Shown one piece after another: positions 1-64,000 of a stretch of DNA of 64,000 bases; within the stretch, counting starts at the first letter, position 1, and every line of letters starts with the position of its first letter. Under the pieces are notes generated by a model, which searched no databases, was not told the DNA's origin, and saw only the letters and a program-made list of their open reading frames with translations. The stretch is from Psammoneis japonica. Its lineage: Eukaryota. Location of the stretch: positions 1 to 64,000 of the forward strand of contig QPGO01000184.1 in the NCBI GenBank assembly GCA_008632985.1, read 5' to 3'. A program made the translations under genes and the position numbers.

Positions 1-1130
1 CCACAGCATCCAGCAATGAAGAAATTGGATGGGGTGCCCCGCCGACCCGTTGACCCACTGACCCCGGGTCATCGGGTCGGCGGTTCGGCGGGTCGGTGGG
101 TCGGTGGTTCGGTGGGTCAATGGGTCGGCGGGTCGGCGGGTCAGCGAGTCGGTGGGTCGGGGGGTCGTGGGTCGGCGAGTCGGCAGGTCGGCGGGTCGGC
201 GGGTTGGTGGGTCGGCGGGTCAGTGGGTCGGCGGGTCAGTGGGTCGGCAGGTCGGTGGGCCAACGGGTCGGCGGGGCACCCCATCCGGGGTCGGTGGGTC
301 GGCGAGTCGGTGGGTCGGTGGGTCGGCGGGTCGGCGGGTCGGTCGGGGGTCGGGGGGTCAGCGGGTCAGCGTGAAGGGGGGTCCGGCGGGTTGGCGGGTC
401 GGTGGGTCGGGGTCGGCGGGTCGGCGGGTCGGCGGGTCGGCGGGTCGTGGTCGGTGGTCGGTGGGTCGGCGAGCGGTGGGTGGTGGGTCGGCGGGTCGGT
501 GGGTCGGTGGTGGGGTCGGCGGGTCGGTGGGTCGGCGGGTCGGTGGGTCGGTGGGTCGGCGGGTCGGTGGGTCGGCGGGTCGGGGGTCGGTGGGTCGGCG
601 GGTCGNNNNNNNNNNNNNNNNNNNNNNNNNNNNNNNNNNNNNNNNNNNNNNNNNNNNNNNNNNNNNNNNNNNNNNNNNNNNNNNNNNNNNNNNNNNNNNN
701 NNNNNNNNNNNNNNNNNNNNNNNNNNNNNNNNNNNNNNNNNNNNNNNNNNNNNNNNNNNNNNNNNNNNNNNNNNNNNNNNNNNNNNNNNNNNNNNNNNNN
801 NNNNNNNNNNNNNNNNNNNNNNNNNNNNNNNNNNNNNNNNNNNNNNNNNNNNNNNNNNNNNNNNNNNNNNNNNNNNNNNNNNNNNNNNNNNNNNNNNNNN
901 NNNNNNNNNNNNNNNNNNNNNNNNNNNNNNNNNNNNNNNNNNNNNNNNNNNNNNNNNNNNGACCCACCGACCCGCCGACCCGCTGACCCGCTGACCTGCC
1001 GACCAGCTGACCCGCTGACAGTCAGACCCGCTGACCTGCTGACCCGCCGACCCACCAAACCACAACCCCACCCCCAACCCCAGCCCCACAAACCCCAAGC
1101 ACAATTGACCCCAATCAAGTGACAGCCACA
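1..1130. repeat. Composite satellite: GGTCGGYG-type 8-mer arrays (inverted across an assembly gap), conserved CCAGCAATGAAGAAATTGGATGGGG block and degenerate telomere-like hexamers
   Basis: 8-mer array at ~70-605, reverse-complement array at 961-1060, N gap at 606-960. The same conserved block recurs at ~1905-1930 (minus), 37225, 38380, 41120, 41340, 41600 and 41720. Confidence 0.85.
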
Positions 1131-1434
1131 GCACTCAAAATTTTTGCACAAATGACACACAGAGATTGTGCTTCCGTGTCTGCACACGCGGTCTTGATTG
1201 TTGATTTAAAAGAGTCATTTTCGCCAAAAATTGGCGACAGTTTCAACAAAAAACTCTGAATTGACAGGAGGCAGAAAATGCCTGAGACTCTGTCGCAATG
1301 AACACCACAAGGATCGCTGAAGCTTGGCATGTCAGGATCGGCAGCATGAGCTGAGAGCCGGGCTCAATCTCTTCAAGAGGCTTCAAATGCCCACATCAAG
1401 AACTTTGCTTCTCTCTCAGGGATGTTTTGCCACT

Positions 1435-1830
1435 GACGCGTTCCAGACGCAGGCGGGAATCCGTGTGAAATTGGGCCCCTGGAATTCTGCGTGCGAGCTC
1501 CGCAGTGAAATCACACGGCAAGCAGAGCGTCAATGATCGCCAACAGAAAATGAGGCAATTTGGCGAGCGCACAAACTCGCCCATGATTGAAGCACATCAT
1601 TTTTTGCTCAGCCAGCTGCGCTCTTCAGATGTTGAAGAATGCAGCTGGTGCGCCATTGTTTCCACAAATTTGTTGCACAAAACGTCTGGGGCTTTGCAAA
1701 ACAGCGAGTCCAGACAATTTTTTTTAAATGTCACACATTGAGGTGCACGTCCAAAACATGCGACGGATGACAAAAATTGTTTGTGTCACACGTCAGTGCT
1801 GCGAGCTCCCGCCTGTGGCTGGAACGTGTC
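1435..1830. mobile_element. MITE family A, copy 1 (396 bp, ~22-bp TIR, 4-bp TSD)
   Basis: Left end GACGCGTTCCAGACGCAGGCGGGA; right end reverse complement GACACGTTCCAGCCACAGGCGGGA. Flanks CACT/CGCT. Aligns end to end, inverted, with 16123-16518. Confidence 0.8.
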
Positions 1831-1954
1831 CGCTGCACCCAGCAATGAAGATCGGCGGGTCGGCAGGTCTGCAGGTCGGTGGGTCGGCAGGTCGGCAGGG
1901 CGCCCCATCCAATTTCTTCATTGCTGGATGCCGCGGCGATGCATTGCTGTGGCT

Positions 1955-2125
1955 GACGGGCTCCAGTTCTGGGCAGGACCTTTTGTGACATTGGGCCCGC
2001 AGAATTCTGCGTGCGAGCTCCGTGTTGCTAGAATCCAGTCAATGGACATTGTGTCTTCAACATCAAATGAACAACCAAGTTTGTGGCACAATTGTGGCCA
2101 TTGCCGTTTGACATTTTTGGCAATC
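1955..2125. mobile_element. Truncated MITE of a related subfamily (A2)
   Basis: Starts GACGGGCTCCAG...GTGACATTGGGCCCGCAGAATTCTGCGTGCGAGCTCC, matching 37535 onward and the reverse complement of 29920-29980. Confidence 0.65.
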
Positions 2126-2129
2126 CATT

Positions 2130-2825
2130 GGCTGTGCTTGGGGTTTGTGGGGTTGGGGTTGGGGTTGGGGTTTGGTGGGTCGGCGGGTCAATGGGTTGGC
2201 GGGTCGGCAGGTCAGCGGGTCAGTTGGTCGGCAGGTTGGCGGGTCGGNNNNNNNNNNNNNNNNNNNNNNNNNNNNNNNNNNNNNNNNNNNNNNNNNNNNN
2301 NNNNNNNNNNNNNNNNNNNNNNNNNNNNNNNNNNNNNNNNNNNNNNNNNNNNNNNNNNNNNNNNNNNNNNNNNNNNNNNNNNNNNNNNNNNNNNNNNNNN
2401 NNNNNNNNNNNNNNNNNNNNNNNNNNNNNNNNNNNNNNNNNNNNNNNNNNNNNNNNNNNNNNNNNNNNNNNNNNNNNNNNNNNNNNNNNNNNNNNNNNNN
2501 NNNNNNNNNNNNNNNNNNNNNNNNNNNNNNNNNNNNNNNNNNNNNNNNNNNNNNNNNNNNNNNNNNNNNNNNNNNNNNNNNNNNNNNNNNNNNNNNNNNN
2601 NNNNNNNNNNNNNNNNNNNNNNNNNNNNNNNNNNNNNNNNNNNNNNNNNNNNNNNNNNNNNNNNNNNNNNNNNNNNNNCACTGACGGAAACACAATCTCT
2701 GTGTGTCATTTGTGCAAAAATTTTTGATGTGCTGTGACTGTCACTTGATTGGAGTTGATTGTGCTTGGGGCTTGTGGGGTCAGGGTTGGGGCTGGGGTTG
2801 GGGTTTGGCGGGTCAGCGGGTCAGC
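2130..2825. repeat. Composite satellite copies with degenerate TTAGGG-like hexamers, separated by an assembly gap
   Basis: GGGGTT/GGGTCA runs at 2148-2172 and 2777-2806. 2680-2825 is an inverted copy of ~1040-1180. N gap at 2248-2678. Confidence 0.75.
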
Positions 2826-3930
2826 ACCGAGCGCATCATGCGCTGGCGGTTGACATGCGAAGAATGCGGTCCCGAATTACACTGTGTCAAGGGCACCCAT
2901 GACCCAGTCGCTGACGCTCTCAATCACCTTCGGCTGGCACCCAGCTTGCCTTCCGAGGCCAATCCGGATGTAAAAGACACTCCATCGAGTCGTCCTTTGC
3001 ATGAAGCTTTTAATGCAGACGCGCAAGACGATGCATCTCTGCCCATTGGCTTCAAGCACATTCAAAAAGAACAACAAAAGGACAAGCGCCCACTCTCACG
3101 AGCTGAGGACTCGTCCGACCACTCCATTTGCGCGTGTCGTGGGGGAGGGTCATCACGACAGTCAATCTGTCACAAGGAAAAAATCGCAGCACCACAGTCA
3201 TTGCAGGTTCTGCTAACTGAATGGCGCCACGAGACACTGTGTCATCCAGGTGAGACACGTGCGGAAATGTCTGTTGCCCAGCACTTCTGCTGGCCTGGTG
3301 TGAGGTCTACGGTGCATTCTACGTGCGTCAAGTGCGATCGATGTCAGAAGACAAAACGCCGAATGCAGCGTTGTGGGAAGCTGCCAGAAAAGGTCGCCGA
3401 GATGATTCCATGGGAGACTCTGCGCACAGACATGACAGGGCCACATAAAATTCAAAGACACGGAAAGTGTTTTTCAGCACAGGATGTGGAGCCAGACGAA
3501 GATGACCCATGGAGTGGCATCCTCTCCGCAGCAGCCTTCGCCATTAGAGCTGCGGCACACACGACCACCCGTGCAAGTCCCATGCAATTGGTCTTCGGAC
3601 GCGATGCGGTTTCATCCATTGCCCATCATGCCAAGTGGAAGCACATAGAAACCAGAAAGCAGAAGCTCATCCACTTGAACAACAAGCGTGAAAATCAGAA
3701 ACGCAAGGAGTGTCAATGTGCCGCAGGGCAAATGGCACTTGTCAAACAGGAACAATCCTCTAAATGCGGTTCTGACAGCCATGCAGGACCCGCCAGAGTT
3801 GTCCATGTGTGTGACAATGGCACGTTGCGCATCCAGAACGGAGTGCTGACAGACACGCACAATCTATGGCAGATTGCACCCTGTCACCAGCAAGACATCC
3901 TGTCACTTAACGGCCCTGATCATGGGGGAG
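2826..3930 (+). mobile_element. Ty3/Gypsy pol 3' fragment (RNase H end, integrase with internal deletion), hypermutated
   Basis: ERIMRWRLxxEECGPELHCVKG...ADAL (expected EEYGPELxYIKG), zinc finger W(Y>R)HETLCHPG...CVKCDRCQKTK, and ASPMQLVFGRD. The integrase core is missing. A polypurine tract GGGGGAG lies at ~3924-3930. Confidence 0.85.
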
Positions 3931-4329
3931 TGTGCAGCATGCCTCGCTGCTGGACAACACGGCGAGACCGTGCATGAGCCTCTTGTGCGTGGCAACGTGG
4001 CATTGTTGACATGCACCTGGGAAGCATGACCACAGGAGGGCGTGGCTCTGGGTCTCAGGCAATTCCAGAAGGACATTAAGAGAGGATCCGTGTGAAGCAC
4101 ACCAGCCCGTCGTCTGGCCCACGATGGCAGTGTGATTCCACACGATGACATCACTCGTGCACAGTGCGTGATGGCTTGATTCGCACGATCCACAATGCGA
4201 ACGCACGATCGATTTGATGCGATCCAAATGCGAACAAACAGGGATTTGGCAAGATTCCCTGTTCGCACGATCCCACTTTTTCCACTCTAAACCAGCTCAT
4301 AATTTTCACAACAACAAAGTCGCAACACA
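3931..4329 (+). repeat. Probable Gypsy 3' LTR
   Basis: Begins TG immediately after the polypurine tract, with a candidate ...AACACA end at ~4329. No second LTR is present to confirm the boundaries. Confidence 0.45.
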
Positions 4330-4356
4330 TCTTCTTTTTCTGCGAAAATGCAAAAA

Positions 4357-4406
4357 GGGCCAGGGTTGGGGTCAGGGTTGGGTTTGGGGGTCAGGGTTGG
4401 GGTTTG
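4357..4406 (+). repeat. Degenerate interstitial telomeric repeat (TTAGGG-derived)
   Basis: Units CCAGGG TTGGGG TCAGGG TTGGG...TCAGGG TTGGGG. Confidence 0.65.
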
Positions 4407-4984
4407 TCTCTGAATCTTTGGCACATGACATCTTGTCTGTCAGCGCGACAATGTGTTTTGTGTGTTGGCTTCACGACAAGGTGCTGTGCCCAGCAAATGC
4501 CCGTCATCAGAGTGCACGATGTTGCGACATCTGCACACATGACAAAAATGCATTGCCACACCACAAAATCTGCTTGTCTGCACATGATGGTTTTTGTCAT
4601 TTGGCTGATCATTGATCTCCTGCTGTTCTTCATGTTTGAGCACAGGCGCTTTTTGATTTTTTTGATTTTTGTGCTCAGCCTTTTTCACAACAGCTGACGA
4701 TCTTTGACAACAAGCCAAACATTGCAGTTGCACGCAATGAAATTTTCATCATGCAAAGTGCATGCCAATCATTCAATCAACAACTGTGCTCCAGCTGGCC
4801 TGTTCATCCGCATCGTCCTCTTCACTCTGTGTGTCTTGTCCGCTCTCTTGCAAGAATTTCAAATGTGCGCGCCGCTGCCATGTTGGATGTTTCCTCATCA
4901 CCATTCCAAAAAAGCCACACTGCACTTCTTGCATTTGGGCGAACATCATCAAGAGGAGGAGGTCCCTCGAAGTGCAGAATCTTG

Positions 4985-5614
4985 TCACTGCTCCCCTCTT
5001 GACATTGTGTTGTCTGCTTCTTTTTCTCTTTCTTCATTTTTCCCGCCCCACTTTTCTCTTCCTTCTTCATCTTGGCGCCGCCTGTTTTCACCGTCTCCGG
5101 CGTCTTTCCACCCGAATCCTTCTTTTTCATCGACCCAGTTGCCGTTGCCTTCATCATGCGTCACTTTGTTTTGGACCCATGTTTCTGACTTCTCTCTGTG
5201 CTGCCCCCATTTCCGAATGTTTCTTTGTGGTTGTTCGCATGCGTCACTTGAAGGCACCCACATGTTCTTCACGCACCTTGCTGCGCATGTAGAAACCCAT
5301 GTTGTTTTCCAGTGCATGCACCCTTTCTCCTGATGCTGTTCTGCGCAATGTTTTCTTCCATCAATTCTGCACTCCGCACTGCCCTTTCCCGGCGCAATCT
5401 CACTTGGGATTTCTCTGGGAGAAGTTGCACACGCGTCTGGCAGGTTTTTGTGCACAAAACTCCAAATCCTGCCAGGTGTGCATGCAACTTCTCCCACGCA
5501 CCACTCTGGCATGTTTCCACAGAAGCCAGAATTTTGTGGCTGACGCGCGACCAATCTGGTGAATGCAACGGCGGACCCACGACCACAACAATCAGAGCAT
5601 TGGAAGAGGGCCAT
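4985..5614 (-). pseudogene. Transposon accessory ORF (ORF4), unknown function
   Basis: Same frame is open in copy 2 (35865-36533) with a charged C-terminus. No recognisable domain. Confidence 0.4.
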
Positions 5615-6600
5615 GTCAGATGAACTCTGTCCATCCGCTGCTGAGGATTTCTGTTGCCGGATGATGGAGACAGTTGATGGTTTTGTTCACGCTGACGCTG
5701 CTTGTTGTTTGGAGGAACAGAGAGCAAAGGATGCAAAGGCTGCTGTGTCAAGATCGGCAGAAGCAATGGCAGAAGCCCGTTGTGCCGTTGTGGCTGCAAC
5801 GACCGCACTTGACAGTGCTTTGTTAAATCAAGCAACAACCACTTGCGAATTTGAGCACATCCATGAACAGCTCATTGAGTCATTGATCGAGACACACCAT
5901 TCAGACAACGACTGCATTGTTGCAGTGGAAAATTGCAGCGAAGCGGAAATGAGTTTCCAGCGCTTTCTTCACGGCGACAATCTCCGTTGCGGGACATCAA
6001 AAATCAGAATTGAGGCTGCACATGCTGCACATGCTGCACAGCTGTGACTCGACATTGCTTCTGAGAAGCCTCAGGGCAAATTCTGACACAGACGCCAACA
6101 GAGTGGTGGAGAGGGAGCAATCTGCGATTGACAGCATCAACAAATCCATCCACCGCCGTGCCGTGCCACTCCTTCGAAGGCGACATCTGACACAGCCGCT
6201 GTGCGTCCTGAAGGATGCAATCACGTTGCTTCACGTGGCCCTCGACGATTTGAGAAGGAAAAACGTTGCCTTGCAGCGACAGTGGCAAGCTTTGCATGAT
6301 CTGTGGCCAGGCACAGATCAAATGCGGGGAGGGACATGGACCGCGATCCGGGCCATGGACGAAGAAGCCGTGGCAAGAGAAAGGGTCCTGCAGTTGGCAT
6401 TGCAAATCGAGGCACAATTGGTGGCTGTCAACCAGCCTGACCACAGCGCCGACTTTCAGCAGGCAATTGTGGCTGCCAGGGAACATTTCATGGCGCAGGA
6501 TGACTGAGTGGACCATGCAAGTGGACACTGCATGGAATCTGTGAGGAAGCAATTGCTCTGAAACTGCACACACTGTGAGTGAATGACAGATTGACACACG
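5613..6600 (+). pseudogene. Transposon accessory ORF (ORF3) convergent with the transposase, frameshifted
   Basis: MSDELCPS... then LLLRSLRANSD... Copy 2 (34721-35866) retains a GKPSDQExxxLGVSE segment also seen in the ORF at 22812-23675. Confidence 0.5.
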
Positions 6601-6604
6601 TGTC

Positions 6605-9600
6605 CTGTTTTAGAAACAAATCTGACCAACACTTCCTTCTGTCCTGTGTGGCCCAAACAAGCGGGGCCTTTTCTTGTGCTTCTGCTGCTCCTGGACATTC
6701 TTCACAAACCAAAACATTGTCCCCAATTGCTTTGACAGGGACAACACGTGACTCAGGTGAGTGCTGAGTCTTCTCAGGCATTGAAAGCCAGTTGTTTTGT
6801 TTGTGATCAAGCTGCCAGCGACTGACCAAGTCTGCATGCTGACACGGTTGCCTCACAGTTCTCTGGTCAGCTTGACAAGCAGTTGGATGGACAACTGCAA
6901 AAATCGATCCTGTGTCTTCCTGTTCAAAGAAACACAGCAAACGGGAGGGAAACTGTTGATCGCCCTTTCGTGTGCCAAAGGTCACACAGGCAAAGTCATG
7001 CCATGGTCCTTCGCTTTTGCAATCGGGGTGCACATGGTGCGTGTCCCTCCTGCTTGCATTGCAAAACTCTGTCTTGCAAGTCAGGTGTGCATTTTCACTG
7101 TCTTCACCAACACAATCCTCCCACTTTTCCGACTTGAAGTTCAGCGACACAGGACGAACTTGGCAACGAGCATGCTCGCTGCTCCACTCAAACGTCACAG
7201 TGTCAATCCCTTGGTTGCAGGTGAGAGTGAGTGCACTTCCTCCCAGCATGTGATTGTCCGTCCTGACTCTTGATGATTCCTTTTTCCCAGTTGGCAAAAT
7301 CCAACTGTTGGCTGAAATTGTGGCGTTGAGCCTCATTTGGTCCTCCATGCGTGACATGACCTGCTTCAGAAAACTGTTGAGGTTGCGTTGTTGTGCGGCA
7401 GATGACGACAGCTTGAAAAAGTCTTTCAAGAGACATTCCCCCAAGCCTGCATCAAAGTTCATTGCATGTCGGCAATGACAAAGAAACGCTGGGAGATGGA
7501 GTGTTTCATGAAGCTTTTGAAGCTTCCACCCGCATCCTTCTGTTTGCGGGACGAATTGCACTGTCCGGTCAATGAGGAGACGGACTTTCTTGTTTGTTTT
7601 CTGAACAGATGAGCTGGGAGTTGCGCTTGTGATGGGTGGATCGCCTGGCCTGCGCCATGCGTGGAAGACAAGAAGGTCCTCGAGCAATTGAATGAATTGC
7701 CGGACGCTGCAGCTGAGTCTTTTTCCCTTGTGTTTTTTCTTTTTTTGGTTGTCGTCACCATCCTCAGCCTCACTCTCCTCTTTCTCATCCTCATTTTCGT
7801 CCCAGTCACCCTCTTTGGACTCCTCCAACCTTTCATCGTCAGAGTCGTCCATGTGCTCACTGGGTTGGCAGTGACTCTCAAAGTTTGCTTTGGGAATCTT
7901 GCAATTCTCTGGAACAACGGGTTCGTCTGCATCCTCGTCAAGGAAGCATGACTCACATGCGTTTCGTCCCTCGCTGGCCAACAGCAGAAGGCAGAAAACA
8001 AAAGCCATTCCAGCCCAGTGGTGAGAGTTGAGGAAGGTGAGCGACGTTGCTCCTCCTTTGAAGTTGGTTCGCAAAAAGGATGCTTTGCAAGTTGACTGGT
8101 GATTGCTGAAAATCCTTTCCACCATGCTGTCCACCTCACTTGCGACCACAGGTGTCATGCTGTCTACAAATGAATTGATTGCCCTTTTCAAGGTGCCATT
8201 TTCAAAGAGATGCATCATGTCGCTTGCTGTTGCAAGGGCAACACCGCATGGTTGTGCACCAAAGTTTGCCTCAAAAAGACAGTTGGCAGGTGCGTTGTGT
8301 TGCTTGAGGCAATGCAAGATGCCCAGCCAGTGCTTCCTTTCTTGGCCTGATCTGTTGTTGTCGTTGGCCTTGGTTTGCACTTGGCGGAGATCCAGTCCTT
8401 GGATGAACTCGCATTCAATCCATGGGTCGTCCAGTTTGTTGAAGCCAGTTGGGCAAAAACGACAGCAACGTTGACAACAGTTGTGACCTCTGCATCGTCC
8501 AACGAGACAGTCGCTGCTTTTTGCGTCTCCTGTGATGAGAACGATCAGTGGGATCATGCGGAGGTGTTGCATCTCATCCCCTCGTTGCGTGCATGTTTTC
8601 ATGCCTCCTTTTCTCATGACTTCCAAAAGTGGCTCCAAAATGACACGCAAGCAAGTGTGGCAGTCTCTCAACGAGCGTCCCTTCTCCGCCTTGCGACTGT
8701 TTGAGAGATTCTTTGCCACAGATGACGACATCTTTTCCAAATCCAGGAGACAACCAATTGGTTTCCAGACACTCTTGTCTGACCATTTGTTGAAGGCAAC
8801 ATGCACAGAGGTCATGATCGCTGGTTCTCCACAACATGATCCCATCCCTTGTGTCCTGCCAGTCTTGTCAAGGTGGATGACATTGCACCCGAGAAATTGT
8901 TTCTCTGGGTCAGTTGTCCGTTCTTTGCAACTGCGCCTGCACCACTCACCCGCCAAAAGGCACTTGTCATCCGGTCCCTTTGCTTTGCACTTCCCAAAAG
9001 GATTGTCTGGATCGGCCACATTCTCTCTGCTGCACCACAGGTGAGGATCGAGCAAAAACTGTTCCCAGACCTTTGTGAAATCCCATCTTGGCACTGACAC
9101 TCGTTTTGGCAAACCGGTTTTGAAATTTTTGGTTTCTAGAGTGACAGGAACAGACTCGCTGGGTGGAAGAGGGAAATGCTTGGTTAAGGTGTGCATCAAC
9201 TGTTTTCTCCTTGGCAGAACTGCACCAAGCTCAATGTTGCTGTTGCCAGTGTGCCTCTCAATGAAATCAACAATGCAGTCGCACAATTCCAGGGGAGCAC
9301 CACGTGTGTCCATGAGCTTCTTGCACAACTCTGCGCAAGCTCCGTCAAGATTTGTCAAAGAGGGAGCAGAAGCCAAGGCCTCTTCTGCAGGAGCATCACA
9401 CCTGATCCCCAAACGTTGATCCTCATCGTTGATGTCCTCTTCCTCCTCCATTGTCATGTCCAACGCTGCAGCAAAGGATTGACCACCGCCAACATCCAAA
9501 TCGTTCATTGCCAAAAGTTCAACTCCTTGCATGCTGTGGTTTGATGAAATGGAGGACATGTCGTCCATTCCGTGCGGTGCGTCATCCGGGGAGGGGAACA

Positions 9601-9829
9601 AGGGGCTGCTGCTCGGATCACTTGTTGAAGATCTTGGGAATCTGCTGCGAGTTGATCGCCTTGGATGGGATTCATCATCATCAGAGGACGAAGAGGAAGA
9701 GCTGCAGCTTTCTTTGGGTGGCCCCTCTGTTGTGGCAGGAATGTTGCTTTGATCTGGGATTGGATCTTGGGTTTGCAACTCTTGGGCAACTGAGCAACAC
9801 GTCGGTGAGTGTCTCCAATGGCAGGCCAT
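6605..9829 (-). pseudogene. Plavaka/CACTA-like DDE transposase, hypermutated (no Tyr in 1113 codons)
   Basis: Motifs xLDKTG, ITGDAKxxDCLVGR, CxxC, SDMMHLFENG, WKLQKLHE and HPxxKSEGPWxD. Ancestral TAG stop inferred at 6605-6607 (CAG here, TGG in copy 2). Start uncertain. Family assigned from motif recall, not a search. Confidence 0.75.
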
Positions 9830-10262
9830 TCACAAAAAACTTTGGCCACAACCGGGACAGAGAAGAGGGTTTCCGTCCATTGCAAATCAGACAATGTTGA
9901 CAGGGCCTTCCTCAAGACTCACACTCGTCGTCCTTGTGAAGGGAAAAAAAGAACAACACGCAAAAAATGGCGGGAAATTGGCAAACATTGCATTGTCTTC
10001 CAGATTGGGATGATTCTCACAGGTGTGACGTGTCTGCATTTTGATTTTTTGTCTGGCATCCACAGCGAACATTGCACTTTTTATTTGCTGTCAAAATGCA
10101 GGATGTCATCTCCGTTGAAACACAATGACAGCCACATCAAAAAGCAAGTTGGGCTGTTTGTTGTCACACACAAATGTGTTTTCAAATTTCAGTGTTGCTG
10201 ACAATGATTTGTGCAATGCCACAGAGAAAAACAGAGTGCCTGGCTGTCTCAACATGACCCAA

Positions 10263-11705
10263 ATGATGGTTGCACTGTCGAACAGTGCCACTCCTCTCAT
10301 TGTTGCCATGAAAAGATCAAGATGCCGTCTCCAGCCGGCAAAGAAGAGAAAGAAAAATGAGGCCATTGAGCCAATGAGCCCGAGACTTCAGGCAGTGTTG
10401 AAGAGAACAGGTGCACAGGCAGCGCATGGTGCACTGAAATCAGAAGCAGAGAAGGTGGCCAGAAATGATCTCTTTCCACAGGTGAAGTTTCTCAGTCCGT
10501 CAGAATTGGCAAGCAATGGGAGCGCCTCAATGTTTGTGAAGAAACAGATTGCTGGTGGCAACGTGGACACTTCAAATTGGTCAGGAACTTGGGAGGAATG
10601 GGCAAAAAAGAGCGTCTCAATGTTTGTGAAGAAACAGATTGCTGGTGGCAACATGGACACTTCAAATTGGTCAGGAACTTGGGAGAAATGGGCAAAAAAG
10701 GCAGAAAAAAGGCAAATTGACAATCACAGAAACACGGTGTGTTTGGCCATTGGGGCAGAGGCAATGGCCCGCAAGTCAAGTGACCAATGTGTGTGATTCG
10801 AGAGTTGCGTGCATCTCACAAGAAGATGACGGCAATGCTTTGTTTGCACAGGCGTTGTCACTGAGGAAGAGGGAAAGGAAAAAGAAAAGAAACTCAAGGC
10901 AGCAGACAGGAGGAAAAAGAGGAAAAAGTCAAGCCATGACAAGAATGAAGAGAATGACATCCCGTTTGTGCCGACATGGGATCTGTTTGGCCCAGACACC
11001 ATCACCAGCGGCAAACGAAGGAACAAGCAGGCGCGCAAGTGGTTCTGTGATCACATCCTGCCTCAAACCAAGCAAAAGCAGGCATGGAGTGGCGCCATCA
11101 AAGCTGGGAACGCACAGGTCTCACAGTTGTTTGCGGTCGGTGACGAAGCTTTGGCACTGTCAGCCATGGAGAATTGTTGGCAGGTGTGGGCATGCAGGAA
11201 CAAGGAGGAGGCAGTGGAAAAATTGGGTGAGGAAATGGAGCCCGAAGAAACAAGGCCTGCCCCTTGGCACATGAAGCCAAAGAAACAACAAGTGTCTTGG
11301 GGAGACAGCAGAATCAATTGGTCCAACGATTTGTGCAAAGAGGTGATGAAAGACAGAGACTCCAAGGAGGGCAAGGAGTTTGAAAAGTGGTGTGCGGAGA
11401 TCAAGAAAAGCGAGTGCGAGAAGTCCGGAGAAGCAAAAAAGAAGAAAAAGAAAGCACCGACCGGTGATGCGGACAAGGTGAAGGCAATGGACAGCCTGAT
11501 GGTGGAGAGCAGCAGGGACGACAATGCTGACAATGATGAGCAGGAGGAAGGTGCAAAAGGCAAAACGGACGAAGGAGGAGACGAGTCCGATGGAGACGAG
11601 TCCGATGATGATCATCAGCTCAGTTCAAGAGAGTTGCAGCAAGAAAATGTGTGCACAGCCAACATGGCACTCGGCAATTGCACTGCAGATGTGACAAGGG
11701 ATTGA
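10263..11705 (+). pseudogene. Transposon accessory ORF2, divergent from the transposase; two exons (intron 10771-10851)
   Basis: Removing 10771-10851 (GCAAGT...CACAG) joins the two ORF-track frames. Contains a VGDEALALSAMENxW motif and an acidic tail. Homologues at 30278-31640 and 15870-16690. Confidence 0.6.
10521..10700 (+). repeat. 90-bp in-frame tandem duplication in ORF2
   Basis: 10521-10610 is nearly identical to 10611-10700. Single copy in the second element. Confidence 0.9.
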
Positions 11706-12002
11706 CTTGACCGATGAAATGCTTTTCTCATTTAAAATGATGTTTGCAAAAATTGACAAACCAAGGATTGTGTGGAAATGCAATCGCACACTGGCACATG
11801 GCAACAAGGTGGAGGCAGAAGCAACGATGTGGACACAGTGAAAAATGGCATGCACAATTCTCAGCAAGTTGTTGCAACATTGGTGCAGCAAACTTGCAAC
11901 CAGAGGTTGGCCTTTCATTGCACAACAACAATGTTTTGCAATGTTTTGACAAATTGTCATCATGCAAATCTGCACATTTTTGACATTTTGTGCACTCTGA
12001 TG

Positions 12003-12555
12003 ATCAAAGTGCTGCGGCGGTGTCTCAATCTCAAGACAAAATTGGCTGGAGACAGACCCCCAATGGGCGCTTCTCATCTTTGTGGAACAAAGCTCAGCCA
12101 TCATGCTTGCTGTCAGCTAGATTGTGCTGCTCCTTGTCGAACATGGAAAAGCGCTCAGATTGGGTCGCTGCGATTGGCAGTTTTGTGTGGCCCCAGTGGC
12201 GGGAGCTCTCCATGATGGCGCTGCACATGGGCACAATTTGGGCACAAGAAAGTCCTCACAGCACCGTGACACCGAGGCAGAAGCACAAGCCATCCACTCC
12301 AAGGCAGACAGCTGTTCAGCTTGCAATCAATCCGAGTTGCTCAGTTCAGTGGAGGAGCATCTCACTTGTTCGACCCGCAGGTTGCGCAGCTGGTTGGCCA
12401 TGGCTCAACCAGTGTTCAAGCCAAGCATCCGCAAAGCCTGGCATCTGGCAGCAAGGGGCGTTGGCGCCATTGCAAGTTGTTTTGGCACAACATCGCCTTA
12501 GGGTGATGCCGGTTGAGGACATGCAAAACCAACAATTTGACCGCAATGTAAAAAG
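12003..12555 (+). mobile_element. 3' end of a non-LTR retrotransposon (LINE); upstream part at 4407-4504
   Basis: SQDKIGWRQxxNGRFSxxW...WxQWxEL and ...LRSWL...GVGAIASCF* resemble diatom LINE C-termini. Short A-rich tail at ~12549-12555. Confidence 0.6.
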
Positions 12556-13879
12556 TTGACTCCGCCATGATGTTCCATTTGAGAGGGCAGTCTGGAGATG
12601 GCCTGGCGCACTTTTTGTGCAGAAGCTGCACGAGAGCCAAGCACATGCATTCCTGCACAGACGCAGCACAAAAACAGAAAGCGCGGCACGCCCATCAGCG
12701 ACTCACGACAACACCACGTGACAACCATGCATCTAAATGGCGTCACCCGCATCTTTCTGTGGCTCCTCTTTTGCTTGCCCGATTGCCCCAAAAGGGCCAG
12801 GGAAAGCTCGCGCACTTCTGTCATGATGGATCAATGCAAGCTGAAGTTGTTTTTTTCACTCCACAACATCAGAATGCAGCGCAACAGATTGTCAAGGCAC
12901 ACCTGCATGTTGGCTGTGCTGTCAGCCAAATCAACGCCATTTGCCGTTCGCTCACTTGACGAGTTGCAAAGCCAACGACTCTTGTTGGCTGAAACTCTTG
13001 AGCCACTTTTGAGACTTGACACAATGACCCATTTGTCCCGTTCTTCACCCTCTGTGTTTCATCAGAGGCAGCAATGCAGCGTTGTTCACTTTCCTTTGTA
13101 AATTTCGGAACATTGAATTGCACAAAAGTGCATTGTTGTTGTTCAGCTTCAACTTAAATTTCAAGAGTCAAGTTGAATTTGTTGTTTCCTTTTTGTGTGC
13201 GCAATTGTCGCCTTTTTGTTTGGATTTAAATTCGCCGAAGACTTTCAACATGCACTTCATTGTCAAAAAACAAGTTTTGTTTTGACGAATTTGTCGCACA
13301 CTCATGGAAACGTCAACTTTGACAGCGCTCTTCATTGGCTCCACCACAGTCTTGCGTGGCCCTGACAAAGAGAAAAGGGGTGGGAGGACTTGCCGTGCCT
13401 GCCAACGTCAAGACTGCAAAGGACGTGGAGGCAGACATTTGTGTGAGCACCAGATGCATCCACAGTTGGGAAATCAACACTGCGCTGCTGTCGTGCCATT
13501 CAGCCAGACCAGTGATCACCAGCAAGAGCGACCTCAAACTTGCCTTCTGTCAACACAAAAAGCAAATGTGCCCTCATGACAGGTGCACTCATTTCCATCT
13601 CTTGCTGCCATTTCGACTTTCGACCGGCATCCCGAGGGTGACACCACGGCCCGACGGCGTCAATGCAGCCACTCCCCTTTCCCAAGGTCCGTTGACGGCA
13701 TTGTCGCATTGCAGCCAGTGAAGTCGATTTCACATTCCCAACATCCGTCGATGGCATCACCATGGCCCAGCTCCTTGCCAACCATGATGCCAACAGCAGC
13801 AAAAACACAGAAGCAGTTTTTGTCCATTTTTGGACTTTCTCACCTCTGTTTTCTTGGACACACAACATCAGAGTAAAAT

Positions 13880-15870
13880 GTGGAATTGACTTGCATTGGC
13901 GTTGTTTGCAAGAGAAGGTTTGGCGGCAATGGTCAAGCATCAGCTGCTTCTGTGCCATCATGGTGGTTTTTTGTGATGGTTTTCTGCGCTGCGTTGTCTC
14001 CCCTCGAATGGGTGCCAGCTTCAGTGGGATCAATTTGACCTTGTGTGTCCGCATTGCCGGCCCTTTCCAGGCCAATTCAAAAAAAACTGTGTCTCAGGAC
14101 GGAAAATCCTGGTTCATCTGCAAGATGAGCCAATCAGTGGCGCCGCAACTGCACTGGGCTTGGGCATTTTGCCCACCACTGGAATCATGCTCACCACAAA
14201 ATGTGACGAATTGACTCCTGGAGCCTCGGTCCAGGCATCAACTTGGTGAGAACGCCAGCAAGATTTGTTTTGCCATCCTCCCAAGCAATGCGCACAATGC
14301 CAGCAGCCTGCGCCTCATGCATCCGGTGACAAGCAATGGCACTGTGCTTCTTTTTGAGTGTTGACTCGGGCTGCGTCGAGTTCTTAAACATGGCCTCATT
14401 GTCACAGAAGACATCAGTGGAGCCATCGAGGGGAACACCCATCATGTGAAGCTTGTGTCAAAAGGCATCGATCTGCTCCATGGCAATCTTCATTGCAACA
14501 AATTCCGACCCAAAAGTTGAGGATTCCACGGTGTTTTGCCGCTTGGAGCACCACAAGATTGGGGCCCATTGCATGAACACAATGATCCCTGAATGGGATC
14601 GGCGCATCACTCGACAACCAGCATGATCCGCGTCGACAAAACATGCAGTGGTGACACTGTTCCCCCTGGCCTCAGGGGCATCATGAGGGATGGCTTTGGC
14701 TGCCCCAGGATGGCATTCCGGCCAGTCACATTCCTGACAACGTGGATGATTGAAGGTCGGTTCCATGTCATCGAACACCATCGCTGACCTGGCGTGTGCC
14801 TTCAAACAGGCAAAGATGTGAAACACCTCATCCAGGTGCCCAACCCTTGGCGCCACCAAGCAAGAAGACAGAAGAGAGACTGGCGCTGTGGCATCAATGC
14901 ACCCCAGTTCCACCATCCAATGCAAAACGCCAATGAGCCCCTGGAAACAAAACTCAATGGGATTGTGACTCTCTTCTTGAGTCCCCGGCCTGCTCGGCCG
15001 AGTTCAAACTCAACATTGGCAGTGGCCCGCTTGACATGCAAGTCAGATGAAAGGGCCCAACGTGTTTTGCCATCCAAGTCAGACAGTGGGAACTTCTTTG
15101 CTTCGGCACCCAGGTGCTCTTCCGGTTCCTTGACGCTTCCCTCTTTTAGCACATGTCTCAAAGCCATGCAATCCATGAACTTCTGGGGTTCGTGCGAGAC
15201 AACTGGCAGGTCGTCCACATGTGCAAGTGCGCATTCCAGTGTTTGAAGCCACCTGGCTTGGCATTCTTGCGCATCCACACATCGGGGCTGCCCTTGCCAG
15301 AGTTGAAACCCGCGAGCCTTGGTGCTGCTGCCACATGTTCCCTAAAAGCAGCACTGGAACTCTTCAGTCCGCACAGGGCCCTGACAATTTCAGTGGGTCA
15401 ACCAACATTCTGCTTGCCAAATTCCAGGCCAGCAATCATGTGACAGCACTCTTTCGTTGGTGCACTCAGACAAGCGTTCTGAGTGTTGGCACACATGACT
15501 TCCAAGTCATTCAGAGCTGCCATCATAAGAGCTGTTCTCACGCCATTGCATGAAACCACACTGGAGTGAGTCGATTCCTTCGGCGGATCAGCCATGTGGC
15601 CTCCGGCCATGCATCGTGCTTTCCCAGTCAAGTCTGACTTGACATCAAACACCAAGTGGCACTTAATTTCCTTGTGTCACATCTGGTCATCATCGACAAA
15701 TTCAAAGGCTGGCATTGCATTGCGCATCTCCTTCTCAGCTGCATTTCCCCACAGGTCAAGCCCAGACTGCTCGTCCAGTGTCAAGGCCTGCTCCACGGAT
15801 TTCGGCAATTCGACACCGAATTTGTGAGTGCGCTTCCAGTGCCTGGTCTTGACTTTCATGACCATCCTTC
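13880..15870 (-). mobile_element. Ty1/Copia (CoDi-like) RT-RNase H fragment with PPT and possible short 3' LTR, hypermutated
   Basis: KRTHKFGVELPKSV, VFDVKSDLxxKARxxAGGH, THSSVVS, NACL, LCGLKSS, HVDD (YVDD), FVDADHAG, WCSKRQNTVESSTFGSEF and KKKHSAIACHR. PPT GAGGGGAGA at ~13997-14005 on the minus strand. Confidence 0.9.
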
Positions 15871-16690
15871 CATGATCCCGCCCACTCGCGCTTGCCGAAC
15901 TCGCCATTTGCTGTGTTTTTGCGCATCAGCCGTGACACCTTGCCACCACTCGCCATGTCCGCCTTCACGAGGAATTTCGCCTTTGGGAACAGCTCTCTCC
16001 GTGCCACCTCTTCCACCTCTCTCTTCAGTGACTTGTGATCTGCCGCAGCCCCCATCCGCTGCAATGCCGCCGCAAGCCTCGGGCTGTGGGGCACTCCCTC
16101 TGCCCCTGCAGCATCCGTCTTAGACGCATTCCAGCCCCAGGTGGGAGCTCGCAGCACTGACGTGTGACAACAACAATTTTTGTCATCCGTCGTGTGTTTC
16201 GCACGTAGATTTCCACGTGTGACATTTAAAAAAAATTGTCCAGACTTGCTGTTTTGCGAAGCCCCAGACGTTTTATGTGACAAATTTATAGAAACAACAA
16301 TGTGCCAGTTACATTCTTCAATGTCTGAAGAATGTAACTGGCCAAGTAAAAAATGATGTGCTTCAATCATGTGCGAGTTTGTGCGTTCGCAAAATTGCCT
16401 CATTTTCTGTTGGCGATCATTGGCATTTTAATTGCCGTGTGATTTTGCTGCGGAGCTCGCACGTAGAAGTCTGCGGGCCCAATGTCACACGGATTCCCAC
16501 CTGCGTCTGGAACGCGTCCTTGGCCGCTTTCTTCCTCCTTCCCATCGTCCTCGACTCATTGTGTCGCTGTCAGTTCCTCCTGTCTGCAATCGTGCAGTGC
16601 AACAGCTCTTCCAAGGAAAATTGTCTTTGCAAAATTTCAAACCTGTTCCTGACACTTTATGGTGATGCTGCTTCCCCCTCCTCATGTGTT
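15870..16690 (-). pseudogene. ORF2 homologue of the family-2 element, split by a MITE and truncated at the Copia junction
   Basis: SPRLAAALQRMG...VARRELFPKAKFL...MASGG aligns with SPRLQAVLKRTG...VARNDLFPQVKFL...LASNG of ORF2. Confidence 0.65.
16123..16518. mobile_element. MITE family A, copy 2 (396 bp, only partly TA-depleted)
   Basis: TIRs as in copy 1; TSD CTTA/CTTG. Excision restores RKKAAK-TDAAG in frame. Confidence 0.85.
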
Positions 16691-17049
16691 GTCAACTGTC
16701 AAATCTTTCCCAAATCATCACAGTCAGTGATTTTTGTCATTTGACTTTGAAAACCACATGTTTGGTTGCACTTGTTTCAGCTCAAGCGACCGATCATTCA
16801 GTTTGAATTGCACAATTAAATGTCAATGACAATTTTGATGTGCAGCCAGATCATTGCATTTGAAACTTTCAACCACACAGAATCACACATGAACATCAAT
16901 CACCGCAGGTCAGAAGTTTGCATCCATGCTCCATGCGCACTCCAGTGGAAACTTGGTGCCAAAAACGATCTCCAACCCAATTCTTCCATCGCATCCTCCT
17001 CTAAATGGACAATGACAAAATCGCTGTGCCTCCCCCTCATGTGAGCAAT

Positions 17050-18200
17050 CAGTCATGCGATGAAATGCGCTGGTTGCCTCACTGACACACCCAACGAAAT
17101 GCTCGACGTGATTGTGACGAATCGTTTCCTTTTTCATTTTTAGATGTTGTCTCCACAGTCTCCTGTTCTCTTCATTGTCACAACAGCCGAAGGACCCCCA
17201 CACCCAAGCCCATTTTCTCGATTTTCTCCAAGATCCAACCGTTGGCCTTCCCAGGTGTCAATTCAAAGAACTCCAGTTCGTCACACCGCCACAACCTGCA
17301 AGGTGCGTCTCGCTCCACTTGTCGCTCAAACAAATGCGCTGGCTTCCTTGCATCAAACACGACGCCCTTTCGGCCCACAACCAGTTTGCACACATCTCCT
17401 GAGCCTTTGTCCAATGCAAGCGGTCCGCAATTCCCGCTTTGGTCCATTCCACATGTGGGCAAGCTGATGGTTGATTCCCTGCTTGACAAATCAACATCTT
17501 GCTTGTCAATTGCCAGACGAAGCTTGCCCTCCCTTGATCCAGCTGCAAACTCATCAAACAGCTCATCACTTGGGTTGTTTGGCCAACCGCTTGCCACGTG
17601 CTGTTCTCCCTGCCTCTCCGGGTGTGTTGCCAGTGAGTTCCAATGCTGGCGTGTTTTGCAAGCATTCCTCGCTCGCTCGATGATCAAACCTGAATGCTCG
17701 TCCTTGTCGTGAATGGAGAACATGGCCTGTGCAGCGTGCATGCATTCCCTCACTTCCCTGGTCCATTCATGCATGTTCTCATGCACCCGGCTCATGATGT
17801 TGTGTTTGGTTTCCCACAGTTCCTTCCATTTCTCCTTGATGGTCCGCTCATCTCTTTCCATGATCATCAAATGAATCGCCCAAATTTCTTTGACATCTGC
17901 GGGCTCTCCGCCCAAGTCACCGCACACGACTTTGCTGCACGAGCCAATTGAACCACACATGTCCATGCAGTCTCTTCACAAGCAGGGGTTGTTGGATGGT
18001 TCCTTCCTGCCGGTGCCCAACCATCGACCCAGCTCTTTTTTAGCTGCGCTGCAGTCTGCCTCCATCTTTTCCTCTTTTGCTTCTTGTCCCATGCTCTCCA
18101 CCTCAGCCAGTTTCCTCCAGCAGTCATCAGGCCAGCGTGCCAGCAAGGCATCGTTCTGGACAATGGAAGCCATGGTGCACGTCACTCGCACGGCTGTTGT
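17050..18200 (-). pseudogene. Cargo/accessory ORF of unknown function (family-2 element)
   Basis: Helical, Trp/Glu/Lys-rich frames at 17976-18299 and 17178-17966 read like a real protein. Boundaries approximate. Confidence 0.4.
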
Positions 18201-18959
18201 GGCACAACGGGTGTTGTTTTTGATGCGTTGACACAGCCCCAATGGTGGAACTGACGGACGTGGAACAATGCCTGCCTTTTCACTGCGTGCACAAGCCAAA
18301 GAATTGACAGTGAGTGGAGATCACAAAATGTTCCGAAGACTGTGTTCCAACTTGCTCTTCCCTTTCCGTTGGCAAGTTTTGCATTCTCATTTGTCACACA
18401 ACACGAAAGTGTTCAATTGTCCCAACGCATTCTTTTGACAGGCAACTGCAAAAGCATTCATCAATGCAAAAAAATCAATGATCACCATTTTTGTGCCAAT
18501 TTCGTGTCTTGTTTCCCGCCAACCCTCACAACACACATGCCGTCCACATGACCAAACCTCAGCCGCAACCATTTGCACAATTGTTCTCGCCGATCCTTTG
18601 CTGTTTCTTTCCACCAAAACACCAAAATGGAACTTCCTCAGTCCAAAAACAAGGGCAAAGAAGCAACCACCTGTTCCTGTTGCCATCGCTCCTTCCAGCT
18701 CATGCTCGGTCACTTAAATTGCAATCCACAATGTCTCTCTGTTGCTCGCGAAGTGTCCAACTTGGCGTCACAAGGTGCGCCGGGACCCAACTTGTCACCC
18801 GATGCTTGTGTCAAAGTGGTTGGAAGGCGCAGCAACTCTGGGAATGCAAATTTGCATTCAATGGCTTCTCGTGGACTCGATTCTTCCTCGTCATCCAACG
18901 ACACCTCAACACATGGATTGAGATGATCAAGAAGAGGGGCCTCTGTTTCCAATGCCCGC

Positions 18960-21900
18960 ATGGCTGGTTCCACCCGTTCGTCCGAACCACCTTCTGATGC
19001 TCCATGGTTGCCAGCATTCGAAGACAACATGTCCCCTCTCTCCTCCATTTGTGGCCCAGACGATGGTTGCTTCATGTCACTGGAGATGCTTTCAGGCGAA
19101 AGCAGCGACACAGAAGCAAACTCTTTCGCCGCGCTGCCGGACGTCACCATGGACATTCCAGACAGCAATGCAACGGATGACACGCAAGCGTCCAAAGGGA
19201 ACATTTCCTCTCTGTTGGATGACAGCCAATTGGGCAACATCTACCAACACCCCGCCGAGGCAGCCTTTGCTGGCTTGTTGTCATTGAGCAACCCAAATGG
19301 GGCCTGTGTGGAGTTGAGCAAGCTGACAGATGACTGTAGAGTGCCGCTCCACCTGTGCAATGACATTGTGGGATTTGTCGAAAGACATTGCGGCATCACA
19401 TTCAAGCTCGGGACCAAAATGCCTTGTTGCAATGCGCTGATGGAAATCTTTCCAAATCGTTCCCCGGACCTGAACGAGAGATGATGCCGGTCAACCTGGA
19501 AACTCCAAGCGGCGAACGGGGAGAGAAAACTGTGATGGCTCCAAGATGGAACTTCCAAGAGGTGCGGGAATCACACATGCTTGACACTTGCACGTGGGCT
19601 GACAAAAGCAATCTTGCGGACACACATCGGCATGTGCGTTGCCAAGGGCCAGGATGACAAATGCGTCTTGGCCAGAGAGTGGTGCAGAAGCATGCACTCG
19701 GCTGGAGTCAAGGATCCACCAAAACAGTTCTTGGAATGTTTGATGGTTTGTGTAGACAAGACGGGACAGACAGCTTCGATGGGATCTTCTTGCGGAGAAC
19801 CCGCGACAGTGACCTCCACGCATGTTGCCTTCAAACAGTGGCACGACAAAGCCAAGTGGAGAGTTCTTGGGTGCATTCCCGACCTTGAAAAAATGTCTTC
19901 TTCCGCAGCAAAACAGCAGTCCAATGCACGCAAATCGGAAAAGGGGCAAAGTCTTTGTGAGCACCACAAGGTTTTGAAAACCACACTTCAGACTTTGCTT
20001 GACACAATGGAGCTGGGTGGTTTCAAATGTTGTGTGCGACGAGGCGACGAGATCCGTTGCCTTCATGTAATTCCAACCACAATCCCAATCAATGGAGATG
20101 CAAAGAGCGGAGACTGCATTGTGGGCAGGTGCGGTGCGAAGAATTGTCGCCAACGCTGCTCCCGTTTTTGCATGACGGGACACAACAACCTTGACGACCC
20201 TTGGAAGGAATGCGAGCTGGTGCGTGCTGGTGACTTGCTGCAAGTTCAGTGCATGGCCAATGATGAAAGTCTTGAAGACAAGGAGCAGAATCACTGGAGG
20301 GAAGAACTGCACTGCATGAAGCAACACAATGTTCCAACCAACAGTTTGCTGTGTGCAGACTTTGGCAAGCAACCATTCAGAGCAACTCTTTCCACGGCCA
20401 GCGACATGATGCACCTGCACGAAAATGGCACTCTGAAAAGGGAGATCCGTGTGTTCGTGGACAACATGACTGCAAATGTGAGAAAGGAGGTAGACGGGCT
20501 GGCAGAAAAGATGTTCGGGAATCACCGATCCACATGCAGTTCCTCCTTTCTGCGCACCAATTTCAAAGGTGGGGCCACTTCACTCACCTTCTTAAGGTGG
20601 TGCGAGACGAAAATTGTGAAAATCGTTTCCGCGCGCATTTTCATTGAAAATCATGGGAATCAGGAATTTGTCATCAGACAAAAGCATTGTGTCTCATTGG
20701 CGAATCACATGGGTCGGCATGCGCGTGATTGCAAGTGTGTCGCTCAACGGAAATTCCGTTTTGGCGATCACTCATTTGTCGCCTCGTTCTCTACATCGTC
20801 TTGGAAAGGCCATGAAAGGCTCTTCCAAGACGAAAACACTTGTGAATTCAAGCATGCAGACACTTTCTCTGCTGTCTTAGCTTCCTGCCGAGTGAAAGAA
20901 ACTGCACCTTTTGACACTTTTTCCCATCTGAGCATCTAATTCAAAAACTTGGGGCGAAAAAACAGGACCTTGTTTTTGCTGACAGGAACATCTTGTTGAC
21001 ACAATCTCGAAACTTGCAGTTTCTTTCCATGGGCAAGTCAAGGAGACACCAATTGAGAATGCAGGACACTTGGTTGAAGGAAATGCAGCATTTGATGGTG
21101 TCCTGGGACAAGCCGAAGTGCGACCATCGCTTTGTGTAGAAACGTGTAGAAATCATGCCAGAAAAAATTCCAAACAATTTTCGTCTTGCACTGCGTTAAA
21201 TTCTCATTGCTGGGCAGGGATGGCCTTTGTCTTTTGCCTTCTGTTGCTTGCAAAGGAGGGTCGCGAGGTCTGCGCACCCTGCTTCAGCAAAGAAGACGCG
21301 GAGGAACCTTCACTTCCCTTGGGTCGCGCATCCCAAAATTCAGAATGGACAGAATCTACATGCCACAAGAATGCGATCCGGAGGATGATTGCCAGGCAGC
21401 AGTTGATCCAGACAATGGAGAAGACGTGGCAGCCGACAAATGCGACACTGACCATTCTGTTGAAAACAACGACAATGAATCAGACAACGAAGGAGAGGGC
21501 AAGTGCAAGAGATCCAACAAAAAGAGAATCCCAATTAGATGCAGCGTTTGCCAGTGTGCAAAGCTGCTCGAAGACATGCTCACATTCCATGCATGGTGCA
21601 AGCTGGGCAACCCTCCTTCAGACAGAAACGACCTTCAAAAGATTGCAAAGAAAATTTGTTTGCTTGTCGCTCGTGTGGTCTGTTTCTCCCCACGGCATGA
21701 GGGTGCTGGTTGGAAGCTGCAAAAACTCCATGAATTGATCCATTTGCCCACTTTCCTGTTCTTCTACCGTCATGCCATGAATTTCGATGCTGGTCTTGGC
21801 GAATCACTGTTGAAGGATTTTTTTCAAATTGCCAGCCGCCACGGCTCAACAGCGGAGCTTTGATGTCTTCCTGGGTCAGGTTGCGTCTCGCATGGAAGAC

Positions 21901-22650
21901 CAAATGATGGTTCACCGAGCCATCTCCGCCAATCCATGGACAACAAAGAAGTGCGGGATTGCAAAATGCGTGCGGCGGGCGATGCGGCCAATCACCGTCT
22001 TGGTGGTTCCTCGCACGTGTTGAAGTGCAATGCTTCGAACAAGGCTGTTTCATTCCTGTGGAAGGGAGAACAAAAGCATTGTCAGGTGCACCCTGTTCTC
22101 CTCAAATCTGCAGGGAAAAAGTGGGAGGAATGTGTTGGTGACGGAGAGAACCAGACAAAAAGCATTCTTTGCAAAACTGAGTGTTGCAACAAAAACGGCA
22201 TCGACACTTGCCACGCACACCCGGACTGCAACAGTGAAGGTGCCATTCATGACTGGGCAAATGCAAACTTTGGAACTCGGTGTGGCGGATTTGTTCTTCC
22301 CTTCACGACTTCATTCTTTCTTTCAAAGAATGAGCGATGGTGAGTCATTTGCAGTTGTGCATCCTTGTGCTTGCCAGGCGGACAAGCACACCATGGTGGA
22401 ACGCATGCAACACACCAACCTTGTCAGTTGATGGCAATTGGATCAAGTGAAAAACCAAGAGTTGTCCACACGCAAAAAAGCCGTGCATGCTCCAAAACTG
22501 CATTTGGCTCCAATCGAGGCGGTTGGTGAAAAATTGCAGGTGTGCGAGGAACAACCGGGAATCACAGAGTCACACGAGAAGACAAAGTGCGTTTGGGTGG
22601 TTCAAGACAGGAGAAAAACATGGGCGGCAAAGTTTCACAACAGCGGTTGA
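18960..22650 (+). pseudogene. Plavaka/CACTA-like transposase (family 2), frameshifted and MITE-interrupted
   Basis: Collinear with 6605-9829: VDKTG, GDAKSGD, SDMMHLHENG, RTNFKGGATSLTFL|NSHxWAG, WKLQKLHE and WVVQDRRKTW. Confidence 0.8.
20596..21195. mobile_element. 600-bp non-autonomous TIR element with TTAA TSD (Kolobok- or piggyBac-like)
   Basis: TTAA at 20592-20595 and 21196-21199. TIR GGTGGTGCGAGACGAAAATTGT vs reverse complement CGCAGTGCAAGACGAAAATTGT. Removal restores TFL-NSH. Confidence 0.9.
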
Positions 22651-22811
22651 TGGGCATGATCGACAACTGGCAACTGCAAACAGTGCTTCACATTTCGAAA
22701 CAGTGTCAGAGCATGCCATTGTTGAAACATGTGCAATTTCGGAAACAGACGACACAACCATCAGCACTCACCTAATTTGTGCAGTTGACAAGGCCACAAC
22801 AATTGAAGGAG

Positions 22812-23675
22812 TCAGCTTTGTTCGTCGATGTGCAGGCCCAGAAACCACCGGGGCCACAGGTTGAGGCAGGTCTGCCAATTTGGCACGCTTCTTTCGAAAG
22901 AAAAAAACTTCCATGGATCGTTCGGATCGAAACTCTTGACTTCTCTCATGAAGTCTAAGACCTTGTCCCTTTCTGTTTCCGGAAGTGTTTCCCGAATTTC
23001 CTGTTCCGTGACTCCCAAATGCATGGCTTCCTGGTCGGATGGTTTTCCTGGCCAGTCCCCCCTGTCTTGTTCTGCGATTTCGAGCGACGTTTGGCATGTC
23101 GTAATTTCCTCCAACGCCGTTTCGTGAGTCATCAATTGAATCAGCGCATGTTCTTCTACATGCTCCAAGTTGCGCACGACTTGGGAGAGGGACCACAGGT
23201 TGCGTGGGACTGTGATGCGACACCTTTCAAACTTGGGATGCAACAAGGATGGCATCATCTCTTTTGGGTTTTCGTGGAAGAAGCGATTGCCGAAAGACGT
23301 CATGTTCCACTCGCCGCGTTGCATCCAGCAACAGTCCATGCAAATCTGGATGAATCCACTGTTCTTAAAATCAATTTCACCGCCGAATTGTGACTTCACT
23401 CGAGACACAAAATCCTTTGCAGAAATGTTGCAATTGAGGTGGTGCGTGGCACTTCCATCCTGCAGAGAGACGGTGCACACCTCAACGCTGGCGTTCGTGT
23501 GCAGGTTTTCCGCAACTTGACACCTGGCCTCGTCTCTTTGATGCTGAGTGTCAGCCACGGCCTGCACCCCACGGTTGGAACAAAGGTCGTCGAAGGACAG
23601 CTGTCCGGCATTTGCAGGCCCAGTCATGCACAGCCACAGGATTTTGGTGCTGCCGTCGCGACTGCACATTGTCAA
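22812..23675 (-). pseudogene. Accessory ORF convergent with the transposase (ORF3-like)
   Basis: WPGKPSDQEAMHLGVTEQEIR matches WLGKPSDQEEACLGVSEEDIR at ~34840-34910. Confidence 0.55.
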
Positions 23676-23730
23676 AAATCAGGGCAGAAAGAGTCACACA
23701 TCAGCCACAACAGCAATTCACACTCAAGTC

Positions 23731-26650
23731 TCAAAGGAGAAGGCACAAGACTTGCGCTAAAGTTGCTGCCACGTGTTCGCTCACATCCACAGTGGGATTT
23801 TGTGAAAGGTTGGGTGGATTCGCACGGTCATCGGTGGCGTCGACAGAACTCTCCTCATCCTCAAAAGCAATGACAGGGGCGCCGCATTCCGAAACACTGT
23901 CTTTGTTGTCGGAGGAGCTAAGTTCGTTGTCTGCCACAACTCCATGCAGAGTCGATGATTTGTTCTTGTCCGATGCACCAGAAAAGGATCCCGCACATTC
24001 TTTGTCGTCGGAGGACTCATCATGCAAGGAGCTGAGTTCGTTGTCTGCCACAACTCCGTCAAGTGCCAATGATTTGTTGTTGTCCGATGCGCAAGAAATT
24101 AATCCCGCACTGTCTTCGTCATTGGAGGATTCTTCTGGCAAGGATTCGTCCTGGTTGGATGATCTGGACAATGAGTTCAATTCATTGTCAGCAGCCACTC
24201 CATCACGCAACAAGATTCATCGCTGAGGTCAGCCGCAATTCCACCTTGAACCACACATCTTTTTGGTCGTAAAGGTGAGGGTCTGAGTCAACGCACTCCA
24301 CAATTTGACAATCCACTGATCCACAGGGTTTGCGCAATCGCTTGCCTGATGGAGAAAATGTGAAGAGATCTTGTCCGGAACATGGACCGTGGAACACATG
24401 ATCAAACATGCATGTGCAGCGATTGTCCAAGTTCTCACAGAGTTGTCTCACCGCAATGTCTGTGGTCTCCATGCACCATTGCATGAGCATCGTTCTCTGG
24501 TCATGTGGCCAGTTGACGGCACCAGTTGGTGCAGATCACCATGTCGTTCAGACGCGGGTGGTCCTTCACCACAACACCGGACAGAGCGAGACAATGCAGC
24601 ACTGACATGAGACGAATCTTGCTAAAATCTGCTCCCCTGTGTGCCCAAACATCGCAGGCAGCCTTGCAGCGTTGTTCCATTAAATTGGGGCAGAACTCAT
24701 TGGTGGTGACGTCATCGTTGAGCCAAAGCAGCACTGCACAGATTTTGTTGACCATCACGTCGACTGGGTCATCAGCGGTGCCAATGCACCTGTGTCAATG
24801 AAAACCTTGGCGAACTCATCGTGGGTCAAATTGGTTGGGCTGATCCTGCCTGCCTGTGGATCACCGAACAAAACGCCAAACTCATTCATCAAGCAATCGG
24901 CGAATTGCAGAAATGGGTCAATGCCTCGGCAACACAGCTCAGGCAGGCACTTGTCACCGACATGGTGGAATCGGTGATGCCCTGTCAGACAACCAGCATG
25001 AATGGCCAACCGCATCACTCGCTTCGGATCTGGCCCCAATCTGCACATGATGTTCTTGAAACGGAACAGAGCTGTGCTTGGGGCGGACAGGTGAAAGTCC
25101 CTCACAGGGAATGTTGGGAACTTAAGCCGATCCATGCACACACGGGGGATTCCCGTGACACCGCCTCCGCCGATGACAACATTGTTCCATGGCGGCTGTC
25201 ATCCAGCGAGAGTTTTTTGAATGTACGTGCGGTTGGGACAGAGCCAGGATGGGTGGGACCATCGTGTTGGAGATCCATGTCTTTAAGCACAAAGTCAAGC
25301 TGAGCTCGGTTGTGGTGCATCCAAGTCAACATCGGGTTCATGTCGCACTTGTCGTCGCAGCATTGACCAATGGGGCTTCTGCTGTTGGTGACCACCTTGA
25401 AGGACCACACATCGCCAAAGGCATCCATGACAAAGAAACAACCAGCGGCTGTCTTCCGACATCAAAGCCAGGTGCAGTTTTTTACGTCGCGGTGTCCTTC
25501 ACAAAATTGACCACGGGATGTGCACAATCCCTCCAGGGTGACGTCCTCACGACGGAAATGTGGACAACCCATCACAAACATTTCGATGCTCTGACCGAAG
25601 CGACCAGTTGAATGGTGGGGGGTTGCGAAGCTTCCGAAGCTCGACGTCATTTTTGCAAAGCTGAATCGAGTCAAGAATGTCAGCCACCATGGCCTTGATT
25701 TTGGAAGACTCTTTCGCGTCGAAGTTTTTGTCAGGATCAAAAACATGAAGACCGCATGTGGCCTTGGTTTGGCTGATTTTGCAGAGCCAGGCTCCTTCGG
25801 ATGATGTGACCGACCGGCACAGCCAATCTGATCCTTCGTCTGTCTTCCTTGTCAACTGCCAGTGATCCGTCACGTTTGAAATCAAACTCTCCCTTCAACA
25901 AAATGAAAAGCAAAAGGGTGGGAATGCACACACGAAGGCAACCAAAGTGCCCTTTGTAAAGAGAGTTTGCATGACGGGCAACAGAGAGTTGTCTGAGCAG
26001 TTCGAGGTCAGGAGGACTCGCCTCACACGAGATGGGGGGGTGTTTTGTTTGAAAAGATGTGCCAGTTTTCCCTGAGGTTGTCGGCAAGGTGAAAGTCGGC
26101 TGCGGAATGGTGAAGCACAGGCTCCGTGTCAGTTGCCTTGTCAATGATGTGAAGGCGTGACACATGAGCAGCAACTTCGTCTGAGGTGACAGATCAACAC
26201 TTGGACGGGTCAAAGCGCTGTCGCAGTGTAGACTTGTCCAACCACGACATGTCGTTGGGGTCCAGTGGGGGAGATGACGCAACCGGGCCTTTCGTGGTGC
26301 GAACCGGCGGAGAGGCTGGCAGCTGGGCGGGAGGACCTTCCAGTGAAGAGGAAGGTTTGTGGGAATCCATGGTTTCCGACAAAGTGGGAAGGTCGGCGGT
26401 GAGAGTGCGGTTTGCCTCCCGTGACGACGGCAGGTCGGCAGACGAAGGAGGACGTGCCTTGGCAGAGCGTGATGCAGTCTTTGGCTTCTTGTTGGGGACG
26501 GCAAGGAAGGCTCTTACGCGGCGAATGTGACAATGGGACAAAATGTGGACACATGAGAAGACGGATGCACAAGAAACATGCGGCAACAAGGAGGGGGGGG
26601 CACGTGCCGTCGTACAAACAGATGCCGTCTTTGCGGGTCCTCCCAATTTT
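23731..26650 (-). pseudogene. Long fragmented cargo ORF(s), unknown function; acidic repetitive C-terminal part
   Basis: Chain of protein-like minus frames (26194, 25547, 25102, 24755, 24501, 24203, 23731). Three imperfect GVVADNELSS repeats at ~23900-24210. Confidence 0.4.
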
Positions 26651-28249
26651 GCATAGTTTTGGATTGATGCTCTCGTTTGTCATCATCATCCATGCAGTCG
26701 GCCCTCTGATCACGCATTCTGCATCGAAGGATTGTGAGCAACTTGCTGTGCTTGGGTCGTTTGCCAGGTTGTTCCTTGGGACTGCGCTTCCCAAATTCGT
26801 GGTTCAACATGGAATTTGTTTTTTCTTGTGCGCCTCCCGACGGGCAAGGGAATCACCAGCCATTGTCACTTTGTTCTTTGTGTTGCCGATTTGGTCCGGA
26901 GCAAGGCATTCCTTGGTGTCATCCGCCTGAGAGCCCGGGTCGTTAGAATCGCACAGCACAAGAAAGCTGTTGATGAACAGGCGCCACTCCTTTAGCGATT
27001 GGACATGACAAAAAATCTGCATGAACCAGCAGTCAAAGTCATTTTGTTTGCACTGAACGTGACGCGTTGCGATTTCGGTGACAAAAAATGCACCGTGGAG
27101 GTCTTGTGCACGGTCGTCGATCAGTTTTTTGAGATTGTCTTCCTTTAGAAACCGGAAACAAGGCTTGCCGGAAACGGGTCATTCAGGTCGTCACCGGCAA
27201 CAATTGCACAGACAAATTCTGCCATGGCTTTGATGTTGCGGTGAAGATTCATGCGGTGCTCTTCTTGTTGAACTGTCTCTCCAGGCATTTTGGAGAAACA
27301 GAGAGCTTCATCCAAATTTTGATGATGAAGGCAGCATTGACCTTTCAGTGTGGGATTTCTTCAGGGGCCAACCACGAGTCTTGATGCAAGACCAAACATC
27401 AGGGCATCCAAGAGTTTTCCTGACAACATTGTTGGTGCGGATGACTTCTGCGACAGGTGGAATTGACGTAACTTTGGCTTGTGGCAAAGGAAGGGAAGAG
27501 CGAGAAATTGCGGAGAGGGAGTCCATTTCGTTGTTTCCAAAAACTGCTTTTTGGATGCACGCGTTGAAATCATGCTTTTGAGCTTGGGACCAAAAAACTC
27601 CATTCCAAAACCATTGGCAAAATGTTCTGCATCATCAAAATCATGTTCATCAGGAAATTGGAAGGAAGGATTGGGGTCGACCTTGTCGTGAGACGGGGTG
27701 AAGTCGTTGACCGCCATGGCAAGAGGTCAGTTGTGATTCGCGTAGAAAGCACGTGGATGACAACAGCACATGCTCAGGTGGAAAGCAGTTTGGGGAGAGG
27801 ATGTGCTGTTGTGAATTGCGTGGACAATTGCACATGTAGAATGAGCACCCGAAGCAGGGCAGCACAGAAATTCCGGGAGGTGCTGGAAAAATGATGCTGG
27901 AAATGACTGGAGCGCACCGAACAGCAGAGGATGCACCAGTCAACACGGTGGGGTGTGCATGATGTGGAGATGTTAAAAACCAAAATCAAAGACATCGGTT
28001 CAATGCAAATGTGATGTTAAGATCAAATGGAAATTTGTGAAATCCAACAAAAGCGAAAATCGAATTAAATTGTTGAGAATGATCAAACACAAATGGATGA
28101 CAAATGTCGGCATAAAATGGATTTAATGAGTTCAGTGTGTTGTTTCAATTTAAATGTGAAAACAACAATTGAAGGTGCAACAAAATCAACCACAATTGGT
28201 GACATTTGTGTGCAGAAAATTGAAAACCACTGTGTTGCCGCCTCTGATG

Positions 28250-28705
28250 TTGACATGTGCATGGCTCACAAGACACAACAAACAGAGTCATGGGTGGGCA
28301 AATTGATGCACAGCACACAACAAGGGCATGGTGAACATTGTCGCAGAAGCATTCAGCCAACTTGCTGTGAAGAAAATTGAGCCTTTTGAAATCCTGCAAC
28401 AATGTCCTGCCTTTAAAACAAGACAATGACATTTCCTCCAAATTGTCAGATGCAACACATCTTGCCAACACTTTTCGTGGGAGGCAAGCAAGATCAAAAA
28501 GTGCTCATGTCACAAGGACAAAATTGTCTTGTCTGAAGACGCTTTGAAAAAATTGGTGACAGATTGGCGCACAATGCGTGCCCACTTCACACTGGAAAAA
28601 AGACAGTCTCGCAACACCTGCGCAGTTGCAGTGCACAAAATGTGCAAGGCAAGACACAAACAAACAACGTCACTCTCAAAAGACATTTGGAAATTGGAGC
28701 GGCCC
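28250..28705 (+). repeat. Dispersed repeat, direct copy of 40519-40970
   Basis: TTGACA...CACAAGACACAACAAACAGAGTCATGGG through GGAAATTGGAGCGGCCCTG is shared. Confidence 0.85.
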
Positions 28706-29309
28706 TGTGTGGCCCACACAAAACAACAACAGTCATTGCCAGCGGCACAATGCAGTCAACGTGGAGACAACATTGATGCTGTCAATGTCCGTTGAACAAC
28801 TCAACTTGACAAATGACTCCAATGTTCAATCTCACATTTTCCACTTTTTGCAGATGTTTGAAAGGTTCCTTTGCACTGAGCGATGTTTTGACATGTCCCA
28901 GAGAAACAGATTGATGTTGAGTTCAGGATGCCTTGCAAAGTGCAAGGTGTTTTTGCCAAAAATGAGCACAGTGCATTGTGCACACACACCACAGAAGGTG
29001 AAATGGTGCTGAACTTGTTGGCGCCATTGGGTTTTGTCATTCCGTGCACAACATGCGCGATCACAGCCACAACTTGCGGCAGCAACTGTGTTCTTCCCAG
29101 GGCCAGCTGGTGACAAATTGACTGTCGCAGCAGAGTTTGCATCCACTGCTGTGAAAGCTGTTGTTGGCAAGCAAGCTGTGGCTCAAGAAGGCCTTGAGGA
29201 ATGGAGCAAAGGTGCAGAACACACGGTCAATTTGGGCTTGCCTTGAGAGAATGTTGCAGCTGGCAACAAAATGCAGCATCTCACATTCAGCCAGCAAGCC
29301 AGTCATTCA

Positions 29310-29590
29310 GTTGGTGGGTTGGCTGGTCGGTTGGTTGGCTGATCGGCTGGTTGGCTGGTCGGCTGGTCGGTTGGTTGGTTGGTTGGTTGGTTGGTTGGTT
29401 GGTTGGTTGGTTGGTTGGTTGGTTGGTTGGTTGGTTGTTGGTTGGTTGTTGGTTGGTTGGTTGGTTGTTGGTTTTGGTTGGTTGGTTGGTTGGTTGGTTG
29501 GTTGGTTGGTTGGTTGGTTGGTTGGTTGGTTGGTTGGTTGGTTGGTTGGTTGGTTGGTTGGTTGGTTGGTTGGTTGGTCAGTTGGTTGGC
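29310..29590. repeat. (GGTT)n microsatellite grading into the 8-mer satellite
   Basis: Direct inspection. Confidence 0.95.
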
Positions 29591-29981
29591 GATGAAGGGT
29601 TGGCCACTTTGAGCACTTCTGAGGCTCAAAAAAGGGTCAGGGGATGCGCTCCAGCTCTGGGCAGGACCTTGCACTGCTGAAACATGACATCAACATTTTT
29701 TTGGATTGTGCTGTGTGTTGTGCATGTGCATTTCTATGTGACTTTGGTGGAATTGTGCACCACTTTGCAGTGCAATTGCTGGGTGATCCATTCAACAGGT
29801 TTTGACATTTTTTTCTTCTGCGTCATTTGCAAATGCATTGAGAATGGTGCAGGGCAGGCGGATTGCCAAGAACTTTGAGTGTGGACAGGCACAAATGCAC
29901 TTGAAGATGAAAATGTCCATCAATGAAATTCTTGCACTGCAGAGCTCGCACGCAGAATTCTGCGGGCCGAGTGTCACAAAA

Positions 29982-32900
29982 CATCAGAGTGCACAAAATG
30001 TTAAAAATGTGCAGATTCACATGATGACAATTTGTCAAAATGTTGCAAAAAATTGTTGTTGCACGATGAAAGGCCAACCTCTGGTTGCAAGTTTGGTGTG
30101 CCAACATTGCAATGACTCGTTGAGAATCATGCACGCTGTTTTTCACCACATCCACATCACTGTTTCTGCCTCCACCTTGTTGCCACATGCCAATGCGGAT
30201 TGCATTGCCACACAATCCTTGGTTTGTTAATTTTCGTAAACTTTGTTTTGCACAAGAAAAGCATTTCATCGGTTGGGTCAATCCCTTGTTGCGTCTGCAG
30301 TGCAATGACCGAGTGCCATGTTGACTGTGCACACATTTTCTTGCTGCAACTCTCTTGAGCTGAGCTGACAATCATCATCGGACTCGTCTCCATCGGACTC
30401 GTCTCCTCTGTTGTTTTTGCCTTTTGCGCCTTCCTCCTGCTCATCGTCGTCACTGTCATCATCCCTGCTGCTCTCCACCATCAGGCTGTTCATTGCCTTC
30501 ACCTTCTCCGCATCACCGGTCGGTGCTTTCTTCTTCTTCTTTTTGCTTCTCCGGACTTCTTGTGCTTGCTTTTCTTGATCTCCGCGTGCCACTTTTCAAA
30601 CTCCTTGCCCTCCTTGGAGTCTCTGTCTTTTGTCACCTCTTTGTGCAAATGTTGAACCGATTGATTCCGTTGTCTCCCCAAGACACTCTTTGTTTCTTTG
30701 GCTTCGTGTGCCAAGGGGCAGGCCTTGTTTCTTCGGGCTCCATTTCCTCACCCAATTCTTCCGCCGCCTCCTCCTTGTTCCTGCATGCCCACACCTGCCA
30801 ATGATTTTCCACAGCTGACAGTGCCAAAGCTTTGTCACCGACTGCAAACAACTGTGAGACCTGTGCGTTCCCAGTTTTGACGGTGCTGCTCCATGCCTGC
30901 TTTTGCTTGGTTCAAGGCAGCATGTGATCACAGAACCACTTGCGCACCTGCTTGTTCCTTCGTTTGCCGCCGGCGACAGTGTCCAGGCCAACTGATCCCA
31001 TGTCGGCACAAACGGGATGTCATTCTCTTCATTCTTGTCATGGCTTGACTTTTTCCTGCCTTGCTTTTTCTTCCTGACTGCCGCCTTGAGTTTCTTTTCT
31101 TTTTCCTTTCCCTCTTCCTTGGCGACAACGCCCACAAGACAAAGCATCACCGTCATCTTCTTGTGAGATGCGCGCAACTCTCAAACCACACACATTGGTC
31201 ACTCAACTCATGGGCCATTGCCTCCGCCCCAACAGCCGAACACACTGTGTTTCTGCGATTGTCAGCTTGCCTTTTTGCCGCCTTTTTTGGCCATTCCTCC
31301 CAAGTTCCTGACCAATTTGAAGTGTCCATGTTGCCACCAGCAATCTGTTTCTTGACAAACATTGAGATGCTCCCATTGCTTGCCAATTCTGATGGACTGA
31401 GAAACTTCACCTGTGGAAACAGATCATTTCTAGCCACCTTCTCTGCTTCTGATTTTTCAATGCACCATGCGCTGCCTGCGCACCTGTTCTCTTCAACGCT
31501 GCCTGAAGTCTTGGGCTCATTGGCTCAACAGTCTCATTTTTCTTTCTCTTCTTTGCCGGCTGTGCTGGAGACAACATCTTTGTCTTTTTGCGGCAACAAT
31601 GAGAGGAGTGGTGCTGTTCGACAGTGCAACCGTTGTTTGGGTCGTGTTGAGACAGCCAGGCACTCTGTTTTTCTCCACAACATTGCACAAATCATTGTCA
31701 GCAACACACACATTTGAAAACACATTTGCGCACAACAACAAATGGCCCAACTTGCTTTTTGATGTGGCTGTCATTGCATTTCAACGGAGATGGTGTCCTG
31801 CATTTTGACAGCAAATAAAAGTGCAACATTCATTGTGAGCGCAGATAAAAAATCAAAATGCAGACACGTCATGCCTGCAAGAATCATCCAAATCTGCAAG
31901 ACAATGCAATGTTTGCCAATTTCCTGCCATTTTTTGTGTGCTTCTGCTCCCTCTTTGACAAATGTTGATAGAGCTTGCGCAGAGTTGTGCAAGAAGCTCA
32001 TGGACACATGTGGTGCTCCCTGGAATTGTGCGATTGCATTGTTGATTTCATTGAGAGGCACACTGGCAACAGCAACATTGAGCTTGGTGCAGTTCTGCCA
32101 AGGAGAAAAGAGTTGATGCATGCCTTAACTGAGCATTTCCCTCTCCCACCCAGTGAGTCATTCCTGTCACTCTAGAAACCAAAAATTTCAAAACCGGTTT
32201 GCCAAAACGAGTGTCAGTGCCAAGATGGAATTTCACAAAGGTTTGGGAGCAGTTTTTGCTCAATCCTCACCTGTGGTGCAGCAGAGAGAATGTGGCCAAT
32301 CCAGACAATCCTTTTGGGAAGCACAAAGCAAAGGGACCAGATGACAAGTGCCTTTTGGCGGGTGAGTGGCACAGGCGCAGTTGCAAAGAATGGATGACTG
32401 ACCCAGAGAAACAATTTCTCGAGTGCAATGTCATTTGCCTCGACAAGACTGGCAGGACACAAGGGATGGGATCATGTTGTGGAGAACCAGTGATCATGAC
32501 CTCTGCGCATGTTGCCTTCAACAAATGGTCGGACAAGAGTGTCTGGAAGCCAATTGGTCATCTCCCAGATTTGGAAAAGATGCCATCATCTGCGGCAAAG
32601 AATCTCTCAAACAATCGCAAGGCGGAGAAGGGACGCTCGTGAGAGACTGCCACACTTGCTTGCGTGTCATTTTGGAGCCACTTTTGGAAGTCATGAGAAA
32701 AGGAGGCATGAAAACATGCGTGCGACGAGGGGATGAGATGCGACACCTCCACGTGATCCCGCTGATTGTTCTGATCACAGGAGATGCAAAAAGCGGTGAC
32801 TGTCTTGTAGGACGATGCGGAGGTCACAACTGTTGTCAACGTTGCTGTTGTTTTTGCCTCGCTGGCTTCAACAAACTGGACGACCCATGGATTGAATGCG

Positions 32901-35900
32901 AGTTTGTCCGAGGACTGGATCTCCACCAAGTGCAAACCAAGGCCAACGACGACAACAGATCAGGCCAAGAAAGGAAGCACTGGCTGGGCATCTTGCATTG
33001 CCTCAAGCAACACAACGCACCTGCCAACTGTCTTTTTGAGGCAGACTTTGGCGCACAACCATGCGGCGTTGCCCTTGCAACAGCAAGCGACATGATGCAT
33101 CTCTTTGAAAACGGCACCTTGAAAAGGGCAATCAATTCATTTGTAGACAGCATGACACCTGTGGTCGCAAGTGAGGTGGACAGCACAGTGGAAAGGATTT
33201 TCAGCAATCACCGGTCAACTTGCAAAGCATCCTTTTTGCAAACAAACTTCAAAGGAGGAGCAATGTCGCTTGCCTTCCTCAACTCTCACCACTGGGCTGG
33301 AATGGCTTTTGTTTTCTACCTTCTCCTGTTGACCAGCGAGGGACGAAACGCATGTGAGTCATGCTTCCTTGATGAGGACGCAGACGAACCCATTGTTCCA
33401 GAGAATCGCAAGACACCCAAAGTGAACTTTGAGAGTTGCTGCCAACCCAGTGAGTGCTTGGACTCTGACAATGAAAGGTCGGAGGAGTCCAAAGAGGGTG
33501 ACTGGGACAAAAATGAGGACAAGAAAGAAGAGAGCGAGGCTGAGGATGGTGACGACAACCAAAAAAAGAAAAAATGCAAGGGAAAAAGACTTGGCTGCAG
33601 CGTCCGGCAATTCATTCAATTGCTTGAGGACCTTCTTGTCTTCCACGCATGGCACAGGCCAGGCGATCCACCCATCACAAGCGCAACTCCCAGTTCATCT
33701 GTTCAGAAAACAAACAAGAAAATCCGTCTCCTCATTGACTGGACAGTGCAATTCATCCCGCAAACAGAAGGATGCAGGTGGAAGCTTCAAAAGCTTCATG
33801 AAACACTCCATCTCCCAGCGTTTCTTTGTCATTGCTGACATGTGATGAACTCTGATGCAGGCTTGGGGGAATGTCTCTTGAAAGACTTTTTCAAGCTGTC
33901 ATCATCCACGGCACAACAACGCAACCTTGACAGTTTTCTGAAGCAGGTCGTGTTGCGCATGGAGGGCCAAATGAGGCTCAATGCCGCAATTTCAGCCAAC
34001 AGTTGGATTTTGCCAACTGGGAAAAAAGAATCATCAAGAGTCAGGATGGACAATCACACGCTGGGAGGAAGCACGTTCACTCTCACCTGCAACCAAGGGA
34101 TCGGCACTGTGACGTTTGAGTGGAACAGCTTGCATGCTCGTTGCCAAGTTCACCCTGTGTTGCCAAACTTCATGTCGGAAAAGTGGGAGGATTGTGTTGG
34201 TGAAGACAGCGAAAGTGCACACCTCACTTGTAAGACAGAGTTTTGCAATGCAAACGGGAGGGATGCGTGCCGTGCGCACCCCAACTGCAAAAGCGAAGGA
34301 CCATGGCATGACTTTGCCCATGTGACCTTTGGCGCACGAAAGGGCGATCAACAGTTTCCCTCCCGTTTGCTGTGTTTCTTTGAACAGGAAGACACAGGAT
34401 TGATTTTTGCAGTGGTCCATCCAACTGCTTGTCAAGTTGACCAGAGAACTGTGAGGCAACAGCATCAGTGTGCAGACTTGGTCAGTCGCTGGCAGCTTGA
34501 TCACAAACGAAACAACTGGCTTTCAATGCCTGAGAAGACTCAGCACTCACCTGAGTTACGTGTTGTCCCTGTTGAAGCAATTGGGGACAATGTTTTGGTT
34601 TATGAAGAATGTCCAGGAGCAGCAGAAGCTCAAGAAAAGGCCCCATTTGTTTGGGCTGCACAGGACAGAAGGAAGTGTTGGTCAGATTTGTTTCTAAAAT
34701 GGGGTGCGCACGTCAATCTGTCATTCACTCACAGTGATTTCCCAACTCTTTCTTGCAAACATGATGAGTTTGATCCTTTCAGAATTGGCAAAGTCATTGT
34801 GGCACATGTGAGGCAGTGCGGTGCGAGCACCTTCCGTTGCTTTTGTTCTGATGTCTTCTTCTGAAACTCCAAGACAAGCTTCTTCCTGATCGGAAGGCTT
34901 TCCCAACCACCGACATGACAGGAAACTCTGATGCATCAGATGTGTGCAGTTTTGGACCAATTGCTTCCTCATGGATTCTGTGCAGTGTCCACTTGCACGG
35001 TCCATTTAGTCATCCTGCGCCATGAAATGTTCCCTGGCAGTCGGCACTGTGGTCAGGCTGGTTGACAGCCACCAATTGTGCCTCGATTTGCAATGCCAAC
35101 TGCAGGACCCTTTCTCTTGCCATGGCTTCTTCGTCCACAGCCCGGATTGCGGTCCACATCCCTCCCCGCATTTGATCTGTGCCTGGCCTCAGATCATGCA
35201 AAGCTTGCCACTGTTGCTGCCAGGCAACGTCTTTCCTCATCAAATTGTCGAGGGCCTCGTGGAGCAACGTGATTGCATCCTTCAGGATGCACTGCGGCTG
35301 TGTTAGATGTCACCTTCGAAGGAGTGGCATGGCATGGCGGTGGATGGATTTGTCAATGCTGTTAATTCTGTGTCAGAATTTGCCCTGAGGCTTCTCAGAA
35401 GCAACATTGAGTCACAGCTGTGCAGCGTGTGTGGCCCACATTCTGATTTTTGATGTCCCACAACAAAGATTGGGAGCCCCAGTTCTTTTGCGTCAAATGC
35501 ATTGCCGTGAAGAAAGCGTTGGAAACTCATTTCTGCTTTGCTGCAATTTTCCACTGCAACAACACAGTTGTTGTCTGAACAGTGTGTCTCGATCGATGAC
35601 TCAATGCACTGCACATGGATGTGCTTAAACTCGCAAGTGGTTGTTGCTTGATTTGACAAAGCACTCTCAAGTGTGGTCGTTGCAGCCACACCGGCACGAC
35701 GGGCTTCTGCCATTGCTTCCACCAATCTTGACACAGCAGCCTTTGCATCCTTTGCTCTCTGTTCCTCCAAACAACAAGCAGCATCAGCGTGAACAAAACC
35801 ATCAACTGTCTCCATCATCCGGCGACAGAAATCCTCATCAGCGGATGGACAGAGTTCATCTGACATGGTTTTCTTCCAATGCTCTGATTGTTGTGGTCAT

Positions 35901-36936
35901 GGGTCCGCCATTGCATTCACCAGATTGGTCGTGCGTCAGTCACAAAATTCTGGTTTCCACAGAAACACACCAGAGTGGTGCGCGGGAGAAGTTGCACACG
36001 CGCCTGGTGGGATTTGGAGTTTCAAACACAAAAACCTGCCAGACGCGTGTGCAACTTCTCCCAGGGAAATCCTGTGTGAGATTGCACTGGGAAAGGGCAA
36101 TGCGGAGTGCAGAATTGATGGAAGAAAACATTGTGCAAACATGCATCAGGAGAAAGGGTGCATGCACTGGAAAACAACATGGGTTTCTACATGCGCGTTA
36201 AGGCACGTGAAGAACACGTGGGTGCCTTCAAGTGACGCACGCGAACAACCACAAAGAAACATTTGGAAATGGAGATGGCACAGAGAGAAGTCAGAAACAT
36301 GGATCCAAAACAAAGTGACACACAATGAAGGCGACGGCAACGGGATCGATGAAAAAGAAGGATTCAGATGGAAAGACGCCGGAGACGGTGAAAACAGGCG
36401 GCGCCAAGATGAAGAAGGAAGAGAAAAATGGGACGGGCAAAATGAAGAAAGAGAAAAAGAAGCAGATGACACGATGTCAAGAGGGGAGCAGCGATGCAAT
36501 TCTGCATTTCAAGGGACCTCTTCCTCTCGATGATGTTCACCCAAATGCAAGAAATGCAGTGTGTTTTTTTGGAACGGTGATGAGGAAACATCCAATGCGG
36601 CAGCGGCACATTTGAAATTCTTGCAAGAGAGCGGACAAGACATGTGGAATGAAGAGGATGATGCGGACGAGTGGGCCAATTGGAGCACAGTCATTGACCA
36701 AATGATTGGTGCACACTTCACATGATGAAAATTTCATTGCATGCAATTGCAACATTTGGCTTGTCATTAAAGATCGTCAGTTGTTGAGAAAAAGACAGAG
36801 CATAAAAATTAAAAAGCATCTGTGTTCAAACATGAAGAATGGCAGGAGATTGACAATGTGCAGATGAGTGAATTTTACAACATGGCAACACAATTTTGTC
36901 ATGCACGCAGATGTCACGATGTCGTGCACTCTGATG
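29982..36936 (+). mobile_element. CACTA/Plavaka-like DNA transposon, family 1 copy 2 (7.0 kb, inverted relative to copy 1)
   Basis: TIRs CATCAGAGTGCAC / GTGCACTCTGATG. 2-bp TSD AA supported by the uninterrupted MITE end at 38048-38084. About 0.6 kb of the transposase 5' region is deleted at ~31940. Confidence 0.9.
31940..34702 (+). pseudogene. Plavaka/CACTA-like transposase (copy 2), 5'-deleted and frameshifted
   Basis: ORF-track frames 31975, 32199, 32423 and 33842 align to the copy-1 protein. Confidence 0.8.
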
Positions 36937-36964
36937 AACATCCCACCCAGGACTGGAACCCATC

Positions 36965-38820
36965 AGGGACAAGGACAATCAGGGCATGGGATGAAAGGGA
37001 ACTTCAGCGCCAACCCACCGACCCACCGACCCACCTGCCCACCAACCTGCCGACCCACCGACCCGCCGACCCGCCAACCCACCAACCCACCGACTGACCG
37101 ACCCTCCAACCCGCCGACCCGCCAACCCACCGACCCGCCAACCCACCGACCCACAGACCCGCAGACCCACCTGCCCACCGACCAACCAACCAAACAACCA
37201 ACCAACCAAGAGACGTGACTTGATGTCCAGCAATGAAGAAATGAGATGGGGTGCAGCAATTGCCCCATGAAGAATGTTGGTGCACTCTTCAACACCAACA
37301 TTTTCCAGCTGAGTGCCAATCACATTGAAAATGTGGCCTGTGAATGGAGTCAACAACAGGACCAGCGGCCCTTGGATCACATTGTTGCACCATTGACTCC
37401 AATCAAGTGACAGCCACAGCAATGCATCCAAACCAAAAGAGTGCAACCCACTCAATCTTCTTCTTAAGAGGTTTGACATCCTTTTGAAAAGTTCCTTGGA
37501 CAAATGAGTGTGGGAAGAAGCAGTGGATCTAACAGATGGGTTCCAGTCCCAGGCGGGACTTTTTGTGACATTGGGCCCACAGAATTCTACGTGCGAGCTC
37601 CGCATTGCAAGAACTCAATTGATGGATGTTTTTGTCTTCAACATCAAACATTGTGACCATTGCCACTTCATGTTTTTGCAAACACGCATGCCCCACGCCA
37701 TTCTCAAGACATTTGCAAATGGCTCAGAAGAAAGAAATGTCAAAAGTTGTTGGACGGATCGCTCAACAAGTGCACCACAAAATAACACAAAATTTCACAA
37801 AAGTCACGCACCTTTCTACGTGCTCGACATGCGGTGCGATCCAAAAAACCATTGATGTCACAGTTCGGCCGTGCGAGGTCACACCCAGAGCTGGAACACG
37901 TCCACTGTGAAAATTCTGATGCAGCTCTACAATGCGTGAGAACCTTCTCCCATCAAAGGCTTTGGCAGTCTCCATTTGAAAGATTTTTTTCCAATTGCGA
38001 AAGATTGAAGTGTCAAAAATGAAGTTGCACAGAATTCCACAAGCCAAGTGTCACAAAATGTCCCACCTGGGACTGGAGCCCATCAGAGACAATTAGAATC
38101 AGGGCGTGGGATGAAAAGGAACTTCAGCACTGACCCACTGACCGGCCGACCCACCAACCGGCTGACCCGCCAACCCACCGGCCCGCCAACCCACCGGCCC
38201 GCCGACCCGCCGACCCACCAACCTGCCGACTGCCGACCCACCGACCCGCTGACCCGCCGACCTGCCGACCTGCCGACTCACCGACCGACCGACCCACCGA
38301 CCCGCCGACCCACCAACCCGCCGACCAACCAACCAACCAACCAACCCACTGACCAACAAGCCAAGGGACGTGATTTGATGTCCAGCAATGAAGAAATTGG
38401 ATGGGGCACAGCAATTGCCCCATGAAGAATGTTGGTGCACTCTTCGAGACCAACATTTTCCAGCTGAGTGCAAATCACATTGAAAATTGTGACGCTGTGA
38501 ATGGAGTCAACAAAAGGACCAGCGGCCCTTGGATCACATTGTTGCGCTGTTGACTCCAATCAAGTGACAGCCACAGCAATGCATCCAACCCAAAAAAATG
38601 CAACCCACTCAATCTTCTTCTTGGCAGGTTTGAAATCCTTTGGAAAAGTTCCTTGGACAAATGAGTGTGGGAAGAACCAGTGGATCTCACCGTGAAAATT
38701 CTCACACAGCTCTGCAATGCGTGAGAACCTTCTCCCATCACAGTCTTTGGCAGCATCCATTTGAAAGAATTTTTCCAATTGTGAAAGATTGAAGTTTTAA
38801 AAATGAAGTTGCTCAGCATG
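36965..38820. repeat. Tandem composite satellite units (GACCCRCC arrays plus conserved ~550-bp body)
   Basis: Two units (~36970-38030 and ~38085-38815) with a shared body. The first carries a MITE insertion. Confidence 0.8.
37535..37902. mobile_element. MITE A2 copy
   Basis: Ends GATGGGTTCCAG / CTGGAACACGTC. The empty site GGATCT-CACC-GTGAAAATT at ~38683-38700 implies a 4-bp duplication. Confidence 0.8.
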
Positions 38821-39169
38821 GGTTGCTCTGAGACTCATCATCAAAGGCAAAAGGCTCAAGTTTGACCTTGTCCAACTCTCAGAAGCCCAGCAAAAGGTCC
38901 ACACACATGGTGAACCCTTTGCCCAACATTCGTCATTTTGTCACCTTTGCAAAAAAAAATTGAAAAGACATTCACACAACCAGAACAGCCACTTTGAAGG
39001 TTGACAACCAAAAGTCCTTCACCGCTTGACTTGAAACAAACCATCAATGCATCCACTGCAAAGAAAATGGAGGCAACTCAGGTGATCACAATGCTGAAAA
39101 AAAAAACAAAGAACATTGCAACATCTTGTCTCAACGCACGTCACTGATGTCAAGACATGCAGTCTCAAT

Positions 39170-39555
39170 GATCTCCTGCACACTTCAAGCCAAATCCACC
39201 TCAATGAAGGTCAAGTGCGGAACAAAAGTCTCCAAAAACATGGAGTGCATCATGTCAAAAACTGCACCACCATCATGCCTGAAATTTGGCGTTCACGTCA
39301 CAATGGAAAAAGGCTTCTGTCCATGGTGGATGCACTTGGGAAATTCCGGAATGCACTGTTTTGCCAACACATTGACGCGTGATCTCCTGCACACTTCAAG
39401 CCAAATCCACCTCAACGAAGGTCAAGTGCGGAACAAAAGTCTCCAAGAAAATGGGCAAAACCAAGCTGAGGAGTGCATCATGTCAAAAACTGAACCACCA
39501 TCATGCCTGAAATTTGGTGTTCACGTCACAACGGAAAAAGAGCTTCTGTCCATGG
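39170..39555 (+). repeat. ~200-bp tandem duplication within an unclassified TA-depleted repeat (~38830-40970)
   Basis: GATCTCCTGCACACTTCAAGCCAAATCCACC at 39170 and 39381. Confidence 0.8.
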
Positions 39556-40970
39556 CGGAAACACTTGACTTGTTCCAGACTTGGGTGGCGCGCACATGCC
39601 CCTTTTCGCAGAAAAAACAACTTTTCATGCTTTGTGCAACATCCTACATGTTTCATTGTGTTGATCATGTTAATTGCTCGTGAGCAAAATGAACAGAATA
39701 AACTCGAACAAACAAACAGCCAAACCGGCCATGGCTTTCAGTGACCATGACAGCCCACTTTTTTCAGCCTTGTGGAAAATTTAATGTCATGACGAGGACC
39801 TCCGTGTGTTTGACATAGTCTGAGGCATCAACAACAATGGTGAAAATGCTTGTTGCAGGCTGCAGCACGGCACAATGACACTGAATCTGTCAGCAACAAC
39901 AATTGAGCCTCAACTCACTCACAATTTGCCTCTGAGGAGCATTTCTTTGCCATTGCCATGTGCATTTCCTCAATGTGTTCGACTGATTGAAGTGCATCAA
40001 TCGTTCATGCCTTTCAAACAGTGAAAAATGGTCCGAAGTTGACGCCATTGCATGGGCTGAGCTGCCCTTCTTCTCACGTCGTCCGAAACTCATCGATCAA
40101 TGTGTGTTTCATTCGATCCGTTGAACGACAGTTGCGCTCGCGCATTTTAACCAAAGATTGATTGTGTCATGTTGGGGGTTTGATTCATGTGCAAGAATGA
40201 CATTTCATGTGTTTCTCCACACATTGAGACATCCACGAATCGCTCCTCGGAAAACAGAGCTCTCAACTTGCGGTGCAATTTAGCGACTGATGACTGAGTC
40301 TGTCCACAGTTTCGAGTGCATGGGTGCATGCACAAGACCTTTCTGCATGCACCCACAACAACACATTTGAAAATTGTCATGTTTTTACCATCGAAAATGG
40401 TGCCGCAAGTGTGGACCGCGCGTTTCATGCGAAAAGGGTCATTTTTTCGCGCGTGAGCGCACCCAAGTCTGGAACAAGTCACTTGGGAAATTCCGGAATG
40501 CACTGTTTGGCCAACACATTGACACGTGCATGGTTCACAAGACACAACAAACAGAGTCATGGGTGGGCAAATTGATGCAGCACACAATGAGGGCATGGCA
40601 AACATTGTCGCAGAAGCATTCAGCCAACTTGCTGTGAAGAAAATTGAGCCTTTTGAAATCCTGCAACAATGTCCTGCCTTTAAAACAAGACAATGACATT
40701 CCCTCCAAATTGCCAGATGCAACACATCTTGCCAACACTTTTCGTGGAGGCGAGCAAGATCAAAAAGTGCTCATGTCACAAGGACAAAATTGTCTTGTCT
40801 GAAGATGCTTTGAAAAAATTGGCGACAGATTGGCGCACAATGCGTGCCCACTTCACACTGGAAAGAAGGACAGTCTCGCAACACCCGCGCAGCTGCAGTG
40901 TAAAATGTGCAAGACAAGACACAAACAAACAACGTCACTCTCAAAAGACATTTGGAAATTGGAGCGGCCC

Positions 40971-41866
40971 TGACCCGCCGACCCGCCGACCCGCCAACCC
41001 ACCAACCCGCAGACCCGCAGACCCGCCGACCCGCCAACCCGCCGACCCACCGACCCCCCAACCCCCTGACCCACCGACCCACCGTCCCACTGACCAACCA
41101 ACCAAGGGACGTGATTTGATGTCCAGCAATGAAGAAATTGGACGAGGCACAGCAGTTGCCCCATGAAGAATGTTGGTGCACTCTTCGACACCAACATTTT
41201 CCAGCTGAGTGCAAATCACATTGAAAACTGTGACGCTGTGACCCGCCGACCCATCGACACAAGGAGAATCAGGGTGTGGGATGAAAAGGAACTTCAGCGC
41301 TGACCCACCAACCCGCCAACCCAAGGGACCTGATTTGATGTCCAGCAATGAAGAAATTGGATGAGGCACAGCGGTTGCCCCATGAAGAGTGTTGGTGCAC
41401 TCTTCGACACCAACATTTTCCAGCTGAGTGCAAATCACATTGAAAATTGTGACGCTGTGAATGGAGTCAACAACAGGACCAGTGGCCCTTGGATCACATT
41501 GTTGCAGTGTTGACTCCAATCAAGTGACAGCCACAGCAATGCATCCAAACCCAAAAAATGCAACCCACTGACCAACCAACCAAGGGATGTGATTTGATGT
41601 CCAGCAATGAAGAAATTGGATGGGGCGCCCCGCTGACCTGCCGACCCGACGACCCGCCGACCCACCAACCCGTCGACCCACCAACCCACTGACCAGCCAA
41701 CCAAGGGACGTGATTTGATGTCCAGCAATGAAGAAATTGGACAAGGCACAGCAATTGCCCCATGAAGAATGTTGGTGAAACCTTCGACACCAACATTTTC
41801 CAGCTGAGTGCAAATCACATTGAAAATTGTGATGCTGTGAATGGAGTCAACAACAGGACCAGTGGC
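40971..41866. repeat. Four partial tandem composite-satellite units
   Basis: Repeated GATTTGATGTCCAGCAATGAAGAAATTGG blocks interleaved with 8-mer arrays. Confidence 0.85.
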
Positions 41867-42960
41867 TTGTTCAGGAGAGAGTGCTCCCCATTTGTCTGCT
41901 TGGTCAAGGTTGGCGCACTTGTTGAGAGCCAATTGCATGACTCATTCCAGAGTAAAATCCTCACCATCGTTGTGTTTCTGTTCAATGTCAGCCATGTGCT
42001 TGACAAATGCTTGGTCGCCAGCTGCTGCACAACCTTTGAACAGGATGACGACAAGGTCATCGCAGCCTTCTCCCCCAGCTCTGAGGCAGTCATGGTTGAG
42101 TTTGACGCACTTGTTGAACTCTTTGATGTTCGAGTCACAGGTCGACATGTGTGGTGAGTCAAGGCTGGACAAGTTCTTGTGGAAGCAGTTTGCAGTCAAG
42201 CAAGCATCCACGATGGCCTTCTGTGTGAGCAGCAAGCAGCTTGAAGAACAGTGTGCCAACTTGCACGCCATTGATCTTGCATTGCTCACTCTTGGTGATG
42301 ATCTTGTCTCCAGCTTCCGCAGCAGCCAGCATCTGAGAGATTGCCCCAGCCATCTGAACTTGGTTCTGTGCTTGCCTTGACTGAGCAGCCATGTGCACAG
42401 CAGCATGGTCATGCACGTTCTGTGCAGCAAGTCTGCCACATTCGTTGATTGAGTCTCGATCGATTTCGTTGCTGTCAGGGATTGATGTGATGTTGCCTGT
42501 TCCTGACTTCCATCCTGACTCTGCTGCTTGTTCGTTGAGAACTTTGCAGAACTTGTTGAGACCTTCAGAGTCTCCGTTGAACTCATGCAGCAGTGGAGCC
42601 ATGGCAGCGTTCCACAGCTTGAGACCTTGCAAGGTGCCGCAGTCAATCCAGTTGTTTGGACAGTGCTGGCCAGGGGTCAATGCAAACACAGGTCTGACTG
42701 CAGGTGCTGCAGGAGGAACCGGAGGCACAGGTGGAGCACCTCCACCACTGCCGCCTGGTGGAGCACCTCCTCCACCACCACCTCTGCCACCACCCACAGG
42801 AGGAGTTGGTGGAGTCGGTGGTGCCGGCACAGGTGCGGCTGCCGGAGCAGCTGCTGGAGCAGCAGCAGGAGCTCCAGCGGGAGCTGGAGCAGGAGCTCCA
42901 GCCACAGTGGACAAAGCATGGGTGGTTGCCGTTGTCAAATGGATTTGATTTTGATCAACA
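41860..42960 (-). mobile_element. Copia (CoDi-like) gag 5' fragment, hypermutated
   Basis: Pro/Gly/Ala-rich N-terminus, FALTPGQ...ID(C<Y)GT.QGLKLW, LINE(C<Y)G, SRQAQN, SNIKEFNK(C<Y)VK, LFKG(C<Y) and ALNK(C<Y)xxL...W. Resembles diatom Copia gag. Confidence 0.7.
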
Positions 42961-43199
42961 GCTGGCTTCAAATCAAAGTTGCGAAGCAGGTTGCAGAGGA
43001 AGCATGTGGAATTCTGCCTGGGATGCAGGTCCCATCTGTAGAATGTGCTGCTGACAATCAGCACAAGGTGCCAAAAGCCAGTGAAATGGCAATGAGTTGT
43101 CTCACTGACTCGTGCTTGGTTGAAATTACAAGCTGAATCTAACCCAAAAGTGATTCCCTGGTTTTGCAATCCAAGACATCTCGGACAATGCCACATCAG

Positions 43200-46050
43200 T
43201 CCCAGAAAGCAGACACTCTTCGAATGTCACTCAAGCAGAACAGCTCGTCACTTGAATCGTCCTTTCCAATGTCCAACTTGGCTGCACAGAAATTCTAAGA
43301 AGATCGGACATCTTGAAATGTCCACTGTCTCTCTAAAATGTCACATCATTGAGTCGTTGGTCATCAGTTTTTCTTTTGTCATGTGGCCACAAATGCAAGC
43401 CACAAGGCGCACAGTGAAGGCCAAGGCAAAAGCAGAACCATGCACAGCTGACAACAACAATGTGGTGGATTGAATGGTCACCCTCATTCTTCTAATTTGC
43501 ACATCTCATGTGCAGAATGAAGGGGATCATTCAGATCACTCTTTTGCAGTGCATTCAGCAAGGGAAGCCATGAGGCACATCCAGTGTGAAGGATGAGGCA
43601 AAACAGGAGCCGCACATGGTTGATGAAAATGTGGCAGATTGATTGACAATGTTTGTTCTTCCCTTTGACCCATCTCATGCACAGAGTGCATTGCATCATT
43701 TTTTCCTTCTTGTGTCATGTGGTCACAAATGCAAACCACAACGGCTCCAGAGCAAAGGCCAAGGCAAAAATGGAGACGCACATGAGCAATGTCAACATGT
43801 GTGACACAATGGCAAAGTTTGTTCTTCCCTTGCTCTGCCATGAGGGGCCGCTTTGTGTCGATTTGTCGATGCATCCGTCATGGTCAGCAGCGGCAGAGCA
43901 TGGCTTGCTTTCTGGTTGAATGTGTCAAAAGCACACATGCCCACATGAGATGAGATGGGAATTGCCGCACTGCGCTCATTTTTTGTTCCTTCCCCTGACC
44001 CCTTTCAGTCGTTCCTTCCCGCTAAATTGCCCTCATTTCCCGGGTGTTCCCCAAAAGGGTGAGGCAATTCCCCCTCACCCTTGCCATTTTGGGGAATCCC
44101 CACATGGGCAAAACCAAACTGAGGCACCAGAGCTCCAGCCACATGGTGCTGTCAGCCATTGGGCACGGTCTTTTCTTGCAAAGTTCATCAACGCCCCAAC
44201 AAGCTTTGTGGGGATGATGAAGACCACCGCTTTTTGCTCTGTTCATCAGAGACCCATGGAAAAGGCTGCGAGTGACAGGTCATCGAACCCCACCATCTCA
44301 TGATGTGTGCACACATGCATGCAAACATTGGCCGACAGCCCTCCAGATTGAAGCAGACATTCACTCACTGAGATCCAAACGTGCATTTTGCCCAATCATT
44401 TTTTTGGCCTTTGGCAGACTTGCAGGCAATTTGCCAACAATCAAAGACAGCATTTGAGGGACTGTGCCACCTTGGAAAATGTGCGCTGGGTGGGGGATGC
44501 AAAACCAAAAACCAAACACACCCTGACAATTGCCTCCCATCTGCAAAGGAAAGAATGTGTTGTCCACAGTGTGTTGCCCAAAGATCTTGTGAAGAATGGT
44601 GGCACAAATGCTCATTTGCCTAACAGCAGCACTGTGTGCCATCAAACAAATTGCTTTGACTTTCAACTTGGACATCTCAGGGTGTGTTTTAAACTCTGTT
44701 TGCAAATGCCAGGCACTGTTGGCAGAACTGGGTGGTGACCCAGGGACTGCAATGATGGTGAGATGCTCCATCACTTCCTGAGAGAAAGGCTTGCAGCAAT
44801 GTTGTGGTGCATTGCTGCATGTCCAGGACAAAGAGTGGCAAGCATGGATGACATGACACTTGTTTTGCATCCTGACACACAGCCGGTGACTTGGGCCACG
44901 TTGACTGCATCCCCATTGAAGTGACAATGTGAAGAATTGTGCACCTGGGACAGAACCAATCTCCTGGTCACATTTGGCAAATTTGGCAAATGCTTTCAGA
45001 AAAGGAGAGTTGGCAGGGCAAATGAGTTCCAAGGTGATTTTGAAAGCCAGTTGGGAGGAAACATTTGCCGCACATGGGGGGCAATCATTTCCCACAGCAA
45101 AGGAAGGCAACATTGCTCATGTTGCAAACAGAGTGATGTGGAAATGCACAGGAGAGGCAAAAACATTGACACCAGACACATGGCAGGCAACAAGAATGTT
45201 TTGAAAAAGTCAACTTGTGCATCGACGTGCATGATCATGGCATGAATCAGTGGGCAAGATTGGTTGCCTTCACGCCGGTCTGCCCGCCGGCTTGCATCCA
45301 GCAATCAACAATTTAAGACAAATCTGGCTGATCTCAATGACAGCAATTTTGTCATGCTGGCATGCATCTTGGATTGTTGCGTGACCAGATGCACCTCAAG
45401 TCCTGCTGGACAATGAAGCACATGAAGACACTCCTTTGTGAGTTGCCGCCTCAGCATGCTTGGCTTGAGGAGGCCTTTTTTCCCTTGGCATGTCTGACAT
45501 CAGCTGCAGCTGGGCATCGTTTGGCTCCAATTGCAGCTGGAGGTTTGACTCCATTGCTTGAAAGCACAGCGGCCAACAGAGTTGGTGTGGGCAGCCCCAG
45601 GATTCTGTTTGCGGTGCTGACGACTTCATCGTGTTTTTCGGTCTGCGCTCATTTGCACCACCACCTCTGCTGCTGGTTGGTGCAAAAGCCATGGCTTCAG
45701 ACAAAGGAAATTCAAGCAGACCACCAGGTGTGACTGATGGCCATGCATTCCCCCCCCCCAGAGCCAGGCACAGAGCCACAAAGAAGCAGCGCAAGCGGAC
45801 AGGATGAGGAACAACACAGCAGAGTGGTTGAACCTGAGCCAGACAACAAAAGATGGCAGCTGTCACACCCACCAAGAGCGCACTTAATGAAGTCAAATTT
45901 GAAGCAGTTCTACGGTGGGAAAAACTCAAGCAGTGTCATCTGTCACCTCACTGCAGGTAGAGTTGCACTAAACACAGCGACACCGTTGCGAGGGCGACAT
46001 GCCAAAAAATCATTGCGCGATTCGCATGCGCGAATTATGTCGGTGACGAA
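43200..46050. repeat. Unclassified TA-depleted (and largely CpG-poor) repeat-derived sequence
   Basis: Same compositional signature. Internal imperfect duplication at ~43365-43470 / 43700-43800. No recognisable protein. Confidence 0.5.
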
Positions 46051-46318
46051 CCATTCAGCTCTGATGATGTTGCAGTTCAAGTTGCGGTTCAAATAATAAT
46101 TCAGAAGAAATAACAGTAATGTGCAATGACAACTGGGAAACTAGACCTTAATCGTCACCGCAAACAAACAAGTACAGTGTAGTATTTTGATCCTACATTT
46201 CAGCATGCAGCGCGCTCCTTCAACAATAGCGCGCATTATTCCGGATCTGGCCACAAATACCTCAACAAACAATCAACAAGACGCCCCCCAGTCTCGCAAA
46301 GTTCCTTCCGCCAGACGT

Positions 46319-47910
46319 CTATTTCTTTGTAGACTTCTTCTTAGTGGACGCCTTTTTCTTCGGAGCGGCCTTCTTCTTGGTGGCTGCAAAAAATATAGCG
46401 CAAGTACGTGAGAGATATACGTAATGAACGACGGAGATCAAAATATACAAGGCACATGAGAAGCCTTACCAGCCTTCTTCTTCGGAGCAGACTTCTTCTT
46501 CGGAGCGGTCTTCTTCTTGGGTGCCTTAAACGACCGTTGACGAGAAATGCATAGCAATGAGGATGGTTAGAGATGATCCGACGAATGATTCTGACACGTC
46601 ACACACGCAAAAGAGACATGTTGTAGGTCCTGTACCACAAGCATCACAAACAATTTTCAGCAAGCTTACCGTTTTCTTCTTGGGAGCTGTCTTTTTCTTC
46701 GGGGCAGCCTTCTTGGCGGTAGTCTTTTTGGGAGCAGCCTTCTTTGCCTTCTTCTTTTTGGCTTCAGCCGAGAGCTTGTACGACGCCTTGTTCTGTACCA
46801 ACACACCCGTTTCGACTCCACGCTTCAGAGCGGCCTTCATAACGTGCTTCTTGACAGTGACCTGTTGACAAAGGTAGAATAGTGCGCATATGGTGAGTTC
46901 AATAGCGGTGGTATGGCAGGAACATTTGAACAAGAAAAAATCAAATCGGCTCTGGAGTTGCGAACTGGTACTTAGCCACGATCGAACCGTCACGATGACT
47001 GAAACAGTAGCAAACGACACCACAACGCTAACCACCAACAACAAAACCATCAAGATGCTAGAGTCTTATCAATATGTTCGAACGAATCGTGTCATTACAG
47101 TGGCCAGAAAATAAGGAGGTCGAAAAATACCATTGTCACAAATTACCGGTACTCAGAGTCACGAAAAACCTACGTTCGGGGGTTGTTCAGCATCAAATAC
47201 GACCCCCAACATGACAAAAGACCAAGATACCAGACATGTAATGCAATGACAAGGTCCTCGACTATTATTGAGATAAGCACAGCAAGTGGTACGGGTTCAA
47301 AGTGGCTGAGAGTGGAGAATGACGCCCTCACATTTTGCTGGTATGGTTTAACCCAAAATCCTACGTTGGAAAGTTCGCCATGGCAAAACCGGCAGCTGCG
47401 GCCGCAGAAATGGAAACCACAGCCAATAGGCCCATGAGAGCCTACCTCAGGTGTTGTGTTAATAGTGTGCATAACTGGATGGAGGTGAATCAGCCTGACT
47501 TTAGAGAAATATGCCATGGCGTACTGGTGGTACAAATCGTACCTTGAAAGGCTACGCAAAAGACTCCGACCGCTGAAAATGCTACTTACAGAACCACAAA
47601 CGGATGTATACACACGATACGATGTACCAGAGAAAGTGTGATGAATTTGGAGTCTGTGGATGTGTGTGGTTGCGCTGAGGGAGCTTTGTGGGAGGTGCAA
47701 TCGGCCGCGCCGTCATTTACGTCACCGGCTTCAACAGCGAATTCGGACGCCACTCGCGAAATCATCAATCTCATCATACGCCACGAACAACACGAACTCG
47801 TCACTCACCTTCTTCTCACTTTCAATCCACTTGTTGATCGCAATGACTGAGGATCCGGTACGATCCTTGAGTGCCAGAATGGCTTCCTTGATGAGTTCAA
47901 TCGTTGCCAT
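46319..47910 (-). CDS. H1: Histone H1 (4 exons: 47910-47809, 46861-46670, 46524-46470, 46383-46319; 137 aa)
   Basis: MATIELIKEAILALKDRTGSSVIAINKWIE...KAALKRGVETGVLVQNKASYKLS plus a Lys/Ala/Pro tail. GT-AG junctions keep the frame to TAG. Confidence 0.93.
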
Positions 47911-48540
47911 GGTTGAGGCTTCGGTATGTTTTGTTGTCAGCGAACTGAAAATTATGGAAGGAGAGAAAAAAACGCTGAAAACACATCGTCGTACTCGTCA
48001 TGTAGAAATGTACGAGATAGGTAGGGCGGCGTGGGCTCTACGAAGGTTGCTGGCCGTAGCTTCAGTACAAAACGAGCGTAGCCACCATCGTCGACATAAC
48101 GAATTCAAAATACTTAAAGGACAACAGATGAATCGCCATATTCATCGTTGGATGTAATGAATGTTAATAACATTTGATTACTTTATTAGAACACATATAC
48201 CTATATCCTTTTTGAACGTTTGATACATAGGGCATCAACGCATCGTAAAGCTCGTATTATTTGTACATACAGAAGTTGTGGTACGGACATACGATGACTT
48301 ATGACAGACAGACAGATTTGTGAAGGTTCAGTCGAGCTAGTCGACCCCCAAGCAAAAAGCACGCGCAAACCACATCAACTGACGGCACGCAGTGCGAAAC
48401 ACAAAAACAGCGAAGACAACAACAACGAGCTTCCCACGGTCGCCCTGGTTGCATCTTATAGATCTTCTACGCTATTTGTTGGCTGTCAGTTACTGTATTT
48501 TACCGGCACTCTTGGATTCTCCTCAAATATTCAAATCAAA

Positions 48541-49012
48541 ATGAGAGAAGATATGTTGGCTAAACGTCTCTTTTACGGCGGCTGTCTCGGGCTGCCGTGG
48601 CTATGGATCGTGCATCTCTTGTATTGGTGGGGAAAGGAGCGGCAGCAAGGTCAAGAGGGGGAAGCAAGTAGTACGAATGAAGGGGCGCTCTTGCAACATG
48701 CCGATACAGATGAAGGTGAGTGCTAGCTTCGGAGAAAATGAATGTAAGCGCTTTTCTGAGAAACATATATCGAAAAACTCACTTTGAATTTTACATCTCG
48801 CAGACGACGCCGACGAGGCTACGCCAGCGGCCTTGTCTGCGGAAGAAATCAAAATGGAAGCCAAGAAATGGGTCAGACGATCACTGTATGGTTCTATAAT
48901 TGTCTGCAGTATATTCTTGACATGGATTATAGTGTTTCAGGTGTTCAAGGACGACTTTGGTCCTGAATGGTTTGTCATGAGCGAGGACGAGGCTGAAAAG
49001 ACGGGGTGGTGA
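48541..49012 (+). CDS. PSENEN: Presenilin enhancer-2 (gamma-secretase subunit); exons 48541-48715 and 48804-49012; 127 aa
   Basis: LAKRLFYGGCLGLPWLWIV...KKWVRRSLYG...WIIVFQ pattern with an in-frame 88-nt GT-AG intron. Confidence 0.85.
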
Positions 49013-49049
49013 ATTTAGATGGATGCCAATTGATAGTTGCATCATGATT

Positions 49050-49325
49050 TATTGGCTAATGTTATTGTAAATCGACGTACTGCATTGAATGCATTCAATG
49101 TCTTCTAAACTACGTTCCTTCACAATTTCGAGACCAAAGGTCAGCTTTCTTCGTTGTAGTCCTTGTGCTGCGCCTTTTCGATAGCTGCACTTTGAGCTTT
49201 CAGAACCAAATCAGGCTTTGCCTTGATCAACTCGGAAAGTGTAGTGCTACTAGAGGATTGAAAGCGGTTTTAGCAGCCGTTTTCTTCCGAGGCTGAAACT
49301 TGCAACGAGTTGTTGTGCTGGTGAT
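49050..49325 (-). repeat. Diverged tandem duplicate of the 3' end/UTR of the ankyrin gene (copy of ~49330-49607)
   Basis: Shared GGTCAGCTTTCTTC...CAGAACCAAATCAGGCTTTG...GCGGTTTTAGCAGCCGTTTTCTTCC. Confidence 0.9.
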
Positions 49326-49429
49326 GCTATTGCCTACTATTATTGTAAAACGACGTACGTCGTAGAATATATTCAGTATTCTTCTAAACTAAGTTCCTTC
49401 ATAATTTTGCAAAGGAAGTGAGAACAAGG

Positions 49430-51094
49430 TCAGCTTTCTTCACTGCCGTCCTTGTGCCGCGCCTTTTCCCTAGCTGCACTTTGAGCTTCCAGAACCAAAT
49501 CAGGCTTTGCTTTGATCAACTCGAAAAGTGTAGTGCTGGGAGTGAAAGCGGTTTTAGCAGCCGTTTTCTTCCAAGGCTGAAACTTGCAGCGACTTGTTGT
49601 GCTCGTGGTGGGACGTCCAATCAATGCAAGAATGGACGGATAGATCTTCGTTTGGATTCGACGACTCTCGAGAGCAGCAGGATAGGCATTGAGTAGCGAT
49701 TTGATACCATCGTTCCATGTTCGGCGGCAAGAGTCAATGGCAAGGACGAGTGGGAGGCGTCCATTCTGACCGTGAGGAATACGAGCAGCCGCGGGGTAGT
49801 GCTTGAGCAGAATCTTGATCACCTTGTTAAAGCCTTCTTTGGTACACGATGGAGTCATGTTACTCAAAAAGGATACACCCGAGGCCAAGCTATCCTCATC
49901 AGACAAGTTTAAGTTGGCAGGGGTGTCGTTACTGCTTTGCTGACTTGTAACATACGACGAAGCCACCGCAGCAATATGAAGGGGAAGGGCACCGTCTTCA
50001 TCCATTTCGCGGACCTGATTGGGATGTATCGAAATGGCCAGCATAATCATCTCAGGAGGACATCCATAGCCCGTCAGGCCTACAGAAGCATGAACCACAC
50101 GAAACTTGCGCGCGCCACCGGTAGTAAACTGCGATGGCTGTCCTTGTTCCAGTTCGTGGCGGTGCCTCTCGGCTGCCCAAGCAGCAGCCTCCTGCGCGAC
50201 TGCAGCCTCGGCCGGAGACGAGGCGTCCATATCAAAAAACTCCGCTATTCGCGACTCTTCACGCTGCAGCCGCGCTTCTGTAAGCTTGCCTACAATCAGA
50301 CGCGATTTTTCCCAGAGTTCTCCAAGATCTGCCTGCACCGTGACGGCTGCAGCAAGGGACGCAGCGGGAGAAGTGCGTTCATTCTCTTCCTTACGTAACG
50401 TTTCCACTGCCTTGATGACAACCTTCACTCGTTCTCGGTAGCGACGAAATAAAAGACCGAGTGGAGTCTGACCAGAACAGTCGCGCATGGTCATTACATT
50501 GACAGTCATGGACTCGGAGGCGGTGCTTTTGTCATCTTCCTCGTCGTGAAATTCGTACTCGCACTCATCTTTCATCTTGACATTTCCCGACTCAATAGTG
50601 GCATCGAGTAGCACACGAAACGCATCCACACCGAGTCCTCGAAAGGACATGCAGGCATAGTGGATCGGCGCTCTTCCCGTTTTCGTGAGAACGGCAGCGC
50701 TTGAAAGACTCACGCACGTCTGACTATTCTCGTTTTCCGGCTTTGACTCTAGGAGCGAAGAAATCACTTGAGCGGAGCATCTGTGACTGGCTGCAATGTG
50801 AAGAGCCGTTGCACCTTCCGCGTTCCGTTTCTGACAAGCTGGCATGAGAGCACGGACGACGTTCTCGGGTGGTCCTAGCCTACATGCAATGTGGAGAGGC
50901 GTATTGCCGCTCCCATCTTCTTGAATCAGAATCTCGTGAGGATGTGAACTAGCCCTACTAACGACTTGTTCCCAATCCCTGTTCTGAACCAAGTAAAACA
51001 GAGCTGGTAAATTGGGGTGCCTGTAGCGTCTCTGGCGACGTCTCGACGCAAACGAAATGGGGTTTCCTCGAAGGTCTGTCAATAAGTGCCGCAT
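49430..51094 (-). CDS. Ankyrin-repeat protein (554 aa), intact
   Basis: GNTPLHIAC, GATALHIAA, GRAPIHYAC, GALPLHIAA and GRLPLVLA. Normal Tyr content. Confidence 0.88.
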   Translation of the reverse strand: MRHLLTDLRGNPISFASRRRQRRYRHPNLPALFYLVQNRDWEQVVSRASSHPHEILIQEDGSGNTPLHIACRLGPPENVVRALMPACQKRNAEGATALHIAASHRCSAQVISSLLESKPENENSQTCVSLSSAAVLTKTGRAPIHYACMSFRGLGVDAFRVLLDATIESGNVKMKDECEYEFHDEEDDKSTASESMTVNVMTMRDCSGQTPLGLLFRRYRERVKVVIKAVETLRKEENERTSPAASLAAAVTVQADLGELWEKSRLIVGKLTEARLQREESRIAEFFDMDASSPAEAAVAQEAAAWAAERHRHELEQGQPSQFTTGGARKFRVVHASVGLTGYGCPPEMIMLAISIHPNQVREMDEDGALPLHIAAVASSYVTSQQSSNDTPANLNLSDEDSLASGVSFLSNMTPSCTKEGFNKVIKILLKHYPAAARIPHGQNGRLPLVLAIDSCRRTWNDGIKSLLNAYPAALESRRIQTKIYPSILALIGRPTTSTTSRCKFQPWKKTAAKTAFTPSTTLFELIKAKPDLVLEAQSAAREKARHKDGSEES

Positions 51095-51504
51095 CTTTTC
51101 TCAGAACATTTCTCGATTACAAACTACACGTCCCAAAGAAAAGGATCAATGGATATCTTTTCCGCACCTCAGGAGACGGCTGCCTGCATCCGTTGAAGAT
51201 GTGATGACTTTGCGGCTACCTACAGTCGTGCCTGTTTCACTCCAACTCTTGCTTTTTGTTCTTTTCCTCGTGTCATTCATCAAACGGATGAGACATATGC
51301 GCAGTTGTGAGGTGAAGCAGTGTCACACGAAAAAATGGCGGGATTTGATCGCCCACATTTTGGGTTTATCCATGCACGCAGGTATCTATGATCCATGCAC
51401 ATGAATTATCTTCAGAGGCATATATTTATTTCATAGCATTAGACATGTACACAGCACAGCCACCTATGATACGGTACAGTACGAAGTGGAAGGTTGCGAC
51501 TTAC

Positions 51505-52918
51505 CGGCACTGTGTCTCACATTCGTTCCAACCGCGCACTCTAATTGCATGGTTTTCGTTGGTGCCACCTTCATCATTTTGTCAATGGGGTGTCAACATC
51601 TTCTTGCATGCCCATTTTAAAGATGACTCACATGCACGTTATCATCAATGCATTGCCAACAGTTGTCGCTCTCAGAGAAGAAAAGCTGCTGCTGGACAGC
51701 AAAATGTCAGAGAGTTGAGGTGTTGTGTGTGTTCTCTGTGCCAGCCAGCATGAGAAAACCAACCACCACCCATTTGTTGCTCTCAAAACTCTAAAGTTTT
51801 GCTTCATGTGCCACCTTCTCATGCTTTTCTGTGGTGGTTTTCAATTTTCTTTTGTTTCTCTGCTTCAACGACCGTGCTCACCATTGAAACTGCTCTTGAC
51901 CTTTCTCTGACAAAAACAAAAAATTGGGAGTGCAGCGATCTCTTGAAGAGCTGCTGTGATGGATTGAAAACCCCCCCTGTCAATTTGAGGCACAAACACT
52001 TTGTGTGCAGGAAAAAACAGATCATGGCACACAAACAGCTGGAAGTTTTGACAAGGTTTTTCAATGGCTTCCACCAAACAAGACATTGATGGTTGCTCTT
52101 GTCAAGCTGGTGAAAGAGCAAGCAACCTCAGCATCAAAAACAAAGCTCATGATGTGCCACATTTGTGTCAAAAGCTGCCCCTTGTGGGCATCTCAGCTGA
52201 GGAGGTGCAGCCAATTGGACCAAGATTGCTGTGTGTTTTGGCACCCTTTCTTTTTCAGGCCAAGCACCTTGACATTGTGCAACCCGGCCATTCAAAAGAT
52301 GCCCAACCCTTGCAATTCTCTTGCAGGCAGCCAACTGGAGATCTGCACCAATCTTGTCAATTAAAAAACCTGAAACTCCATCAGCTGCATTTATCTCAGC
52401 ATGGCTCTTTGTGCCTTGTTGTCTTCACATCCAAGCACATGTTGCAGTGATCAAGGCCCCGCCTGTCTCATGCTGAATTTTGACCTTTTCACATGGGTGA
52501 CAATTTGACACCATGACAGACACACAGTTGCTCACATGGCAAAAAATTGTCAACTTTGACAGACAAACATTTGATGCTGTGGGGTCTGACCACCCCCCCT
52601 GCCAGTGCAAGGAAAATGTGTTTCACAATGAAACAGCCACCCATTTTCCCCGCAAGAGTGCCCACACCCTCTGTCCCTGCAAAACTTGCAAATTAAAATC
52701 ATTTGCATTTGAATGTTTTATTTTCTTGTTTGCATTTGAGCTGCCACTCAGTGCCGATGGCAACAAAGAACTCTGAAGCATTGGGAACAATGCAGTTCAA
52801 AAAACAAGAAGAGCAGGAGATGTGTTGCCTCTTGTCTTGCAAAGTGTGACAGCACAGCACACAAGTGCTTGACAAGCACCACATGCCAGGATTGCAAGAG
52901 AGAGGGAGAGAGAGAAAG

Positions 52919-52963
<45 letters not shown>

Positions 52964-54350
52964 GAGAGAAAAAGAAGAAGAAGAGAGAGAGAGAGAGAGA
53001 AATTGTCAAAAAGTGCATGACAAAAATCCAATTGTGAAGGTCAACAAACAGTCTCCCCCAATGAAGCAAAACACAGCCTTTGTGGCTGTGGGTTTGTTCA
53101 CAGCATTTTTGCTTGGCGCAAATCATTCCATGGCATGTCTTTTTTCATTGTCATTTGGCACAAACACTGCCCACACTTCCAGCAACACAAGCGTGCTGAT
53201 GGGATTTGGCTGCAGAAAAAGGCTCTGGAATTTTTCAGCTCTGTGTGTGGTTGGGTCTAAAACATGTCAGAAGGAACAATGGTCTGTGGCCAAGGGCTTG
53301 CAGCTTGGCCAAGTGCCCACACTGGGTGAATCAACTCACAGGGTGCAAAGACACAAGCTCACCATGGCATTGCTGACAAGGCCAGGCACTGACTGTGAGC
53401 AGTGGCACTTTTCAAAGTGGCAAGGGCAGAAATGCAGAGGCACCGAGATGGCACATCTCCAACACTTGGTTGGGATCTTGTCAACTCAGTGAACTCCAGC
53501 CACTCGTTGGCAAAAAAGCTGCCAAACATCAACTTTCTCCTGTGCTGTCCCACCTCATTGGGCAGCCACTCAACAAAACAGAGCTCCTCCCAACAAGCAG
53601 CATCATTGCCGACCACAACCTGCCAGGTGCCTCATCACAAAAATGCTGACAAAGAAAACAGAGGCAATCAACACTCTCAAAACAAAAATGCCTGAGTTTG
53701 CTGTGGGTGGCCAAGCACCAAGCACCCAGCTGCATGTGCCCCTTGCGTGAGATTGGAGACAACAGAATCTCACAATGGATGGCTTTGGCTGCCATGGATC
53801 CAAGAATGGTTTGATGAGTTGACCCCCTGCACCCAGAGCGACTTGTTGGGAACTCCAACCACACTCAGTTGACCCCAAGGATCGCTCCAGCAAAAAAAAA
53901 ACTTGGCTCTGCTCCTGGATCTGATTTTTGAAGAAGCAGCGGAGCTCTCAGAGTGACGTCGTTGTTGAAACTGCCCAGGCCACGCAGCTTGTCTCTGAGC
54001 AAGCCAGATCCAGCAGCTCACAGGCCCTTTGTCTCTCTGTTCCTTCCGGTCCAGAGACACAAAGCCATTTCTTGTCCATCCGATGAAGAAACTGTTTGTC
54101 AGGAAGGAGCGCAGAAGTTGACAAAGCAAAAAGTTGATCTTTTTGGATGTGGCTCTCGTTCATTCAACATTTCAAGCAGTGGCAACATGCGTCGCAGTGC
54201 ACAGAACAAGTGCGCCATGGTGGTGTGTCACCGGACGACGGCCAGCACACCGCACAGAATTTCAGATGTCGCTGCGATCGCTGTCTCGCTGTTCGCCGCA
54301 GATGAACTTCACAATGTTGCCTGTGCCGCATTGTTGACAACAACAATAAA
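51505..54350. mobile_element. Isolated TA-depleted, CpG-poor island; probable unclassified transposon relic
   Basis: Abrupt compositional switch between normal flanks. No termini or domain recognised. Confidence 0.5.
52896..53002. repeat. (GA)n microsatellite
   Basis: Direct inspection. Confidence 0.95.
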
Positions 54351-54366
54351 ACCAAACACCACAAAT

Positions 54367-56470
54367 GGGACACGGGCATTCGAAACGAGAGGCAGAAAAG
54401 AACGAGCAAGAACTGGAAACTCAACGTCGTGCCGAGCATCGTCGCAACCATCACGCTCAAGGTGCAGCCATTGGAGTCAAGTTTGGGCATGAACGATACA
54501 TTACGGTAAATCTCACTACTTCATCCGAACCGAGTCGTCGTGGGTGGCTATGCAACATGTTGCGGACGGTAAGTCGACAGTGTGGGAACTTTCAGCACTT
54601 TTTTGATTTTTCATAAGATATTCTCAATCACACTTATATGCTGCTGTTATGCTTGTTAATTTATGCATAGACAATTGCATCAAGTGCTTTTGGTGGCAGT
54701 GGAGCAGACGATAGCTCTCCGCCTGGTCGAGAACATGTTGGATTGGGACTTGTATTTTCGTACCAAGTCGGGTTCAACCTTTAAAAGCTCGGTGCTGAAC
54801 GATCCGTAGTTTCAGGAATGCTGTTACCGGAGACGATTATGCTGTACAATTTGATGTGCTCATTTCGTTGCTTTCGAGAAAATTCGAAGCTTATGGTCTC
54901 TCCAAGCAAGGTGGATGCGGTTCCCATGTTGGATCTAGATCGGCCCAACTATCTGGATCCCAAACTGCGTCGCGGGCGGCCCAAGCTCAGTTTTAGCAAT
55001 GTCCAACAACTTATAAATCCGCAAGCTTCTCAAGGAATTGATTCAAAACAATCAAAAACTTCAACAAGAATGAGGCATGCATTTTGACGCGATTGAATCT
55101 ACTACATCCCAACAATGTCTTGGACACCTTGGTGGATATTAGAGAGTGCAATGTCCCCTATTTGGTTCGCGTTTGTATCGACTTGAACATTCGTGCGGGA
55201 GCGTGGTTCTACACGGTGACGCCCATAATGCACACGATACGGGCGTCACGTGCGATCAAGATGCCGAAACCAAGGCCAATCTATCCTTTCTGGCCTTTGA
55301 TATCGAGTGTGCCAAGGTGCCGCTCAAGTTTCCCGATGCGGTGGTAGATTCCATCTTTATGATGTTGTACATGGCCAATGGACAAGGCTATCTACTTTTG
55401 TCTCGTTGTGTCGTTTCACAGGATGTGATCGACTTTTAGTGCACGCCCAAGCCGTCGTATCCCGGGCCATTTACCATTTTCAATGAAGAGTCGGAAGAAG
55501 AAGCGCTCTTGAAACGATTCTGCGCCGAATACCAACAACACCGTCCGCAAATTATCGTGACTGACGTATGACTGGGACTTTTTCGATTGACCCTTTGTGC
55601 AAAAGCGCGCTGTCTTTTATAGACTGGATATCTACAATGAAATGGAAGTGTAGCGAATTGGAGACAGCGAGTAACGGGGGCGTAGATGCAGGATCGTTCA
55701 CTTGGATGCGTTTCTTGGGTGCAACCGGATTCCTACTTTTCAAAGGGCGCCCAAGGTCTCAAGGCGCGGTGGCAAAACACAAGCTTGGGTATGATCCAGT
55801 CGAGGTGGACCCGGATGACATGGCGCGAGTTGCGCAAGAACGAGCGGTCCATATGACGACCTATTCATCTTTTGCCTTTGCACCATTATTCCCTTGGGAC
55901 CCGAAGAAGCGGCAAACAAAAAAATATCATTTGTCCCAACAAGCAAGTTGACACCTTGGCCGATGTTCACAATGGGCATTTACTGGAGGGTGAATTGCTT
56001 ATTGGCAGCAAGGTGGATAGTGTCTCGAGACGGGTGTCTACGTTCGGACATGGTTTACAAGTTTGATTTGAAGCCGAGCGCGTTAAGGGTTTGATTGACA
56101 ATGTTGATCGGGATCTTACCTTTGCTATTGAAGTGGAGGGTGGTATGGATCGGACCGAGATTTGCAACTATGATTAGGTAAGTTCTTGTTGTTGATTAAT
56201 GTTCTGTAGTTTCAGTGCCGTACTCACGGTGCTCTCTTTTCTTGTTTCTATCAGATTCGTTGACAGATTGTCGAGCAGCTCGGGTGGAAAAGCCATATGT
56301 TTACTATTTGGACGTTGGTGCCATGTATCCAAACATTATTCTGACCAACCTCCTGCAACCGGGAGCCATTTTGGATGACGCTACCTGTGCTTCGGAACCC
56401 TTCCTTCAATCCAAGAATGACCGCAAACGCAAGATGGACTGGGTATGGCGTGGTGAATACAACCCTACCA
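54367..56470 (+). pseudogene. POLE: DNA polymerase epsilon catalytic subunit, N-terminal part, with stops, frameshifts and deletions
   Basis: RRGWLxNML, DIRExxVPYLVRVCID, LAFDIECxKxPLKFPD, KLGYDPVEVDP, YYLDVGAMYPNIILTNxLQP and RKMDWVWRGEY. Confidence 0.9.
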
Positions 56471-57435
56471 AAGACCTGCTCTCTTCACCCACCTCCAAAC
56501 CCGAGGCCATGATGTTTTTGCAAAACACAAGGACGGTCGTCGTGGATGAAGTTGATCGGTTGCTCAACATTCAAAAGTCACGTGCTGCATCCTCCCAAAA
56601 GAAACTACACGAAAAGCCAGCAGCCATCGTTACATCGGCCGTGACACGGTTGACGCTGGGTCAGTGTCATGTGGTTTGTGCCAGTGCCACCGTGGGTCGG
56701 CCGCTACGACGAGAAGTGGCACGAGTCTTGGGATTACCGGCACAAGATTGTCCACAAGTCATTCGAGGAAACGAAATTATGAAACAAAAGCAACAACATC
56801 AAGGATCGAATACGAGTCGTGCTTTAACCATTCCTAGCTCTGTTGAGAAATTTGTTCTCGCCGTGGATGGTTCGACTGTTGGAAAGCTCTTGATATCGGC
56901 ATTTTATGCCATAAAGCTGCTTCCCAAGGATTCATCGAAATGAATATTGCTGGTATTGACACGGGGTGGCGGTGTCAATACTCAAAACTCCATTGGTGCA
57001 CTGAAGCATTTTGGCTGTACACCCAATCCACAGTCCTTGTTGGATGCGCTTGGAGCGGATGGAACGGACAATATGATTGAAGTGCATCGTCAAGTGTCGG
57101 GTGCCACAGGTGTGGGTGAGTCGTATTTTAACAACAACGGCCAGTCTGAAGCTACAGATAGTAATGACACCAAGGAATACTTACTCGTGACGGGAGAAGA
57201 TACCGTTCGGGGATTGCATTTGGGTGGGCTCGACATGGTGATTGTTGTGGGACGTCCCAATGGACCAGATGAGTACACTCATATTGCTGGGAGAATAGGA
57301 CGGGCGGAACGGCGTGGCAAGGTTGTTACTGTGGTTTCAGAAGGCAATATGCGGCGGCTTTGAAATCGTGGGAACGCATGCTGAATGTGAACTTTGAACG
57401 ACTGGACATGGACAACGTAGCAACAAGCTTGACGT
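56471..57435 (+). pseudogene. DEAD-box RNA helicase C-terminal two-thirds, fused in frame to the POLE fragment; internal TGA at 56941
   Basis: VVVDEVD (II), SAT (III), VRGLHL (V) and YTHIAGRIGR (VI). Motif I is absent. Confidence 0.85.
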
Positions 57436-57946
57436 GAAATTTTAGAAATGATATGAAACAAACGTCTTGCTTTGATGCTGGAGCTTTATTTGTCGGAGAA
57501 AGCGTGTGTACCAGCTAATAATCGTGCTGATGCTGATCTAACACTGTTGAGTTGCAATGACGGCTTTTTCAAATACCATGTGTCGTTACCAGGTAGTGGA
57601 TCATGAGTTTTGATCGATGAATAGCAATACGAGAAGGCAGACGCATCCGGGATGCTACGAATGTGAAAATGCGATTCAGTTGCTTTCTTCAAACTATACT
57701 TGGAAAGTACTCTAAAAGGAAAGAATTGGTCCCTGTGTTTGCTCTACCATACTCTTTAGAAAGTACCCACAGAGGGCTAGAATGTGCTAGCTACAGTACG
57801 CTAGAGTGTAGCCCTAGTAGGGCAGTAACTATAACTACATAGAAACCTTTAGAGAAGCGAACGATCATGATTTTAACATACTGTACTATACTTTCCGCTC
57901 GAAGCTAACTAATAACATATATCCCCTCGATGCTATTCGAGACTCT

Positions 57947-59086
57947 CTAACGTCTCAACTGCATTATCTCCCACCTGATCTCTAATGCTTCCACGTACTT
58001 AAACAACGATTCGAAAGGCGAGCCTGATTTGTTGCAAAATTGTGACCCACAACTTCCAATGGCAGGTTCGGGCACCTCAGAAGCGTTTTCGGGATCTTCC
58101 CAGGGTTTCAAAAATGGTAGAGAATCTTGAAGAACGTTCATCAAACGCATTGGCGTATCAAACACTTTCTTTCCCCAATATTTTGCCTTCCACTCAATCG
58201 TAGAGCGACAGTCAGACAGAATTGGGTTCAGAAACGAGACCTTTTCAAAAAGCAGGCTCGCCTGGGTCTTTGCTAGCGTAGTCAAGCGTGTCGACAATTC
58301 CAAAACTCTCTTCCCCCAATGTCCAACACTCGGTTTGATCTCAGAGAGACCGTTAGACAAGATTGGGTTCCGAAAAAAAGGCAAAAAATCATCGCGTTCC
58401 CGCAGAACGCGACGAGCCTGAGTCTGGATTTGCGCGATGAAGTCGTTTGAAAATACGTCTACAAGTTTCCACCAAAGCTGAAACACTTCCGACTTGATAT
58501 CCAAAAAGCTGCTGTATGTGTCCGACAAGAAAGCCGACTGGATCTCCAAAAATATCGTCAACGTATCTTGGAACGGGACTGCCTTGGTCTGAATCGTGCT
58601 GTCGGGAGTGGTGTTGCGAAAGAGTTGCTGGAGGCTGCCGTTGGAGTCGCCATTGTTGTCCTGAACAAAATATTCATAGACACAATACTCGTTGGGGTCT
58701 TCTGCTGGTACAATCGTGGGCGTGGTATTACGTAGGAGGTCTTGGACGCGACTCGGAGACTTGTCGCCGTCGTCAAAATAAACGCAAAAGCTGGAAATGA
58801 TGATGGCGTTTTCGAAGGGAATAGTGCTGGGAGCGGTGTTGGTGATGATGTTATGGTAGTAGCTGGTGGTAGTATCGATATCTGAGTAACTGGTGTTGTC
58901 CAAAAACTTGCGTAGGAGCTGTTGGTTGATCGTGGCGATACTGTCTGTCGCCGTGGTTGCCTTGATCGACAAGGCGCTAACGGAGCGCTTTGCCGTATCA
59001 ACAAACGAGGCAGAGAGAGGACTGATGATGGCACCAGCGCTCATGGCGGCAATGATGGCAAGGACAAAGTTCATGATTTTCATGAT
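57947..59086 (-). CDS. Hypothetical protein with N-terminal hydrophobic/signal segment and internal repeats
   Basis: Long open frame in normal-composition DNA. Likely start MKIMNFVLAIIAA at ~59083. Repeats LLRNTTP/LFRNTTP and NPILS...WGK (x2). Confidence 0.55.
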   Translation of the reverse strand: MMKIMNFVLAIIAAMSAGAIISPLSASFVDTAKRSVSALSIKATTATDSIATINQQLLRKFLDNTSYSDIDTTTSYYHNIITNTAPSTIPFENAIIISSFCVYFDDGDKSPSRVQDLLRNTTPTIVPAEDPNEYCVYEYFVQDNNGDSNGSLQQLFRNTTPDSTIQTKAVPFQDTLTIFLEIQSAFLSDTYSSFLDIKSEVFQLWWKLVDVFSNDFIAQIQTQARRVLRERDDFLPFFRNPILSNGLSEIKPSVGHWGKRVLELSTRLTTLAKTQASLLFEKVSFLNPILSDCRSTIEWKAKYWGKKVFDTPMRLMNVLQDSLPFLKPWEDPENASEVPEPAIGSCGSQFCNKSGSPFESLFKYVEALEIRWEIMQLRR

Positions 59087-59547
59087 GGACTGTGAACTGA
59101 GGAGCAATTCAGAAATTGTGAGAACACTCGGACGGGACGAGAGACTGTCTGCAATGGAGGCGCCGTGGTACAAGAGACGTAGAAATCTACGTGGCGTGGA
59201 CCGTTTCTTCGTTGACTTGAAGTTCCAAGAAAGTTTATCACACACACGACACACCACGCTCACAAAATCGACGACGTTTTGGCGCAGTTGGTGTGCGTAT
59301 TGATCTTAGCCGTTCGTGCTACCAAGTTCCACGTTCCGTCCATCCATCCGCCCGCCGAGCGATTTCCGAGCGATCATCAGCTATTTTATTTAGTCTACTG
59401 GTACCGGCATTCATACGGTACATGTGGTTGCTGTCTACAGTATGCTATTTCACTGCAAAACAGTATCAAAGTAGGGCTATTTGCTGTTATTCTGTTTACA
59501 GAATAAACCATGTTCGATGTTGTTTTCGAACCTTTTCGTGGACTATC

Positions 59548-61168
59548 ATGATGTGCTGCGCTATCTTTATCCTAGTTTTTTCTACCGCGGAGGTTGTGTC
59601 TGGTCAAGTTGCCGAAGATTCATCGTTGTGCACGCTTTGTTCGAATGGGGGAGATTCTGTGTCGGACTGTTCCTCACTGGGCGCTTATGCGGGCTCCCTA
59701 GAAAGTAACACGTAAGAGTGCGATAAGGTGCATAGTCAATTGGTAGTATCTGTGGTCGCACAATTCAAGATGATGCATGCCAGCTGTGACAGCTGTGTGT
59801 CGGAGAACCCATGACCCATGACGAATCCGCGGGGAAACTGCTTGTGCTTGAATCGGATTTTGATGGCGTGGTATCGACTGGCGAGTTGTTTGAGGCATGT
59901 TTACACTCTCTCAATGCGGATACCTCGAAGTGCTTTGAGGCTACTTCAATAGGTCCATTATATTGTAAGGGAGGATTCTTTCCTAGTTGGGTACTGTCCT
60001 CTTTCATGCGACTTTGTTGGTGCATAAATCGCTTTGGCATTTACAGAAGGTGACGAAGACTGCACCTTTAACCGCAGGATAATAGGCTATTTATGTGGGT
60101 GCCAAGGTGACGAGTTGCTAAGACGCCAGAGGATCTTGGCGTGGATGCCAAGAATCTCAGCTGTCTTGTCTATCCTTGTGAGTTCATTTTGTTGCCGAGG
60201 AAAAAAACTGTTTCATACTTATCTCAATGTTGCTGATTCGGGCGAGTTGAATACGACAGGGATCTTCTTTCATAACCTACGACATTGTTCGAAGAAAAAA
60301 GAGCACTCGCCAGCATAGCATACTCCTATCTATGAGCTGCATAGATATCATGTCATCGACAGCATGGCCACTCTCAACACTGCCCATTCCAGAGGACTGA
60401 GGGCACTATGGCGCCAAAGGAAATTATGCAACCTGTACGGCTCAAGCATTCTTCATCCAGTGGGGAGTTGCCGTACCTTTCTTCAATCTTCCCCTTGCCC
60501 TCATTACTTGCTATCCATGGTATATCGGTTGAGCGAAGATAAACTCAAACGATTCAGGGCTGGACTATGTATGACCCTTGCTTGCGCAGGGATCCCCAAG
60601 TATGGTGTCAGTATCACAATGTGTCATTTTGAAAGCGACTATGAAAATGCGTTCATTACGGTTCCTGTTGGGCTCGTCATGGTGTGCGCTACTCTGATCA
60701 TGATGAAGATACTCTGGACAGTCTATTGCCAAGAAAATCGATCTTTCCACTGGAGCACGAACCAGCGCATGAGCCTTTCCCGGGCAGTGTTTTGGCAAGG
60801 TTTTTGGTATCTCCTCTGCTTTTACCTCTATTGGCCTGTCGTCTTTGTTGTTTCTTCCACTTACACAGAAATTACTACACTCGGTTGGGCTTGTTGTGCG
60901 CGGCTCTCTTTTTGATTTCTCTCCTGGGATTCCTTAACTTTCTCGCGTACTCGGCTTGAGTATTCTGCGCTCGATGAAGACTAGTTGTTGTGGCGGCTTA
61001 AAACTACGACGGGCGGGTTTCACCTCAACAACGCATCCCAGCTCAGGTGCAAACCTAAGTGGCGCAAATAATAGGCAAAACGCCCCTGGCGCAGGTTCGA
61101 ACCTTAGTGACACAAGCAAAAAGCAAAACACCGCTGATGGAACGGCACCGCCTCATGCCATGGCATAA
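59548..61168 (+). pseudogene. Diatom-type 7TM/GPCR-like protein with Cys-rich ectodomain, disrupted
   Basis: Signal peptide, CTLC, GYLCGC, LAWMPRISAVLSIL, LACAGIP and VFWQGFWYL, with multiple frameshifts and stops. Confidence 0.65.
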
Positions 61169-62779
61169 TAAACACCGCACAAAATCGGCGGTGGCCAGCA
61201 TAACGAGCAACGGGAACGGGACAGTACAATAAAGAGAATGTGTCTCATCCGTTGCAACCAAGATGTATCGTGTCAAAGTTTATGATGGCCGTAACTTTTA
61301 TCCGACTTGGAGTGTTTTCCTTTTTTTGGAAATCGCCGTCTTTTTTTTTGGTTTGCCATACAATGCTTTCTGATGAAACCCGCTTGGCGCAGTCTCTCAT
61401 TATTCGGCCCAATGAAACTCTTGAGCATGTAATGGAGGGTCATGCGATCCAAAAACTGTGAACGGAAAATATACTTCAAGACGCTTATTACGGATCTCGT
61501 CTGCATCTTCCACCGCGTGTAGACATTGTGCTGAAGCGAATACTGCTTAATTCTCTGGATCAATGGACTTTGGGTTTGATGTGGGGTTTATTTTTGTTTG
61601 TTCTTGAATTTTTCATTGCTCACGAGTTGGAAAGAATAGGATTGAATCTTTTAAAGACGATTGATAAACGAGAAGAAAGCTTGCAGCGAAGAATGACTAC
61701 CACCATAAACCACCACGTGCTCACATCTTTGAAACCTACACCTCGAGATCACCTGACAACAATAGGTCGGAAGCAGGCATCAAAGACGGAGATAAATCGG
61801 AACCCTGTTGGCAAGACGATTCATGGAAGAGTACCTGCTGATGTCGAATGGAAATTCTCAGCTCCACCAATTCGTTTCGCTTGCCGGTCCCATTCATAGG
61901 TTTGATTGGATTCTTTTTGTTATGGATCGCCAGCTTCCAAGTTTTATCCTTTGTCTTGGTCGGAGATGATGCATGGTGGCACGTTATCAGATCGCGACTG
62001 GCCATGAACTGGGAACTGGGATGGCACCATCTCGGCCAGAATCTTGGCATGCAAATGGTATTTGTGCATCCAAATGTATCGTATCTATTTGTTGTGCTTT
62101 AGACAGTGCGATTTCATAGAAATGCAATCGCTCTGGTGAGAAAACGACAGGAATTCTGTACGGTTATTAAGATGCTTATTGTGATTGGGTTTTGTCTCAC
62201 TGTGTTGCGCCACCTCGTTTGGTTTATCGATGATTGTAGGTTGCACCATTGTGGTCGGTTGGGGCGTTGCTCCGACCCGTACCCACACTGCACGACTTTG
62301 TTTTCGGCCTTTGCTTGATGCTGTTGTCTACTCGAACGATGGCACGAATGTCCATGGCGTTCTTATTGGTGGCATACTGTGCAGTTTCTGTTATCAATAT
62401 ACTCTGCGTGTTCAATTACTGGTTATGGCCAGAGACTGCCTCAGGTAACGCAAGCTACCTCTACTTCCAATGCCTTGCATACAACGTCTTTGCGGGCACT
62501 CTTTTCTTAGATTTTGGCTCTTCGACTATGAAGAGAGATAAGGCTCTCCGACTGAGAGAGAAACCTGGGAATACAGCACCGACCCAACAGCCTGGATGCA
62601 GCTGAAATACTGCAATACTCTAGAGAGATTAGAACAGCATTTATCTATACTTTTGTAAGGGTTATCATACTACAGACTAGAGCAAATTGTGCCCGAATTG
62701 TCTTGTCCACGCATTCAGTGACGGAGCTTCTTTCCCATTCGTGTGGTACTGAGGCCTTCTCCGCTCTCCTTGACGCGCT

Positions 62780-63150
62780 TGGATAGCTTTTCTCCCAACG
62801 CCTCGAAAGTCTAAACTACTGCTATCACTGGATTTCTTCTCCTTCCTGTTCACTATTGCAGTCGTTGTTTCCAAGTCATATTTCAATCGCTTGTCCTTGT
62901 TCTTATGAGAGGCGTCCAACTTTTTCCTAAACAATTTCTTGGAGTTCCGCTCCTGCTGCGAAACAGAGTACTCTCCCCTATCCAACTGTAAATCCACCTT
63001 GTGTGGGTCTGAGCTTGTGGAAAGGGTGTATATAGTTTCTTTCCTTTGCTCGTTTCTGTTTCCTTCCTCGGGACATTTTCTTTTGAAACTACTGCAAAAG
63101 CCTAGGCCAGTCCTCATTCTCAAAGTTGGGGTCCTTTTTCAGTTGTGTGG
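62780..63150 (-). pseudogene. KRR1: KRR1 (SSU processome) C-terminal fragment
   Basis: LKKDPNFENEDWxRxL*, KLYTPFPQAQT and KVDLQLDxGEY across frameshifts. Confidence 0.75.
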
Positions 63151-64000
63151 TGCTTGTATCAGCAGCTCAAGAAAGACCCCTGTCAAGGTGGGCATTGACC
63201 AATGTGTCTCAGGTCGCATCATCACTGCGGGGCAACTTTTTGGACATGCTGAAGCATCGACAGCAACTTGTTAGACCTGACGTCGATGCGCCGATCGTTG
63301 CAAGGGGTGATGAGGGGCAGAATGACGAACGAGTCGTTTTCGTCGCAGCATCATTATAGTGCTTCAAACGACACGTTACCAGCAGCAACATCAAACAAGG
63401 AGATGTCTGGAGGCCATGATATTGTTCGGTACTTAAGAGAATTGCTCTGGTTTTTGTTGGAGTACTACACTCGCCGCGGTAGAGATCGTCTTTCGCTCTC
63501 ATGTTCGTCCCAATTGCTGATTCGAAGCACGGAATATCTTGGTTTCCCTGCTGCGTGCCGATGATTGATCCGCTACGTCGCTTCTTGACGGACGGATACA
63601 GCTTTCGTGAAGTTCTTATAGACGATCAGCTCGGGTCTTTGTCAACATATCAAGCGGTTTCTGATACGGTAGCATAATGTCGATGCTGGAGAAGCCTACT
63701 TTGCATACCACGAGGACTAGTAAAAAACCGAATTGAGTCCTTACTGTTGCCATGTGCATAATTGCCATTTTTGCCTCGCATTGGCCTAAAACTTCCCATT
63801 AAGGCCATGAACGCGAGATCTGCCTTTTTTGAAAGCTGGGGTCGGTTTTGGAACAAGAACAGCGAGGAAGTGAGGTGATGGAGGAAGATCGTATTGCGTT
63901 TCAACTGATGTGAAACAGCCATGCCATGAGAGTCTGCAACTGGGTGCAGAGTGGTTGTCACCTGAAAGAAGAAATAAGAGGAAAACATGCCTCTGGAACG

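What the first reader, a model, noticed from the sequence alone, without database searches (positions are those of the whole stretch)
1..46050. Repeat-targeted TpA hypermutation (TA->TG/CA/CG): a 'reverse RIP' genome-defence signature
Seen: TpA is nearly absent for 46 kb. I found none in 7201-8100, versus about 20 in 48121-48300, while AA, AT and TT runs are abundant. Conserved tyrosines are systematically Cys/His/Arg (Copia YVDD->HVDD, LYGL->LCGL, AYL->ACL, TYSS->THSS, WYSK->WCSK; Gypsy EEYG->EECG, WYHE->WRHE), and the 1113-codon transposase frame has no Tyr. DNA transposons, LTR, LINE, MITE and satellite are all hit, on both strands; host genes are not. Established: fungal RIP and 5mC deamination go C->T and tend to create TpA, which is the opposite direction. 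Retroelement RNA editing cannot explain two-strand changes in DNA transposons. Inference: a chromosomal A:T->G:C mutator is aimed at repeats or heterochromatin. Candidates are a TadA/ADAT-like adenine deaminase acting on DNA (TA preference) or Pol eta-type error-prone synthesis (WA->WG, although AA seems spared). I know of no described pathway but cannot check the literature.
Basis: partly seen in the sequence, partly recalled or inferred. Interest (0 to 1): 0.96.

Follow-up and report, generated by a model that had tools for sequence, protein, structure and literature searches.

The report
TpA-erasing mutator in diatom transposons
In this diatom, transposon-filled DNA has had nearly every T-A step rewritten to T-G or C-A after insertion, the opposite direction to fungal RIP; the same process has so far been reported only in an unrelated alga, in a 2026 preprint.

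Summary
TpA obs/exp is 0.06 over 2679-46036 and 51650-54350 (168 TAs, about 2031 expected at the flank frequency), with edges sharp to about 100 bp; flanking genes have 0.63. The direction is now polarised. In three Plavaka DNA-transposon copies and a Copia remnant, the Tyr positions of intact homologues are mostly Cys, His or Arg codons (TGY/CAY/CGY) and almost never Tyr. Two 7-kb Plavaka copies differ at 127 TG<->CA sites, so each lost its TAs independently after insertion. Missing TA+CG (59.3/kb) equals excess TG+CA (55.4/kb). Flanking genes place the window in a diatom. The same TpA->TpG/CpA hypermutation was seen live in Bigelowiella natans (bioRxiv 10.64898/2026.01.13.699255), which makes this a new member of a known kind. 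Seven literature searches found no diatom report. New here are the saturation, a 3' neighbour preference (TAY much more than TAR; TTAA survives), the absence of strand runs, and the fact that the process cannot create stop codons. The enzyme is unknown. Adenine deamination is favoured, and thymine modification cannot be excluded from sequence.

The parts
2679..46036 (.). Main TpA-erased block, made of nested and degraded transposons. TpA obs/exp is about 0.06, CpG 0.57 and TG/CA about 1.6.
51650..54350 (.). Second TpA-erased island between expressed host genes. It has no Pfam domain and resembles nothing else in the window. CpG obs/exp is 0.14 in the 52-54 kb bin. It holds an (AG)n run at 52897-53000.
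4504..12002 (-). Plavaka-type (CACTA-like) DNA transposon, copy B.
   Evidence: pairs with 29982-36937 at 84-93% identity
6491..9829 (-). 1113-codon open frame of copy B, a hypermutated Plavaka-like transposase with 0 Tyr. Conserved-Tyr columns read Cys 5, His 3, Arg 2 (10 of 10).
29982..36937 (+). Plavaka-type transposon, copy A. Its frame is split by a single TGA at 33836-33838, which aligns to CGA in copy B (a CpG->TpG change).
19056..22635 (+). Third, more diverged Plavaka-like remnant. Of 28 Tyr sites of P0003, 16 are C/H/R and 2 remain Tyr.
14194..15868 (-). Copia (RVT_2 / RNase H) remnant in three frames, 53-57% identical to intact polyprotein P0282. Of 18 Tyr sites, 9 are His, 4 Cys and 0 Tyr.
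2685..3974 (+). Frame carrying a retroelement integrase zinc-binding domain (Ty3/Gypsy-type). It lies in a less completely erased stretch (TpA obs/exp 0.20 in 2-4 kb).
16123..16524 (+). Short repeat of about 400 bp, the less-mutated copy, which still holds 11 TAs.
1429..1830 (-). Partner copy of the same short repeat. At the 11 TA sites of the other copy it has TG 6, CA 3, CG 1 and TA 1.
49433..51100 (-). Host ankyrin-repeat gene with normal TpA. It was used to place the window in diatoms (best hit 62% identity, Asterionellopsis glacialis MMETSP0707).
46037..51649 (.). Host gene stretch with normal dinucleotides (includes a PEN-2 exon at 48298-48723+).
54351..64000 (.). Host gene stretch with normal dinucleotides (Helicase_C at 56944-57360+, PIG-U at 62240-62602+).

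Best explanation
A host process acts on chromosomal DNA and converts the A:T pairs of 5'-TpA-3' steps into G:C, giving TpG or CpA depending on the strand hit. It works in transposon-derived, presumably silenced, DNA and leaves neighbouring genes untouched. It acts after insertion, on each copy separately and site by site on either strand, until almost no TpA is left. Sites where a pyrimidine follows the A (TAT, TAC) go first, and TTAA goes last. No TA->TG/CA change can turn a sense codon into a stop. Transposase and polyprotein frames therefore stay open while every Tyr becomes Cys, His or Arg, so the proteins are wrecked without the usual sign of decay. A second, ordinary process, CpG->TpG/CpA as expected from 5-methylcytosine deamination, runs in the same DNA and supplies the stops. 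Shown: the direction, the TpA restriction, action at DNA level after insertion, use of both strands, and the sharp confinement. Inferred: the chemistry is enzymatic deamination of adenine to hypoxanthine by a TadA/ADAT2-like deaminase recruited to silent or foreign chromatin, and its role is genome defence. I put about 0.9 on the process as described and about 0.5-0.6 on adenine deamination as its chemistry. The confidence figure given is for the whole statement, chemistry included.
For: Extent and edges: (168 TAs against about 2031 expected). Mass balance: missing TA+CG 59.3/kb against excess TG+CA 55.4/kb. Polarity from outgroups: conserved-Tyr columns of 60 homologues read C5 H3 R2 in the window ORF (10 of 10), while W is kept in 9 of 10, H in 8 of 9 and C in 6 of 7. 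Against the closest homologue P0002 (59% identity), 16 of 18 Tyr sites are TGY/CAY/CGC codons, where the background C+H+R is 14.5%. All first 60 homologues have 1.5-4.5% Tyr. In the three Plavaka copies against P0003, 18 of 31, 16 of 28 and 17 of 28 Tyr sites are C/H/R, and Tyr is kept at 0, 2 and 0. In the Copia remnant against P0282, 13 of 18 are H/C and 0 are Tyr. In the short repeat, 10 of the 11 TAs of the younger-looking copy are TG/CA/CG in its partner. Action after insertion, per copy: the two 7-kb Plavaka copies differ at 621 sites (557 transitions, 64 transversions), and 127 of 193 double differences are TG<->CA. Uniform CpG decay predicts only about 30. Site-by-site action: runs test on the 127 sites, 64 runs against 64.4 expected, z = -0.07. 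Context: TTAA makes up 27.4% of the 168 surviving TAs against 3.7% of 673 host TAs, and ATAT and ATAC/GTAT have 0 survivors against 23.5% of host TAs. No stops: the enumeration, and the one stop in copy A is CGA->TGA. A DNA transposon is affected: PF18759 Plavaka in homologues P0003, P0004 and P0005, above Pfam's cut-off. Precedent: the same TpA->TpG/CpA changes arose de novo in B. natans mutation-accumulation lines, 230 of 231 mutations in two viral inserts, and an ADAT2-like candidate was named (Results and Discussion read). The sequence was recovered by a separate assembly: Logan contigs of run X1 bridge both kinds of edge with 0-8 differences.
Against: No enzyme was seen, because no genome is held for this window. 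TA is its own reverse complement, so A->G on one strand and T->C on the other cannot be told apart. Adenine deamination is therefore not distinguished from a thymine-directed lesion. Run X1 may be the very sample the window was assembled from, so it is not independent proof against a chemistry artefact. Ongoing activity is not shown in this organism. Whether repetition, chromatin state or foreign origin is the trigger is open: the first 1 kb of the island at 51.65-54.35 kb sits on the same X1 contig as the flanking genes, and the island matches nothing else in the window. The survivor context could partly reflect newly arising TAs. TadA/ADAT natural substrates have U-A followed by G, A or C (recalled), which does not match the TAT optimum seen here. 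None of the 61 environmental Plavaka loci is TA-free (lowest TpA obs/exp 0.35), so the state is not common among relatives.
Confidence: 0.6

Rival explanations
1. The same targeted process, but the lesion is on thymine. A TET/JBP-type dioxygenase oxidises T at TpA in transposon chromatin to 5-hydroxymethyl- or 5-formyl-uracil, which mispairs with G and yields T->C.
For: It predicts exactly the same sequence pattern, because TpA is palindromic. In dinoflagellates a TET/JBP homologue makes 5hmU, the mark is enriched on transposons and silences them, and older work found preferential replacement of T in TA and TC (PMC11572971, passages read). Mispairing of oxidised thymine with G is recalled, not checked here.
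Against: Base-resolution mapping in Breviolum found no sequence motif for 5hmU (PMC11071213, passages). My search found no paper linking 5hmU to diatom DNA: the 15 papers holding both terms, of which 10 were listed, were listed as dinoflagellate papers (listing only). TC is not depleted here (TC -1.1/kb, GA -4.0/kb against the flanks), so the TC half of the old TA/TC preference is absent.
Confidence: 0.2
2. Error-prone synthesis during repair or replication of heterochromatin, for example Pol eta-type misincorporation opposite T at WA motifs.
For: Pol eta in somatic hypermutation gives A:T mutations at WA with many A->G changes (recalled).
Against: AA is not depleted (obs/exp 1.27 inside against 1.14 outside). 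The differences between copies are almost all transitions (557 to 64), and 81% of the transitions lie in YpR steps. Erasure is close to complete (92% of the expected TAs are gone), which is hard to reach with a low-fidelity patch process.
Confidence: 0.07
3. The elements are natively TA-poor, or selection or avoidance of a TA-reading nuclease removed TA. No targeted mutator is involved.
For: Three other Plavaka homologues from environmental assemblies are nearly Tyr-free and full length. That could suggest a viable Tyr-free lineage.
Against: Those three also carry Cys or His exactly at conserved-Tyr columns (P0109 7 C of 8; P0145 7 H of 11; P0088 4 H + 3 C of 11), whereas four controls keep Tyr at 10 of 10, 9 of 10, 10 of 10 and 7 of 11. 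The two window copies chose TG or CA independently at 127 sites. Unrelated element classes and non-coding parts are erased equally. Open frames are expected without selection.
Confidence: 0.03
4. Assembly, polishing or sequencing-chemistry artefact confined to repeats.
For: The window is a gapped scaffold (N runs at 606-960 and 2248-2678). The only run holding it may be its own source.
Against: A separate assembly (Logan contigs of X1) gives the same letters across both edges: records of 1406 nt with 0 differences, 5981 nt with 5 and 1469 nt with 0. Each site is fixed as TG or CA and differs between copies. The amino-acid pattern (Tyr to Cys/His/Arg) follows codon logic. The B. natans case was verified by Illumina resequencing of lines.
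Confidence: 0.03
5. ADAR-type A-to-I editing of transposon RNA, fixed in the genome by reverse transcription.
For: ADARs prefer U 5' of the edited A (stated in the preprint's Discussion).
Against: DNA transposons and a short non-autonomous repeat are hit. Both strands are affected equally within one element (61 to 66). Two integrated copies diverged independently after insertion. There are no strand runs (z = -0.07).
Confidence: 0.02

Closest known systems
TpA hypermutation of integrated viral DNA in Bigelowiella natans (Mettrop et al., bioRxiv 10.64898/2026.01.13.699255, April 2026; abstract, Results and Discussion read)
   Same: Only A:T->G:C, only at TpA, giving TpG or CpA. It is confined to foreign or mobile DNA beside a normal genome. 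The long-term trace is TpA-poor, CpA+TpG-rich clusters enriched in DDE-transposase and reverse-transcriptase domains.
   Different: The host is a chlorarachniophyte (Rhizaria), not a diatom (Stramenopiles). That study centres on two viral inserts that are far from saturated (NCLDV insert Rho TpA 0.45). Here 46 kb of transposons is at 0.06. The preprint holds none of the words diatom, flanking, context, trinucleotide or tetranucleotide. The 3' neighbour preference, the lack of strand runs, the no-stop property, the independent decay of paired copies and the co-occurring CpG decay are therefore additions. Live activity is shown there and not here.
Repeat-induced point mutation (RIP) of ascomycete fungi
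   Same: Dinucleotide-specific transition hypermutation that riddles transposon copies inside the chromosome, with sharp edges, and leaves them beyond recognition by Pfam.
   Different: RIP is C:G->T:A, mostly at CpA, so it creates TpA and stop codons and lowers GC. Here the direction is the reverse, no stops are made and GC rises slightly. RIP needs duplicated sequence and a premeiotic stage, and neither is known here.
AID/APOBEC cytosine-deaminase editing of retroelements and viruses
   Same: Host deaminase-type mutagenesis used against mobile DNA, with a short sequence context.
   Different: APOBECs act on cytosine, mostly on single-stranded replication or reverse-transcription intermediates, and give strand-coordinated runs. 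Here the target is the A:T pair, integrated DNA transposons are hit, and there are no runs.
TadA/ADAT2-3 tRNA adenosine deaminases and laboratory adenine base editors
   Same: They deaminate an A that follows U/T (U33-A34 of the anticodon loop; recalled). ADAT2 of amphioxus and trypanosomes is reported to act on DNA (cited in the preprint).
   Different: No natural enzyme is known to erase TpA from chromosomal DNA, and none was seen here.
5-hydroxymethyluracil marking of transposons in dinoflagellates (PMC11572971)
   Same: A SAR-lineage base modification placed on transposon DNA. An old report gives a TA/TC preference.
   Different: It is an epigenetic mark, not a fixed mutation, and no T->C signature is described for it.

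Membership tests
TpA-directed hypermutation of foreign DNA (Bigelowiella type) | Changes are A:T->G:C transitions | tested here: met
   Tyr (TAY) positions of intact homologues read TGY/CAY/CGY: 10 of 10 conserved columns and 16 of 18 against P0002. Copia: 13 of 18. Short repeat: 10 of 11 TAs.
TpA-directed hypermutation of foreign DNA (Bigelowiella type) | Restricted to TpA, yielding TpG or CpA | tested here: met
   TpA obs/exp is 0.06, while AA, AT and TT are near flank values. Missing TA+CG is 59.3/kb against excess TG+CA 55.4/kb. 127 TG<->CA sites separate the paired copies.
TpA-directed hypermutation of foreign DNA (Bigelowiella type) | Confined to mobile or foreign inserts, with the rest of the genome normal | tested here: met
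   Edges sharp to about 100 bp at 46.0, 51.65 and 54.35 kb. The erased DNA holds Plavaka, Copia and integrase remnants. The flanks hold diatom genes.
TpA-directed hypermutation of foreign DNA (Bigelowiella type) | Arises de novo at a high rate in present-day cell lines | not testable with these tools
   It needs mutation-accumulation lines or time-series resequencing. The only hint is a less-mutated copy that still holds 11 TAs inside the erased block.
Fungal RIP | C:G->T:A transitions that raise TpA and lower CpA/TpG | tested here: not met
   The direction is opposite: TpA 0.06 and CpA/TpG about 1.6.
Fungal RIP | Triggered by sequence duplication | tested here: inconclusive
   Most of the erased DNA is repeated. 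But the first 1 kb of the 51.65-54.35 kb island lies on one X1 contig together with the flanking genes, and the island matches nothing else in the window.
CpG decay by 5-methylcytosine deamination | CpG loss with TpG/CpA gain in silenced repeats | tested here: met
   CpG obs/exp is 0.57 inside against 0.98 outside. CGA->TGA makes the one stop in copy A. This is a second, ordinary layer. It cannot remove TpA, and it predicts only about 30 of the 127 TG<->CA sites.
RNA editing fixed by retrotransposition (ADAR type) | Needs an RNA copy that is reverse-transcribed, and gives one-strand runs | tested here: not met
   DNA transposons are affected. Outcomes fall equally on both strands, 61 to 66, with no runs (z = -0.07).
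Plavaka / CACTA-like DDE transposase (for the 1113-aa frame) | Match to PF18759 and retention of the family's invariant acidic residues | tested here: inconclusive
   The window frame itself gives no Pfam hit. Its homologues P0003, P0004 and P0005 pass the PF18759 cut-off, and P0008 matches below it. The frame aligns over about 900 residues to 1100 homologues and keeps the invariant columns, among them D321, E335, D435 and D440. I did not assign which residues are catalytic.

The most novel reading that the evidence does not exclude
Diatoms and chlorarachniophytes share a dedicated genome-defence enzyme, a natural DNA adenine deaminase with T-A-pyrimidine specificity. It is recruited to silent or foreign chromatin and erases TpA from every class of mobile element. 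It is the mirror image of fungal RIP and is widespread in marine SAR lineages. Nearly Tyr-free transposases with Cys or His at Tyr columns in three further, mutually divergent lineages from independent environmental assemblies would be its footprints elsewhere.
Probability: 0.35. Interest if true: 0.93.

Novelty: new member of a known kind. Interest (0 to 1): 0.8.

Why it matters
Targeted A:T->G:C hypermutation of chromosomal DNA was unknown until a 2026 preprint found it in one chlorarachniophyte. Seeing its saturated end-state in a diatom, a different major lineage and the most important group of marine primary producers, has several consequences.

1. The process is probably old or recurrent, not a curiosity of one species.
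2. Transposons of both classes are natural targets, not only viral inserts.
3. Comparative genomics becomes a route to the enzyme: look for what the two hosts share and TA-normal relatives lack.
4. The enzyme, if it is a deaminase, would be a natural context-specific DNA adenine editor.

There is also a practical warning. The process never makes stop codons, so erased transposons keep long open frames that gene callers will annotate as proteins, while Pfam no longer recognises them. Only 1 of the 196 frames of 110 aa or more gave a transposon-type domain, and it lay inside the block.

Tried and rejected
- Whole-genome test: no genome is held for this window. Genome-wide TpA against repeat maps and a deaminase inventory were therefore impossible.
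I dropped this route and used frame lists and tblastn instead.
- Pfam on the Copia fragments, at E up to 1 and on 26 frames of 50-108 aa: no RT hit. The Copia identity came only from one long homologue, P0282.
- The 452-aa frame 57950-59305(-): no homologue, so it was useless for taxonomy.
- DNA behind the three other Tyr-free Plavaka proteins: a scan with P0109 found nothing. The family scan gave 61 loci, but none encodes them (best 28-35% identity) and none is TA-free (TpA obs/exp 0.35-0.82). Those three remain protein-level evidence from organisms I cannot name. A contig-length coincidence (L035 and P0088) was checked and dismissed.
- Transcription: run X2 has spliced contigs over the flanking genes and no contigs over most of the erased DNA.
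- Copy number from summed contig depth: not used, because the tool says it is not a copy number.
- Earlier scan notes: nothing on this genome. The word search returned only phage cases, which do not bear on this finding.
- Strand-run hypothesis (processive one-strand events as in RIP or APOBEC): tested and rejected for this window.
- Telling adenine deamination from thymine modification by sequence: not possible, because TpA is palindromic.

Full report
**Observation.** The window splits cleanly into two kinds of DNA. From its start to about 46,036, and again from about 51,650 to 54,350, the dinucleotide TpA is almost absent. Every 2-kb bin has 1-15 TAs (obs/exp 0.01-0.20), against 56-109 (0.44-0.73) in the remaining bins. 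The edges are sharp to about 100 bp. Leaving out the gapped first 2.7 kb, the erased DNA (46,058 nt) holds 168 TAs where the flank frequency predicts about 2,031. CpG is also reduced (obs/exp 0.57 against 0.98), and TpG and CpA are raised (1.64 and 1.61 against 1.19 and 1.17). AA, AT and TT are near flank values. The books balance: 59.3 TA+CG per kb are missing and 55.4 TG+CA per kb are in excess.

**What the DNA is.** Of the 196 stop-to-stop frames of 110 aa or more in the window, Pfam gave a transposon-type domain in only one, which lies in the erased block: an integrase zinc-binding domain at 2685-3974. The flanks carry ordinary eukaryotic genes (ankyrin, PEN-2, Helicase_C, PIG-U). The erased DNA is nevertheless made of transposons.
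- A self-comparison finds an inverted pair of elements of about 7 kb, 29982-36937(+) and 12002-4504(-), at 84-93% identity.
- One copy holds an open 1113-codon frame with no tyrosine and 5.3% cysteine. A full HMMER search gives 1100 homologues for it. Intact homologues P0003, P0004 and P0005 pass Pfam's cut-off for PF18759, the Plavaka transposase, a DNA-transposon family.
- A third, more diverged Plavaka remnant lies at 19056-22635.
tblastn with it recovers a Copia RT/RNase H remnant in three frames at 14194-15868(-), at 53-57% identity.
- A short repeat of about 400 bp has copies at 16123-16524 and 1429-1830.
- I found no LINE.
- The 8-mer arrays (65-605 and others) are simple repeats and say nothing about mutation.

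**Direction of change.** Paired copies alone cannot tell an ancestral TA from an ancestral CG, because both decay to TG or CA. I therefore used intact homologues as outgroups.
- All 60 nearest homologues of the Plavaka frame have 1.5-4.5% Tyr.
- There are 10 alignment columns where at least half of them have Tyr. In all 10 the window frame has Cys (5), His (3) or Arg (2). Trp is kept in 9 of 10 columns, His in 8 of 9 and Cys in 6 of 7.
- Against the closest homologue (P0002, 59% identity), 16 of 18 Tyr sites are TGY, CAY or CGC codons. The frame's overall C+H+R content is 14.5%.
- Against P0003, the three Plavaka copies show C/H/R at 18 of 31, 16 of 28 and 17 of 28 Tyr sites, and Tyr at 0, 2 and 0.
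- In the Copia remnant, 18 Tyr sites of P0282 read His 9, Cys 4, Phe 2, Trp 2, Glu 1 and never Tyr.
- In the short repeat, the copy that still has 11 TAs aligns to TG (6), CA (3), CG (1) and TA (1) in its partner.

The change is therefore TA->TG or CA, and occasionally CG. That is A:T->G:C at TpA.

**When and how it acted.** The two 7-kb copies differ at 621 aligned positions: 557 transitions and 64 transversions. Of the 193 adjacent double differences, 127 are TG in one copy against CA in the other. From the counts of CG/CG (124) and CG/TG-or-CA (174), uniform CpG decay would give only about 30 such sites. Most of them are therefore former TAs that each copy resolved on its own, after the copies separated. 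Together with the DNA-transposon identity, this rules out editing of an RNA intermediate. Which copy carries TG is balanced (61 to 66) and shows no runs along the element (64 runs against 64.4 expected, z = -0.07). Sites were hit one at a time on either strand, not in processive single-strand sweeps.

**Context of the survivors.** The surviving TAs are not a random sample. TTAA makes up 27.4% of the 168 survivors but 3.7% of the 673 flank TAs, and CTAA/TTAG makes up 23.2% against 6.7%. ATAT and ATAC/GTAT have no survivor although they are 23.5% of flank TAs. The fully mutated sites have a flank-like context spectrum. Read from the target A, the 3' neighbour preference is T > C > G > A. Part of this could reflect newly arising TAs.

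**Why frames stay open.** Enumerating all contexts shows that no TA->TG/CA change turns a sense codon into a stop. CpG decay can do so only through CGA->TGA. The single stop that splits the frame in copy A is exactly that: TGA aligned to CGA in copy B. The 1113-codon open frame is therefore no evidence of function. It is what this mutator leaves behind.

**Is it real DNA?** The one public run that holds the stretch (X1, 0.83 of sampled words) was assembled separately by Logan. Its contigs cross the block edge (1406 nt, 45346-46753, 0 differences), run from the genes into the island (5981 nt, 46729-52709, 5 differences) and run out of it (1469 nt, 53010-54412, 0 differences). X1 may be the window's own source, so this excludes an assembler or polishing artefact but not a chemistry artefact. 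Three things argue against the latter: each site is fixed as TG or CA, the pattern follows codon logic, and the Bigelowiella case was verified independently. A further 1786 X1 contigs lie on 40-56 kb at 90% likeness or more, 1027 of them at 90-95%. That fits many diverged relatives of these repeats.

**Organism.** The expressed single-exon ankyrin gene at 49433-51100(-) finds 219 relatives. Every hit that carries an organism name is a diatom. The best is 62% identical, from Asterionellopsis glacialis (MMETSP0707, taxid 33640). Others are Amphora, Helicotheca, Seminavis, Chaetoceros, Odontella, Mayamaea and Nitzschia. The window is therefore from a diatom whose own proteins are not named in that collection.

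**What is known.** A full-text search found a preprint by Mettrop et al. (bioRxiv 10.64898/2026.01.13.699255, dated 14 April 2026; I read the abstract, Results and Discussion).
- In mutation-accumulation lines of the chlorarachniophyte Bigelowiella natans, 231 of 302 new nuclear mutations fell in two integrated viral regions. 230 of these were A->G or T->C, and all of them lay at TpA.
- The genome also holds 124 TpA-poor, CpA+TpG-rich clusters and 324 low-TpA genes, enriched in DDE-endonuclease and reverse-transcriptase domains.
- An ADAT2-like protein is proposed as the enzyme.
- The text contains none of the words diatom, flanking, context, trinucleotide or tetranucleotide. Its supplements were not available to me.

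Further searches found no report for diatoms: diatom + TpA + transposable elements; diatom + hypermutation + A-to-G; TpA/CpA/TpG + deaminase or RIP terms; diatom + RIP-like. In all of these I saw listings and abstracts only. The kind is therefore known, very recently and from one organism, and the present case is a new member in another major lineage.

**Spread.** Among the 150 best homologues of the Plavaka frame, three mutually divergent proteins (P0088, P0109, P0145; 26-39% identical to each other and to the window frame) have one Tyr in 1127-1290 residues. They come from ENA, JGI and NCBI assemblies, and one of them sits in a cluster of eight members. At conserved-Tyr columns they carry Cys or His (P0109 7 Cys of 8; P0145 7 His of 11; P0088 4 His + 3 Cys of 11), while four controls keep Tyr at 10 of 10, 9 of 10, 10 of 10 and 7 of 11. 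P0109 is almost all Cys and P0145 almost all His, which hints at strand-biased action in those hosts. I could not obtain their DNA. A family-wide sample of 61 environmental loci contains no TA-free case (TpA obs/exp 0.35-0.82). The state is therefore rare among relatives, not a family trait.

**Mechanism.**
- Shown: a DNA-level, post-insertion, TpA-restricted A:T->G:C process that acts on both strands. It is confined to transposon-derived DNA and overlaid on ordinary CpG decay.
- Inferred: enzymatic deamination of adenine to hypoxanthine, which pairs with C. This fits the strict need for a 5' T (as in the U33-A34 substrate of TadA/ADAT; recalled) and the precedent proposal.
- Main rival: a thymine-directed lesion. 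TpA is palindromic, so T->C gives the same pattern, and dinoflagellates place 5hmU on transposons with a TET/JBP enzyme (PMC11572971, passages). However, TC is not depleted here, and base-resolution mapping in Breviolum found no motif (PMC11071213, passages).
- Disfavoured: Pol eta-type synthesis, because AA is spared and the changes are nearly all transitions.
- Open: what marks the target. Most erased DNA is repeated. But the first kilobase of the 51.65-54.35 kb island lies on one X1 contig together with the flanking genes, and the island matches nothing else in the window. The trigger may therefore be chromatin state or foreign origin, not homology.

**Verdict.** The claim that no pathway is described is superseded by the 2026 preprint, so the finding is a new member of a known kind and not categorically new. 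It remains of high interest. It is a second, phylogenetically distant host and a saturated end-state across several transposon classes. It adds mechanistic constraints: the 3' neighbour preference, site-by-site action on both strands, and no stop creation. It also offers a comparative route to an enzyme that would be a natural, context-specific editor of A:T pairs in DNA.

Noticed in passing
Proteins P0109 and P0145 (environmental Plavaka homologues; no window coordinates): At conserved-Tyr columns P0109 has almost only Cys (7 of 8) and P0145 almost only His (7 of 11). This suggests one-strand-biased TpA erasure in their unknown hosts, unlike the balanced outcome in this window.
   Followed up: partly
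window 65-605, 961-1053, 37013-37207, 38132-38326, 40972-41103: Arrays of a GC-rich 8-mer (CGGGTCGG / GACCCGCC and CpG->CpA variants) are scattered through the erased block and abut the two N gaps. Their origin and role are unknown.
   Followed up: no
window 57950-59305 (-): A 452-aa open frame in normal-composition DNA has no homologue in the 5.8-billion-protein collection and no Pfam domain. It may be an orphan gene or a chance frame.
   Followed up: no
window 2001-4300: This stretch is less completely erased (TpA obs/exp 0.20, 13 TAs in 2-4 kb) and carries the retroelement integrase frame. It may be a younger insertion.
   Followed up: no
window 46383-48802: Spliced contigs of run X2 define small introns in the flanking genes: skips of 86, 145 and 947 nt with CT..AC ends, and 88 nt with GT..AG ends.
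   Followed up: no
window 10520-10700 and 23913-24144: Two-copy tandem duplications of 90 bp (96% match) and 114 bp (81% match) lie inside transposon remnants.
   Followed up: no
window 6491-9829 (-) and other long frames in 1-46 kb: TA-free DNA lacks TAA and TAG on both strands, so the block is full of long spurious open frames: most of the 196 frames of 110 aa or more lie in it. Gene callers are likely to over-predict proteins here.
   Followed up: partly

Follow-up and report, generated by a model that had tools for sequence, protein, structure and literature searches.

Two inverted insertions of a single Plavaka-like DNA transposon in Psammoneis japonica (copies 1 and 2; Table 1) were very probably attacked independently, and almost to completion, by a mutator acting at the DNA level on TpA dinucleotides, with CpG decay running alongside, in what may be a repeat-directed defence. 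In the window, i.e., the whole stretch of 64,000 nucleotides analysed here, both lie as separate insertions within a repeat domain 46 kb long; the genome is diatom-like. Following the split of their lineages, the mutator would have converted TpA to TpG or CpA in each copy, equivalent to A to G on either strand, with a bias for 5'-TAY-3', and would have removed nearly all of the ~250 ancestral TpAs per copy. All Tyr codons of copy 1 would thereby have become Cys, His or Arg codons, and TAA and TAG stops would have been erased. Methylated CpG would also have been deaminated (CG to TG or CA) in the same domain, at ~40% per site per copy, as a second and ordinary process, and both processes stop abruptly at the domain edge. 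The evidence for the mutation process is comparative throughout, no mutation having been seen to happen.

Two insertions of one Plavaka-like transposon

A repeat search identified collinear inverted arms, 83-95% complementary, between 4659-12002 and 29982-36815 (arms I1-I4, I7-I14, I18, I19, I22 and I23). In a MAFFT alignment the two copies are identical at 6029 of 6630 ungapped columns (90.9%), and transitions account for 537 of the 601 mismatches. At all four ends the homology is bounded precisely by a perfect 13-bp TIR, CATCAGAGTGCAC, and the DNA flanking copy 1 bears no relation to that flanking copy 2. The earlier note had proposed two copies of one transposon, and this reading stands, as do its coordinates for both copies, which are exact. 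The TIRs contain no TpA. Copy 2 is without ~600 bp that are found at 9373-9973 of copy 1 and has ~200 additional bp near 34734-34934.

Table 1. Features of the window (o/e, observed over expected)
Feature	Coordinates	Strand	Remarks
Copy 1, Plavaka-like transposon	4505..12002	-	7498 bp; transposase on minus strand; TpA o/e 0.02, CpG o/e 0.54
Copy 1 left TIR	4505..4517	+	CATCAGAGTGCAC
Copy 1 right TIR	11990..12002	-	reverse complement of left TIR
Copy 1 ORF P0001, transposase relic	6491..9829	-	1113 codons, 0 Tyr
Copy 2, same transposon, inverted relative to copy 1	29982..36936	+	6955 bp; TpA o/e 0.05
Copy 2 TIR	29982..29994	+	
Copy 2 TIR	36924..36936	-	
Copy 2 transposase relic	32157..34864	+	three frames (32157-32642, 32402-33838, 33839-34864)
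Family 2, third Plavaka-like transposase relic	19536..21863	+	59% identical to P0001 over 323 aa
TpA-depleted, CpG-reduced repeat domain with all three elements	1..45880		per-kb TpA o/e 0.00-0.19
Unmutated gene region	45900..51800		TpA o/e 0.4-0.8, CpG about 1
Ankyrin-repeat ORF in unmutated region	49433-51100	-	
Second, small TpA- and CpG-depleted island within gene region	51800..54350		TpA o/e 0.02-0.06, CpG o/e 0.08-0.20
Unmutated gene region	54350..64000		TpA o/e 0.4-0.87
DEAD/Helicase_C fragments	56203-57363		

It is the erasure of TAA and TAG (13 remain in copy 1 vs 346 TGA), and not retained function, that keeps the transposase frame of copy 1 open. Each of its seven homologues has 22-38 Tyr, compared with none in P0001. 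The relic in copy 2, whose N-terminal ~150 codons are deleted, has kept two Tyr (codons 613 and 1042), in line with the earlier observation that one copy retains Tyr at some sites. Family 2 is likewise nearly free of Tyr (0, 0 and 2 in its three ORFs), and its Cys/His choices at conserved Tyr columns are its own, differing at columns 301, 319 and 390.

P0001 did not match any Pfam family at E <= 0.1, and a fragment of copy 2 reaches 14.7 bits with the Plavaka family PF18759, below the cutoff of 26.3. The closest homologue of P0001, P0002 (E 3e-149), passes that cutoff with 28.4 bits, and PF18759 is present in three of the seven homologues; the assignment of the copies to Plavaka thus rests on P0002. 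As in Plavaka/CACTA-like DDE transposons, the copies share TIRs and a single long transposase, but unlike P0002 they themselves now fall below the Pfam threshold, and their termini read CATCAG... rather than the CACTA of that superfamily. The copy flanks (CGT/ATC and GTT/TTT) display no clear target-site duplication, and TpA loss could have changed both the termini and such a duplication. Accessory ORFs of the element and ORFs of the neighbouring repeats gave nothing above the Pfam threshold.

Loss of TpA and discordance between the copies

One copy carries TG where the other carries CA at 120 dinucleotide positions (58 one way and 62 the other), against 9.7 expected under independent transitions. 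This is the pattern that the earlier note had read from pairs of peptides, all of which are present in the translations (codons 281, 297, 319, 360, 700, 948, 726, 613 and 1042 of the 1113-codon ORF), as is the AWCK peptide of family 2 (ORF 21150-21863). Copy 1 has a TpA o/e of 0.02 and copy 2 one of 0.05, TG and CA are at ~1.6 and the GC content of the copies is 0.48-0.49; together with the Tyr counts above, these values agree with the proposal that mutation came close to saturation. TpA depletion is not a trait of the transposon family, as TpA o/e is 0.42-0.69 in all 17 related loci from metagenome contigs, retrieved with a 7-sequence alignment as the query. The 120 discordant sites are not clustered in a runs test (61 runs vs 60.9 expected, z = 0.01), and long single-strand mutation tracts are not apparent at saturation.

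Sequence context and chemistry

Between normal and depleted DNA of the window, RTAY falls from 14.04 to 0.04 per kb and YTAR from 6.09 to 1.93 per kb, and TTAA makes up 48 of the 166 surviving TpAs vs 24 of 668 TpAs in normal DNA. Tyr-majority columns yield TG and CA in a ratio of 13:1 after a preceding Y and of 6:9 after a preceding R (p = 0.005). By these comparisons, the mutator favours 5'-TAY-3' and spares TTAA. Discordant sites would then be predicted to accumulate in R__Y flanks. Their proportion there (28/89) is no different from that in the CG classes (p = 0.26); this prediction is only weakly borne out, and the TAY rule is thus a bias, perhaps 3-4 fold, and not a strict motif.

Deamination of adenine to hypoxanthine by a TadA/ADAT2-like enzyme is our tentative candidate for the chemistry, held with less than even conviction. 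It seems distinctly unlikely, though the best placed of the competing explanations, that the other base is the target, viz., that thymine at 5'-RTA-3' carries a modification (5-hydroxymethyluracil from a TET/JBP-type enzyme would be an example) and pairs wrongly with G, which leads to T to C changes. All of the context counts fit such a scheme equally well, since a T to C change at R[T]A leaves precisely the trace of an A to G change at T[A]Y on the opposite strand, and thymine hydroxylation has been linked to the TpA context. Against it, there is no evidence for the modified base in Psammoneis japonica, a Pfam search of 22 ORFs and proteins of the window did not find a TET/JBP domain, and the account of the published Bigelowiella natans case proposes adenine deamination, also without proof (Mettrop et al., bioRxiv 10.64898/2026.01.13.699255).

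Restriction to the repeat domain and timing of the mutation

Outside 1-46 kb and 52-54 kb, TpA o/e ranges from 0.38 to 0.87, and the edges of depletion (~45.9 kb and 51.8/54.35 kb) are sharp to ~100-200 bp. Within the domain, three different elements, tandem arrays and unrelated flanking DNA are depleted alike. The mutation is limited to the repeat domain and the neighbouring genes are untouched, so that the mutator would seem to be aimed at repeats or silenced chromatin. We infer from this that a targeting signal exists and that the process may act as an irreversible, transposon-killing defence.

With the 38 TpA per kb that serve as baseline for the family, 74-104 discordant sites are predicted if all loss was independent. 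A homogeneous CpG model attributes ~30 of the 120 discordant sites to CpG decay, an estimate that presumes equal CpG rates and would rise with rate variation; the ~90 sites that remain after subtraction fall within the predicted range. Comparison of the two sequences thus argues firmly for separate mutation of each copy. The earlier note had placed the mutation after insertion and separately per copy; the second part stands on the 120 discordant sites and their 58:62 split, and the first holds strictly only as mutation after the lineages split. A search of sequencing runs listed one DNA run (X1, contigs), which contains 37% of the words sampled from the window, and no RNA run. The family is abundant in X1, where 1480 of the 4999 contig pieces resemble copy 1 at 95-99%, and mutated copies could therefore have been recopied, in which case some of the TA loss may predate insertion at these sites. 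Among the 40 rows listed of the 290 variant rows of this run, at which nearly all other copies disagree with copy 1, TA is the majority state in only three, which is expected if the other copies were also mutated, yet lends no support.

Taken further, both copies could have been TA-free on arrival, as dead hypermutated elements from two diverged sources that were mobilised in trans or spread by segmental duplication. Such an origin would be in keeping with TIRs that lack TpA and are intact at four ends, with the many contig pieces close to copy 1, and with the direct repeat at 28247-28707 and 40517-40972, which is TA-poor in both members and has only three discordant sites. Nevertheless, we consider it improbable, slightly more so than a thymine-based chemistry: the unrelated flanks are equally depleted, depletion tracks the edges of the domain and not those of the elements, the discordant count fits full independence from a TA-normal ancestor, and a Tyr-less transposase with many conserved residues gone could not have maintained either lineage. 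The same direct repeat was considered as an LTR clock for TA loss and was rejected for having too few sites.

Ancestral state and CpG decay

The reading of separate TpA loss in each copy presupposes that the discordant sites were mostly TA and not CG, and the pairwise counts alone are symmetric between these two paths. At the 12 codons that are discordant for Cys and His, Arg, the residue that CG ancestry would leave in homologues, accounts for at most two residues in any column among 55 outgroup proteins, and Tyr is frequent, with 43 of 50, 48 of 55 and 51 of 55 outgroup residues at codons 281, 297 and 319, respectively. P0009, the nearest intact relative (59% identical), has 18 Tyr, of which 16 are aligned to Cys, His, Arg or Tyr of the copies; these include the discordant codons 653, 659, 931 and 948, as well as 613 and 1042, where copy 2 has Tyr. 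Neither copy has kept Tyr at the nine columns with Tyr in at least six of the seven homologues, and eight of the nine now have Cys, His or Arg, whereas elsewhere the conserved residue survives in 180 of 265 cases (Fisher p = 5e-5). Likewise, at nine Tyr-dominated columns of the 55-protein set the copies show Cys nine times, His six times, Arg three times and Tyr never.

Resetting the discordant sites to TA, the profile test that the earlier note had suggested, raises the family-profile score from 845.1 to 866.9 bits, whereas a reset to CG lowers it to 835.8 and control resets to 818.9 and 812.7; two of the 36 TA resets, however, create stop codons, which counts against TA at those sites. At 30 discordant sites that change the amino acid, the TA residue fits the seven homologues better in 18 cases and the CG residue in 11, with one tie (exact matches, TA 53 vs CG 21), and the 55-protein set also gives TA 18 vs CG 11. 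Thus, a TA ancestor is supported at most TG/CA-discordant sites, a minority being probably CG-derived, and the sequence comparisons consistently point to a change from A:T to G:C. The further claim that the ancestor can be reconstructed from the two copies holds for most discordant sites but not for the whole element, since sites with the same outcome in both copies, the usual result at YTAY given the TAY bias, go unseen.

Ordinary CpG decay does run beside the TpA loss. CG in one copy is opposed to TG or CA in the other at 171 differences, and the residue encoded with CG fits the homologues in 29 of these cases, the other residue in seven, with one tie; Arg-conserved columns 415, 421, 457, 578, 587 and 932 support CG ancestry. 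The copies have a CpG o/e of 0.54, and in 17 of the 40 listed variant rows of run X1 the majority of copies has CG where copy 1 has CA or TG. Methyl-CpG deamination of silenced transposons accounts for these differences and for the CpG o/e, and methylation of transposable elements in diatoms has been described (PMC9998398). The stronger proposal that every discordant site was once CG (Arg CGY), with a different strand deaminated in each copy, also draws on the 11 sites that fit better with CG. It is nonetheless very improbable, and CpG decay as the sole cause is ruled out by the scarcity of Arg and the dominance of Tyr in several of the discordant columns. The Tyr of P0009 and the profile scores argue in the same direction; moreover, deamination of CpG can neither remove TpA to an o/e of 0.02 nor convert every Tyr codon, and under equal rates it covers roughly one discordant site in four and not all 120. 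RNA-level A-to-I hyperediting by an ADAR-like enzyme, with edited transcripts copied back to DNA, would give the same base change and share the preference for U/T 5' of the edited A (10.64898/2026.01.13.699255), but it is the least credible of all, given a TIR-bounded DNA transposon without an RNA intermediate, strands hit equally (58:62), and equal depletion of unrelated flanks, tandem arrays and three elements.

Relation to known hypermutation systems

RIP of Neurospora and other ascomycetes converts CpA to TpA (C to T), leaving AT-rich DNA and newly created stop codons. Each copy is mutated separately, and repeats are riddled and transposons killed while adjacent genes remain intact. The footprint described here shares with RIP dinucleotide-specific transitions in repeated or foreign DNA, copies hit singly and intact nearby genes, but is its opposite in outcome, as TpA is destroyed, the change is towards G:C and TAA and TAG vanish. 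The product of RIP, i.e., enrichment of TpA and AT, is absent from the copies, in which CA and TG are enriched instead. RIP is mentioned in 10.64898/2026.01.13.699255 and PMC9998398.

The closest parallel is B. natans, a rhizarian alga in which hypermutation of TpA in integrated NCLDV and virophage DNA has been described and de novo TpA to TpG/CpA changes occur in mutation-accumulation lines (10.64898/2026.01.13.699255). Common to both are conversion of TpA to TpG or CpA by strand (A:T to G:C), long-term TpA depletion with CpA and TpG enrichment, and confinement to foreign DNA in an otherwise normal genome there, and to repeats with adjacent genes spared here. As a further parallel, low-TpA coding sequences of B. 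natans are enriched in TE-type Pfam domains. The two differ in that the B. natans process is live and concerns viral insertions, whereas ours is deduced from the sequence of a diatom-like genome and affects an entire repeat domain along with DNA transposons. Depletion of the viral insertions in B. natans is no more than mild (Rho TpA 0.45), compared with near saturation at 0.02-0.05 with CpG decay alongside here. For B. natans an ADAT2-like candidate enzyme has been proposed but is unproven (10.64898/2026.01.13.699255). The preprint's text, in the portion available, has no description of a TAY bias or TTAA escape, nor do 'diatom', 'context', 'trinucleotide' or 'flanking' occur as words in it; its supplements may hold context data. 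Our literature search did not find TpA-directed hypermutation in diatoms or transposons beyond this preprint.

Targeted DNA hypermutation of transposons is established for C to T changes (RIP, APOBEC). For an A:T to G:C counterpart at TpA, we found a single precedent, the 2026 B. natans preprint. The twin locus extends this footprint to a second algal lineage, unrelated to the first, where the process acts on transposons and reaches saturation, and it serves as a natural experiment in which outgroups give the direction and discordant outcomes the independence. The strand-resolved preference (TAY hit, TTAA spared) provides a fingerprint against which candidate enzymes can be matched, and the enzyme, if found, would represent a naturally occurring DNA adenine editor. 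A bolder reading, which we regard as a shade more doubtful than adenine deamination itself, is that diatoms have a dedicated defence mutator, a DNA adenine deaminase or equivalent, which reads 5'-TAY-3', is sent to silenced repeat chromatin and irreversibly rewrites every TpA of an invader soon after landing; given the same footprint in a rhizarian alga, it would be old and widespread in SAR, and would form the mirror image of fungal RIP.

For genome annotation, decayed copies of this kind are missed by TE libraries and Pfam searches. In the depleted regions the disappearance of TAA and TAG leaves long frames open, and these can pass for Tyr-free 'proteins'; public protein sets already contain three such Tyr-free relatives.

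Two insertions of a Plavaka-like transposon

The earlier note had read the stretches 4505-12002 (copy 1, transposase on the minus strand) and 29982-36936 (copy 2, plus strand, inverted relative to copy 1) as two copies of one transposon, and both the reading and the coordinates proved exact, with matching TIRs at the ends. A repeat search of the window returned collinear inverted arms, 83-95% complementary, at 4659-12002 and 29982-36815, and when 4300-12300 was aligned by MAFFT to 29700-37200 in reverse complement, 6029 of the 6630 ungapped columns within the element were identical (90.9%), with transitions making up 537 of the 601 mismatches. The perfect TIR of 13 bp, CATCAGAGTGCAC, forms the exact start and end of homology in both copies, and the DNA beyond it is unrelated. 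Homology that ends exactly at the TIRs, with unrelated DNA outside, therefore indicates that a DNA transposon bounded by TIRs inserted twice; segmental duplication is ruled out by the same boundaries and flanks. The copy 2 version of the copy 1 transposase gene (P0001) is split into three frames and lacks ~600 bp present in copy 1. A 90-bp tandem duplication at 10520-10700 in copy 1 (97% identical) lies where the copy 2 alignment is gapped; of its three differences, two set CG against TG/CA and none sets TG against CA.

Coordinates of features in the window
Feature	Position	Strand	Remarks
TIR CATCAGAGTGCAC (or complement), copy 1	4505-4517, 11990-12002		
TIR CATCAGAGTGCAC (or complement), copy 2	29982-29994, 36924-36936		
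Transposase frame P0001, copy 1	6491-9829	minus	open, 1113 codons
Family 2, third Plavaka-like transposase relic	19536-21863		323 residues align to P0001 at 59% identity
Small depleted island within gene region	51800-54350		TpA o/e 0.02-0.06, CpG o/e 0.08-0.20
Arrays of 8-bp unit CGGGTCGG and its complement	65-605, 37010-37207, 38132-38326		adjoin transposon ends
(GTTG)n array, 4-bp unit	29310-29589		71 copies; adjoins transposon end

P0001 has seven homologues (30-39% identity, E 3e-149 to 1e-92), three of which carry the Plavaka domain PF18759, the closest (P0002) scoring above the Pfam cutoff for it (28.4 vs 26.3 bits). The Pfam search found no family for P0001 at E <= 0.1, and only 14.7 bits for a copy 2 fragment, below the Plavaka cutoff of 26.3. 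By homology, without support from its own Pfam score, the element is classed as Plavaka-like; a search of the full protein library gave 1100 representatives at E <= 0.001. Its termini differ from those of the CACTA superfamily, CACTA termini being absent when the ends of both copies are read, and no target-site duplication is readable there. The copy 1 family is very abundant in a public DNA run of contigs (run X1), where 4999 contig pieces match copy 1 at an identity of at least 85% (938 at 99% or more and 1480 at 95-99%), and some family members there may resemble copy 1 more closely than copy 2 does.

Discordant TG/CA sites point to a TA ancestor

The copies had been claimed to differ as TG versus CA at the same positions, and 120 such discordant sites are found (58 one way, 62 the other) against 9.7 expected if transitions were independent; the peptide pairs quoted in support all occur in the translations. 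The pairwise table alone is blind to direction, and since the paths TA > TG/CA > CG and CG > TG/CA > TA are mirror images, polarity was taken from outgroups. Tyr is present in at least six of the seven homologues at nine columns, and it is kept by neither copy at any of the nine, eight having Cys, His or Arg, whereas retention at the other conserved columns is 180 of 265 (p = 5e-5). P0001 has no Tyr in 1113 residues; its seven homologues have 22-38. We also used a wider outgroup set of 55 longer proteins, from which three virtually Tyr-free ones (P0092, P0113 and P0149) were excluded. In this set, Arg accounts for at most two residues of any column at the 12 Cys/His-discordant codons, Tyr is found at discordant codons 281, 297 and 319 (P0001 numbering) in 43 of 50, 48 of 55 and 51 of 55 proteins, respectively, and Tyr and Phe predominate at codons 360 and 931. 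The closest intact relative, P0009, is 59% identical to P0001 over codons 508-1074 and has 18 Tyr, of which 16 face Cys, His, Arg or Tyr of the copies; it has Tyr at discordant codons 653, 659, 931 and 948, and at 613 and 1042, where copy 2 still retains Tyr. Arg in homologues at the discordant codons, which would speak for plain CpG decay, was looked for and not found; the outgroups often have Tyr there, and the proposal of a TA ancestor stands for most of the sites. The profile test proposed in the earlier note, run here with a profile of the seven homologues, likewise favours TA: unaltered copy 1 reaches 845.1 bits, against 866.9 once the 36 discordant sites within its ORF are set back to TA and 835.8 once they are set to CG. 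When matching numbers of concordant TG/CA sites were reset as controls, the mean of ten resets was 818.9 bits for TA and 812.7 for CG.

CpG decay also acts on the copies. CG in one copy faces TG or CA in the other at 171 sites, the CG-bearing residue fitting the homologues 29 times and the other residue 7 times, with one tie, and CpG decay is directly visible at Arg-conserved columns 415, 421, 457, 578, 587 and 932. In run X1, 40 listed positions set almost all of the remaining copies against copy 1: at 17 of them the majority has CG and copy 1 CA or TG, at 3 the majority has TA, at 4 the direction is opposite, and the last 16 involve changes of another kind. A homogeneous CpG model (123 CG/CG sites, 171 one-sided, p = 0.41) predicts ~30 of the 120 discordant sites to be CG-derived. 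The better fit is TA at 18 and CG at 11 of 30 testable discordant sites, and two of the 36 TA resets produce stop codons; both the CG fits and the stops are in line with CG-derived sites being a minority. The TA/TG/CA/CG system covers 432 of the 601 mismatches, and the residual divergence is 2.55%. In L017, a distant relative (21% identity), the contig has an observed/expected ratio (o/e) of 0.02 for CpG and a normal 0.55 for TpA at a GC of 0.35, showing that TpA loss and CpG loss are separable.

Extent and independence of TpA loss

TpA o/e is 0.02 in copy 1 and 0.05 in copy 2, values which, with the lack of Tyr in P0001, bear out the earlier view that mutation is near saturation; it is 0.42-0.69 in all 17 related metagenome-contig loci, and the depletion is thus not general to the transposon family. 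A baseline of 38 TpA per kb, taken from 16 of these loci (L017 being omitted as the weakest match), corresponds to ~253 TpAs in the ancestor of the 6.63 kb that align. On a rough model, 74-104 discordant sites, depending on outcome bias, are expected if all loss was independent, and ~90 are seen after the CpG share is subtracted, which fits most TpA loss having come after the split of the two copies' lineages. Of the suggestion that mutation followed insertion, separately in each copy, the separate action holds for the most part, and the timing fits a date after the lineage split. Family 2 is a third replicate of TpA loss, being almost Tyr-free, with Cys/His outcomes that differ from those of the copies at columns 301, 319 and 390.

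A direct repeat of ~465 bp and ~95% identity (28247-28707/40517-40972), possibly an LTR pair, brackets copy 2; both repeat copies are TA-poor (1-2 TpA), with only three discordant and five one-sided CG differences. In the public protein library, P0092, P0113 and P0149 have one Tyr each in 1127-1290 residues (median Tyr content 2.9% over 154 relatives). The three fall into separate subfamilies, with identities of 24-30% to the copies in the window and 28-42% among themselves; Tyr-poor proteins so distant from one another therefore suggest that further family lineages were hypermutated somewhere.

Stop codons of copy 1, counted on both strands, are TAA 8, TAG 5 and TGA 346; over 9.7 kb, normal DNA has 173, 180 and 348, respectively. 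TAA and TAG include TpA and vanish with it, which explains why copy 1 is overlapped by 58 ORFs of 80 codons or more and why the long transposase frame is still open. An open frame here is no sign of function.

Sequence context and strand

Of 166 TpAs surviving in the depleted domains, 48 lie in TTAA (29%, versus 24 of 668 or 3.6% in normal DNA) and none in ATAT, ATAC or GTAT. RTAY has a density of 14.04 per kb in normal DNA and 0.04 per kb in depleted DNA, and YTAR drops only from 6.09 to 1.93 per kb. In TpA survival alone a +1 rule is indistinguishable from a -2 rule, and outcomes were used instead. Where Tyr is the majority residue of a column (coding-strand TAY), the ratio of TG to CA is 13:1 after a pyrimidine and 6:9 after a purine (p = 0.005), and concordant sites have the same asymmetry (Y__Y, TG 172 and CA 91; R__R, TG 107 and CA 166). 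These flank-dependent outcomes therefore indicate a preferred single-strand target 5'-T[A]Y-3', for which 5'-R[T]A-3' on the opposite strand would serve just as well. The TAY preference is a bias that stops short of a strict motif; R__Y flanks have no significant excess of discordant sites (28/89, p = 0.26). No clustering of TG/CA outcomes was found along the element (z = 0.01).

Mechanism and precedent

The twin copies show a process that changes A:T to G:C at TpA, favours TAY, acts on each copy independently and is confined to the repeat domain, alongside CpG decay. We infer that it works on DNA in place, because the element is a DNA transposon, both strands are equally affected, and flanks and tandem arrays are affected too. 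For the chemistry, one option would be a TadA/ADAT2-like enzyme that deaminates adenine to hypoxanthine. Such enzymes naturally act on A34 of tRNA, directly after U33. The other option would be a modified thymine that mispairs, and sequence data do not separate the two. The same TpA signature is described on viral insertions in Bigelowiella natans in a preprint whose authors propose TadA/ADAT2-like adenine deamination (Mettrop et al., bioRxiv 10.64898/2026.01.13.699255). The text of that preprint has no mention of diatoms and no flanking-context analysis, and full-text literature searches gave no other description of the signature. The present locus adds a twin-copy design, in which polarity, independence and strand-resolved bias can be read together.

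The depleted domain and its surroundings

TpA o/e per kb is 0.00-0.19 over 1-46 kb and 52-54 kb versus 0.38-0.87 elsewhere in the window, CpG o/e falls in the same stretches, and the domain edges (~45.88 kb and ~51.8/54.35 kb) can be placed to within 100-200 bp. Ordinary genes occupy the normal stretches, among them DEAD/Helicase_C fragments and an ankyrin-repeat ORF whose nearest Atlas clusters are mostly Bacillariophyta, which points to a diatom-like genome. The small depleted island among them is probably an old transposon fragment; the ORF that it holds includes a stretch rich in (RE)n and matches no Pfam family above threshold. Unit variants of the tandem arrays carry CG/TG/CA differences. 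Two N runs (606-960 and 2248-2678) comprise 786 bases together, and the inverted repeat I5 (606-1029 vs 2177-2600), which overlaps both, may be an artefact of the Ns. At the edge of the unmutated region, an ORF at 46526-47065 (minus strand) has a Lys/Ala/Pro-rich tail with KKAAPKK repeats and looks, by eye, histone-H1-like.
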